A stretch of DNA of 64,000 nt from positions 1 through 64,000 of the forward strand of contig NW_027117342.1 in assembly GCF_038025025.1 (NCBI RefSeq), written 5' to 3'. This document shows positions 1-64,000 of this stretch, piece after piece. Source of the DNA: Phyllosticta citribraziliensis. Lineage: Eukaryota. Within the stretch, counting starts at the first letter, position 1; each line of letters begins with the position of its first letter. The translations under genes were made by a program, and so were the position numbers. Below the pieces are notes generated by a model. The model was given only the letters and a program-made list of their open reading frames with translations. It was not told the DNA's origin and did not search any database.

Positions 1-2318
1 AGTAGTATTTAGTTAAAAATAAGGAGGTTCTTAGTATTTCTAAGAAGAAAGTTAAAAAGAAGACTAGATTAAGGGTCTATATTATAGCTACCCCTTACTA
101 CCTACTATTTACTTATAGAGGGGGCTAAACTATAGTAGGAGGTACTTAATAAGTAGCCTATTTAGTAGTATTTAGCTAGGAATTCTTCCCTATCTCTTTC
201 TTAGTAAAAATTTAAAAAGGAGGCTAGATTAGGGGTCTATATTATAGCTACCCCTTACTACTTACTATATCCTTATAGAAGGGGCTATATTATAATAAAG
301 GGTATTTAATAAGTAGCCTCTCTAGTAGTATTTAGCTAGTAATTATTCCCTATCTCTTTCTTAATAGAAATTTAAAAAGGAGGTTATATAGGGGGTCTAT
401 ATTATAACTACCCCTTACTACTTACTATATACTTATAGAGGGGGCTAAGCTATAATAAGAGGTACTTAATAAGTAGCTAGCCTAGTAATATTTAGCTAGA
501 TTTTTAACTTCTTTCTTTTTACTAGACTTATTATTATTTTATTAAAGACTAGACTTTTTTTCTCTTTTTTACTTTTCTCTTTATTACTTTAGTCTTTATC
601 TACTAGATAAAAATATATTTAGGCTAGATTTAGTAGATTTACTAAAATTTAAATTTTTTACCCTACTTTTTATCTAGTAGGGGACTTAAGAGGCTAGAAA
701 GGAGGCTACTTTTAAAAATAAAAATATCTTAGTATTTTAAGCTATAGGCCTATACTATAAGACTAGTATATAAGATATAAGCTTAAATTATAGTTATATC
801 TTAAGCTTTAATCTAGCTATAGTAGATTCTCTACTTTTTAATAGAGAAGAATAGGATAGGGTTTTTACTAAAACTAGACTATATATACCTATATACTAGC
901 TATATACTAGTTAAATAGACCTAGTTATATAAGTATATACTTAGTAGGTAGCTATTCTAGTAGTATTAAAATAAAAAAAAAGATTCTTTAAATTTTAATA
1001 TTTTCTTTAAAAGGAGGCTAGATTAGGGGTCTATATTATAGCTACTTTCTAATACCTACTATATACTTATAGATAGGGCTAAACTATAATAGAAGGTACT
1101 TAATAAGTAGCTAGCCTAGTAATATTTAGCTAGAAATAAGGAGGTTCTTAGTATTTCTAAGTAGAAATTTAGAAAAAAGGCTAGATTAGGGGTCTATATT
1201 ATAACTACTCTCTACTACTTACTATATACTTATAGAAGGGGCTAAATTATAATAAAGAGTACTTAATAAGTAGCCTCTCTAGTAGTATTTAACTAGTAAT
1301 TATTCCCTATCTCTTTCTTAGTAGAAATTTAGAAAGGAGATTATATAAGGGGTCTATACTATAGCTACCCCTTAATACCTATTATATACTTATAGAGGGG
1401 GCTAAGCTATAGTAGAGGGTACTTAATAAGTAGCTAGTCTAGTAGTATTTAGCTAGATTTTTAACTTCTTTCTTTTTACTAAACTTATTATTATTTTATT
1501 AAAAACTAGACTTTTTTTCTCCTTTCTACTTTTCTCCTTATTACTTTAGTCTTTATCTACTAGATAAAAATATATTTAGACTAGATTTAGTAAATTTATT
1601 AAAATCTAAATTTCTTACCCTACTTTTTACCTAGTAAGGGACTTAAGAGGCTAGAAAGGAGACTACTTTTAAAAATAAAAATATCTTAGTATTTTAAGCT
1701 ATAGGCCTATACTATAGGACTAGTATATAAGATATAAGCTTAAATTATAATTATATCTTAAGCTTTAATCTAGCTATAGTAGATTCTCTACTTTTTAATA
1801 GAGAAGAATAGGATAGGGTTTTTACTAAAACTAGACTATATATATCTATATACTAGCTATATACTAGTTAAATAGACCTAGTTATATAAGTATATACTTA
1901 GTAAGTAGCTATTCTAGTAGTATTAAAATAGAAAAAAAGAGATTCTTTAAATTTTAATATTTTCTTTAAAAAGAGACTAGATTAGGGGTCTATACTATAG
2001 CTACCCCCTAATACCTACTATATACTTATAGATAGGGCTAAACTATAGTAGGAGGTACTTAGTAAGTAGCTAGCCTAGTAGTATTTAGCTAGAAATAAGG
2101 AGGTTCTTAGTATTTCTAAGTAGAAATTTAGAAAGAAGGCTAGATTAGGGGTCTATACTATAGCTACCCCCTACTACCTACTATATACTTATAGAGGGGG
2201 CTAAACTATAGTAGGGGGTGCTTAGTAAGCAGCTAGCCTAGTAGTATTTAGCTAGTAATTCTTCCCTATCTCTTTCTTAGTAGAAATTTAGAAAGGAGGC
2301 TAGATTAGAGGTCTATAC
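1..2318. repeat. AT-rich, RIP-mutated higher-order tandem repeat (160/163-bp monomers plus ~480-bp spacer; ~958-bp period); continues beyond the left edge
   Basis: Anchor GGGTCTAT recurs at 73, 233, 393 | 1027, 1190, 1350 | 1986, 2149, 2309 (last copy AGGTCTAT). The spacer block at ~491-1010 is repeated at ~1448-1970. TpA-rich, with CpA/TpG nearly absent. Confidence 0.92.
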
Positions 2319-2860
2319 TCCTTCTTTCTATCTATCCGTCCGTCCTTTATTACTTTTTCACGCCCGCGCTTGCTAACATTAAATCCGTGTCTCCTGACCC
2401 GTGAAGCTAACCGCCATGTCCCGATGGCTGCTGAAAAACTGGAGAGATGGGCATGGTGAAGATAGGGTAGTGGTAGTGCGGCGCGGTAGCAGCAGTCATC
2501 AATAGAGGCGCAGGCAGCTGCTATATACTCAGCGGGCACCACGCCTAGAGTGGCCGTGGGCGGGACTAGATGTGGCTCACTTACACCTGAATTGGGAGTT
2601 GATGCTAGACGACGAAAGGTGGGCCGCTGTGGTCGGTCTAGAGGAACGCGCCGGCCAAATGGCCGCGCGTCAAGGGCGTGCGTACCCAACAGGCTCCTTG
2701 GACGGGCCGCTCATTCGTGGTGGCCGTCTTTGCAGGGACTGGCCAGATAGGGGACCAGGCAGGAAATTTTGTCGCGGCGGTGCGTATGGTCGTGGATGTC
2801 GATGGCATCTGACCCGACGAACTTTGTGGGCGCGGCCGTCCTGACGCCGTCTACGTGTTC

Positions 2861-4591
2861 TCAGCCGGGGGCGCGGGCGGGCGAGATAGGCGCAAGACGT
2901 CCCTCAACAGCAGTGCAGCCACCCATCTTGTAAAAAGCAGCGGCGAGGCACCTGGCGCGGGCAAACTCGTACTCGCAGGCGACGGCGTCGCCATCGCCGT
3001 TGGGGAAGACGCAAAAGGGCCGGTCGTGCTGCGCCAGCCGCACGGCGGCCCGGCCAAGCTGGATGAGGTCCTCGAACATGTCGACGTCGGCGTTGGCCTG
3101 CAGGTTGCGGTTCAGCCAGAGCCGCATGTAGTCGGCTTGTTTGGCCGGGTCCAGCGGCCACGGCGCAGGGTCGCACGTCCAGCCGGCGCCGGCGGGCTTG
3201 GCGATCTCGTCGGCAATGATGCGCTGGGCGAGAGAGTCTCGCAGAGCGGTGAAGTGGTCGCGCATCTGGTCTTGGGCCGGCGTCGTCACCATCGTGCCGG
3301 TCGCACCAGGAGTGAGCTCGTGGATGGCGAGTCGCGCGGCGAGGCCGAGGTCGAGAAAGCCGGCCAGGTATTCCTCGTGGGCCCGGGGGTTGCATCGCAG
3401 CGCTCGCTGCAGGAGCGCGACCAGATCGAAGAAGAAGGCGTTTGCCTGCGTGAGCTCAGTCCTCCAAATTGATGTCAGAGGCCCGGTGCTTGGGGCACTC
3501 ATGTCAGGGCGGCTAAATGATTCGAAGCTCCCATGGCCGAGATGCGGGCTGTCCTGGTCGCCGCATGCATCAGCCGTGCCGACGCTGTTGGTGGCGCCGT
3601 CCGTCCGACGACCATCTTGAGTTTGAGCAAGAGCAGCGACGGATGTCGCAGCCGCCGCCCATCTGTAGACCTCCTCAGTGCAAGCGGCGTCGGTATCCGC
3701 GGTGCTCCGCTCGTCCAATAGCACCTTGCGCAGCAGCTCGCGACGCCTGGGCGGCGAGTCGGAAGCCTTGCGCTTCTTGGGCGTCGGATCAACGCACCTC
3801 CAGGTTATGACTTCGTCGGGGGACGACTGGGCTACAGGCTCGCTACGGCCGGGCGAAGGTGGGATGAGAATGTCGCTGTACGCAGGCGGGTCGCGGTCGA
3901 CGTAGGGGTTCCAGCCGTGTGTCTTGTTGGACCAGTCGTCGGCAGCGACAGGGTAGTGCTGCCAGCAGTTGATGGCCCTCGTCGTCCCATCCGCGTCTGG
4001 GGTGGCGACGTCGATGGCGAGGTCGCGAAGGAGAATGCCTTGGGGCGCAGCGTCAGCCAAAGCCTGGAACACGCGAGACGTGGTCGAGCTCTTCACAACG
4101 TGCACATCTACATGTTGGACCACCACGAGGCTTCGCATGCACGTCACAAGGTAGCCGGGGGAGTCGTCGAGCGGCTTCTGCATCGTTCGCCTGGGCACGG
4201 GCATGATGGCGTACGGGGCGGCGGCGAGCGCGAAGGACAAGCCAACGTGCGGGACAGAAGAGCGCAGCCCGAGGTGGTTGTTGGTCGCCAACTGGGTGTT
4301 TGTGACGGGCAGGACGATGTAGAAATCTTTTGTATTTTTTCCCTTGGACGTCCGGCCTCGAAGCGAGAGACGAATGGCAACCACCTTGCATGTAGGGTCG
4401 TCGACAGCGTGCCCAACCCACAGCGTCAAACCCGTTGCCAAGGGCCCAGTAGCTCCTCCATGTGCACCATCTTGATCCTCGTCCAGGCGGCCAAGAAGCT
4501 GGTAGGCGCCCGAGTCCTGGCGCCGCCACCCAAGCACAGCCAGCGCGCCCTCGACTTCCCAGTGTATCTGCGTATCCTTGGCCTGCAGCAT
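2861..4591 (-). CDS. Hypothetical protein (~576 aa from the ATG at 4591), with PPAY motif and basic NLS-like PKKRKAS
   Basis: Longest uninterrupted ORF in the window (track 2861..4735; first ATG is MLQAKDT). Divergent from array 1, with a TATA-like CTATATATAG at ~5147. No family recognised. Confidence 0.7.
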   Translation of the reverse strand: MLQAKDTQIHWEVEGALAVLGWRRQDSGAYQLLGRLDEDQDGAHGGATGPLATGLTLWVGHAVDDPTCKVVAIRLSLRGRTSKGKNTKDFYIVLPVTNTQLATNNHLGLRSSVPHVGLSFALAAAPYAIMPVPRRTMQKPLDDSPGYLVTCMRSLVVVQHVDVHVVKSSTTSRVFQALADAAPQGILLRDLAIDVATPDADGTTRAINCWQHYPVAADDWSNKTHGWNPYVDRDPPAYSDILIPPSPGRSEPVAQSSPDEVITWRCVDPTPKKRKASDSPPRRRELLRKVLLDERSTADTDAACTEEVYRWAAAATSVAALAQTQDGRRTDGATNSVGTADACGDQDSPHLGHGSFESFSRPDMSAPSTGPLTSIWRTELTQANAFFFDLVALLQRALRCNPRAHEEYLAGFLDLGLAARLAIHELTPGATGTMVTTPAQDQMRDHFTALRDSLAQRIIADEIAKPAGAGWTCDPAPWPLDPAKQADYMRLWLNRNLQANADVDMFEDLIQLGRAAVRLAQHDRPFCVFPNGDGDAVACEYEFARARCLAAAFYKMGGCTAVEGRLAPISPARAPG

Positions 4592-5163
4592 TGCGCAGGC
4601 GGGCAGGGCGAGTGTAGGTAGGGTTCGGATCGGATGCGTCGGAGGCCTGCACTGGTCCGTCAGTTGGTCGTCTCTCCAATCTTCAATTGGGGCGTCCGTC
4701 CGGCACAGGTGCTGGTGCGAACAAATGCGGCTCACGGGGCGCTCCTCAACTCCAGTTCCGCTTGAGCAGACACGAGAAGAGGCGCAAGCGCGAACACACG
4801 CCGCTCACAGGGCACGAATGGGCCGGAGCGGGGCGCAGGAACCAAGACACAAGCCGCAGCGCATATCGCGGCTCGCGGGGCTTTCCTCGAGTACGTCGCA
4901 GGCGTCGCGAGCGAGACGGGACGACGTGCCAGAGGCGCAAGCGCGAACACACGTGCGCTGACAGAAGCAGGCTCGGTGCGAGAGAGGGTGGGGAAAAGAG
5001 GATTGATGCAGAGTGACGGTCGGAGTTGATGGCGATGGATGGAGAGATGATGGTGATGGAGCAGGAGAGTGGAGGTCGGGCGAAGGTGGAGAGCGGAGGT
5101 TGGGGAGAGCCACCAAGTCTAGCTGATGTAATGCCGTAGCCACTCCCTATATATAGCCGGAAT

Positions 5164-5600
5164 CATACTCGCCGGCGAGTATGGCTTCCTCACTCACGTG
5201 ACCGGCATACTCGCCAGCGGGAATGGCCATACTCGCCGGCGAGTATGGGTTCCCCACTCACGTGACCGGCATACTCGCCGGCGAGTATGGGTTCCCCACT
5301 CACGTGACCGGCATACTCGCCGGCGAGTATGGGTTCCCCACTCACGTGACTGGCATACTCGCCGGCGAGTATGGCTTCCCCGCTCACGTGACCGGCATAC
5401 TCGCCGGCGAGTATGGCTTTCCCACTCACGTGACTGGCATACTCGCCGGCGAGTATGGCTTTGCCGCTCACGTGACTGGCATACTCGCCGGCGAGTATGG
5501 CTTCCCCGCTCACGTGACTGGCATACTCGCCGGCGAGTATGGCTTCCCCGCTCACGTGACCGGCATACTCGCCGGCGAGTATGGCTTTCTCGCTGGCGGG
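5164..5600. repeat. Palindromic tandem array 1: 42-bp unit = CATACTCGCCGGCGAGTATG (20-bp perfect palindrome) + ~10 variable nt + TCACGTGA + C(C/T)GG
   Basis: Perfect palindromes start at 5164, 5228, 5270, 5312, 5354, 5396, 5438, 5480, 5522, 5564; there are nine TCACGTGA octamers. Confidence 0.97.
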
Positions 5601-5825
5601 CTACTTCCTACATGTACCGCACCCACCACCGACCCGACTGCTACTGACCTGACCTGACCCATCCATGCCTTGCCTGGCAGCCAGCGACCACCATCCACCC
5701 ACCATCATCCACCATCATCCACCATCCACAATCCACAGCAGCCATCTGGATGTCATGGGTGGGCGGTCACTTCACTTTCAAGCCGCACGCCTTCGAGCGC
5801 CCACGCCTGTTGCTGCGCCTTGGTC

Positions 5826-6230
5826 ATGGACTTCGACGATGACTCGATACTCTTGAGAGCCCGGGCCCGCACGACGACTGCGAGCCTGCCCCCACGCCTT
5901 TCCTCCGCCCAAGCGCCGCAGCGCCGAGACACTCGCCTCCGCCCAAGCGCCGCAGCGCCGAGACACTCGCCTCCGTCCAAGCGCCGCAGCGCCGAGACGC
6001 TCGCCCTCGGCCAGATCAAACACCACCAGCCGACGCCAGAGCTGCTGCTCCAGAAGCTGCCGTTTGCGCGCCTGGTCAGTACCTACATACCTGACTGACT
6101 GACTGACTGACTGTGTGGATGATTGGCTGGCATCCGCGAAATCGCACACGACATGACGGCGCCCGGGCAGACGACGCGGTGGCGGACAAAGGCGCTCGAG
6201 GTGCTACAAAACTTGGCAGAATGGTATTGA
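5826..6230 (+). pseudogene. Truncated histone H3-family gene, CenH3/CENP-A-like
   Basis: Translation ETLALGQIKHHQPTPELLLQKLPFARL / IREIAHDMTAPGQTTRWRTKALEVLQNLAEWY* aligns to H3 alphaN-alpha1-loop1-alpha2. FARL (not FQRL), RW (not RF) and a loop 1 about 3 aa longer are CenH3-type traits. The intron from 6075 (GTCAGT, CTGAC repeats) has no AG acceptor before 6132; stop at 6228. Confidence 0.75.
5903..6004 (+). repeat. 34-bp unit x3 in the H3-like N-terminal tail
   Basis: CTCCGCCCAAGCGCCGCAGCGCCGAGACACTCGC at 5903, 5937 and 5971 (third copy has 2 substitutions). Confidence 0.95.
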
Positions 6231-7917
6231 GGCTGGACATGCGAATGTAGGGAATCGCGCAACATCATGGTGGACGAAGCTCCAATGGCCATCAATCAAT
6301 CTACCAGCTCGTTCTGCTGCCGCGTCGCTGAGTATTGTGGGCCGGCCCCGGCCATGTCGACGCCGCCTCGAGCGTTCTGGACGGCTGCCGTCGGACCATG
6401 GTTCGAAGTCTTGGGCGCCTGGCGCCGGGAGACGAGGAAAGAAGGCTCCTGACTGGCGCCTGAGAGCGAGTGAGGAGGAGCGACCAGGTTCATGCTCAAG
6501 TCCACAGGTAGACTGCCCAAGTGAAGGCTACTCGGTGTTGTGCTTCGTCCTCGAGGGCGGTGCACGGAACCAGTAGTCGAGGCTGGCGCCAGCGGCGTGG
6601 AGTCACGATGAATATGGTTATCTGTAGCAAGAGGTATTGCGCGTGTAGGTTCATCTATAGCCAAGACTGCTACTGCTTATGTTTAGATAGCATGAGCATG
6701 TGAGTGCTTTAGACATACTCGGACCGCCGTGGCTGCTGCCGGCGAGCCACATTTGCAGGTACATGTATTCTGGGATGATCGCGGGGTCGTACTGATCTGA
6801 TGAAAAGTCCATCCTGGCACTAACCACGCACGGCAAGGAGATTGAGTAACAATTCCATTCACTTCCTGGTCTGGAATCTTTAGCAACACGAGTGCTCTGC
6901 TCATCCACGACATTCTCGTACTTGACAAGCAAAAGCGCGCAGAGACATGGGTGGGTTTGCTTATACTAAGGACACGCCCGACCTACCTTGTCTGTCGCAA
7001 TCTTGCCCACCGCCTGTTTCCCGTTTTCCCGGCGGAGAGGGCCAGAATCCGCGAGGCATGCACGAAGAGGCAAGTTTGGCCCACAAATGAGGATGTAAAG
7101 CGGTGGACTGCATGTTGGTAACATCATCTCATCTCGGGCAGTCCTTCCTTGGCTTGGCCACACGCCCCGGAAACTTAGGCAAAAGGCCATGCGCACGTCA
7201 CGACGGAGACGAGGCGATGGATCAAGACCCACAGCTTCTCCAGAGCGTCGAACAAGGACGACTGCGAGTCTTTTCGCCCTTTTCAATTGGTCGTCAAAGC
7301 AACGTGTATGACAAGCCCACAGTCGGTGCGCTCCGCCGTCGCGTCAACCGCAAATTCAGAGAACAGCTGGGTGTTGTGGAACAGTTTGCCACCGTCTCTG
7401 AGGCGCAAAAGGACGACAAGCGCGCTTCTGCCTCGGGTTTCAATGCAGTAGCTCTACCGCGTCGCATGGTCTGGAGCATCAAGCCCATGATTGGCGCCAC
7501 ATGGAGTGACGACGGCAAGGAGGAGCAGCGCGAAGACAAAGAGAGCGAGGAACACGAGCTCAGTAGTTTTGATGCCACGGCCAACACCTCCGCCCAGGAC
7601 GCATTTCACCAGGCCCTCACCTAGTCGACCTATACCAAACCATGTCCTTGCGCAAGAAGCACACGGCTGCGTCCATGGCGACGTTTAAACAGCGCTCCGC
7701 GCAGCTGCGTGCCCATCACGTCCAGCGTTTCCTGACAAGTATGGTGTCTATCGCATGCTGCAAGGTGCGCGTTGGCGAGCGAAGTTCGGAAGACGGCCGT
7801 CGAGGGGTTGAGGGTCGAGGGTTGAGGGTCGAGGGTCAAGGGTCGAGGGCTCGGGCAGTACGCGCAGGTCGGGGGTAGGGGAGTTCTGGCTTCTTTTTGT
7901 CGGTCGCGGGGTGCTGC

Positions 7918-7976
7918 TGCTGGTGCTGGTGCTGGTGCTGGTGCTGGTGCTGGTGCTGGTGCTGGTGCTGGTGCTG
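7918..7976. repeat. (GCTGGT)n microsatellite; a (GAGGGTY)n heptamer run lies nearby at ~7800-7850
   Basis: Read directly from the sequence. Confidence 0.9.
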
Positions 7977-10900
7977 CTCCTGCTCCTGCTGTTGCTGTTG
8001 CTCCTACTGCCTCCTCCTCCTTAGACAACGGCAATGCCAACCGCGCTGCTTTTGCAGAGACGCCCGTCCCAAGCGCGTCAGTCCCGACCGTAGTCGCTGA
8101 CACGGGTGCTTCTGGTGCTGCTGGCGCTCTCCCGACGCCCGTTTCGCAGACCGAGCCCGCCACGGCCGCACCCAACACGAACGACGACGACAACAACAAC
8201 AACAACAATAATAATGGTGATGAAGGTCTTTCTGCTGCTCGTGCTGCTATTGCGGCCGCCGCCGCCCTCTACCCTCCTATCATTTTTTCTTCTCGCCAAG
8301 AAGACCACACAGAAGAAGGAGAAACGCTGCCTCGGCCTTTCGTCACCACCTCGGGAGACGCCTACGGCCGCGCCATACACGATCTTGAAGCCCTGACGGC
8401 CTGGTACTGCCGCACCGGCGGCCGCGGCGGCCTCGTGATCACGCGCCTCGTCGCCATGCAGCAGCGCACCGTCATCAGAGCCATACACGAGTACATGGAG
8501 TTTTTGGTGACGTTGTTGGCGAGATTGAGACACCTGCAGTGATGAGGCAGAGGCAGAGCAGAGGCAGAGGCATATGCGGAAGAGGTGGACGATTGTGGAG
8601 GGTGAGGATGAGGTAATTCAGCGTCGGTCGGGCAAGGGGGGGAGAGGGTTTCCTTTGTTTTGTCTTCTTTTCCTCCCTTTCCTCTTCGTTCCTCCTCTTT
8701 ATTACGGATGCTTAGTTTGGTATCATGGTTTCGTTGTAGTCGAATGGAAAAGATGCCATTTGAGAGCGTCAGTGTCCGCTTCTTCCCTCGGTACAACTAC
8801 ACTCTTAGCTCTGCTGCCCGCTCCACCACAAGCCAGAAACGCAACGGCGCGTTACCAATGCCGCATCCAGACTTGCATCGTGACACGGCAGGCAAAACTC
8901 TGTGGATGGGATGGTTGGCGAGGTCGGAGGTTATGCGCGGAGAGCGCGACGCGCGCCGTGCCTACGCCCTTCTCTTGTGTCAACAACGCTGCCTCTTGTA
9001 GCACCACACACTCAAAATTGTTTGTCGTTTATCATCGTCTGGTTGGGGCCTGACCTGACCCCCGCCGCTACCTCGTTGGGTGACTGACCTACTTCTGACG
9101 GTCGAGGGCTCTGGCTGTGGCGGCGGAAGCAATAGCGCTGCGGTGCGAAGCAAGACGACGAGACGGAGAACAGCGCAAGGTATCACGTGGAGAAGGGACG
9201 AGTAAACATGGCCAATGTTGTAGATATTCAGGAAACTCAAGGATCCATTCCACTCCACTCGCAGTGCCCGCGACAGGAAACCCCAGAAAACGTGCCGCCA
9301 TAGGCTGCCCGACGTGCGTGTGCCGGCTGATAGGAACAACGGGTCAAGTCCAGGTGTCCATCCTCCACTGGCAATACTTGCACCTAGACCGTGCCCGTAC
9401 AGTACACGTCGACGTAGCCGCCCGTGCCCCTTCCCGTGGCAACCATGGCAGCAGATACTTCATGCCCGTGCAATTGCATTTCCATCTCCATCAGCTCGGC
9501 GGCCAGGAGCACGTCGTCGGTGTCCGCGTCGGTTTGCGTGGTCCACTGCTCGCCGCCGCCACCGCCGCCGCCGCTCGTGTCCATGCTGCCTGTGTAGTCG
9601 GTGCTTTCACGGCGCCGCCGGCGGGGCTGCAGATGCACCATGGCACCGCATTCGGAGAGCTCGATGAAGCCTCGACTCTGACCGTGGCTCGTCGCTTGAG
9701 GGGGTGGCCGGCGTGGCTCCTGGTTGTTGCGGACCGCGCTTGCGCTGTTTAAAGATTGTGCTGGCTTGGGCGTCGGACCATTTGCTGGGGAGAGAGACGC
9801 CGAAGGTGACAAGAGACTCAGTGATTTGGCGCCATGTGAAGGCAGGCGGCCAGCGTCGTCAGAAGGCTGTGTATGCTGGTCCCGGCGTTGGTGGCTTGGT
9901 CTTAATGGCGACTGGTGACCCTTCATGATTGTTTCAAGGCTTGTGAGAAGGATAATCGATGACAGGAGGCGATTAAGGCATGGACATGGTGGGCTCTTGA
10001 GTGCTGTCGCTGTTGTGATTCACAGACGGTCGGGTTCCACTGCATGCATTTTCAGCAGAAACGTCTGTAATGTCTGTATGCAAGGGGAGACGCTGCATGA
10101 AGAGACGCAGCTGCAGCTGCACGAGAGACCAGGAACAGCATGCAAGGAGACTTTGCCGAGTTGTCAACATGCACACTCCCTGCTGTGTTCACGGAGGAAA
10201 AGGGGTCATCGCCGTGTTCCCACGTTGCGATTCGGACTGGGTCCACTTCTTATGGGCTGGCTGCTCACCGACTGTACGCGCGTTTCATCAGTCAGTGGGC
10301 CTCATTCAGCCAGTATGTACCTAGGAGAGGATGGATTGAGCTTTGCCGGCTGATGGTGCATTTGTTGGTCTGGGTCAAGTCAGTAGCAGCATGGCCCTTC
10401 TCATTGGCGTTGAAGACGCGACACGCAGCATCAAGAGCAGCATGGCCATGGTGGCCGTTGCATGAGCAGCATCATGTCGTGTTCCAGACGGAGGGTATGC
10501 AGGAATGCAGTCGGCACAGCGGAGGAGGACCCAGACAAGGGCAGATGAAGATGATGAGCCACCTCATGCCATGCATGATTCCGCGCTGCAAGATGTGTGC
10601 CGAATCCTGTACATGCATCCCTCGCTTCAAAGTATGCCTGATGATGACTGGAGACCGTGTGAAAATAGTTCTGCGAATCTCAATGTTGAATGTGGCATCG
10701 CCCGTTTGAAAACATTGCTCTCGTTTGGCAAATTGGAACAAATCAGCCCATCTTGAAAACGTCCTACCACTTTTGTGTCCTCTGAAAAGAGCCGTAGAGA
10801 TGATTGTGGTAGTGTTGCGCTGGCGATATGCGGTATTTAAAGGCGGCGGGGAATAATGGCGACGTGTTTGGCGCGTGGAATTCGGCGATAAAACTGCCTT

Positions 10901-12185
10901 GGAGCGTTAGCCAGTGTCAAGAGTGAGCCAGGGATGTGGGGAGTAAGCCAGCTCTGCTTACTGGTAGTCTGTGTCCGTATCTACGTTCCGTTGGCAATCT
11001 TGTCCTGATGCTCTTGGATCAAGCAAAACTTTCGGCATTCTGGCCCATGCGACTAGCAGGGACAATGTGCCTCTTCTGGGGTGGGTACACGGGCAGTCCT
11101 GAGGCCGTCCAGCCAGCCGGCAATCGACATGGCGAGGCCTCGAACGGCGTCACTCAACGCGACTGCTGCTTCAAGCGCCAATGACTGCAGTGACGTGTCG
11201 GTTGCTCGGGCGATGAACTCATCCGTACATTGTTCGAGGATGATGTCGTGTTGCTCCTCGTATGATACCGTAACCCAGTCGTGGCCGATTTCGGCGGCTT
11301 GGGTCGTCATTTTGGCGTCGTTGGACGGAGGGGTTGCGAAGGGTTGATCGACATAGGCGGCGCTGCTGGGAGCGAGATTGAGCGAGATTGAGCGAGAGGG
11401 GCAGAGGAGAAGATGGAGATGAGTAGAGTCGGAGGAATGAATTTGTTCGGTCGGGCGTGGTGTGGGTGTGGGTGACTGCCGTCGCGCCTGCCCTGCCAGA
11501 AGCAGAAGTGACGACCAAGGACGTCGTGACTGTCGGGTGAGACCTCAATCTCGGCTCCATGTATTGTTCATGGTGTTGTCAGAGCAGCGCGGTGTGGCGT
11601 TTATGGCGAGCTGTCAAGTACTTGTTGACATGGCCCTCGGCCGGTTTGGGCGAGTTGGGAGTTTTTTGTCCTCTACCACTTCGACTCGGTGAATCGCGAC
11701 GCCGCGTCCTCCTCATCCTCTGGCACCACTTCCACCCTCATAGAAAAGGCGGTACTGGGTCATTCTTCGGGCGGTAGTGCTGGGAGAGGTAGGATAAGGA
11801 AGCAGAGGGTGGATGCGGGCACGCGCGGTCATGATTTGCGGCGACAGTGCAAATCTCCATTGTCCTCGTTCAAGCCATGTCCACGCCGCGCTTTTTCTTC
11901 TCCTTGAATGCGTCAAAAGACGGTTCCGGCATGGACGGCGTCAAACTCGTCAGGGCCCCACGAGGTGGACGGTGATTTGATGGGGGAGGGCGGTTTGTAG
12001 TGTGGGGGTGGGCCTGAAGGTAGCGTGAGAGCAGCGGGTGCTCCTGTTGAGAGGGCGAGTACACGGGTCCAAGCAGTATGGAGAAGCCGTGATTAGGCCT
12101 TTTGGTTGGCCAGGCCCTGGCGGGCCATCTGTCGGATAGCCCTAAATGTCGCGGAGGTGTCCACGATCCTCAACCAGCTCACCCG

Positions 12186-13016
12186 TCACCAGGTCGATTT
12201 TGTCGATGCCACCGTCTTCTCGGGCGTACTTGGCCAAAGAAGACAGCGGTGAAGATCGGGTCGGCCCATGCTGGTGCTGCTGGGGGTGGTGTTGTCTCGA
12301 GACATGTTGTTGGATGGAAGGAGGACGCATGGAAGGCGTGTGGTGTTGGAAGAGCAAACGCCCCAGTAGCGCGTTGGTTTCGTGGGGAGAGGTGCGCGCG
12401 CAAGAATGTGGATGGCAAACATGATGACGAAGACGCTGCAGTCGTCTGTCCTAGTCTGATGCATACGTGCCAGCATCTCAACCTGCCACCCGTCCCAAGA
12501 TATGTCTATGCTGCTTACGATGGCGCGGGCCATGTCCGTGGCATTTTCGACGGTTGGGGGAGCTAGCGAATCGTAAAGTCTTGCGCGTGAAGCCAGAAGT
12601 CCACTCAGACTAGGAACCATTGTCTCCCGGAGCAACCAATGTCGAGCAAACGGCTGTCGGGCTGCATGAATTTGGCAATCCGTCGAGAGGTCGGTAGAGC
12701 TCAGCCAGGCTGACGGCGAAAGCTGAAGTCGAGTAGCAGCAGCAGCATTAGGTCAGGTGTTGTTGAAGCGCGTGGGCTACGGTCGGGCGAGGCGTGCAAA
12801 TCTACTATGGTGAGTGGTTAGCTTGAGAGCTACCGCTGGCGTCGACGGGCATCTACACATCCATCTACGAACCTAGCAGCGTCGTCGTCGTCGTCGGAGA
12901 TGATGGTCTCCACGAGAGACATGGCACCGAGGTCTTCCTCTTCTGGCGGCGGCTGATTGCGGGCATGCTCGACGCTGACGTCTGAGGCAGAATCGCTCAA
13001 GTAATCAGCGGTAGCC
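12186..13016 (-). pseudogene. Degenerate Ulp1/peptidase C48 (SUMO protease-like) gene
   Basis: Minus-strand frame reads LSPSAWLSSTDL..RHWLL..RLYDSL..GWQV..HQTRTDDCSVFVIMFA, giving H, D, Q, C in C48 order. The segment between the WL motif and HW looks deleted. An upstream exon has VETIISDDDDD, an intron (GTTCGT..GCTAAC..TAG) and in-frame stops. Boundaries are approximate. Confidence 0.65.
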
Positions 13017-13263
13017 TAGGGAATACGCAGTGCTTAGGTGGGCAACAAGGTACTGTGGAGAGCTCATTGTTTTCCCGAACTTTGGTAACAGTGTCAATAG
13101 AAGCTCTGTCATCGTCTGTTGTCTGGTGCGTATCTAAGCGTGTGCCAGTTATGTAGTAGGTGCATCAAGCGGAGAGAAATGCGCTTCTTGATTTATCTAG
13201 ATTTTGGTTTCAAAATTAATGCATTACGCTGAAGCCGTCTAATCCCAACCCCCTAATGTTTTC

Positions 13264-14040
13264 CTACCTATTCCTCGTCGTCCGTTTTACGTTCCTCCTA
13301 AGGTTCGGTTTGACATCTTCGTTGCTGTCTTCGGCGAGGGCTTTGGCAATGGCGTCGAGTAGGGTTTTGCCGAGTATAGCGGCGCTGGTGCCTTGATTGA
13401 CAGACGACTCCTCCTCTTCCTTCTTCTTCTCATTCTCTTCCTCCTGCTTTTGAGCGCTGCGCGGTGAGACGGCAGCATTTTTGCCGCTGTTGCCGGCGCT
13501 GCTCATGTACGCCGTGATTGAGTTTTTGCTGGACGTGGCCGTGGCCGTGGCCGCGGTCGCGCAGTGCGTGGCTCGCTGGTGTCGCTTCATGTTTTTGTCG
13601 CGCGTGTACTTTTTGCCGCACACGCACGCGAAAAGCTTCTCACGCCTGTGGACGGTGCGGCGGTGGCCCTCGACGTGGGTGCGACGCGCAGGGAAGTGGT
13701 GCTGTGGTAGGGCTCCTGGGCGTTGTTCTAGTTGTTGCATATCAGGGAGCGAAGCCATGTCGCTGCTTTCATGCCCCACCATCGGGCTGGGTGAATCGGC
13801 GCTGAATTTGAACTCGTCGTCGTCGCTGCTGTCATCCACCGCCACGGGGCTGGGCGAATCGGCGCTGGCTTTGAACTCATCGTCGTCGCTGCTGCTGGCG
13901 CTGGCGCTGGCGCTTTTTGATGGTGGACTGTAATCAGACATTGAGTCCGAGTCTGAGAGGACGATGCGGCGGCGCTTCATCGTCTGGCCTTGCCACGGAC
14001 GGCGCTGCATGAAGTTTTGGTGGTCAGGAGAAGATGACAT
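13264..14040 (-). CDS. C2H2-type zinc-finger protein (258 aa) with an acidic/Ser-rich N-terminus
   Basis: HRRTVHRREKLFACVCGKKYTRDKNMKRHQRATH (partial finger, linker, then a CxC..H..H finger). Internal duplication SSDDDEFKxSADSPSP occurs twice. Confidence 0.65.
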   Translation of the reverse strand: MSSSPDHQNFMQRRPWQGQTMKRRRIVLSDSDSMSDYSPPSKSASASASSSDDDEFKASADSPSPVAVDDSSDDDEFKFSADSPSPMVGHESSDMASLPDMQQLEQRPGALPQHHFPARRTHVEGHRRTVHRREKLFACVCGKKYTRDKNMKRHQRATHCATAATATATSSKNSITAYMSSAGNSGKNAAVSPRSAQKQEEENEKKKEEEESSVNQGTSAAILGKTLLDAIAKALAEDSNEDVKPNLRRNVKRTTRNR

Positions 14041-17000
14041 TGTAGAGAGGGGATGAGGACATGGAAAACTTACCAGGTTAGCTGCACAGTTCCGTGTCTA
14101 AATACTTGTAGCGGTCGAGCCACGGCAGAGCACACGTATGCCCGTCGCCATTTGACGGAGAAGCACATTTCATGCGATTAATCGCCTTGTTTCATGCTTC
14201 CTCTCCGCTGGTGGGCCGTCTATCCACTTCTATTCTTGCGCGCTCACAACTCTGCCGTTTCTTTTGGTGTTATACACAACGGGGAGCGGGGAGTAGCAGC
14301 CGGCTAATTTCGAAGCGGGTCGGTCCGTCGATCAAGAAGATGCATCGTAAAGTTGTCAAATTCAAGGGTAGTCAGGGATTGATGATGTCGACAGAATTGT
14401 GTCAACGCGAGTGTTTTTCGTGCGACAAATTGACTCTGAGGCTTGCTAGCGGTCGGGTGGCACAAGAAGGCCTTCCTCAAAGACCCTCTGAAAGGTGCAC
14501 AGTTGAGACCCATGGCAACGATGTTTTTGGGGACTTGGAGGGTCGTGCGCTGATGCATCATCGTAAAAAAAAGCAAGGGAAATCAGGAAAAGAAACTGTG
14601 GAAAATTAATGACCAAACAAAAACAACCATGAGCACCGGCCTCGGCTGTCGCGTTAACTGGAATTTATCCCGGGCTACCCATAATTCGCACTCGGCGCGT
14701 CAAATGGAAACCTACCTTTTTCTTGATGACGGCAGCAGTCCTCTCCGCCGTCTTGGCCCCCACTCACAGCAGCACCGGCCGTGCAACATGTCTCCATGCG
14801 ACGATGCTGTCCATCTCGCGCGCTTGGTAGGCTTGCCTCTGTCGTATTTTATCCCGTCTCTTCCTTATTCCTGAAGGCCCCGACCTCGGCGAAGGCGGCG
14901 ACCTGGCGCCAACGCCCGCGCTGCCGCGGCCAATAAGCGGACACTCGGCAAACGCAGCCGCAGTCGACGCGCAGAGCCTTCAACTGCAACAGAGAAGACG
15001 CGGAGGCCCGGAACACCAGACACTGGGCGGCGTAGCAGCATTTGTTGGAGGAACCGGGTCGCAGGGGGGCAGACGATTCGGAAGCAGCGCCGCGAAGTTG
15101 AAAGCCTACAACGCCGGCTGGTTGACAGGGATGACGACAAGATCCATTCTTGCGGCTATCGGCGCGCCAAATTTCAAGGGCAGAAAAATGAGCGGGTCGC
15201 AGCGCAAGCGGCTGGTACCGTAGGGTTGTTGTTGTTGTTGTTGCGACGGGGGACATGACTGCGGCGGCGAGGGCAGCTGCTGCTTGACGAACATGGCCGC
15301 GCGGCACAGCGACTCGAGGCTGACAGACGACACGGTGCTGCCCATGGTCATGCGGCCCTCAGTCGCTATCAGCTTGCGGATGAATTGGGAGAGAGAGAGA
15401 GGGGCGTACAACGTACCCTGCCAATGATGATAGGAATGAGCCGCTAGCGAGGTTTGACAAAGGTTCAAGGGAGAAGGGCGTGGATAAGGGCGGTCATGAT
15501 GGAGAGGCTTCGGCCGAAGGCGAGGGCAAGACTCGAGGTGGTGGATGGAGAAATGAAAGCGAGAGAGACGAAGTTGGACTGGACCGGGACGGGACCCGGA
15601 CCTGACCTGAGTGGTTGACGCTGACGTCATTTCCGCTTGCTTCCCTCCAGGTCAACACCACCGCAGGCACCGTCCCGCCATCACATCACAACCACCCACG
15701 GCACCAATACTCCAGGGAATTTCAAGGACTCGCGCTTCTGGTTCTTTCGGCTTTCTCAGTGGTGAGCTCACTGCAACAACACTGCCCAGCCCTCTTCTTC
15801 TGCCCCGTACCACCACTCCGCTAACTTGCATGTACCACCAGAGTGACGAATCGCCTCTCTCTGTACTGGGCCGACATGTCCGGCTCCGCTCCCTCGCTCC
15901 CGTACATCTCACGGCACTTTGGCGGCATTGCCCCAGACATGCCCAGTTCATACGGCCTCGACATCTCCCATCCCGGCCCAGCAACTCCTGCCAGCCGCCG
16001 CCGCCGCCACCGCCATCGCAGAAATAACGGGTAGCTGGGTACAAAAGTGGGTGCGGCGCACTGAGGAGGCTCTAGAAGATGGCAACAAACATGACTTGAT
16101 GCGCGCAGAGGATGAGAAGCAACCAAACCGAGAGGGAGAGGGGGACGGGTCAAGACGAGCGCCTTCTCGCGCCCGCACTGCCGTCATGATGGAACATCAC
16201 CGTGGCATTGGTCCAGCTACGCGTCGCCAGAGTCAACTGCCGCACCGCCTGCCTTCCATCTCCCTGCCAGACTCGCCCCAGACCGAACACCCACCTTATG
16301 AGCTGTGAGGGTACAGGGATAACCATAACCACCCCGGCCCGCGCGCGTCGCGTACGCGTTTTCTGGTGCTGGAGATGCAGCCGCTGCCCCGTGTTTGCCT
16401 GGCTGGCGCGGAGAATTTCACCTCCAAACTCCTGTCCCCGCTGGCCCGCGCCTTGGTGGACGCGACCGATAGTATTTCATCTCTTGCGACGCCCACGCTC
16501 AAGCTCGACCTCGACCCTCGTCTGACCTCTTCTGGCAGAGCATGATGGCCTCCACCCGGTATGCATACGCCATGTGATGCCAAATGCGGTTCACTGGGCG
16601 GCCGGTACGTCTGGCGACACGTTTGCTCAGCACCCTCGCACCAGAGCTCCGCGACGAGATCGAGCTGATGCACTCTCACTGCCGCTTGGCCGCCCTAGGT
16701 ACGCAGACATGACCAAGCCAAACAACGGGAAATGCTAACCTTCACCACTCGTGTAGCCCGGCCTGCTCCTACAGCGCTGCCAGCTCGACCACCGTCGCCA
16801 CTGTTCCTCCTTCTACTCTGCCAGCCCGACTGCGGGCACCCTTTCGCCGGCACCGGAGGTTAACAGCTCGACGGCTCACACGGACTTGCCAGTCGCAGCC
16901 CTGGGCACCCCTACTCCACTACTTGACGACCAGGCAGGACCATAGCCGTCTTAGTCGCCTTGTGCCCACGACCGACGCGTCCCCAAGGGCGGCAACCCCG

Positions 17001-17471
17001 CGCCCAACCAGAGCCGATGTAATGGACGCGCTGCTGCGACTTTGCGCCGTGGCGACGAGTCCTTCACTGCCGTCCGACAGTGCTCCCCGACGCTTACGGT
17101 GAGAGGCAGGTCGGGCTTGCGCCGCCGCTGCCGGGCACCGCCTTTTTGGTTGGCGAACGCCGCTGCGCAATAGCAAGGTCACCCATATTGTAGCAAGTTA
17201 GAGGTCGCATGGCTAAGCGGATCTGCAATATGCTGATTGACTTCCCCCACCAGCAATTCCCCGTGCTCATGAGCTGCGTTGACTTTGACGAGGCCCGGCC
17301 GCCGCTCTACAGCTTGGAGGCCTACCGCAGCCGGACGCCTGTTTTCCCTGTCGCAACGCAGGCTCGACCGGCCGCCATTTTGTGGGCTACCGCGAGACGC
17401 GAGCAAGGAGGACAGAGACGCCGGCTGTTTCGGTGCAGATAAAGATCAAGACGACGGCCGCCCAGACAGCA

Positions 17472-17726
17472 AAGAAGCCGGCAAATAAGAACGCCGTCTA
17501 CCAAGGCTATGAGCTCAAAGACGGTGACGACCAGATGTGGCATGCGAAGTGGTGTCTGGGCTCGTGGAACAAGTCTGGCTCCAATACCCTCCTGCTCTTC
17601 GAAGAAGCCGGCGAAGAAGAACGCCGTCTACTGCGACTACGAGTTTGAAGACGGTGACGGCCAGATGTGGCATGCGAAAAGTGGTGTCTGGACTCGTGGA
17701 ACAAGACTGGCTCCAAGACCCTCCTG
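17472..17726 (+). repeat. Diverged ~130-bp tandem duplication inside a decayed coding region
   Basis: KKPANKNAVYQGYELKDGDDQMWHAK versus KKPAKKNAVYCDYEFEDGDGQMWHAK; copies start near 17472 and 17602. Confidence 0.9.
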
Positions 17727-18679
17727 TACAAAGGCGCGTGGTCAATCGCGGTAGAGGTTGCATTGCCCTGCTTGTCACCCTGTGTGCTGGTCAATGGGGG
17801 TGCCTAGTTGGTAAAGCGAGGCGGCGCTTCTAGACATGTGGGTGCAGCTTTCTGGCGCAACGGCAGACCGTCATGTAAGCAGCTTCGCGGCTGACCAGGG
17901 AATGGACGATCCCGGGCCTGGTTGTGAGCGTCCACTCTGCACTACACTCATACCTCTCAGCAAGCACCGAACCACGCCGCTCTACTCGCACCTGTACCTG
18001 TTTCAGCGTCACCAGCCCCATGTACTCGGCCCTCACAGACGTGTCCGCAACCATCAACTCAAGCTCATCCATATCTCTCAATTGCAGTTGCCGCAGCGGT
18101 ACTATACCCGGCACTCCTAGCGTCTTTGCCCGTGCGGTCAACCTCTACTGCCGCTAAAAGAGCCTACCGGTCCTGGCTGCAGGCGCACGGCCCGACTCAG
18201 AATACCGGTAGTGCCTCAAGTCTGTCGACGTGTGACTCGGTTGCCGCGTGCCCGCGTGCGTCTGCTATGGGAGTACGACTCGCGCAACGGCGCCAGCGCG
18301 TGAAGCTCCTCCTTGTGCATCTCTTGCAGGTACTGGTAGGTCCTGAGTCGTAGGTCGTGGATGGCGGCATCGGCTCTGGTGTTGTAGAACGGTGGCCATG
18401 GTGGCAAGGGAGCATGGGGAGGAAGAAGAAGAAGAGAGTTGACGAGGGTGGTGTTGCTGGTGCGAGGATCGCTGCGTTTACGCCTTGGCCGCTACGACGG
18501 CCAACGCTTTCAATCCCCAATACCATCTTGCGAGACCGCGCGCGCCGCCTTGCTTTTCCCCGCCAGGACTTCCTTCTGTTGTTTGTTCTCAAGTTTGCTG
18601 TGACGTCCAAGTCCAATTCACCCGTCGTACTGTTCCCCTCCTCTCCTCGCTGTCGCCAGGGAGCCCCGACCCGCGCTTG

Positions 18680-19796
18680 CTAGTGACCGCGGAGATTACT
18701 CAGCAGCATCCCAGCTGCAGCAAGCGACGCAAAAATGATGTAGCGCGCTCCGGCCAGGCCATGTTGCTGGCGAAGAGCGCGGTGGAGGGAGTGGAAAGCG
18801 CGGAATTGGGCTTCGCTCAAGGTCGTTGGCGAGAGTTCGGCGTAGTCGCCTGGCACGAGGACGCTGCCAGCCATGGCCGGCGGTTCAGCGTGAGCGAGAG
18901 GACGAGGTTTATGAATGTACATACTCGCCACGCCGCCGGAAGTCCGGCCCTACCTCACTGCTACTCGTCTTGCTTGCGTCCTAGCCGCAGGTTATTGAAG
19001 AGAGACGCCGGCCTCTCGCCGGCAGGACTGGATTGAATACCACAACTCTCAACTTTTGGTGACAGTGCACGTCATTCGGCGCCTGAACAGCTGGAATTTT
19101 CGACCGCTCCTCCCGGCTCTACCAAGACAGACAAGACGCGCTGCTCCAACGACACCGCTGCCCCCACCGCGTTCGTCGCGCGAGCGAGCCCTCTCCAAAC
19201 TGTTGCAATTGCTAGATCCATGGCCCTGCCAGAACGCGATTCACAACGTGTGGCGACGCCTTTTCACAGACGGGGCTGATGAAGAACAGGGTCGTGTGGG
19301 AAAAGGATCGAGTCTCCACCGACTTTGAAAGGCCGAGTCGGGAGACGGACCCATGGCACGCGCCAGTTGTAACCTGTATTGCGCCGGAGCGATTGCGCTC
19401 TGTCGCCCGCCGAGAGCCCATTTTGTGATTCCATCTTCCATCATCCCTCAGCCTGTTAGGCGAACGAGGTGCGGCTGACGATGCGGCGAGAGGATGAGGC
19501 GGGGCCTGAGTAGAGGGTGGGGTGATGGGGGAAAAGGCGGGTCGCGAGGGCGAGTTGGCAGCCGAGGAGCTGGGTCCGCTGGAGAAGTTGAAGGTGGTGG
19601 ACATGGGAGTAAGGCCACGATGTCCGCAGGATTGCTGACTTGAGGTGCTCGAGGGCAATCACTGTGCCAGCTCGCGGGCCAGGCGCTGCGTCTGGCGCGT
19701 CCTCAGCTGCTGCAGCATATCGGCATGTGAGGTGGCTTCCAAGGCGGCGGCGGCGGCGGCGGCGGCGGCTGAAATGTTGGATTCGGGTGGTTCCAT
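18680..19796 (-). pseudogene. Decayed gene divergent from array 2 (Ala/Ser/Pro-rich N-terminus; unknown family)
   Basis: MEPPESNISAAAA... is broken by TGA at 19659-19661 and continues in the same frame (track 19212..19658); further frameshifted pieces lie downstream. Confidence 0.35.
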
Positions 19797-20527
19797 TGTG
19801 AGTTTCGGGTCGGCGATGAGGTCGTTGGGCGATGAGGTCGTTGCTGGGCGTCCAATCTCAGGAGGAGCGAAGCGGTGGGAAGAGAGGGGGATGCCGCGAG
19901 TCGAGATGACGACGGGAGGGGACGTGACGGCGGAGACAGGGAGACCGACTGGAGTCCGTCGATGCCGATGTAGGGGAGACGCGTGAGGTGGTAGGCGCGA
20001 CGCGACGCGTCGGGTGCGTGTGTAGAGTAAGCAAGGCGGTGGCAGAATCAATATCCCTCCCTTCCCTCCACCACGCGACCAGCACCACTGCACCTGGAAA
20101 CCCTGCACGGCATGCATCATCGCACCTTGATAGCTTCCCGTCTGCTCTGTGGCAATAATGCTGACTCCCAGCGTTGGCAATCGACGCGCAAATCATCCTT
20201 TTCAGCCCTTCTACCGGCCGTGCTCCTCTCGTTCGCTGCACTGTTGTAGCTCCGCCGGCAAGGCACCACCACACGGTCCGCCGATCGGGTGGAAGGTGTT
20301 TTTGTCGCATCAGCGGTTGCTGCACACTGCATGCCCCGCATAGCGATGAAGACATACGAGGTCATCTCTTGCTGACGTGTCGTCAATCCTCAGCGACGCC
20401 GCCGGTCGAAGGCTGAAGATGCTCACCGGCGGGAAGCAACCAACCTTACCCTCTCTCGGTTGGCGTCGGAAGCTGTGCGTAAAGTGCCGCTGCGCGCGCC
20501 GAATACAATACCCGCTTACATAACGTC

Positions 20528-20982
20528 CATACTCGCCAGCGGGAATCACACTCGCCAGCGAGTATGGCTTTCTCGCTCACGTGACCGGCATACTCGCCAG
20601 CAGGAATCATACTCGCCGGCGGGTATGGCTTTCGCTCACGTGACCGGCATACTCGCCAGCGGGAATGGCCATACTCGCCGGCGGGTATGGCTTTCGCTCA
20701 CGTGACCGGCATACTCGCCAGCGGGAATGGCCATACTCGCCGGTGGGTATGGCTTTCTCGCTCATGTGACCGGCATACTCGCCAGCGGGAATGGCCATAC
20801 TCGCCGGCGGGTATGGCTTTCGCTCACGTGACCGGCATACTCGCCAGCGGGAATGGCCATACTCGCCGGCGGGTATGGCTTTCTCGCTCATGTGACCGGC
20901 ATACTCGCCAGCGGGAATGGCCATACCCGCCAGCGGCAATGTCCTTTCTCGCTGGCGGAAATCGTACTCGCCAGCGGTAATG
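20528..20982. repeat. Palindromic tandem array 2: ~62-64-bp unit TCAYGTGACCGG-CATACTCGCCAGCGGGAATGGC-CATACTCGCCGGCGGGTATGGCTTT(CT)CGC, six units
   Basis: TCAYGTGA at ~20577, 20636, 20698, 20762, 20824, 20888. Same architecture as the first long unit of array 1 (5194-5257); both arrays end in TTTCTCGCTGGCGG. Confidence 0.96.
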
Positions 20983-21279
20983 GTACTGTAGTTACTAACA
21001 GAGGCCGCTGACTCTCCCTCTCCTCCTCCTTCTCCTCGCACAGGACTACAAAACCTTCTGGACACTTTGCGTCGTCTCGTGTCGCGTCCGCCTCTCTTCT
21101 CTCTCTGCTGTCCCCCCCAACCATCCATTCCACAGCGACATCCACACTGACCCGACTGCCTGCTGCGCACGCCTCGACTCCATCCCACTGCCAACATCAT
21201 GGTCCAAACCCCCGTACTTCCTGACCTGCGAAACCCGCGTCCTTGCTGACCCGCGTACCCTGCGTCCTTCCCGACCAGC

Positions 21280-21430
21280 GTTCGCCGCATGAACGTCGGT
21301 CTCACGTGTGCAAAGAGCTCGCTGTGGGTGCTGGGCAACTCGCAGAGTCTACCCAGGGACGAGTTCTGGCGCAAGCTCGTTGAGGACGCGCAGAAGAGGG
21401 ATCGGTACACGCAAAGCGACTTGATGGGCA
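21280..21430 (+). pseudogene. Fragment of a Sen1/Upf1-like SF1 helicase C-terminus (motif VI region)
   Basis: VRRMNVGLTCAKSSLWVLGNSQSLPRDEFWRKLVEDAQKRDRY matches the RRxNVxxTRA(K/R)..L.vlGn..L....W..L pattern; the motif Arg is replaced by Cys. No other helicase motifs are nearby. Confidence 0.8.
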
Positions 21431-21463
21431 TGTCGAGGCAGCACTCAACCGCTTTCCCGGCTC

Positions 21464-21601
21464 AATTCACTCATCCTCCCCGAGCACACTCCTGCCCGTA
21501 CGTAGACCCTTGCACGCGTCGCATTGCCGACCGCGAGCTGACATTGTACAGTCGACATTCTTGTCGAGCGACGACGCCTCGCCCAAACAAACCTGCAGGT
21601 C
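21464..21601 (+). pseudogene. Fragment of the Bqt4-like APSES gene N-terminus with its intron (21498-21551); paralogous to 25786-25930
   Basis: Spliced reading NSLILPEHTPA|LDILVERRRLAQTNLQV, nearly identical to NPLILPEHTPA|LDILVERRRLGQTNLQV at 25786-25927, with the same GTACGT donor position. Confidence 0.8.
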
Positions 21602-23681
21602 AGCATGTCTTCACTGGCTTGGAGGACAACGAGGAGCAGTTGACGATTTGCATGTACTGGACACAACCATTCTTAGCGACGGCTTCCAAGGCCGCATCAA
21701 CAACCTCAACGACGATGCATCTACGCAGCGCCAACTTCTCAACGGCCAATACCAGGATCTGAAGAGAGCATACCCAGGCAACGGGGACTTCAACAAGCAC
21801 GTCGAAAAGACAACGCTCGAAGTCATCGGGCTGTCGCGCCAGCACGCCGCCAACATTGCACGCTTGAAGCAGCGCTTGACCGTCGCCTGGAACGTGAGCT
21901 TGAAGGACCTTGAAGACGCTTTTGGGCAAACCACATCCAAGGACTTCTTCCACGCCGTCATCAAACTCAGCGCTCTCCACAACTTTGATGAGAGCTTGAC
22001 ACGTCTGCGCGAGAAGCGCACCTCATGGCAGGCCTCCAAGACGGCCGGTGGTGCCAGTCGCAAGCGTGTATGTGTTCCGCAAGACGCGCAAAACGCCTTG
22101 AAAAAGGCCAAGGCCGAAACCGAACCTGAAGCGCATCCGTCGCCCTCAATCAAAGGCGGGCGCGGCCAAAGTGCGGATCGTGAGGTTCCCGACGACTTCG
22201 GCGGCGACAACGACTTCAGCGACGACGACGACTACTTCGAAGACAACTACGGCGGCAGCGGAACCGATGATAATCTAGACGGCAACCTCGCCGAGTCATT
22301 GCTCGATGACCAAAACGAGCCAGATGTCCCCGTTCCGCCTCCCAAACGTCGCCGACGCGACTCGTCTGCCTCGTTTGTGCCCGGCGACTCCAGCGCCTTG
22401 TTGACACCAAAGATGGCACGGTACGAAGCAAATGTCGGGACAAAGATGGGTCTTTATCCGTCCAAAACAACGCAGCAGACGTTTCAATCAAAAACTGTCC
22501 TCTAAAGCTCGCCTCGTCGCGGAAACTCAGCCCCTCCGTCACCGACCCCCACACGGAACAAGGCCAAGGGCAAAGCTGCTGTACTTGAGACGTCAGAAGA
22601 TGGAGCAATGCCGATCAACGCCAAGGCTTGCGAGCAGTTGGTCAACGGCCAGATGCTCCACAGCTCCGTGGTTGACAGAGTCGTCGAACTGGCCGTCTCT
22701 ACGAGACCCGAGTGGCGGGCGATCAACTCGTCCTCCTTCACGAATCCAATTCCTCTCCGACACGTCATGCGCGCGAATGAGAAGGAAAATACACTCCTCG
22801 GGCCACTCCACCAGCATGGGCATTGGACGCTTGTCAGGTGCATCCGCGACGCTGATGACCAGGTTCGCAAGGAACACTGGGACTCGATTGCTGGTGGCAG
22901 GTCGAATGCGACCGTCGACAGCCTGCTTGACGTGTTCCTGGACAAACAGCCAAATTGGACGCAGAGCGAACAAGGCAGAAGATGACTGTCGGAGAGACTT
23001 TGTCCGTCCCAGCTCAACAGCGTCGACTGCGGCATCTTCGTGGCCGTTGTCTGTCTCTTTCTCTGTGCAGACCAATCCCTCCCATCGACACTCAACACGC
23101 GCCTGTGGCAGCGAGTGCTATTCTGTCTGCTCAAAGACGATGGCGACGTCGACGGCGATGAGCTCCAAGAAGAAGAGTCGGAGCCCGGTCGGCTGTCTAC
23201 GCTGTCGCCCACGGAAGTTTTGGCACTGGTACGCGATGTCGGCGAAAGGACCGTGGCCGCACAACTTCGCAAGGAGAAGCTCGACCGCGTCGCGCATGCC
23301 ATCCTCTACGTCGAAGATCTGCACGAGGTCAAGGATCTGGCTTAGGCGTTGGACGCGCGCGCATCTTGGGCGCTGGCAGCATGGCAAGGCCGACGTGACG
23401 ATTCGACCCAGGACGCGGCGCGCCAGGACGAGGCGCTGAAGAAGTTGGAGGCCTGCACTGGCAGGGATTCACAACTCGAGCACCAACTCCGCGCTCGCGT
23501 CAAGAGCACGCGTGAAGAGGCAAGCCTGGCAGGCCGACAGGTCGGCGCGGTCGGGGAGCTGCGACGGGGACTCGCGAGGGCGCGTGCGCTGGCCGTCCGC
23601 AGGCTCGACTCGGCTGGACGGCAGGTTGAGGAGCGGCAGCGGGAGCTTGCAGAAACGGAAAAGGTCATGCGTGTAGACTGA
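21510..23681 (+). pseudogene. Ulp1/peptidase C48 (SUMO protease-like) gene: helical N-domain, acidic linker, NLS, C-terminal coiled coil; three in-frame stops
   Basis: Track ORFs 21510..22505, 22608..22985, 23040..23345 and 23349..23681 share one frame, separated only by TAA 22503, TGA 22983 and TAG 23343. Motifs: LVNGQMLHSSVV..INSSSF..LGPLHQHGHWTLV..HWDSI..SQLNSVDCGIFV; PPPKRRRR NLS. Confidence 0.85.
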
Positions 23682-24726
23682 TGGCGCAGGATGAGGCAGT
23701 GTGGTGGTTGTAGTGCTGCTGGTGGTGGTGGGTATTAAGATGACGGACATGACATTCCGCTCGTGTTGAACCGGTTTTGAGTGCTGGAAGATGGGTAGAG
23801 GGTGAGAACGCTACACCGCGGGAGCATTCGGGCGACTCCCTCTTATTGCGCAGTGGAACAAGTCTCGGTGAGCGAGTGCTTCAAGGAATCAATCTTCTAC
23901 GACGACATTGTGGCTGACTTGGCGCGCAAAAGACCAAGAAAGTACGTCGCCCACCATCTACAGGCCGACAAGCAGTTAAAGCCGCACAACCTCAACGCCG
24001 CCACGAAGCCTACCCTCTATCCTAATCTAACAAGCTAGCCCATCCTTTATCATCTCAACGATCATGTCATGCGCAATCCGCAAAGTCCCATCTCTGACGC
24101 CGACCGCCCTCTAACCATCTTTTTTCAACCTTGTGCTCCCGCGAGTATTACTAGAATGGCAGATTCAAGGCTCTCTGTTGGCATCCTGCTAAAAAGAAGA
24201 TGGTAGATGATAGTGATCAGGTTAGGGCGTGGGTGGTCATTCTCCTAAACCAGCACAAGCTCGGAAAATTTCCACGCAAATGGAGCCAAGATGTAAAAGT
24301 CTTTGGTGCCGGAGCGCGTACTAGGCGCCACGGGGGCGCCTTGATTGTGCACTGTACATCTAAAGCAGATGCTGCACCAACTTGAGTCTGGAGGCCGGCT
24401 CATGGTGTGGACCAAGAAGATGGGGCCCGAGTTGTTAGAGCGCCGGACAGGACGGGATGAAGTGGCGAAGCGAATGAGGCCACCGCGGGGGGGGGTTGGG
24501 GCAACATGTAGCGAGGACTGACGTCGCAATGGATTCAGGAGTGCATACAGACGAGGCTGCGCTCGTTGCAACGGTTTGATTCGTTCGTTCTCGCCGCTGA
24601 GCGCCGCGGTCACCTCAACCACACGAGGACCTCGCGCCGCCGCTCAGGTCTTCCAGCTCGCCTTGCTCTGCTCAAAACCCCGGTCCTCGCCCTCAGGTCC
24701 TCCCGCCCTGCGTCACAGACGACGCA

Positions 24727-25254
24727 ATGCACCTTGACTCTCTACGTACAGCGACCGCCGCTGTCCTCAAGTCATCTACTGAAGCTGTCCAATGTCTCGA
24801 CAAATTTCTCAACAATCGCGACAAGCTCCACGCGGCTCGAACCAAGCTCGAGTTCATGCAGCAAGACAGCCGCCCGCTTGGAGAATTCGCCACTGAGTTT
24901 GTCAGCTTGACTCAGAGGGCCGGGTGGGACCCAGTCTCGGCCAAGAAGGCCCTGGTCAGCAAGTTGAAATTTGAGGACGCAGCGCTGATGATAGAGCTCA
25001 AGGAGCAAGGCCTACCCTACGCGGCGATGGCAGAGTAGGTCGGGTGTACAGATAAGATGGTCACTAGGCGCATCAAATACATCAAGGAGCGGCCTGCGGA
25101 GCGACAGTCGTACCAAACATGGACTCCTAAGGACTATGCCAACGAGAGGCTCGGCTTCAAGACGATTACGGAGTGCTTGGTAGGGAGGGCCATGGCGCAG
25201 GCTGTGATGCAGTACAAACACTTGTTGAGGATGCTACATGCAGTGTTGACGTGA
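24727..25254 (+). pseudogene. Isolated Ty3/Gypsy-type Gag capsid-like fragment
   Basis: FLNNRDKLHAARTKLEFMQQDSRPLGEFATEFVSLTQRAGWDPVSAKKALVSKL fits the retrotransposon gag pattern (A..L..L.Q....EF..L....GW). In-frame TAG at 25036; no pol or LTR is visible. Confidence 0.6.
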
Positions 25255-25360
25255 CCCCAAGCAAGTAAGGTAGCCAAGTAAAGCCGGCGGCGGCAAGAAA
25301 CCCTCTCCCGGTGGGCGTCGGAAGTTATGCGCAAAATGCCGCTGCGCGCGCCAAAGAGAA

Positions 25361-25543
25361 TACCCGCTGGCGGGAATCATAGTCGCCAGCGGGAAAGCCA
25401 AACTCGCCGGCGGGAAAGCCAAACTCGCTGGCGGAAATCATACTCGCCAGCGGGAATGGCCATTCTCGCCGGCGGGAAAGCCAAACTCGCTGGCGGGAAT
25501 CATACTCGCCAGCGGTAATGGCCAAACTCGCCAGCGGGAATGG
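25361..25543. repeat. Palindromic tandem array 3: about nine 20-22-bp units (A/T)ACTCGC(C/T)(A/G)GCGGGAA(T/A), lacking CACGTG
   Basis: Same core as arrays 1 and 2; preceded by a ~70-bp block (25300-25368) homologous to 20448-20516; TATA-like TATAAA at ~25635 downstream. Confidence 0.92.
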
Positions 25544-25717
25544 AGCCTGCGCCGGCGGCAAGGGCGGTCGCTAGGGCAGTGCCTGGGCAATAGGCGAGCG
25601 CGGCAGAATCACGGGCCGGGCAGAACCCACACAGTATAAAGAGGCCCCCGCCGCCCGCCGGCGGCCTTTTCTCCTCCATTCCACTCCACTCCACTCCACT
25701 TCACCCTCCCAAATCCG

Positions 25718-26236
25718 ATGTGGCCTCGGCACCCAATGTGCACGCCGACTTCTCTCGTCCGCGCCCTCCTGTCCCCAACCAGCGGAACCCGCTCATCCTC
25801 CCAGAGCACACTCCCGCCCGTACGTTGGTCTCCTGCACGCGTCGCGCGTCGCACCCTGAGCTAACTCTCCACTCATAGTCGACATTCTCGTCGAGCGACG
25901 ACGCCTCGGCCAAACAAACCTTCAAGTCAAGTCGGGCCAGGTCGCCGGCCCTTCCAAGCAGCCAGAAGTGACGGATCTGTTCGACTACGCCCATCTGCGC
26001 GTGCCGTTGCCCAAGGACCTCAACGGTTCCGGCATCTTCAGCCTTTCGTCGTACATTTTGATGGTAAGCTCGCAAATCCACCACCGTCGCGCCTTGGTGC
26101 TAATCCTCTCAACAGCGCCGCAGCAGCGATGGCTTCATCAGCGCTACCGGAATGTTCAACGTCGGGGGCCCCGCCTTTCCTTGGGCCTCGCAGGACGACG
26201 AGGAGCAGGAGCGCATTTACCACAAACACCCTGATG
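25718..26236 (+). pseudogene. 5' part of a Bqt4-like APSES/KilA-N domain gene (truncated, probable frameshift near 25768)
   Basis: With introns 25820-25878 and 26064-26115 it reads RNPLILPEHTPALDILVERRRLGQTNLQVKSGQV..LFDYAHLRVPLPKDLNGSGIF..SYILMRRSSDGFISATGMF..AFPWASQDDEEQERIYHK, which I recognise as the Pezizomycotina Bqt4-like APSES N-terminus. Similarity stops mid-domain. Confidence 0.8.
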
Positions 26237-28872
26237 AGCGCCGGCGATCGTGGATGTGTACTTTCTCGCGTCCGAGGTTTCAAGGCTGTGGCTGGATCAG
26301 AAGGATTCGGGGGCCAACAAATTCAAGATACAAATGCACTCTTCTCCTTCTTGACCCAATTTTGCGATCCAATGTGAGCGTGACTTGACTCATCCCCATG
26401 CATACCCATAATTGTTTTCTTTGTCTTCTTCTTCCCAGATGCACCGGCCAAATTTCTACGTGCAAAAGCGATGACCTGACGAAGAAGATGATGCAATGCA
26501 GCCCCGCACCCTCGACAAACCCCATCATTTTCGCCATTTTCCTCCGTCACCAACCATGGTCTACGGCCACGCCACCACACGCCCACCAGCGTCATGTACA
26601 CCGATTTGCCGCGTCCACCGTCATCACCGCCTTCATGGTCCACATCAACCAGTCTACAGCCAGCCCCGTCCTTGTTTCCGGTTCTCGCGGGCGCAGTCCT
26701 GTCTCGCCGAAACCCAAAGTCGACGACGACGCAGCGCTCGAGGAAACCCGACGCCAATGCAATACCATGGAGGGGATGCTTGTCAAGCAGGCTCTGGGAT
26801 CCAAATGACCTTGGTTCCGCCCACAACTCGACACCATGCATGCATGCAGGCGGATCAGCAAATCCGGGCTCAACGCGCAAAACACGGACATTTCAACAAC
26901 GGAGCTTGGCCTTTCAAAGGCGTGTGTGCATCAAGTCGGCGACCGGCAGTGTCCAATCCATGTCAACTTTTGAAGACATTTCCCAGGCTCCCTCCCTGTC
27001 AAGCACCGGGCGCCTTTCCGCTGCGCTCTCGTCAAATAAACGCGTGGACCGAAAACCACACCTGCGCGTGCCTCCTTTGCTGCCTCTGTGTACCCGGCGA
27101 TGCGAGTCTAAACTCGTACTGATGCTCGACGTGAGAGACAAGGGAGGTTGAGCTGGGGGCCACGCGTCCTGCTAACGGAATGGTTGAGCCACCACACAGG
27201 AGTCACTGCCGACGCTGGAAACGGACAATGTCGACATTGAGCCGGATGATGACGATGACATATTTATGCCGCGGCCGGCGGGCAAAGAAAAAGACGACGT
27301 CGACTGCCTGAGGGCTGGCTCAGAATCCCGCCGGCGGGATTCTCGACGTCTGTGATTACTGGCAGCGGCAAGCTACCTAGCCTTCCGCGAGAGGGCGTCT
27401 CTACACAACTATCCTCTCTCTCTGCATTTTGGCTCCTCATTCGCCAGCTTATCAGTCGCCAGCCAGGTGTCTCGTCAGAGAAGTACGCCCCACCCCGGCG
27501 TTTTCATGCATGGCCGCCGCTGTGGTCGTGCTGAGTCTGGCTGCCGTCGCATCGTTTCTTCTTTGGTCTGTAACTGTTCACACCGGCGACGCCCAAAGAA
27601 AAAGGAATGCTCTTTCCCGTGGCCAGACTTTTGCACAGCCCAAAGCCTGCTTAGACTCTTAGTCTCGCGCGTCGATTGCCTCCGTCGTGCCCGTTTTTAT
27701 GACACAGCTCATATCTCGGCTGCATCTTCACGCTCTATCTTCCTTTCCAGTCACTGGCCCTTCTTCCCCTTCTGTTGTCCATATCGGGCACATCGTCCGT
27801 GCCGCACCATCTCCCCCCTAATATGTACCTCGCCTTGGTTATTGACGCTTCGTGTCAATTAGTATTACCGGGTCGTCAATCACCCCTTGGTATCCCTCCT
27901 TTCGCGGTACCTTCCATCTCGAGCGCTACTCGGGTCCTCAATTCGCTCGTAAAAAGTAATTCCCGCGCCGGATTTGTGCTCCCAACGAGGGTTTCCCGCT
28001 TTGATGACCTACGCACGTCACGGCGGCTTGGACTTTAACAATGGCCCACCGCCGCATCGCCTATCCTGCTCCTCTGAGATGCGCAAACCACACGCAGACT
28101 GAGGATGAGGGGCAGATGGCCTGGTAAGTAAGCGATCCGCCGAAGTCGTTCTAGTGGGTTGCTGCAGTGGGCTGAGGACCGGTTGACGGCAAATTTAGCC
28201 AGGTAATGTCGTCGCAGATGCCCTTCCCGCCGGCGGGAACGCCCCTGACTACTACTGCTGCTGCTGCTACATACGGTCGAGGCCAACACGGTCCTCGCGC
28301 TCCCCTTGCTCGTCGTCAGCGGCAGCGACATCTTGTTTCCGCATGGTTACCATGGCGCGCTCGTCTTCCGGAAGACAATCAGTCTGTTAGTCCTGTCCAG
28401 GTACTTGGCTTGTCTTGGCCTAAGCCACCAACAGCAGTGTAATGGAAGTCATCGTGTGGCTATTCTTGTGCCGGTAAGTTAAGCCGTCCTCTCCCCCGTC
28501 CCCCTCGTGTTTCGTGCGCGTGGCACCGGCTAGACTAGGAAGGCGCGAAGCATGGCGGGATAAGGCTAGCCCACAAAGCCACGTGAGCAGCACGACGAGA
28601 AGTCAAAAGAGGAGGAAGAACATGCATAGCCTTCGTCGCGCAAGTAGAATGAACGATAAAAGCTAGAGCACATTGGTAGGAACATTCCCAAAAGAAACGT
28701 TTCCTTTGCTTGGGTTTTCTCGAGATTCAGACTGATTTGTGTTGAGAAAAGGCAGTGAGTGTCGGCTGCCATGTTCTACCTGTTGTTGGTCTGGCAACAA
28801 AGGTTGTAGAGAAGTAGCAGTTTGGAGGACTCCCGTGTTGTCTCTCTTTCGACTGATGGATTGATCTCTCGA

Positions 28873-28892
28873 CCAACCAACCGACCAACCAA

Positions 28893-28932
<40 letters not shown>

Positions 28933-29006
28933 TCAGTCAGTCAGTCAGTCAGTCAGTCAGTCAGCCAGCCAGCCAGCCAGCCAGCAAGCCAGCAAGCCAG
29001 CAAGCC

Positions 29007-29039
<33 letters not shown>

Positions 29040-29052
29040 ACAAGCAAGCAGT
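28873..29052. repeat. Compound tetranucleotide microsatellite (CCAA)-(CCAG)-(TCAG)-(CCAG)-(GCAA)
   Basis: Read directly; lies ~90 bp upstream of the ATG at 29142. Confidence 0.92.
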
Positions 29053-29141
29053 AAGCCATCCCGCCACCATCCCGCCATCTCGCCATCCCACCATCCCGCT
29101 AGCCGATCGGCCGGTAGTTAACCAGTAGCCAGTAGAACACA

Positions 29142-29943
29142 ATGCCGTTCCCACCCTGCCCTCCCCCCGAGACGCCGCGCCGCCAGCCCTCCCCGTCGTC
29201 TCCGCCGCTCGGCCTCTTCTCCCGCGGTCCGATGCGGCGCGGCAAGGCCGCAACCCTCCGCAACGCCGCCGCCGCCGCCGCCGACGCCCCGCCGCCCAAA
29301 TTCGTCCTCCCTCCTCTCCCTCTCCCTCCCCCTTCTTCTTCTTCTTTTTCTCCTTCTGCGGCCGCCGCTCCCCCTGCCGCTGCCGTCGCCGCCGTCGCCG
29401 TCACGCCGCTGGGCCGGCGGGCCCCAGAAACACCCTCTCGCGGTTTGTCTTCTCCCGCCTGATAGACAGTAAGATGGAGTAGAGTATCTGTACTAACCGC
29501 TTGCTCGTAATGTACATGTAGCCCCTGCCCCCATCATTCCTTGCACGCCACCATCTGGGATTCGTGGTGCGCCGCGCCGTCGCCACCAGCGTCCCGCCCG
29601 CTCCCTGTTGTTTGTGGAGGAGGAGGAGGAGGAGAACGAGGGAGGAGAAGGGGAGGTGGCGCGTGGTGGTCGTCGTGGTGGTGGTGGAGCGGCGGAGGAC
29701 GACGATGACGACGATGAGGACGACGAAGAGGACTTGTCCGCGCGCACGCGCGCCACCGTGGCGGCGGCGCTAGAAAGCGCCAGGAGGAGCGGTGCGCCTG
29801 CGCCACGGACGCCGAGGGCAAGGCCGGTGGTGGAGGAGGTGGTGGAGGAGGAGAGAGAGTGGGAGAGGGACGGCCTGAGCGAGAGGGCCGGCGCGAGCAT
29901 GCGGGCGGTGATGGAGGCGGCGAGCCGGCGCCGCCGACGTTAG
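29142..29943 (+). CDS. Two-exon low-complexity/disordered protein (~240 aa; Pro/Ala-rich, then Glu/Asp-rich, Arg-rich end)
   Basis: Exon 29142-29442, intron 29443-29521 (GTTTGT, perfect TACTAAC branch at 29491, TAG), exon 29522-29943. Splicing joins track ORFs 29142.. and 29608.. in frame. Confidence 0.7.
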
Positions 29944-31464
29944 GTTAGGATGTTGTGTTTGTGTGTGTGGATAGTGTGTTTTTGTTGTTTTGTCGTTTTT
30001 CTTTTCATTTGTTTTTGGTCGTCGTCGTTGTTTTTTGCTTTTGTTTTTTTTTGTCCTCGTCGTTTTTTCTGTTTTCTGTTTTCTGTTTTTCTTTCTTTTT
30101 CTTTTTTTTTCCCTCCCTTCAGTAAAAAAAAATGATACAAGCATGACAAGCCGAACTCAAAGACATGATGTGAAGTTGCTACTACTACCAGAAGCAGACG
30201 CATATGTTCCACAACGTAACCTGCTCTCTGGGGCAAAAGCCACAACAAAGTCTTGGTCTGCTGGACCACGACACCTTCAACTCGCTCGAGTCCTCCCCTC
30301 CACGAGGGTCAAGGTGGCTTCGAATTACCTTAGAGAAGCCCAGCGACTCGTACTCGCAGCAGCGTTCCGAAATGAAAGATACAGGCGCACTGGCACTGTT
30401 ACTGCATGCATGCTCGCGCGACCTTGGACAAAGGAAATTCGACCGAGAGGTGAGATGGCCCCCTGATCGATGACGATCCGACCTAGTGGCCATGAATTAT
30501 TGCCAGACAATGGACTCAAAAAATGTCTTGACAGGCAAGGCGACTGTACCGCAACGTTGACGGAGCTAATAACGAACGAAGGACTGCCTGCCCTTCCGCG
30601 CCTATCCACCACGGTGATGACGTCTCTATTGCGCCTTGGGAGAATTTGTGGTGCCTGGAGAATTGAGACGTATGATGGTCTTGGAGTTCCGCCGCCGCGC
30701 AGAACGTCGGGTGTCAAAAAAAGCGCTGTTCCGTAGATGCAGGGAGACGGGTCCGCTACAAACGCGGGGTTGCCATATTGCCAGGAAGTGTAGCCAGACT
30801 GTTTCCACATCCCTGTGTGCCGTCGATCCGGTACCCAGCAGATCCACGGCGCGATAACGGAGCGCTGGTTACACCAGAGAGGCACCCCGAGTGCAGCTTT
30901 CCGGGCCGAGGTTGATTGTGTACGAGAGAGCGTTGCTGCAAGAAAAGGACGTGGCGGACAAATGGCCAACGCAATCCCTCATGACGCTCGCCAGCCAATG
31001 GAACATGTTGTCATGTTTCGCTCATTTTTGTACGTAGGGCGAACCTCTGCGGCGTGGCGGTTGACTTGTCTATCCGGCCACGCAAACGAGCCGCCACTCC
31101 TCGTCGCCATCACCGTCGTATGACATGGCGGATAGCAGCCAGCCAACAGGTACCTGGTAGGTGGGTGGGTGTTTCGCCGACTGCAAAGGGAGATCCAAAC
31201 CAAGACAAACCAAACGACGGCGAATTTGGCCGGGTGTGCGTATTTGGGTCGATCCATGTCTTCCGTTTGCTGGCCATCATCGATTGCATGAGGTACCCTC
31301 TCTCTCTCCCCCCCTTCTTTCTCACCCTATCCCAGACCATGTGTCGGCCAGGCCGCGTGGAGTAAAAAGGCGCCCTCTCTTGAGCTGATGGCCATCCACT
31401 CCCTCAATCTTTCCTCTGCATCTTCCCCCCATTACTCGACCAACAATCCTTCAATCGACCAATC

Positions 31465-31839
31465 ATGCCTGCCCGTTACGAGCCCGGCGGGTATGCCGAG
31501 AGAGTCAACGGCATGAGGAACCCAGCAGACTCTCGCCGCACTTTCGACAACGGTCAGTGGACATCAGAACCCATCCAGCCAGCCACCCGTTTTCCCTGCT
31601 TACTCTCTTTCGCAGCCAATACGCACCCTACCGCGGGGATGCGTGGTGACCAGGGTGCCGTCGCCACGGAGAATGAAGAGATTCGCGAGGTCTTGCTTGC
31701 AATCATGGATACCTTTCTCGAACGCTTGGACTACTTGCGCCGCATAATTGTCCGCGGCGACATGGGCATGGAAGGTCTTTTCATCACCATTTCCGGCGGC
31801 TTGAAAGTCATCCGCAACATTATCGAATTGCGCTATTGA
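31465..31839 (+). CDS. Small hypothetical protein (~103 aa if the 63-bp intron 31553-31615 is spliced)
   Basis: ATG in CAATCATG context, GTCAGT..CGCAG intron, amphipathic C-terminal helix (EEIREVLLAIMDTFLERLDYLRRII). Confidence 0.5.
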   Translation: MPARYEPGGYAERVNGMRNPADSRRTFDNGQWTSEPIQPATRFPCLLSFAANTHPTAGMRGDQGAVATENEEIREVLLAIMDTFLERLDYLRRIIVRGDMGMEGLFITISGGLKVIRNIIELRY

Positions 31840-32191
31840 TGCGCAAGCGAGGGAGGGATACCGCGAAGCGTCGCGCCGGCCGGTGCAGGATGTTTTAGTC
31901 GTTCTCGAAGGACCGAGGTGGAGGGATTGGGATTGCTGAGGGTCGGTTGGTGGATGGCGAAATAATGAGAGGGGAGAAAGAGGATGGTGATGGCCATGGA
32001 GGCGAGAGCGGGCAACCCCATTCTATCCATGTAGTTGGTCGTTCCCACACAATCAACATCAAGTCCCTCAATTTCCAGCCCATTATGTCTCGACCAGGCC
32101 ATGGCTCACTACCTCAGAGTCTACCCATTCGCATCACATCTTGTCAGACATCCGCCAACCAGGAGACTGCAGGGCCGTGAGCATGGCGAAG

Positions 32192-35100
32192 TGATGGAGT
32201 GCCTCTACAGGTGAGTTGTGCGCAGCTAGTCTGTAGTTAGTTAGTCAGGCATGTGTGCGGTATGCGTCCCTAGTAATGATAACTTTATTACTATACGCGT
32301 GTCCTCTACTTATATATATAATATAATTAATTCTACTCCTTCTAGACTACTACTATACCTAGTATTTATTAGGTTATAAGCCCTCTTTAATTATTTACTT
32401 ATATAATTACTCCTACTATATTATTAGAGTTGCTAGCTTATAGTCTTACTTCTATAGCTACCTAATAGCTCCTCTCTAATATTAGCTCTTATAATCTATA
32501 GCCCTCTAGCCCTTCTAGAGTTAATAGCTTATATCTATAGTAACTATACTCCTTACCCTTAATAGCTAATAGTTCTATAATATAGTAACTATACTTTAAA
32601 TCTCTTACTATTCTAAGTAATACTTAGTACTATTACTAAACCTTAATAAACTATATATTAAATACTAATCTCTATACTCCTCTACTTAACCCTCCTCCTA
32701 GTAGTTATACCTAAGAGCTAATACCTAAACTAGAATACCTAGAATATAAGGCGCTACTACTACTCCTAGATTATAAGGTACTACTACTACTATTACCCCT
32801 TATAACGGTATGCTTTAGGTAATCCTAATTAGGCAATTACTAAGGCTGCTTAGTGCTTAACTAATAGTTCTAGGTATCTAGATATAGTACTTAATGAGTA
32901 GTAATAAATAATAACCCCTAAAGATAGTTATATATACCTAGCCTAATCCTTTATTATATAGGACTTATATGTGCCTAGATAATAAAAATACTAAGGTAGA
33001 GTATAGTAGGTAGAGCTATATAACCTAATATCTAGTCTATTAGCTTATATAATAGAGAGGTACTTCCCTATTAAATAAGAGGTATAAGGAAGGGGAGTAG
33101 ACCCTTTTAATTTATATTACTATAACTAAATAACCTTAGACTGTTTTCTAAAGGCTACCTAATAGATAATAATATAGACTAAATTGTTATATACTTAGTT
33201 ATAAGAAATATATAGAGGAAGAGTACTAATTCTTTAATAAGAATTAGTTAATAATCTATTAGATAAAATAAAGAATTACTACTAAAGAAAAAGCTATTCT
33301 AGAGGGCTAGGAGGCCTCTTTATATACCTTTCTAGTTAGTACTAAGCTAATCTACTAGCTAGCTATTAGTAAGACTTATTTATTAGTTATGAGTTACCTC
33401 TAACTCTTAACTATAACTCTTACTATTAAAGTTCTTCTAGACTAATTTATTTAGATCTAGAATATAGACTATAACGCTACTATATCCTTATTCTAAGGAG
33501 TGGCCTTAAAGTCTAAAATATAAAGGAGATAATATAAACCTTAACTAGGTTAAGTACCCTAGATTTACTAGAGGTACTAACTTTTCCTTCTCCTTTTTAC
33601 TTTCTATTTCTAAAGGAACTAACTATACTATTTTTCCCTAACTAGGACTATTCTTTAGTCCTTATATAGCTCTTTCTATCCTAATATTAATAACTAACTT
33701 TTAACTATTAGTTTCTCTAGAATAAGCCTTTACTTTAATTCCTAAGAAGGGATATCCTCCTTTTCCTCTTTTTTAAACCTAAATTATCCTTTACTTATAA
33801 GTTATACTTTTAGGTCTTATAATAGCATTATATATAACTATTATAATAATAGCTTATTAGGAAATATAGTAAGATCCCTAAGAGCCTAATAGTATACCTA
33901 GTAAGTTAGGTACTAGGGGTAATGTAAGGGTATACCCCTAGATAGGTACTACTATAAGTAGTAGAGTTTAGTCTATTATAATAGTCCTTACTATTTATAA
34001 CACCTAAGCTAGTTTCCCTCTTAGCTAGTAGGGACTAGTACTAAGTAAGTAAAGATTCCTTTCTTACTAAGAAACTTCTACCTTAAATATCTTTATAAGT
34101 ACTAGCACTATAGACTTAAGAGCTATACCATTTAATAGGGCTTGGCCTATAGTACTTATATATAATATTAGGGGATGAATAATCTACTTATTATCTTTAT
34201 ACTTTAGTATCTAATCTTAGGTAAAGACCTTATTTTTATAGCTATCCCCCTCCTTTATAGGAACTTACCCTAAGGTCTAGATAGGTTTTTAGGATATAGT
34301 AGTATTAGCCTAGCTAGGAAAGAGTATTTTTAATATACTATAATACCTTAAACTTATTCTAGAAAGGAGCTATCTACTAGGGTAAAGGTATCCTTAGTAG
34401 GAAGAATAATAGCTCTAGCTTACCTTCTCTATACTACTAACTATATTAAGTATTAGCCCCTTTAGGTAAAGCTTCTATTAGGACCTAATTTTAGTATTTA
34501 TAGCTATATAGCCTATCTCTATAAGGGGGAACTTTATTTATTAAGTAAATACTTCTTTTTATCTTAAAGAAGTACCTCTACTAATAATCCTAGCTTACTT
34601 TCCTACTCTTAATATTAAGAATAAAGTTCTTAACTCTATCTTAATTACTTCTAGGCTTTAGGATATTATTAATAAATAATTAGACTCTATCTAGTCTATA
34701 AGGGTTATTATATTAAAGAAAGATACTAAAATTTAAGATCTAGCTTCTAAAGTTATAGCTAAATATTAAGAGGAGTTTCTTAAGTGTGCCCTACTTATAG
34801 CTTAAGAGTTAGTAGAAGTTAGGGCTTAGAATACTATCTTATTAGATAAAAGAGACTCTCTTCTCTCTTAGGTCTTTTCCCTTAAGTATAAGAAGAGGGA
34901 TATTAAACTTAAGCTTTATAATACTCTATAGATTAATACCTAATCCTTAAATAATCCTACTTTATATTCTTCTCTAGGGGGATCTTTAGATATCTCCTTA
35001 CCTAATTTCCTTAAAGATATAACTAACTAGGCCTTTATTTTAGGCCCTTTTATTTCCTTAACTATGATTTCTTATAGGATAGGAGTTATAGGTGATATAA

Positions 35101-38100
35101 AATAGTCTATAACTAAAAAGTCTATAAAATAATCTAACTATAGTTACTCTTTAACCTAGAGGTCTAAACTTAGGTAATTATAAAGGAGTGCTTTATTTTA
35201 ACCTCTAGGTATACCTTCTATAATCCCTAACTTATATATATTATTATACTAAGTCTAATAACTTAGTATATAAAGTTATAAGGGGTGCATCTAAAAGATA
35301 TACTTAGTAGGGATTTTAATAGGTAGGTCTTTTCCTTTTTATTTTTATCCTAGTAGCCCCTTTACCTATCTAGGAATTATTTTATATAGGATAGGTCCCT
35401 TTAGAGGTAGATAGTTATCCTATATTATTTTTTAAGTTTATTATTCCTAGTAGGGCTAGATGTAGGCTAGTATATTAGTATTTATATAGGAATCCTTTTT
35501 ATTCTATAGGTAATAATCTATTTTTAGTAATTTCTTTTAAGCTTCTTCTTATTCTAGGCCTAGAATAACCTAGTTTTAAAGTCCTTTTTATTATAGGTTC
35601 TAGGGTTATTAAGTTATTAAATTATTTATCCTTAGGAGGTTAGTTTAACGTTCCTCTTAGCTTACTTAGTATGGCTTACTTAGGTAGGTATGGTGTTTTA
35701 AGCTATATACTTAGCCTTAGCTATAGTAGGAGCTGCTACCTAGCTATACTAGGGCTAGAATAATATTTTTCTATAGGACTATATACCTCTACTAGCCTAT
35801 AGTCCTATACCCCTACCTATATAACTCTATAGCTATAAAATTAGCTATTAGCTAATTAAATTACTTTTTTTAATTCCTAAGTACTTCCTAGTATATACTT
35901 TTAGGAAATATTAGAAAAAATTAAATTTAGACCTTTTTTTCTAGTAAATTTCTAGTTTTCCTTCTTTTTCTTTTATATATCCTTTCTAGGACTATTTTAC
36001 TAATTTTTTCTTAAATAGTAGTAGCCCTAATTACTAAGGCTTAACTAGATCCTAATAATTTAGATTAGATCTACTTTCTACTACTAGTTAGGCCTTCTTT
36101 TTACCTTCCTAATCTAGATTATCTATATTCTATATAGATAGAGAATAACTATATTTAGAAAAGAGTTCTAGACCTAGTATTTAGGTATATATATACCTTA
36201 CTTAGTTATAGGAGGATTAAAAGGGCAGACCTTATAATAGTACTATTTAAAGAAGTAAGGAGGATTATAGTAAGTTTTTTAAGAGTATCCTTATTTTTTC
36301 TTATATAAGAGATATTAACTTATATATAGTATAGATAGTTCTATATATAGCATGATTATATTAGGGCCTAGACCTAAGTTCTCTACTAAGGCTAAAGGGT
36401 ACTTAAAGGTAAGTATTTCCTTAAAAATTAAGGGTTTTTTACTAATTTTTATATTTTTAAGTAACTAGGAGGTGGCTTAGGGCTTATAGGTCTAATCTAT
36501 TAGGCTTACCTAATAAGTACCCTATTCCTACTACCTTTAATACTAGAGGGGCTATTCCTTGCCTTTTATAGGCTATAGGACCTAACTAGGGGAAGAATTA
36601 GGGGTATATAGAAACTATATTACCTTAGGGCATCTTAAGAGATATTCCTAGAGAGATAAAGGTTCTAAGCTAATCTTAGTCCTTCTCTAGTATTAGCTCT
36701 TTACTAATCTCTGCCCTTCTACTCTAAGGGACCCTATTAATTAGTTTTACTAGTAATAGGTAAACTAGGTTCTAGGGGCCTATAAGTATTACCTAGGGGT
36801 CTATTTAAACCTAGTAGAAGGTAAAAGAGTGCCTAGACTTACCTTTATAGATAAATTAGGCTTATAAGCTAGTAGGAGTTATCTTTATTTTATTTTCTCC
36901 TTCTTTTATTTATTTTTCTTTAGTTTTTATAGGAGAGGAGGATCTTTTTAGTAATTTAGGTATTAGTAGTATAGGACCTTTAACTAGGCTAAGCTAAATT
37001 TAATATTAGCTATTCTTCTTATTATCTAAAGAACTAGTAAGGCGCTAGACTAGTAGAATAGCTAGAAAAATATATAATAGTCTAAAGTACCTAGTATTAA
37101 ATTCTTAGGTAAATCTAACTGTAGGAAGCTAAGGTATTAGGGCTAGAACTAAAGTAGGTATTCTTCTAGGCCTAATAAATAATAGTGCGTCATTTTAGCT
37201 TTCTAGCTAGAAAAATTCTCTAGGTATTAAATATTATATCCTAAGATTTTTATAGAATTTTATCTATAGGATCCTTAGTAATTAAGTAGTAAAGTTAACT
37301 ACTCTTTTTCTCCTTTATAGTGTGAAGGGGTATTGACTCTATAGGTGATATATATTTATCTAGGTTATTATTTATTATCTAGGTGGTAAAATCTGTAGTT
37401 CTATAATTAATCTAGATTATAGTTAGGCTTGACTTATTATTTTTTATCTAGTAGTTTATCTAGTAAGGTTTTGTTTTTATCTATAAGTATTACTCTAAAA
37501 TAAAGAGTATTTTGTAGTAAAATCTAGAGCTTAACTCTTAAAGAGTAAGCTTGTGTTTTCCCTTTTTCTTAGAGAAATATTATAGGTGATTTTCCTTAAA
37601 TTCCTATAGAAGATCCTAGTAATCTATAAGGTTATCTTCTACTTCCTATATTGATTTATAATCTAGGTATCCTTTCTATTTAATTAAATAATAATTTTCC
37701 TTCTTAATCTTTTTATAATCTTTTATTTCCTCTACCTCTAAATCTTTCTCTACCTCTAATTCTCTAAAGATGTCTTTAGTAGTAATTAGGGGGATAGAGC
37801 TATTATATAGCTCTAGTAGAGATATATAAAAGATTAGGTATATCCTTAAATCCTTAGGTAGTTATAGTTTATAGCTTAAGGAAGAGGTTTTCTTAATTAC
37901 TTTAAAAGGACCTATCTTTATAAAGTCTAGTTTTTTAGATAGGTATTTAGATTTTAGGTTCTTCTTAAGTAAGTAAACTTTATCCCCCTCCTTAAGGTCT
38001 AGTACGTCCTTATACTATTAATTATAATATTTAGCCATTCTATAGGTAATAAATTCTATATTATTAGTTAAAGACTTATATAGGAACTTTAACTCTTTAG

Positions 38101-41100
38101 CCTAAATAATACTCTCCTAAGAGAGTTAATTATAGAGACTAGGCTTACTAAAGTAAGTAGGTTTAAAACTATAATTAGTATAGAATAGACTAATTCTTAT
38201 AGTTTCTATAGTAGAGGAGTTATAGGTAAATTAAGCTAAAGGTAGTAAACTAGCCTAATTATCTTATTAGTAGTTAGAGTATATTCTTAAATATTACTCT
38301 ATAACTTAGTTTATCCACTTAGTTTATCCATCTATTTATAGATAAAAGGCTATACTTAATTTAGCCTTACTACCTAGTTATTCTATTAGAGTCTACTAAA
38401 ATTTTAAGCTAAATTTAGGATCTCTATTAGATATAATTACTTTAGGTAGTCTGTGCTGGCTTATAATATATCTAATAAAAGTATATACTATAGCTAGTAT
38501 ATTAGTATCTTCCTTATATAGGATAAAATAACTAAACTTAGTAAGGTAGTCTACTACTACTAAAATAGCATTATAGATATCTTTAGAGCCTGGTACCCTA
38601 CTATTAGGTAGCTTAGTTATAAAATCTAATAATACTAACTGCTATAGCTTAGTCGGTGCCGTTATAGGGTTTAATTTTCTATAAGGGGGGTGCCTAGCAT
38701 ATTTAGACTTAATATATATAGTATATTTTTTAATTATTTCCCTTGTTTATTAATATAATCCGGGGATATAGTAGGTTCTACTAATATATTCTGCTATTTT
38801 TATAATTCTGGGGTGGCTATTTAAAGTAGATTTATGGAAGCTTTTAAGTAAAGGCTTATAATACTTTTTAGGTATATAAATAAGTCCTCTATATATAAGA
38901 GTGCCTTCTTTAGTATAGGTTATATTAACGTCTATATTTTAATAGGACTTAATAAGCTCCTAGGCTATAGAATCTTTAGTATAGTTAGCCCTAAATAGTT
39001 CTTCCTATATTATATTAGGTAGTAGGGATTCTATAGAACTATTAGGTGATTCTTCCTCTAGTTCTAAAGCTCTAAACTCTATATTATCCTCTAGACTAGA
39101 AGGATAAATAGTAGAAGGGTTAGAATTATAAAATAAGGAATTTTCTAAGTATAGTTATTAATTAGGGAGCTCTTCTATACTAGGAGATAGTTATACATCT
39201 TCTATTAGTTCTATAGGCGTTTCTTCTACAGTACTAGACCTAGTACTAATAAATATAGATCTAACTTTATTCTATATATATGATGGTTTATTTTCTTTAG
39301 GTTTAGGCTAAAGAAGGCAGTTTAATTCTACTTTATTAAGTAGTAAATCTCCTTCTTTTATTGGTTTAAATATTATACGTATTAGAGGCAGCTCTAAATT
39401 AGTATAATCTAATCTTCTAGATAGAGTATCAGCTCTATTATTTTCTTTTCCTTTCTAGTAGGTAATTTTAAAGTTATAATTAGCTAGAATTTCTATCTAT
39501 CTAGCTTATTATCTAGTTAATTATTTTATTATTATAAAATAGTATAGGTTTAAATAGTCTATTATTACTTCTACTTAATAATTAGCTCCTTCTAGATAAT
39601 GTCTCTATTCTTTAAAAGCTATTACTATAGAGAGTAACTCCTTATTATATATATTATAATTTAATTCTATAGGAGATAGTTTTCTAGAATAATAAGCTAT
39701 AGGATATAGCTTATTATCCTTATCTAGTTAGCTTAGGCAGGCGCCTATAGCATAATCTAAGGCATCTGTTTCTAGAGTAATAGGTAAGGTATAGTTAAAT
39801 ATCTTTAGAATAGGCACTTTAGTAAAGGCTTCTTTTAATATATTAAAAGAGTTTTCTTAATTATTAGTCTAAATATAGGGCTGATCTTTCTTAGTTAGAT
39901 ATATTAAAGGCTTAGTAATTTTACTATAGTCTCTAATAAATCTCCTATAGAAATTATAGAATTCTAGGAAGGACTGTATATCCTTTATATATTTAGGTAT
40001 AGGCTATTCTAATAGACTTTTAATTTTCTTATTATCTATAAGGACTTCTCTAGGTCTTATAATAAAACCTAGAAATTTAACTTCCTTAGAGTAAAATACA
40101 TATTTTTCTAGCTTAACTAGTAAATATTATTCTTCTAGTTTAGCTAGGACTTTAGAAATATATATTTTATACTCCTCTAGTATTTTAGAGTAGATTAAAA
40201 TATCATCTAGGTAGGTAGTAGTAAATATATCTAGGTATTCTTTTAGAGTATCATTAATAAGTGCCTAAAATATTACTAGAGTATTAGTAAGACTAAAGGA
40301 TATTACTAAATACTTAAATAATCTATATTAGGTTTAGAAGGTAGTTTTCTATTTATCTCCTTTCTTAATTCTTATAAGATAATATCCATCCCTTAGATCT
40401 AGCTTAGTAAAGAACTTAGCTCTATCTAGCCTATCTCTTAATTCATCTATCCTAGGTAATGGACCTCTATTTTTAATAGTTATATTATTTAATTTCCTAT
40501 AATCTATACATAAGCGTAGCTTATTATTAGGTTTAGGAATAAATAATATAAGACTTCTATATAGGGAAGATAAGGGTCTAATATAGCCCTTCTTTATATT
40601 CTTATCTAAATATTTCTAGAGAGCTTCTAGCTCTATATTAGATAAAGAATAGAGAGGTCTAAAAGTAGGATTAGTTCCTTCTTTTAATAAAATTTTATAG
40701 TCCTAGGGTTAGTATTATAGTAAGGCTTCTTAGCCTTCTCTATCTATAAATAGATCTAGATATTTATAGTATTCCTTAGGGACTTATTCTAGGGTAGATT
40801 CTTCTAAAGGTTTTCTTAGCTTTCCTAAAGTATATTTTTCTTTAGTAGGTTTAAGTATAGTATTTAGAAGTCTCTAAGGCCTAGTTCTTAGTCTAGTAGG
40901 ATTACTAATATCTTAAGATTCTAAGATATAGTCCGTTGGTATTTATTGATTATCTATAGGTATAATATCTAGGTCTAGTTTATACTAGTATATATAGGCC
41001 TTATTCTTTTTATTCTTTAATTCCTTGTTAAATTCTTTATTAGTTATACTAGAAATTTCTAGATTAGGATGAGTAGGATCTCGTCTAATATCTTATAAAA

Positions 41101-44100
41101 GTGGGCAATTATTACACCTATAGGTATAGATATTAGAAGGATCTTTAGATCTAAAAATAATAGGATTATCCTTCTTAAAATCTAAGATAGGCTCCTATTT
41201 ATATAACTAAGGTATCCCTAATATAATATCGTGGCCTAGGATCCTTATTATATTAAATTTAATATATTCTTAGTATTATTATTTATATTCTAGGGCTATA
41301 TTATTTGTTTTATATTAGACCTTTCTATTTTTAGTATTTATTATAGTTCTATCTATAGTATAAAGCTTATAAGGATTTTCTTTTAACCTCATTAATAGTT
41401 TATACTTATTATAGAATCTAGAGTCTATAAAGACTCCTTAGGCTCTAGTATCTATTAAAGCTCGGGCTTTAATTCTATTAATTTTAATTGTTACTACTAA
41501 GTTCTTATAGTAGTCTTTCTTCTTATCTTTATTAAATAAAGTAGAAGAGAGGGACTTAATATTATCTAAAATAGTTTTAGATTATATTAAGGTCTTAGTA
41601 GCCCTTATAGCTAAGACCTTTTAGAGTTTTTTACCTATTTAGGCGTCGATTTATTTATATTTTTATCCTAGGAATTATTAGTATCTATGGCCCTTAGTAA
41701 GTAGTTATTATTATTTTTATAGCTAGATTTAAAGCTAGACTTATAGCTAGTTTTAGGCTTATATTAATTATTAGGCCTATAGCTTTTATATCTATTAGGA
41801 GTGCCCCTAGATTTATTATTACCTCTAGAGTAGTTAGATTTTCCTCTATAGGCTTTAGATAAATCTATGGGATCCCCCTAGGAACTAGAATTGCCCTTAG
41901 AATAATAAGAGCTAGTATTCTACTCCTAATACTACTAATAGCTCCTACTATTAATCCTTATAACTGTATCTATAAGAGATGCTAAGGTTTTATATAGATC
42001 TTATCTAGCTAGCTTATCTTTAATCTTATTCTTTAATCTAAGTTTATACTAGTGTATTAATGCTAGTTTATTCCATTCTAATTTAGTAGAATATTATTAG
42101 AATAGTATTATATAGTTAGCAGCTCCTTTATATTATTATAGAGTAGTTAGGTGTTGTTCTACCTCTTTAGTTTTATTATAGATGCTAAATATCTCTCTAA
42201 TAGATTTAGTATATTATTAGTAATTACTAAAAATATTAATAGTCGTTTCTTAATATTCTTAAAGTTCCTTTTCTTAGAAATCTCTTCTATAGGGTTTAAA
42301 CTAATTAAATGCGGCACCTCTTAGGAAACTAGAGGTATAGATTACTTTATCTACCTTATCCCTAAATTGTAACTTATAGAATTAGAAGTAATTAGCTACT
42401 TAAGCTAAGTAGGGCTCTAGCTTAACCCTATCCCTATAGAAGTTATTAGGTTTAGAGACCTTTATATTAGATCTCTTATACTCTATAGGAGTATCTATAG
42501 TATTAGAAGGTATAATACCCTATATTAATACTAAAGGCGGTATATTATTAGGATTATTACCTAGAGTAGCCTAGGCTAACCTTTAATTAAGCTTATTAAT
42601 CTCTATCTACTAATTTATAGTAGATCATTAATGTTTATTAAAGGTAGCCTATATATTAGCTTCTAGGTTCCTAATATACTCTTCTAGTTTATAGTTTATA
42701 GGAGTATCCTCTATATTATATAGAAAAGATACTTATGTATTTTTCCTATATAGGGCTCTATAATAATAGGATGTAAGTTTCTTCTTTTAATAATAATAGA
42801 CTAGAGAGTTAGAGCTCTCTAGGAGTAGTAAAGCTATAATAGTATGCTTTAGGTAATCCTAATTAGGCAATTACTAAGGCCGCTTAGTGCTTAACTAATA
42901 GTTCTAGGTGTCTAGATATAGTACTTAATGAGTAGTAATAAATAATAACCCCTAAAGATAGTTATATATACCTAGCCTAATCCTTTATTATATAGGACTT
43001 ATATGTGCCTAGATAATAAAAACACTAAGGTAGAGTATAGTAGATAGAGCTATATAACCTAATATCTAGTCTATTAGCTTATATAATAGAGAGGTACTTC
43101 CCTATTAAATAAGAGGTGTAAGGAAGGGGAGTAGACCCTTTTAATTTATATTACTATAACTAAATAACCTTAGACTGTTTTCTAAAGGCTACCTAATAGA
43201 TAATAATATAGACTAAATTGTTATATACTTAGTTGTGAGAAATATATAGAGGAAGAGTACTAATTCTTTAATAAGAATTAGTTAATAATCTATTAGATAA
43301 AATAAAGAATTGCTACTAAAGAGAAAGCTATTCTAGAGGGCTAGGAGGCCTCTTTATATACCTTTCTAGTTAGTACTAAGCTAATCTACTAGCTAGCTAT
43401 TAGTAAGACTTATTTATTAGTTATGAGTCACCTCTAACTCTTAACTATAACTCTTACTATTAAAGTTCTTCTAGACTAATTTATTTAGATCTAGAATATA
43501 GACTATAACGCTACTATATCCTTATTCTAAGGAGTGGCCTTAAAGTCTAAAATATAAAGGAGATAATATAAACCTTAACTAGGTTAAGTACTCTAGATTT
43601 ACTAGAGGTACTAACTTTTCCTTCTCCTTTTTACTTTCTATTTCTAAAGGAACTAACCGCGCTATTTTTCCCTAACTAGGACTATTCTTTAGTCCTTATA
43701 TAGCTCTTCCTATCCTAATATTAATAACTAACTTTTAACTATTAGTTTCCCTAGAATAAGCCTTTACTTTAATTCCTAAGAAGGGATATCCTCCTTTTCC
43801 TCTTTCTTAAACCTAAATTATCCTTTACTTATAAGTTATACTTTTAGGTCTTATAATAGCATTATATGTGACTATTATAATAATAGCTTATTAGGAAATA
43901 TAGTAAGATCCCTAAGAGCCTAATAGTATACCTAGTAAGTTAGGTACTAGGGGTAATATAAGGGTATACCCCTAGATAGGTGCTACTATAAGTAGTAGAG
44001 TTTAGTCTATTATAATAGTCCTTACTATCTATAACACCTAAGCTAGTTTCCCTCTTAGCTAGTAGGGACTAGTACTAAGTAAGTAAAGATTCCTTTCTTA

Positions 44101-47100
44101 CTAAGAAACTTCTACCTTAAATATCTTTATAAGTACTAGCGCTATAGACTCAAGAGCTATACCATTTAATAGGGCTTGGCCTATAGTACTTATATATAAT
44201 ATTAGGGGATGAATAATCCGCTTATTATCTTTATACTTTAGTATCTAATCTTAGGTAAAGACCTTATTTTTATACCCCTATTACCTCTCTTACCCCTAAG
44301 GCCTATATATATTAATATCCCCTTTATAGATAAAATAACCTACTTTACTATAGGTATAAAGGACCCTAGCTTTATTCCTTATCTTAAGGATAATAGTAAG
44401 AACTTCTAAGAGTATTATACTCTACTTAAGTAGTATATTAAGAGTATTAGTTATTAGGATAAGATTACCTATAATATAGCTCCTAAGAAGCCTAATCCTA
44501 AGCTCTTCCTTATCCCTAAGATAAAGAAGGTTAATAGGGCTAAGTATATAGAAATAATAAAGGACTATAATATATAGCTTACTAAAAATAGTTATATTTA
44601 TAGTATTATACTTAACTTAACTAGTAAGTAGCTTAAGCGCTCTCTCCTCTCTATTAAGACTATATATAAGATATATAACTATCTAGTTAAGAGGTATACC
44701 TATAAAGGCCCTATATAAATAGCTATTATTATTAAGGAGTTTATTATAATATACTAGGATAGATACTTAAACCTTACTAAGTTCCTTAATAAATAGAAGG
44801 CTATAATAGGATATAGTTAGACCTTTAATATTATATAGCTAAAGCTAGTCTTACTTACTCTACTCTTAATTACTATTAACTATAATATATTAGGCAATAC
44901 CTAGTTTACTAAATAGTCTAAGTATATATGCTAATAGATTAGTAATAAGAAGGTACTTAAAGTACTTAAGGTAGATAATATTATCTCTAATCTTAAAGAC
45001 TACTATACTAGTAAGAAGGCTAAAGCTTATCTTAACTATACTTCTAATTATAATAATAATAACTATCCCTTTAATAGTTAGAATAGTTTATCCTCCTATA
45101 ATAGTAGCATAAGTACTAATAATAACTTAGCTATAAAGAAGAATACTAATAGCTAGAAGTACTTCTATTATTAGTCTAAATACTATTACTCTTAGGGCTA
45201 TCCTTACTTATACCCTAAAAAGAGAACTAACCCTAAGTTTAAGGTTAATTAGTCTCTTATTAATATATATTATAAAGCTATAAAGGAGTATAAGGATAAG
45301 AAGGCTACTACTAAGCCTAAGATATATATATTAGAAATATTTTACTATATCTTAATAGTCTCTACTATAAAGTATATATAGATTATTAACTCTAGTATAT
45401 CCTACTACTTTACTAATAACTACTCTATATTTATTATATTTAAACTAAAGTAAGGCACTATTAGCTATAGGGGTAGACTAGCCTTATATAAAGGTATTAG
45501 TATAATTAAGCTCCTAGTTAAGGGGCGTGATAGTAACCTATATACTAGGTAGTTTAGTAGTATCTACTACTACCCTTTACTACTAGTTAGTACTATTTTA
45601 CCTAGCTAATTAAAGTGCTATAATATCTACTAGGAAGGTTATCCTAAGGCCCTTATTATAGCTAATAGCTATAATATCTTATATATACTGCTTTACCCTA
45701 TAATTAGCCTAAATATTATTAAAGTTATTTAACTTAGTAACTTAAGTAATATGTTTATTATAGTTATAGGCGCGGGCTAATTAGAGATGTCTATTCTACT
45801 AGTAGAATTACTATCTAGCTAATTAGAGACTACTATTCTACTACTTTATAATAATATAAAATAATTAACTTCTACTAATAATATTTCTAGAATTTTAGAA
45901 ATTAACTTAGGTAATATAGCTACTAGGCCCTATCTCCTCTAATCCCCCCCCTAAGGGTAGCCCCTTTCTTAAGGGGACCTAGTTTTCCCCTAAGAAGGTT
46001 ACTATTATTAATAAGATACTAATAATAAATATTAATATTAACGCCCTTTACTAGTATCTTATATATATAGGCTTTAATATAGTTAGGAGCTATATAAAAG
46101 CTTACTATCTATATATTACTAGTAAGGAAGAGAACTACTATATATATCTTACTATAAAGGTATAATATAAGCTAGGATACCTCCTATAAGTTTATAAAAT
46201 AGACCCTCTTATATTTATTTATAGTAATATATAAGAGATTACTCTATATAGTATTTATAGTAAATGCTATATCCTTTACCTTATAGATAATACTACTAGC
46301 TACTAGTAGGCCTCTATATTTAGAAAGAAGAGTAAGGTATATAATACCCTATAGGCCTTCTTTAATTACTATAAGCTATAGTTAGGAAGGTTCCCTTAAT
46401 ATATTTAATTTAACTTAGGTATAGAGTTCGCTCCTAAGTAGTTTACTATATTTTATATAAAGAATAGTATTAAATTTATCCTATCTATACTATATTACCC
46501 TAAATAGAATAGTAAAGCTAAGAAGACTAATTATATTATATAGCTTTATCTTTATATAATAGTTTACTAGGTAAACGCGCTAAAGTTCCTCTAGATAGAA
46601 GCTCTTCTAGTTATAATTAAGCTTATTAATACTATACCTACTTATCTTAATAATATAAAGTCTCCTAATAAGGTGTTCTTTACTAAGTTAGGTATTATAT
46701 AGAAGGAGATAGTAGATAACTACTATACCTAGGGTAGTATTATATATGCCTATATCCTATCCTAGAAGTATATATAAAGTATAAAGCTTAAGGATTATAG
46801 TAAGCGTGGCCGCCTTATTAGCTTTAAGGGAAACTATATATACTAGATCTTTATTACGCCTAACTAATTTATTTATATACCTATAGTATATATCCTTAAA
46901 GGCGAATTTAATATTACTAATAATAAGCTAGATAATAATGGCGAGCTTCTCTACTTTAACTATACTAAGTTTAACTATACTCCTAATCTATAGGGGGTGT
47001 CCTATACTAAAGCCGCGGCTTTAATAATAAGACTGTCACCTATAGCTGCCCCTAAATAAGAAGATACTAATAAATAGGGGGTACTATTTATTAATAATAA

Positions 47101-49349
47101 AGTTATATTCTAGGAGGTTATTAATACTCTTATTCCTAAACTCTCTACTCTTAGTATACCTATTAAAGCAACACCTATTAAGATACTAACTAATAAGTAT
47201 TATTATCCTAAGTATATTTATAAGCCTATTAACTATTATATTAAAGAGTAGAGTAGGAAGGCTAATAATAAGTATAACTATAAGCATCTTATATTATTAT
47301 AGTTATCTAGTCTTAACTACTACTTTACTACTACTCTTACCTATACTCTATATATCTATAACCTTCTACCCCTACTAAAGATATAGAAGCAGCTTAAGAA
47401 GTACCTGCTATATAACTAGCTATATATAGCTACCTAGTATAAAATAGAATAGTACTAGGTTAACGGCACCTACTATAAGGTATATTAGCTAGATAAAACG
47501 CAGGTATTACTACTAGTTAAATAGGTATAGAACTATAAAGGAGATATAAATAGCTTCTTAGCCTTATATAAGGTATATCTTATTATTTATAGTAATAAGT
47601 AACGCCCTAGCCTAGACTACTTATAGATATATATAGCCACTATTTAGTCTACTATATTAAAGCTACTACTTACTCTTATAGCTAACTAAGGCTAGTTTAT
47701 CTACTAAGATAATATTATTATAGTATTCCTAAATAGAAAGATAGATTATCTAGGTATCTTTATTTACCTTCCCCCTAGTTATAAGGAGACTAATAACTAA
47801 GGAGTTAAACTTATTAGTAAACTCCTAAAATTGCTATATAGCCTAAAGCAGGCCCCTATACTCTAGTAAAAGGAGTTTATAGATTATATAGTATTACTTA
47901 AGTATACCCCCTTAGAGGCTAATCTATATATCTTTAAGACTCCCTATAGTAGTTATTTAGTTATTTATATTAATAACCTACTATACTTTTACACCTCTAT
48001 AACTAGTATTAATATAATAAAGAAGGATGTTTATTTATACTTTAAGACTTATAATCTTAGCCTACTTAAGTACTACTTAGGTATATATTTTATTTATAAG
48101 GATAATAAGATCCTTATCTCTTAAGATAACTATATTACTAGCCTTATAGAGAAGTATAATATATTAGATATAAAGTAGTTACCTATACCTCTAAAGGAGT
48201 ATATTATCCCTAGTACTAATAAACTAGATAATTAGTAAACTACCTACTATTAAAGTATTATTAGATTAGTAGGTTATACGGCTAATATAACTAGGCCTAA
48301 TATTACCTATATAATCTATAAGCTCTACTAGTACTTATATAACCTAAGTAAGTACTATATAGAGCTTATATTATACCTCCTATAGTACCTTAATAGCTAC
48401 TGTAATCTTACTATCTATCTTAGTAGAAATAACTTTAATTTATATAGCTATAGTAATGCCGCGCATGCTAATAACTATAATAGGCAATTAACTATAGGCT
48501 ACGTCTTTATAGCTATAGGTAGTATTATTAACTATAAATTATATAAGTAGATAGTTATTATAACTAGTATAATATACGCTAAGTATATAGGACTCTTAGT
48601 TATAGCTAAAGAGGTGCTCTAGCTATAGAAGCTACTTAGATAGCTAAAGTATAATAATAATAGCATCTTCCTATCTACCTACCTAATAGTATTAAATAGT
48701 AATAATACTACTTTACTCACTCTTACTAGCCCTAATAGCTATAATAGTAATAAAATAAAGCACTTTAATATTATATATTACTATATTTATAAATATATTA
48801 AGGTAGGAGATATTACTATTAAGTATATTTTAACTAATAATATAGTTACTAATAGCCTTATAAAGCCGCTTAATATAATTAAGTTTCCTACTTTTATTAA
48901 GTAGCTAGGCCTAGTTACCTTACTAACTAAAGACTAAACGACTAATAACTATATAAATTATAAATAAAAGAATAAATAAAAGAAGGAGATAAATAAAGAT
49001 ATTTCTATAGTTATAAGACTACTTTTTACTAGTTATATAGGAGGATTAGTTATACTAGATACCCCTTTCTTTACTTTTAATACCCCTCTCCTACCCCTTT
49101 TAGCTACTTATCTACCTGTTTTTCTACTTTTTAACTACTAGATTATAAGCTGCTATACCTTAGGGGGTGTAATAAAGTACCTCTATAGGTAAGTCATATA
49201 TAGCTAGTCTATAGTTAGTTAGTTAGGCACGTATATAGTATATATCCCTAGTAATAATAACTCTATTACCGCGCGCGTGTCCTCTACTTATATATATAAT
49301 ATAATTAATTCTGCTCCTTCTAGACTGCTACTATACCTAGTATTTATTA
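32192..49349 (+). mobile_element. Ty1/Copia LTR retrotransposon, full length, RIP-inactivated, interrupted by a Gypsy element
   Basis: 180-bp LTRs at 32192-32371 and 49170-49349; PBS GGTTATAAGCCC at 32372; PPT AGGGGGTG before 49170; TSD CGAAG / RIP-altered TAAAG. RIP-altered protease (*IINSSISYYF ~45380), integrase, RT and RNase H (YSNAAHAN ~48450; IVTNSLIKPL ~48842) lie in Copia order. Confidence 0.92.
32801..44274 (-). mobile_element. Ty3/Gypsy chromovirus, full length (11.5 kb), 1440-bp LTRs, RIP-inactivated
   Basis: LTRs at 32801-34240 and 42835-44274; TSD CCCCT on both sides; PPT complement at 34241-34254. Minus strand shows [10 protein letters not shown] (~40200), RNase H, integrase and chromodomain YLIK*KGYLDYKSI*EVEDNL (~37630-37690); gag at ~41700-42750. 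Confidence 0.95.
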
Positions 49350-49484
49350 TAAAGCTCTATATATCTCCCTATACTATACCTAATAGCACCTACACCTATA
49401 TATTAAAAGTTAGGTAATAGGAATACTATAGTCTTAATACCTAATACTAAAGCGTCGTTGCAGGCAGCCGGCTTGTTTCTATAT

Positions 49485-52400
49485 TATTAACTCTACTAAT
49501 TATAGCTCTAGTATCTAATAGAGGATAGAGTCTCTAGTAGGTAGTAGAGTTATTAGATAGCTAAGGTGCTAGTCTATAGATAGTCTAGTATAGTACTACT
49601 ATAGGTATTATCCTAGATAATTTTATAACCTAACTTACCTACTTAATTAATATACCTTTAATTTTATACCTTTATTAGCCTTAGACCTCCTTTAGGTTAT
49701 AAGCCCTCTCCTTTAATTATTACTAATAATCTCTCTACTTCTACTACTTTATATAACCTTAGATCTATAAGACTAATTAGACCTATAGGCTCCTAATAGC
49801 TACTTACTAATATTATAGTATATAGTATATTTAGATACATCTTCTATTAATATATATATATAATAGCTATAGCTATTAATACTAAGACTAGTATTTAGCT
49901 TATCTTAAGATTTAGCTATAGTAGTCTTACTACTAACCTCTTTTTATATTATAACTAACTAGATATCTAATAATAACTCTTTTATTTAATTAATTTAGGA
50001 TAATCTAAGTAATACTCTCTTAAACTTTTCTTAAATATAAACCCCTAACTAAATATCTAAGCTAGATAAATAGCTAGTACTACTCTCTCCTCTCCCCCTA
50101 TCTCCTCTATAGCTAGTACTATAACTACTATTTATAATAGCTAATATATATTATACTAGTATAAAGGATATAGGCTTTATACCCTAATTTAAGGATAATA
50201 GAGAGAACTTTAGAGATTAGTATATACTACTAGAGTAATTTATCTATAGTATTAGCTACTAGGATAATATAATATATAATATAAAGCCTAACTAGGTAGA
50301 TCCTACTAAGTTTATAGATAAAAATACTAATAAAATTAAGTATAGAGAGTATATTACTACTAATAAGCTATTTATTAAGTAGGACTCCTATAATAGCTAT
50401 ATATATAGTACTATTATTAACTTAGTAGATACTTAGGTCTATAAGGCTTTTATATAACTATAGATAGCTAAGGCTATATATAACTATACTATTAAGTACT
50501 ATACCTATAAAGGTCCCTCTTAAATAGCTATTATTATTAAGGAGTTTATAACCCTCTACTAGGATAGCTACTCTAATCTTATAAAGTTTCTAAATAAATA
50601 GAAGGCTACCTTAATTTACTATAATATCTTTAGTATAGCTATTCTAAAGCTAATACTTCTTATCCTTCTACTTATTACTATTAACTATAATACTAGTAGT
50701 AACACGTACTTTACTAAGTAGGTAGAGTATACTTATTATTAAATTAGTAATAAGAACCTAGTAGAAACTCTTTATATTAATAACCTAATTTCTAAATTAG
50801 AGGATAGGTAGACTAGTAAATAGGCTAATACCTATATTAACTATACTAATTAGAATAGCTCTAACTATAATAATAGGAATAGTAATAGCTAAAATAATAA
50901 TAATAACTCCTATAGAAATAACTTAAGTAATAATAATAACTCTTCTAAATCTTATAGTAAGCTACCTAATAGTAGGAAGTACTTCTATTATAATAATAAG
51001 TATTATAAATCTAATAAGTACTTTTATCTTTACCTAGATAAGGCTCCTAAGAACTTTAAGGTTAACTAAGCTCTTATTAATAAGTATTATAAGTAAGCTA
51101 AGGCTAGGAAGGATAGTAATAAGACTAATAGTCTAAAGATATATAGTATTATAGATACTAGTAATTACTCTATCCTTAATAATATTATAAATACCTCTAT
51201 AAATTAATATACCTAGATTATTAATAGTAGAGCTATAGATTACTATACTAATAACTACTTAGCCTTTATTAAATATAAGCTAATATATAGATAGGTTAGT
51301 ACTAGTAGTAGCTCTATTTAGTATAAAGGAATTAGCTATATCCGCCTTATTATATATAGATATTATAGAACTCTTAGTATTTATATATTTAGTAATATCC
51401 TCTACTATCTAGTACTACTATTAAGTATAATCTTACTAGGTCCTCTTAAGTAGTATAGTATTTACTAGGAGGGCTATCCTAAAGCCTTATAATTAGTAAA
51501 TAGTAGTAATATTTTATATACGCCCCTCTACTTAAAGATAAGATTAAATATTATTAATATTATTAAAGTTAGTCCTAATAGATAGGTATTTATTATTATA
51601 CCTACTATTTACTCTCCTCCCTCTACTAGCTAATTAGTAGTACTAGAGACTAAAGTAAGCTAATTAGATACTACTATTCTACTACTTTAGGGGCTATAGA
51701 AGTAGCTTAAGGAAATTTCCTATACTCCTATATTAGTTAGTACTTCTACTAATAGCTAGAGAAAGGTGTTATTATTAATAATAGATATTAATCTACTTTA
51801 CTACTATATAGGTTATACTAGATTTAATATAGTATATAACTATACTAAAGCCTATAATTTATATATTACTAGTAAGGAGAAGCCTTATACTACTTACCTT
51901 ATAATAAAGGTATAGAGGAGTTCTAGCTATACTTAATAGCTATATAAGACTAAATCTCTTACTTACTTATATAGTAATATATAGTAGATCTCCCCTCCTA
52001 GATTAAATAGTAAGAAGTATATTATTTACTTAACTAATAATACTACTAGCTACTACTAGGCCGCTATATATAAGCTTAAGTCTAATATTTATAATAGTCT
52101 ATAGTCTTATATAAAGTACTATAAGCTCTAATTAGGCTACTATCTATACTATATTTACCTTAACTTAGGAACTAAGTTCACCCCTAAGTATTTTATAGTA
52201 TTTTATAAGAGTAAGGGTATTAAATTTAAGCTATCTATAGAGTACTATCCTAAATAAAATAGTAAGGCTAAGAAGGCTAACTATATTATCTAATTATATA
52301 TCTAGACTATAGTCTATTAGTCTAGTATACTAGTATTCTTATAGATAGAGGCCCTTTCTATTACTATTAAGCTCCTAAATAGTACTTCTACTTAACTAAA

Positions 52401-53213
52401 TAATAATAAGTCTCCTAACTAGGTATTCTTTACGTACCTTAGTATTTAATAGTAGGAGACTACTTACTATTACTAAACCTAGAGTAGTATTATATTTACT
52501 TATATCCCTCCCTAAAGGTATATTTATAGTAAAAAGCTTATAAATAGGGCTATTAAAGGCTACCTTATAGGCTTTAAGAGAAGCTATATCTACTATATAT
52601 TTATTACTCCTAATAAGATTATTTATACTCCTATAGTTAAGATTCTTAAAGCTAAATTTAATAAGGATAACTATATAACTAATAGAGAGATTAAGGAGTT
52701 AATTACTATTAATTATACTAATTTTATACCTAATCCTAACCCTATAAGTAAATAGGGGGTGACTATAACTAGTATAGCTACTAGTTTAGATAATAGTACT
52801 AGATCTTAAGGGGTACTAATTATTAATAATAATAATAATAACTTAGAATTTATTCCTAATAGTAAAGACTATAAATTACTACTAGAACTCCCTTAACTTA
52901 GTACTCTAGTTAAAGCGCTACTTAATAATAAAGAGGATATTATATAGGATATAATTATACCTATTCTATATTATATATACTCTTAACTAGCCCTAGTAGA
53001 ACTAGAAGTTTACTACTTAGCTTATATAAAGCGCGCTCCTAAGTTCCTAATTAATAAATAGAGTATAGTAGGTAAGGCTAAGTATAGTAATCTTATTATA
53101 TACCTATCTACCCTTTACTACTACTATATAATAGCTATAGAGTATAAGCCTTAAGTTACTAACCTCCTACCTATTCTAAAGATATAGAAATAAATAAAGA
53201 CTTATCTACTTAT
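49485..53213 (+). mobile_element. Second Copia element (related family): 5' LTR, gag, protease, integrase; interrupted before RT
   Basis: PBS GGTTATAAGCCC at 49695; gag/protease/integrase text parallels 44300-47400; homology breaks at ~53213. LTR start is approximate. Confidence 0.82.
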
Positions 53214-56200
53214 TATAATAATCTAACTAGATATTTATAGTACTAATTTAGGTATAAGAGTTATCCTATTACTTAGGCTATCTATATAGCTAAAGTATCT
53301 ATCCCCTATAACTACTAAGCTTACTAAGCTTACCCTTAGTATCTAATAGCTATACTAGATCCCTATAGAATCTACTACTATAGGTAGTAGCTAAAGTAGT
53401 TTATAGGTACCCTTACCTATATTTACTATCTAGTCCTAATCTATACTCCTAAATCTATACCCCTAAATCTATATAGTAATTATAATTACTAAAGGAAAGA
53501 AAGGGAAAAAATAGGGAAAGGAAGCCTTACTTATTATTATTATCTACTATCTAGGCCTAAGCCTTATCCTATTTATCTTTAGTATCTAAGATATAGGAAC
53601 CTATAGTACCTATAGCCTTAGTATCCTACTTTACCCTAACTATAGCTATAGCCTTATTATCCTAGGATTACTTACTATCTAAGTACTTAGATTATAATTT
53701 ATTATTAATATTAATTACCCTATTACCCTTAGTTTATCTATATATCTTACGCGCTATATTATAGATAGCCTCGCGTATAGTACTATCCTTTTTATAGATA
53801 GTGCTATTAGTATTAGACTTATCTTCTTTATTATATAGATTAGTTAGGGCTAATATCTTATCCTTAAGGTTAATAACCTCCTTATTATCTATTATACTAG
53901 GGTAACTAGTAATCCTATATTACTTAGGACTTAGTTTATTAGGTTCTAGCTTAGTCCTTATAGTATACTTCTTCTTAGGCTTAATTATAGTTCTAGGGGC
54001 CTTAGGATCCTTACTCTTAGGACCCTTATTATTAATAGTCTTTAAGCTAGGCTAGGGTTTATTAACTATACTATATCTAGGCATGCTAGTAAATATACCC
54101 TAGCCTTATAGTATTAGCATTATAATACTAGATCTACTAGGTATTAAGGTAGATAGGGAGCTAGAATAAAAGTATAGATTAGAGTTAGTAATTTTACTAG
54201 GATTAATTATATTAAAGATATTATTACTAGGGTTAGTAGTAGGATATAAGGAGGCGTACTTTTATAATCTAAGTATAAGTAGGGTTCTATAGCGCTAGTA
54301 GTCTAGCTAGGCCTATACCTCTACTATCTAGTATTTCTTATCTTCTACTATAGTATCCTTCTATGCCTACTTATTAGCTAGTATAGTATTAATTTAGGCC
54401 CTAAACTGCTTTACTAGGTAGTACTAGAGGCCTATAGATACGTAGCTATACTTATAGAGTATTAGATTATACTAGATATCTAGGATGTTCTACTTAGTAT
54501 AGAAGTCCCTAGATAGGGTAGTATATAGTATAGACCTAGCTACCTTTTATAGTAATCTAATCTTAGTTAATAACTAGGTAGAGAAACTATAATATAGAAG
54601 AGTATAGTTATTAAGTAGTACTAGGATTATATAAGATAGTAGGCTTAGTATCTAGTAAGCCTATAATTTAGTTAGGTTTAGTAGTAGGTTACCTATACTA
54701 TCTAGAGTCTAGAAATACTTATTAAAGAGATACTTAACCTCTAGACCTATATACTAGAATACTATATAGACCTCTTCTATCTTAAAATAGTTATAGGGCA
54801 GGATACTATAGTATATTATTATATATAGTACTATTAGGTCCCTAAACTAAAAAAGGTCTTCTTTTATCTATCTATAGTATATACTACTAGCTATAGTAAT
54901 AGTACTTACTTTAGAGTGCCCTTCTTATAGGGATTATCTATCTTCTATACTAGATAGTAGAGTAATAATTAGCTTAACCCTATTAATATAGCTAGTAGTA
55001 GTAGGTAGTATCCTAGTAACTTCCTATTTATAACCCTTCTTAATAATAAAAGGTAGAGGCAGCCCTATAATATTATAGTTATAAGCGGCCTAGTATATAG
55101 CTTAGAAGGCTTTATTAGATATATTAGCTTAGAAATTAGTATTATTAAAGGTATAGAATCCCTAGAGGAGTGTTATAATATTAGATTTATAGGGTTTAAC
55201 TATATTATTATCCTTAACTTTATACTAGGGAATATAGATAGTATCCTAACTAGTCTTTATAATCTAATAGCTATTATTAAAAGTAAGTAGGGCTATGTAC
55301 TAGTATAGGATATTAAAATAGTATTAGTACTATAAGTAGGCGCGTACCTTAAAGTAGAGGCCTAGGACCTAGACTAGCTTAACTAGGGTAAAGTACTCCT
55401 TATTAGGGGTAAGGCAGTCTAGAACCTTCTTATCCTAAGTAATAATAGGTACTACCCTACTACTAGAAGATATATTCCTCTATTTATTAGCTTAGTAGCT
55501 CTAAGTATATTTCTTATTTAGATCCTTACTAGGATCCTTAGCTATAATAGTAGTATATATCTTATCTCCTCCTAGTATCTTATACTTATATATCCTAGTA
55601 TAGTAGAAGGTATTACTAACCTTTACTATAAAGGCTCTACTATAGAGCCTATAGTAGGGATTTAGTAAGCCCTCTATATAGGTATAGATATAGTATTTAC
55701 TAATATTTATAAGCTAGAGATTACTAGCTATTAATTATCCTACTAGTAAGTAGAGCTATCCCTCTACGTGTAATAATAAGTTATATCTATAGGGTAGAAG
55801 ACTATAAGTATATATAACTATAGTCTAGATGCTATTAAAGAGTGCTATAGAATCTATAGTAGCTAGGTTAGTAGTTCTTACTAGTTTACTATCCTCTCCC
55901 TTACTATAGGAGCTCTTTACTAGTAGATAGGTAAATATAGATATTAGGGCCTTATTCTTAAGTAGGAAGGATATTATCTCTTTACCTAGAGATATATTAG
56001 TATTAAGATTAGGATCCTAGTTATTAGTTATAGAAAGTTTACCTTTACTAGGTTTATATTTTATAATAGTAGTAATACTATAGTACTAGGATTTATATTT
56101 TACTTAAGCTATAATCCTAGTAGATTACCTTTATATAAGCTAGCTAAGAGTTTAATAGATAGTAAGTATATTAAGCTAAGGTACGATAGATATTAAAGGT

Positions 56201-59200
56201 AAGGGTATAGTAATAAAGGTTAAAAGGTAAAGGTATAGTAATAGATAGTTATAGTTTAGTAGGTACCTAGGTAATATAATTATACCTACTAGTATCCCTA
56301 TATTCTAGCCTAAAAATAAAGGAAAATAAATAAAGAAAGATAAAGAGAAAACTCCCTATAATATCCTCCTTATTATATTATTATCCTAATAATAAAACCT
56401 TTAGAATAACCTCCTTATTATATTCTTACTACTATTACTAAGGTCTATATCTTTATCTACCCTCCCTAGTTATAGCCTAATATAAAGAAATCGTCCCTAG
56501 AAATATATATAGGGAAAATAAAGGAAAATATAGGATAGTAATAAAGGAAGAGCGCCTATTTAGGCGCGGTATAGGATTACTATATAAGGACTTCTAGTAT
56601 AGTAGCCCCTATACTTATTATATAAGTAAGCTACTTTATCCTTATTAGTAGTATTATTCTAGGCTTATAGGAGGTCCTTACCTGCTATATTAACTATAGG
56701 TTCCTAGACGCCTATAGTCTCTTCTAATACTAGGATACTAATAGTAGTATTTATAGGACCCTAGGGGTACCTAGTAGGGGTATATTACTTAGTTATATAG
56801 GTTTCTATATTAATCCTTATATTATACTCCTTAACTAGGTCTTAGGTATTATAGAGGTCCTCTAGGTTTATCTACTAGTAGTATTTAGCTCCCTATCCTT
56901 ACTAGTTAACTTAGTATTAGATCTTCTTTAAGTAGGGATTATAGTGCTATAATAATAGTACTTAGATTTTATATTCTAGTACTATCTTACCTTTAGTTAT
57001 AACCTCTAATAGTCCTAGTAGTAGAATATCCTAGCTATAAGGGTCTACTCCTAGCGCGGTATAAGGCTTAAGCTATATAATACTAACTACTAGGTGGATT
57101 TTTATATTCTTAGGGAGCTTAAGCTTATATGCTAGCTTAGATCTAGTATAGGCCTTAATATAGAAAGGTCTAATAAACTAGTAGGTAAATTTCTTACTTA
57201 TATTTCTATATATATAGTATCTATAGTATAGTTAAAGTCTTACCTAGAATCTAACTAGTAGGTAGATAAGCTTATACCTCTAGTTATATATATACTTATA
57301 GGAAGTATTTATAAAAGTAATGCCTTTATAAGCTTAGTCCTAGAAATAAGCTCTTATAACTCCTAGTTAGGCATCTAGTAGCTCCTGCTAGATTATTATT
57401 ATTAGGTTAACTTATAGCTAGAATCTAAGGTATATCTTATCTAGAGTCTAGTCTATTACTATATTAGGGGAAGAGTTTATTATAGCCTAAATTATAGGAA
57501 GGGTATTAGTCTACTATAGCTTAGTATTTATAGTAATAAAGTAGTATAAGGCAATTTTAACTATTTAATTTATCTACTTACTCTAGCTATCTATCTAGGG
57601 ATAGTATACTATACTAGCTATAAAGTTAATCCTAAGACGCTTAAAAATACTATCTATAAAGTTAGAGAGCTAATAGCTATCCCTATCTAAAATTATAACT
57701 AAAGGGAGTCCCTAGCTAAGTACTAGGATAGTTTTAATAAAAACGCCTCCCTATTTACTAGCTATCTAGGTCTCCTATCTAGGGACTAAGGCTATATACT
57801 TAGTAAATTTATAGGTAACTATTAATAGTATATTAAACGCCTTAGTAGTAGGGGGTATCCTAGTAATAAAATCCGCTATAATAGTATAGAAAGGTAATTT
57901 TAGGCTAATAATTAGGTATAGGGATCTATATAGCTTATACCTAGGGGTCCTATTCTATTTATAGTCTAGATAGTTATAGATATACTTAGATAATTATAAG
58001 TTTAAGTTATAGATAAAGTAAGCTAGATAGATATAGCTAAGTACCCTATTAATCCCCTAGTAGCTATACTTATTATAGGCTATCTTAAAGATATCCTTCT
58101 TATAACTTAGTAGGATATATAAGTACTCTTATTTATTAACCTAATCCTAAAAGTATACTAAGCTGTTATAGATAAAGAACTATAGACTACTAGAAGGAGC
58201 CTCTACTAGAATATAGTTCTCTAGAGGCATATTATCCTAGTTAGCCTACTACTCCTATTCTACTATTATAACTATCCTAGACTACTTTTAGTCTTTAGTA
58301 TAGCTAGTATAGATCTTAGCCTTAAAGGCATTAGAAAGTTCTATTAAGGTAACTTAGAATATAAAGGTTTAGTCGTCTTCTAGAACTATATAGTTATTAT
58401 TAGAGAATAGATATTCCTTAGTATCTAGGCAGCTAAGTATATCTAGGATAATATAGTTTTACCTAGCCCTATAGTATAGCTCTAAGTAGAACTAGCTTAG
58501 GAACTAGGATCCTTATATAAGCTTTATATTTAGGTATTTTATAGAATCTATACTTAGGAAATAAGTCTAGGTAGTAATAGCTATTAGGGCTAAATAGTCT
58601 ATAAAGATAATTATATATTTTATAGATTCTATATAGAGGTATAGCTTATAGATAGCCTAGATAACCCCTACTATCTTAAGCTTAGTTAGCTAATACCTAG
58701 ATTCTATACCTTTTACTTATTTAGATAGGAAGATAATTAGCTATACTAATACCTTAGGGAAATATTTAGTATACTTAAGCTACTTAATAGAAGGATCCTA
58801 GATAGATCCTAGTCCTACCTAGATACTATCTAGCTACTTAACCTCCTATATATAGGGTGCTTACCTATCTTATACTACTAGTACCTAAGGTTCTATTTTA
58901 GGTTTAGGATCTCTAATAATATAGTATACTATAGCTCCTATACTATATTCCTTACTAGTATTAATATTAATATATAAAGGCCTTTCTAGATTATAATATA
59001 CTAACTAGTCCGCATTATATAAGGTTTCCTTAATCGCTTTAAATATATCTAGCTAGTCTAGGTTAGGGTTATTCTACTTCTTAGCTACTACTTAATAGCG
59101 CGTGCTCTTAGTCTTAGGGATCCCCTTAAGTACCTTAGCTAGTAGTACTATTTTAGTTACTTCTAGCAGCTCTACTAGGTAGGTATAGTATAGTATATAC

Positions 59201-61134
59201 TACTATAACTATCTAGTAAGCCCTAAGAAGGTTTTAAGCTTCTAGAGGGTATTTAGAAAAGTAAGGTCCTTAATAGTATAGATCTTATCTTTATAGGTAA
59301 TTACTCTATAGCTATAGATATACTAACCTAAGTATAAAACTAATAGGTATCTAAGTAGTATCTTCTTAGATAATAAGGAGATCTATCTATTATCTAGCGC
59401 CTTTAGTATAGAGTCTAAGTATATAAGGTATTTATTAAAAGTTTTAGAGCATATTAGTATATTATTAATATATATAAAAGTAAAATCCTAGCAGCCTATA
59501 CGGCGTAGGATGTTATTAAATTAGTACTAGATATATAGTATACTATTATAGAATTCTATAAGAGCTACTACTAGGGTTTCCTAGCTATAGTAACTCTAGA
59601 TTATTATATAGTGCCAGTAGGCTTACTTAACTTACTATTAATAGAAGAAAGATCGCCTATTAATAAGTAAGGTATATAGATATCCTTATAGATAACTTAC
59701 TAAGTCCTAGATAGTTTTTAAGGTATACTTATCGCGGCGTATTAGGGCGTTTAAACCCTAGATATCTATAACTCTATAACCCTTATACTTATACTAGACC
59801 TATAGGGGCCTATCTCCTAGTTAGGGAAGCTAGTAGTACTTATCCTTCTAGATAATAAAGGCTGGCTAAGTAAATTCTATTAGCTTATCTATCTATAATA
59901 TTTTAGGTATTCTATCTATAGTAATCTAGTTATATAGGTCTTTAAAGGTCTTATTTAGTACCTACTTACCCTTATAGGATATACTATATACTTAGGTTAG
60001 TAGGAGGTATTCTAGCTTATCTTACTAGTTATCTACTAGGTTAATAGGCATCTAGTCTTCCTTAGGTATATTAACTATAGTATATTAGTCTATAAAAAGT
60101 AGTAGATATTTCTTTAGGATCTTTTAAAAGGCGTCGATATAATCTAGTAGACTATAGATATAAATACTATTATTAAGAGTAGTTTCTAGCTCTAGTAGGA
60201 TCCTATTATAGAATATACCTACTATAGAGTAGTTAGATACCTAGTAGTAGCTATTAATTTCTATAGCTACTAAGTATCTAAGCCTTACTTATTATAGGAT
60301 TATAAGCGGCTTATCTATATTATTATAAGTAAATAGCTAACTAAAATCTAAATTACATACTATATAATATAGGATACCGCCTTAAACTAGGAATAGGATC
60401 TAGCTAGTTTACTAATTAGGTTAAAATTTATATAGCTAGTTAGGGAGATCCTAGCTAGCTATTATACTAATTAGTACTAATAAATATAGCTTAATAATTA
60501 CCTACTATATAGCCTTAATAACCCTATATACTAGTATAGTACGCTTCTATAGGACCACCTTAGTCTATAGGTTATAGTAGAAAGGCTATATTACTATACT
60601 TTATAAGCTATTAATTAGGACCCCTTAAGGTTAAATAATATTTATACTAATAAGTAGGGGAATTAGCATGTTATTAACTATCCTTATATAGTATTATACT
60701 ATCCCTATAGCTTATAATCTATTAGGCAGCACCCCTAGTAAGTAGAGTAGTAAAAGGATATACTTATTAGACACTATAGGTTTACCTACTACTCTATAGA
60801 TAGTACCTACTATTAGTAAGGTCTAGATCTTAATATTAGGCAGTTTATTATATAGGAAACTTCTTACTACTAAGGATAAGGACGCTCCTATATCTAAGTA
60901 AGCTATATTAAGGAATCCCTTAGGTATAAGCTAGAAACTTATTTCTACTAATTAGTATATAGGGAAATAGGGAGGTGCCTAGATATCTACTATATTTACT
61001 AAAGAATTAATTATCTATAGATCCTATATACTTATAGTAAAAATAGTATTAAGTACTTAGGGTATCTTATTAAACTAATAATTAGACTACTTAGTTTTAT
61101 TACTCTTAGACCTATCCTATACTCTAGTAGGATG
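53214..61134 (-). mobile_element. Second Gypsy chromovirus (3' LTR ~53214-53405, long post-pol region, pol ~56600-61134), interrupted by a third Gypsy
   Basis: Minus strand shows the integrase core GLPLVIILDRDS..SIVYYP*IDS*SK*IN (~57560-57720), RT YINNIL (from YIDD, ~59460) and a chromodomain at ~56820-56980. LTR limits are inferred, not paired. Confidence 0.8.
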
Positions 61135-64000
61135 TGTCATAAAGTAGTAAATTAGTACTAAGTAAGGCGAGTTAATTAGCTAATAATTAATAATTATAAG
61201 GTAGAGTAGTAGGGAGGATATAGAGCTATAGCTAACTTAGCCTATAGCTTACTTAGGCGCGTGCGCTACTATATAACTAAGGTTTAGCTAACCCTATACC
61301 TTAGTATCCTTATAGGCCTTATAGGCCTTATATCTACTCTACTACCTATCTACTCTATCTACTATTAATTTATCTTACTACCCCCCCTCCCCTCTAGGTC
61401 CTTAACCTAAGGACTAGCTATTAGGTAGGTATAGTCCCTTTTTATTACTTATCTAATACTAATTTAGGATAGTTTTAGCTACTCTATTAAATAAGCTGTT
61501 ATTAGTATCTTACTAGGTTATATTAGGTAGATATCCTATTTAATAGACCTAAAACTATAGTATACCTCCCCTTTACTTATTTATCTAGGCATCTAGGACC
61601 TCTTATACGTACTACTCTTCTTTACTCTTATTATTTAGTTCTAGTAGTAGGGGTGGTTCTTATTAGCTAGGTAGCAGCCTGTTATTATATTAGTATAACT
61701 ACTCTATATTAAATTAGTTTATAATGTAAGAACCTTATAGTAGGTCTAATATTACCTAGTTACCTCTTATAGAGTCTACTTAATAAGGCCCTAGATTAGG
61801 CCATCTAAGCTTCTAGGGGCGTCTAGTATCTATATACTTTACTTTAATAAAGATAAGGTTATTCTCTTAAATATTATAAGTGCGCTGGTACTTATTAGCT
61901 TAGTATACTTATCTCTCCTTTATAAGTATAAGTACTAACTAAGTCTTTAACTAGATATCCTCTATTAGTTTTACTTATTCTATAGCTAATACCTTAGCTC
62001 TTAATTTTATCTTTAGTCTTACTTTACTATAATTAAAGCTTATACGCGGTTTAAAGCTATAATATATAAAGAAGGGGGATATGCCTATAGACGCGTTAAC
62101 TAGCATATTAGTTATAAGTTTAGTAATTAGTAACTATATATCCTAGTTGTCTTATCTCTAGTTAATAAAGCTATATAAGTACTTCTTAAGCTCTTAGTTA
62201 GCTTGTTCTATTTAGCTATCTAACTATAGGTAATAAGGAGTTATTAGCTTAGCTATTATCTTTAGCTACTATAGTACTTCCTTCTATAAGTTAGTAATAA
62301 ACTAAGGGCTATAGTCTAAGATAATAGTCCTTAGTAGGCTATAGAGGCTAAAGACCTACTTAATTATTATCTTAGCTATCTTAGCTACTCCTATCCCGCC
62401 GTCTTCTATACTATACTTAATATAGTACTTAGATTTACTAAACTAGTTATATACTATAAGAATAGTATTATAGCCCTACTTAGTTCTCTTAAGGCTAGTT
62501 ATAAAGTCTATAGTAAGGTCCTCCTATAGGTGCTCCTCTACTAGTAATAGCTATAGTAGGCTATTTATCTTATTATACTTCTAGCTATAACTATAAAGTA
62601 TATAGTTCTTTATAAGTTAGGTGATCAGCTCCCTTATTTTTAGGAAATAATACTAGCTTAATACTATAGGGTATATCCTAGCTATACCTAGGTATCCTAT
62701 TACTAGCTACTTATATATATACCTAAGTAGGTAGATATATAGGTTGTCCTCCTCTAGGATATATAGCCTATTAGCTATATATAGTAAGCTATTATAAAGT
62801 ATATATACTTTATACTCTCCTACCTACTTATAGAGAGAGTCTATTTCTAGTATTATTTTATAGTTATACTATTTAATTACTTTAATAATATCCTCTAGGT
62901 CTACTAGGTCTAGTTAGCTAGTAATAGCTTTAGAGTCCTCTTCCTAGGTGCTGTTATTATCTTTCCTTCTACTAGTTATTAGGTTTACTATACTAGTAAA
63001 AGGTAAAGTAAGTAGAGAAGGAGTATTATAGCCTGCTCCTCTTAAGCTTAACTAATTAATTAAGGTCTACTCTCCCTATTTATAGTTGCTAATATTGTTA
63101 CTTATAAATTATATTAGGATAGGGGAAAGTACTAAGCTAATAAGTAGTATTAGTTACTTATTCTCTAGCTTTACCTTAGTATACTCTAGGTTATCTTTAA
63201 TAATGCTATTATTATACTTACTAGGTTTATTTATAATAGAGTTAGTCTAGTCCCCTTTTAATAGCTTTAAGTCCTACTATTTATAAGACTTATCTAGTCT
63301 TTTAGGGGGGAGTAGCACCTAATACTAGTACTAGTTATAATTATTATTTTTAGTTACTTAGTCTTATATTTAGTAGGTAAGAGTATTAGCTTTACTATTT
63401 ACTTTTCTAAATTAGTAGATAATCTTAAAATAGTATCCTACTAGCTCTTTATTCTACTAAATCTAACGCCTCTAAAGCTTCTTAGTTATTATAAACCACT
63501 ATAGTATTTAGTAATTGGTATATATAGTAAATAGCTCTAGATCTACTAATTTTAGTTCTAGCTCCTAGGCTTTAAGTACTATAATAATAGCTAATAACTC
63601 CTTATTATAGATCGCGTAGTTAGTTTTAGCTAGAGTTATAGTATATAAGAAGAAGGCTACTAGGTATATTTATCTATTAATCTTTTAGGAGAGGACTCTA
63701 CTAATATTAATATTAGATATATTAGTTTCTATAATAGTCTTAAGCTTTAGGTTAAAGTAGTATAATATAGGTACGCTTATTATAGTATCTTTAAGAGCCT
63801 TAAATACTTATTACTAGTCTAGTCCCTATATAAATAGGATGTCCTTCCCTATTAGTTATATTAGTAGCTTAGCTTTACTACTAAATCTATAGATAAAATG
63901 CCTATAGAAGTTTATAAATCCTAAGAATAACTAGATATTATATACTAAGTATAGGGCCTGCTAGCCTATAATTACTTTAATCTTTATAGGGTCTATCCTT
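61135..64000 (-). mobile_element. Third Gypsy chromovirus (3' LTR ~61135-61377, PPT, chromodomain, integrase, RNase H); runs off the window
   Basis: PPT complement CCCCCCCTCCCCTC at 61381; EDLTIDFITSL (~62500), NYAIYNKELLAI (~63600), FLGFINFYRHFI (~63910). Confidence 0.85.

Follow-up and report, generated by a model that had tools for sequence, protein, structure and literature searches.

Baculovirus hrs are dispersed clusters of tandem imperfect palindromes with a proposed enhancer role and with rearrangements nearby, and regulatory minisatellites, or homotypic clusters of transcription-factor sites, place a fixed motif in tandem at bidirectional promoters. Pack-MULEs are gene-capturing DNA transposons, and Starships carry a DUF3435 tyrosine-recombinase captain at the 5' end and short direct repeats, with an empty site in other isolates. 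In point centromeres the CDEI consensus, RTCACRTG, lies beside CDEII, a tract of about 80 bp with more than 90% AT. Accessory chromosomes with chromatin and kinetochore genes have been described for Metarhizium robertsii (chrA and chrB; available text of PMC10945790), while supernumerary chromosomes of Fusarium carry Scm3, Mif2/CENP-C, Mis13 and chromo genes (available text of 10.1101/721753), and capture of gene pieces by Helitrons is reported for Fusarium in the accessible part of PMC13342296. Accessory regions with extra histone and kinetochore genes are known in fungi, and how they are switched on, marked and built is the question that the arrays described here address.

The window, that is, the whole 64,000-nucleotide stretch of Phyllosticta citribraziliensis DNA that was analysed, contains three arrays of a motif family that we consider, on balance, to be bidirectional promoter arrays specific to their compartments, which draw in foreign pieces of DNA and express what has been captured. 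The compartments that hold them resemble the accessory chromosomes of Metarhizium and Fusarium, as the available parts of those sources portray them, in their gene-poor, repeat-flanked DNA, extra histone, Scm3 and chromodomain genes and few core genes, but they are the ends of ordinary-sized chromosomes and are common to a related organism. A region-specific promoter array, as proposed for the present compartments, is not mentioned in the same parts of those sources. The literature searched, mainly listings and openly readable main texts, held no description of the motif or the system.

The array family and its distribution

The arrays, and a flank common to two of them, are the following (positions are those of the window):

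5164 to 5600, plus strand: array 1, with 12 palindromic cores; the prevailing unit is 42 bp long and consists of a 20-bp palindrome and a spacer with TCACGTGA
20528 to 20982, plus strand: array 2, 16 cores in a 62-64-bp higher-order unit (22 + 40/42)
25361 to 25543, plus strand: array 3, 9 cores at 19-22 bp, E-box spacer absent
20448 to 20527, plus strand: left flank of array 2, common to array 3 (copy at 25300-25360; 87% over 69 bp)

The original prediction had placed three arrays of common orientation here, and both points were borne out: all 57 matches to its 20-mer (up to three mismatches, both strands; 0.02 expected by chance) fell within 5164-5583, 20528-20982 and 25378-25542, and the asymmetric spacers gave a single orientation. 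The core site is the near-palindromic CTCGCYRGCGRG, repeated on a grid of about 21 bp, and the module, also of about 21 bp, combines a palindromic core with CACGTG and TGACTCA spacers; the clusters often carry an E-box (TCACGTGA) and an AP-1-type site (TGACTCA). Core spacings were 19-23 or 40-44 bp in 147 of 156 cases; since this spacing follows from unit copying, helical phasing of the cores was not counted as independent evidence, and the fixed distance from E-box to core can stem from common descent alone. A CRISPR-like reading was ruled out, unique spacers being absent, and a search of Rfam over 2300-32500 gave no matches.

In the genome of this citrus-leaf fungus the family comprises 17 arrays, with 171 cores counted and 42 E-box-like spacers in nine of the arrays. 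All are confined to chromosome-end compartments, one on C4 and one on C13, the latter recurring almost unchanged where C5 begins (either a real arm duplication or a mis-join, with junctions at C5:148770 and C13:1209415): three pattern searches gave matches exclusively inside the C4, C5 and C13 ends (70/70, 48/48 and 60/60), and similarity searches with the arrays as query found nothing outside the compartment ends. It had been asked whether arrays occur only here or at random relative to genes; they do occur elsewhere, but only in accessory-like chromosome ends, and their placing is non-random, with outward C skew on both flanks. An inspection of native promoters, also proposed, was carried out, and the native CenH3, Scm3, Bqt4, Sen1 and Ulp loci lack arrays. 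A metagenome scan with a two-core pattern gave two matches, both two-unit duplications in bacterial coding DNA that were judged to be chance.

Arrays 2 and 3 are duplicates of one unit, since the left flank and a Bqt4 piece are common to both, so that the three-fold recurrent module originally proposed is not supported. The arrays would have spread inside the compartment via segmental duplication and gene-conversion-like copying. It is possible, although we think it unlikely, that they are a neutral, fragile, GC-rich palindromic minisatellite that spreads by ectopic repair in subtelomeric compartments and settles in the open DNA of promoters, with no specific binding partner and no influence on transcription; fragments would gather there only through its breakage. 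The fold-back potential of array 1, far above that of shuffled sequences (z -21.5), fits such a repeat, as do the broken state of all three downstream genes in the window and the short flanks common to arrays (in pairs or trios only, 18-69 bp), which copying predicts. Against it, core positions are nearly fixed over the 171 cores although higher-order units differ between arrays, the arrays show no RIP depletion whereas neighbouring repeats do, and an array-2-like contig is present in a related organism (organism B). Like regulatory minisatellites, the arrays repeat an invariant motif in tandem at putative divergent promoters, and E-box and AP-1-type sites accompany it, but they form one family of 17 copies, confined to an accessory-like compartment and linked to gene-fragment capture. 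A promoter-array reading would make each array a homotypic site cluster, most likely a bidirectional promoter or enhancer keeping chromatin open, and the family as a whole the regulatory hallmark, in cis, of an accessory-like compartment that is old and lies at chromosome ends. A single compartment-confined motif at divergent-promoter positions beside captured gene pieces offers a concrete handle, the 42-bp unit, and, if the reading is true, the accessory compartment has its own regulatory code and serves as a nursery of chimeric genes without a transposase.

Array flanks and transcription

At the array flanks the mean outward C skew was 0.163, against a background of 0.001 +- 0.025, and both flanks were C-rich outward in 12 of the 17 arrays (3.5 expected); neither the mean skew nor this count was reached in any of 5000 draws. 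Such a two-sided outward skew is, at the level of sequence, the signature of divergent promoters, and the array would fire transcription outward both ways. Five of the 17 arrays lack outward skew on one side, array A4 (C5:75972) sits at the 3' end of an H3-like gene, and of the 34 flanks no more than 2 contained a strict TATA match. Origins of replication, or enhancers of such origins, comparable to the baculovirus hrs and spaced along the compartment, could also give a skew inversion at the arrays, and both the tandem imperfect palindromes and the 10-16 kb spacing of six successive C5 arrays agree with them. We nevertheless hold this to be the most improbable of the readings considered, given that the skew is explained by C-rich 5' leaders, which are also present at native H3 and H2A, that C4 spacing is irregular, and that viral contigs (IMG/VR) gave no array match. 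Unlike the hrs, the arrays lie on a cellular fungal chromosome with viral genes absent, and an enhancer or origin role is putative in their case.

The surroundings of array 1 include:

2861 to 4591, minus strand: intact gene for a 576-aa protein from an Ascomycota family without a name, running away from array 1
5148 to 5155, minus strand: TATATATA box (TATA box, identified by sequence), adjoining array 1 on the left
5826 to 6230, plus strand: CenH3-derived pseudogene, with intron 6075-6131 at the CenH3 position, acceptor lost and a stop inside the histone fold

A divergent gene had been claimed to the left of arrays 1 and 2. For array 1 this is correct: the 576-aa gene is real and is covered, in the part examined, by contigs of both spliced runs. 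Its protein matched only unnamed Ascomycota clusters in the Atlas search, and it has a paralogue near the C4 end, at whose TATA position a RIP-degraded element begins. For array 2 the recognisable piece on that side is a NOT1 fragment 865 bp away. The ATGs predicted behind the arrays were located 226, 217 and 175 bp behind arrays 1, 2 and 3, but they do not all open fragment-built genes, since that of array 2 begins a 16-codon ORF and that of array 3 is out of frame with Bqt4.

The H3-like copy behind array 1 is 49% identical to native CenH3, versus 38% to H3; it has the longer loop 1 of the CenH3 family, and its intron lies at the position of native CenH3 and not at that of canonical H3. The histone fold is incomplete (acceptor lost, early stop), and contigs of two runs cross the intron unspliced. 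This copy and the Ulp1-like one behind array 2 are pseudogenes of resident families.

Joints of canonical introns were found in runs X1 and X3, from two studies, and were absent in X2 and X7; taking X1 and X3 as RNA is a guess that depends solely on these joints. Arrays 1 and 2 have spliced contigs next to them, array 1 is bordered by contigs to the left and to the right, and behind array 2 an X1 contig splices a Bqt4-derived intron into Ulp1-like sequence, this evidence carrying no strand, start or level. Contig depth figures were left out of the gene ranking. A 1777-deep joint, 21238-21552, was discarded as cross-mapping of the native Bqt4 transcript. Array 1 lies between two loose ends that resemble adaptors, at 5108 (X3) and 5708 (X1), but contigs cannot show starts.

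Gene pieces beside the arrays

Around arrays 2 and 3 the window contains the following pieces:

17395 to 17600, strand not assigned: fragment of 206 bp (83%) from a C8 gene whose N-terminus is H3-like, a label given by eye, with no family above the cut-off
19458 to 19659, minus strand: 202-bp fragment (90%) of the NOT1 5' coding end, sense to leftward reading from array 2
21063 to 21602, plus strand: Bqt4 5' piece that runs from the 5' UTR through exon 1 and intron 1 into the beginning of exon 2, with an interruption at 21239-21469
21281 to 21463, plus strand: 183-bp Sen1 fragment inserted in the Bqt4 exon 1 copy, with short matching sequence at the junctions
21603 to 23681, plus strand: Ulp1-like pseudogene with three in-frame stops, one of ten compartment copies (nearest C5:100941-102932)
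24243 to 24320, strand not assigned: 78-bp fragment of an unlabelled C12 gene
24756 to 24975, plus strand: retrotransposon gag fragment of 220 bp (91% to an element on C9), lying to the left of array 3 at a distance of 380 bp
25772 to 26247, plus strand: second Bqt4 piece (83%), two introns kept, in-frame start absent

The gene labels originally given hold, the Bqt4, Sen1, Ulp1-like and CenH3-like pieces each matching a native gene or a profile. Identity between the Bqt4 pieces and the native gene, which lies at C5:235 kb, is 83-85%, and exon 3 of the native gene matches solved Bqt4 chains (E 2e-6); nothing in the PDB matched the Bqt4 piece of the window, exon 2 of native Bqt4, the HORMA exon or the Rec114-like frame. 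Over 183 bp the Sen1 piece shares 92.9% identity with a C7 gene that bears SEN1_N, and the Ulp1-like ORF scores over the PF02902 cut-off. The fused Sen1-Bqt4-Ulp1 protein proposed earlier is not encoded, its three parts falling in three different frames after splicing; the Bqt4-piece intron (21498-21551) was spliced in one run. Capture of Bqt4 would have occurred at the DNA level, since introns are kept in both copies, and the shared array flank decides for a single capture followed by duplication, a point that a three-way site comparison alone leaves undecided (7 sites common to both copies, 13 private to each). The 5' piece would then have been captured once, duplicated with its array and later struck by the Sen1 insert.

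The enrichment of captured host fragments beside arrays was supported: 11 of 16 fragments (p 0.004) and 9 of 13 clusters (p 0.008, about 0.01) lie within 1.5 kb of an array, a distance that takes in 33% of the DNA searched, and clustering persists without Bqt4 (p 0.017), in a test on hand-picked stretches (42.7 kb, out of about 280 kb for both compartments) with four thresholds and few events. An array-free 9.6 kb (6300-15900) contained no fragments of outside donors. The supposed strict bias towards chromosome biology did not hold, such genes making up only 5 of the 17 outside donors, a mixed set that includes Bqt4, Top2, HORMA, Rec114-like, Sen1 and Not1 as well as carboxypeptidase and sorting nexin.

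If the arrays are promoters, the open, palindromic arrays and their flanks may break or stall, and the breaks would be patched by DNA-level template switches copying 60-500-bp pieces of unlinked genes, which would then be transcribed as leaders or chimeric RNAs. The window would represent the decayed output of this process, in the form of a CenH3-family pseudogene, a Bqt4 piece and a Ulp1-like pseudogene. It may also be that any promoter, array-bearing or not, could draw insertions.

Short intron-bearing host fragments joined in transcribed chimeras are reminiscent of Pack-MULEs and Helitrons, and capture at the DNA level with introns, a trait of such elements, is seen here, the Bqt4 copies having kept introns and outside donors numbering 17. 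The arrays could in that case be subterminal repeats of a gene-capturing transposon (of the Pack-MULE, CACTA, Helitron or Starship kind), the autonomous form of which was lost or destroyed by RIP; tandem short motifs next to captured intron-bearing fragments are leavings of such elements, and Ulp1-type proteases are known as Mutator-like passengers. We find this origin hard to credit: the 300-bp flanks of the 17 arrays (34 flanks) share no terminus, be it a terminal inverted repeat with target duplication or TC...CTRR with a hairpin, five Pfam scans (708 open frames, outside unreadable RIP-degraded blocks) revealed no transposase, recombinase or helicase family, and the array is central, with fragments to its left and right. 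Genome-wide searches for DUF3435, DEPDC5_CTD and Helitron_like_N gave no matches, but the control searches were equally silent, so that these searches do not establish absence.

Gene content of the chromosome-end compartments

The compartments hold two linked pairs of CenH3-like and Scm3-Myb genes, further H3-like copies, two Brr6-like genes, one chromodomain gene and ten Ulp1-like copies, and Pfam matches are almost only to Scm3, Myb, Ulp1, chromo and Brr6; past C5:148 kb and ahead of C13:1203 kb the gene content is ordinary again. A scarcity of core genes, together with numerous orphan genes and repeats, gives the compartments an accessory character, but they are not separate small chromosomes, being the ends of contigs of 1.36, 2.47 and 2.50 Mb, with telomere repeats at the C4 and C13 ends. 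Two further genes of the window, without a nearby array in the first case, belong here:

12145 to 13037, minus strand: broken Ulp1-like copy, at the DNA level 78-80% identical to the intact gene at C4:2414 kb, then a Scm3 domain fragment
13264 to 14097, minus strand: spliced gene whose C2H2-like finger stays under the Pfam cut-off; its product is a candidate DNA binder

This gene content raises the question of whether the compartments are fused remnants of B-type mini-chromosomes with a self-encoded segregation system, in which Scm3-Myb proteins bind the arrays and load variant CenH3 and the E-box acts like CDEI, providing an own kinetochore or drive. The E-box spacer, on the other strand, reads GTCACGTG, which corresponds to the CDEI consensus, so that tandem CDEI-like RTCACRTG sites together with CenH3 and Scm3 paralogues in the same regions give an apparent likeness to a point centromere or the 2-micron STB. 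Nine arrays over 135 kb have one polarity, and histone and kinetochore genes are also present on accessory chromosomes elsewhere among the fungi (available texts of PMC10945790 and 10.1101/721753). We judge such a system improbable, for the arrays with their flanks are about 60% GC, an AT-rich CDEII-like tract is absent, there are many array copies per arm, and the regions are ends of 1.4-2.5-Mb chromosomes common to the related organism. Moreover, the Myb domain is not special to the Scm3 paralogues, since native Scm3 bears it too, and the intact CenH3-Scm3 pairs have no adjacent array, that on C4 lying more than 60 kb from any.

A comparably doubtful extension is that a factor encoded by the compartment (candidates are the two-Myb Scm3 paralogues and the C2H2 gene) binds the palindromic core, activates compartment genes and loads variant CenH3, so that a former mini-chromosome could be segregated, protected or driven separately, and that array sites transcribe captured meiotic or nuclear pieces (Bqt4, HORMA, Rec114-like, Top2, Sen1, Not1), some antisense, as RNAs that could tune host genes. 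Co-expression of segregation modifiers by arrays, as originally envisaged, did not find support, for an array lies within 1.5 kb upstream of one of four CenH3-like genes (the pseudogene) and of none of the three Scm3-like or three Brr6/chromo genes. Nor did the idea of a mobile or driving element, in view of the Pfam scans and of organism B, which covers 30 of 30 bins of the region at about 90% identity.

Of the ten Ulp1-like genes, four are preceded by an array at a distance of up to 1.5 kb, where 0.97 would be expected (p 0.009); the association weakens to p 0.04 at 2.5 kb and is gone at 0.5 kb. In the Atlas search a Ulp1-like copy gave matches under 0.9. In keeping with an old compartment, as are the coverage in organism B and its array-2-like contig, resident genes have relatives of 48-51% in other Phyllosticta species, and the Ulp1-like relatives number 696 at E up to 1e-10 (150 representatives), with one match in Pseudocercospora.

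Distribution and architecture of the arrays

The arrays predicted in the window do exist, with 57 motif matches compared to 0.02 expected, and they belong to a real family that extends past the window. A search of the genome (31.35 Mb, 22 contigs) with three exact patterns rendered 48, 70 and 60 matches, all within C4:2.245-2.409 Mb, C5:5-145 kb or C13:1.208-1.353 Mb, the gene-poor ends of three contigs (hereafter, the compartments). A further motif search rendered 122 matches, those listed (100 of 122) all falling in the same intervals, and similarity searches with queries including arrays gave no match elsewhere in the genome. In the DNA examined 17 arrays were delimited, 10 on C5, one more on C13 and six on C4, counting once those in the end duplicated between C5 and C13. 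Distances between cores, CTCGCYRGCGRG, are 19-23 or 40-44 bp in 147 of 156 cases. Longer spacers carry TCAYGTGA, 16 bp ahead of the following core in 42/42 cases, or TGACTCA, which follows a core at 12 bp in 17/18; we take these to be an E-box and an AP-1/Gcn4-type site, respectively. No core was found at the native loci inspected, outside the compartments (CenH3, Scm3, Bqt4, Sen1, H3 and three Ulp loci).

New here are the confinement across the genome, the flank signature of divergent promoters, the clustering of fragments and the finding that the three modules come down to two, both decayed and independent of each other. In the open literature searched, we found neither the motif nor such arrays described, the sole match to the motif being a paper on sequencing contaminants.

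A dispersed element of ca. 150 bp (C4:2395868-2396028, C4:2313342-2313486, C4:2284545, C5:86697-86776, C6:1513181-1513292) adjoins two arrays and also occurs by itself; its copy at C5:86.7 kb abuts a reverse-transcriptase scrap, presumably of Copia type by its motif.

Arrays as putative bidirectional promoters

The sense strand of native 5' leaders, judged from H3 and H2A, is rich in C. In the 400-bp flanks read outward from the arrays, the two sides had mean C skews of 0.153 and 0.172, versus 0.00 ± 0.04 at random points in the same compartments. Both flanks were positive in 12/17 arrays (3.5 expected), and 0/5000 draws reached the observed values, with the proviso that the arrays are not fully independent because a few flanks are related. 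Two sequencing runs from two studies, X1 and X3, behave as RNA, since canonical introns are skipped in them and not in runs X2 or X7. Their contigs are present on both sides of array 1 (5164-5600), and X1 splices a Bqt4-derived intron, joining to Ulp1-like sequence. These features suggest, at slightly better than even chances, that the arrays act as bidirectional promoter or enhancer clusters specific to these compartments. Against this count the strict TATA match in only 2/34 flanks and the location of one array at the 3' end of a gene.

On this reading the arrays would be propagated by duplication, template-switch repair would be favoured by DNA that is open and palindromic (folding z -21.5), and whatever DNA lands beside them would be transcribed. 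That the arrays are replication origins we consider highly improbable. Transposon subterminal repeats are an improbable explanation: the arrays have no termini in common, and Pfam scans of 708 open frames (from 97 aa in the window, from 120-150 aa in other stretches) rendered no transposase or recombinase.

Captured fragments and decayed modules

DNA searches of 42.7 kb, in hand-chosen stretches of the ca. 280 kb of compartment DNA, rendered 16 fragments, 58-498 bp long and matching loci beyond the compartments at 78-96% identity, leaving out two matches <50 bp, simple repeats and the 150-bp dispersed element also on C6. Eleven of the 16 (p 0.004), or 9/13 clusters (p 0.008), lie ≤1.5 kb from an array, compared to 33% of the searched DNA; with Bqt4 included or excluded, the four thresholds used gave p 0.008-0.027 for clusters. 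This clustering could also befit a neutral fragile minisatellite, which we hold unlikely. The donors, 17 with Sen1 added and all examined, possibly lean towards nuclear genes, a trend less clear than the one in position:

Chromosome/meiosis donors (5): Bqt4; Top2; HORMA gene; Rec114-like gene (below cut-off); H3-tail-like gene (labelled by eye)
RNA/transcription donors (5): Sen1; Not1; CCCH-finger gene; Lsm12-like AD gene; Stm1-like gene (a label we assume)
Other donors (7): PX-BAR sorting nexin; S10 carboxypeptidase; gene upstream of a Tcp11 domain; three unlabelled genes; one gag

A gene at C8:2059 kb (minus strand) has an H3-like tail at its start and, by eye, a chromodomain-like end; its pieces recur several times in the compartment (window 17395-17713; C5:109832-109972). 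At C5:98405-98665 there is a 261-bp piece of a HORMA-domain (Hop1-like) gene, antisense to outward reading and 569 bp from an array, and C5:99601-100098 holds two adjoining pieces of one C4 locus (961916-962395), the second half inverted. The nearest fungal precedent found for such fragments is Helitron capture (PMC13342296).

Behind array 2 (20528-20982) lies a Bqt4 5' end, 83-85% identical to the native gene, with a 183-bp Sen1 piece (92.9% identity) inserted into the copy of exon 1, where short stretches of sequence match. In the spliced form, reading from the Bqt4 start covers 16 codons and the Sen1 frame ca. 140, and the Ulp1-like frame contains three stops and lacks a start in its first part, so that the proposed Sen1-Bqt4-Ulp1 gene is a chimeric transcript and not a fusion protein. 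The Ulp1-like part is nearest to C5:100941-102932 and had no comparable match among native Ulp genes, inspected by eye. Because array 3 (25361-25543) has its left flank in common with array 2, and their Bqt4 pieces overlap, a single capture followed by duplication would be the simplest history; the three-fold recurrence of the original prediction is thereby reduced to two modules.

The CenH3-derived pseudogene behind array 1 (49% to native CenH3 versus 38% to H3) has lost its acceptor and has an early stop, and contigs of two runs cross its intron unspliced. Rather than the host-gene capture first proposed, it looks like a decayed resident sub-family member, since its donor sequence is common to the copies at C5:129 kb and C6. 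To the left of array 1, with deep contig cover in both spliced runs, is:

Window 2861-4591, minus strand: intact 576-aa gene of an unnamed Ascomycota family, behind a TATA box

A paralogue is found at C4:2482496-2484535, where a RIP-degraded element starts at its TATA position.

Gene content, age and possible duplication of the compartments

Inside the array-bearing regions, Pfam domains other than Scm3, Myb, Ulp1/C48, chromo and Brr6 are nearly absent, and ordinary genes resume outside. Besides the native genes there are four H3-like copies, plus one on C6, and the CenH3 intron position is common to those examined at that site. Ten Ulp1-like copies lie in the compartments, 7 of them intact with catalytic residues. 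Other genes are:

C4:2326896-2328318 (2327 kb): linked CenH3-like and Scm3-Myb pair
C5:127818-129545 (128-129 kb): linked CenH3-like and Scm3-Myb pair
C5:76195, C6:1517340, C11:1325813: further single copies
C4:2299 kb and C5:147261-147854: two Brr6-like genes (nuclear envelope) with 29% mutual identity

With gene starts being estimates, an array was found ≤1.5 kb upstream of 4/10 Ulp1-like genes (0.97 expected, p 0.009; p 0.28 at 0.5 kb and 0.04 at 2.5 kb), 1/4 CenH3-like, 0/3 Scm3-like and 0/3 Brr6/chromo genes. The intact CenH3-Scm3 pairs lie 4 kb and >60 kb from the nearest array. The arrays therefore do not single out segregation genes, as their supposed role in co-expressing them had implied. 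That they are docking sites for the compartment Scm3-Myb and variant CenH3 proteins is rather improbable.

A protein identical to one of this genome is recorded as coming from Phyllosticta citribraziliensis. Relatives of compartment genes occur at 48-51% in P. citricarpa, P. citriasiana and P. capitalensis, and a related organism, B, covers window 4400-24390 in 30/30 bins at ca. 90% identity. In organism B the first Ulp1-like stop is absent, and one contig resembles array 2. The compartment is thus old and, in all probability, vertically inherited. Fungal accessory DNA with extra histone and kinetochore genes is already on record (PMC10945790; bioRxiv 10.1101/721753).

In the window, which is C5:1-64000, the AT-rich blocks on either side of a 30-kb GC-rich island (2.4-32.2 kb) show dinucleotide loss of RIP type. 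One chromosome end of 149 kb occurs in two copies, C5:1-148770 being the reverse complement of C13:1209415-1358182, with 0 mismatches and 5 gap openings in 7 sampled stretches (68 kb in total); this is either a recent arm duplication or a mis-join. The C13 copy ends in telomere repeats, and C13 is the likelier source, since the IML1 gene is cut by the C5 junction and C13 carries one further array beyond it.

About 2 kb of non-telomeric DNA lies behind the C13 telomere repeat. Window 37-2412, adjoining the chromosome end, consists of RIP-degraded 160-bp and 957-bp tandem repeats, and 28885-29050 is a graded tetranucleotide microsatellite whose unit alters stepwise and an inverted relative of which forms the intron of the H3-like pseudogene. 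Directly adjoining the compartment, C13:1171-1202 kb holds an NRPS cluster with P450s, O-methyltransferase, M19 dipeptidase, oxidoreductase and transporters, presumably of epipolythiodioxopiperazine type by gene content.
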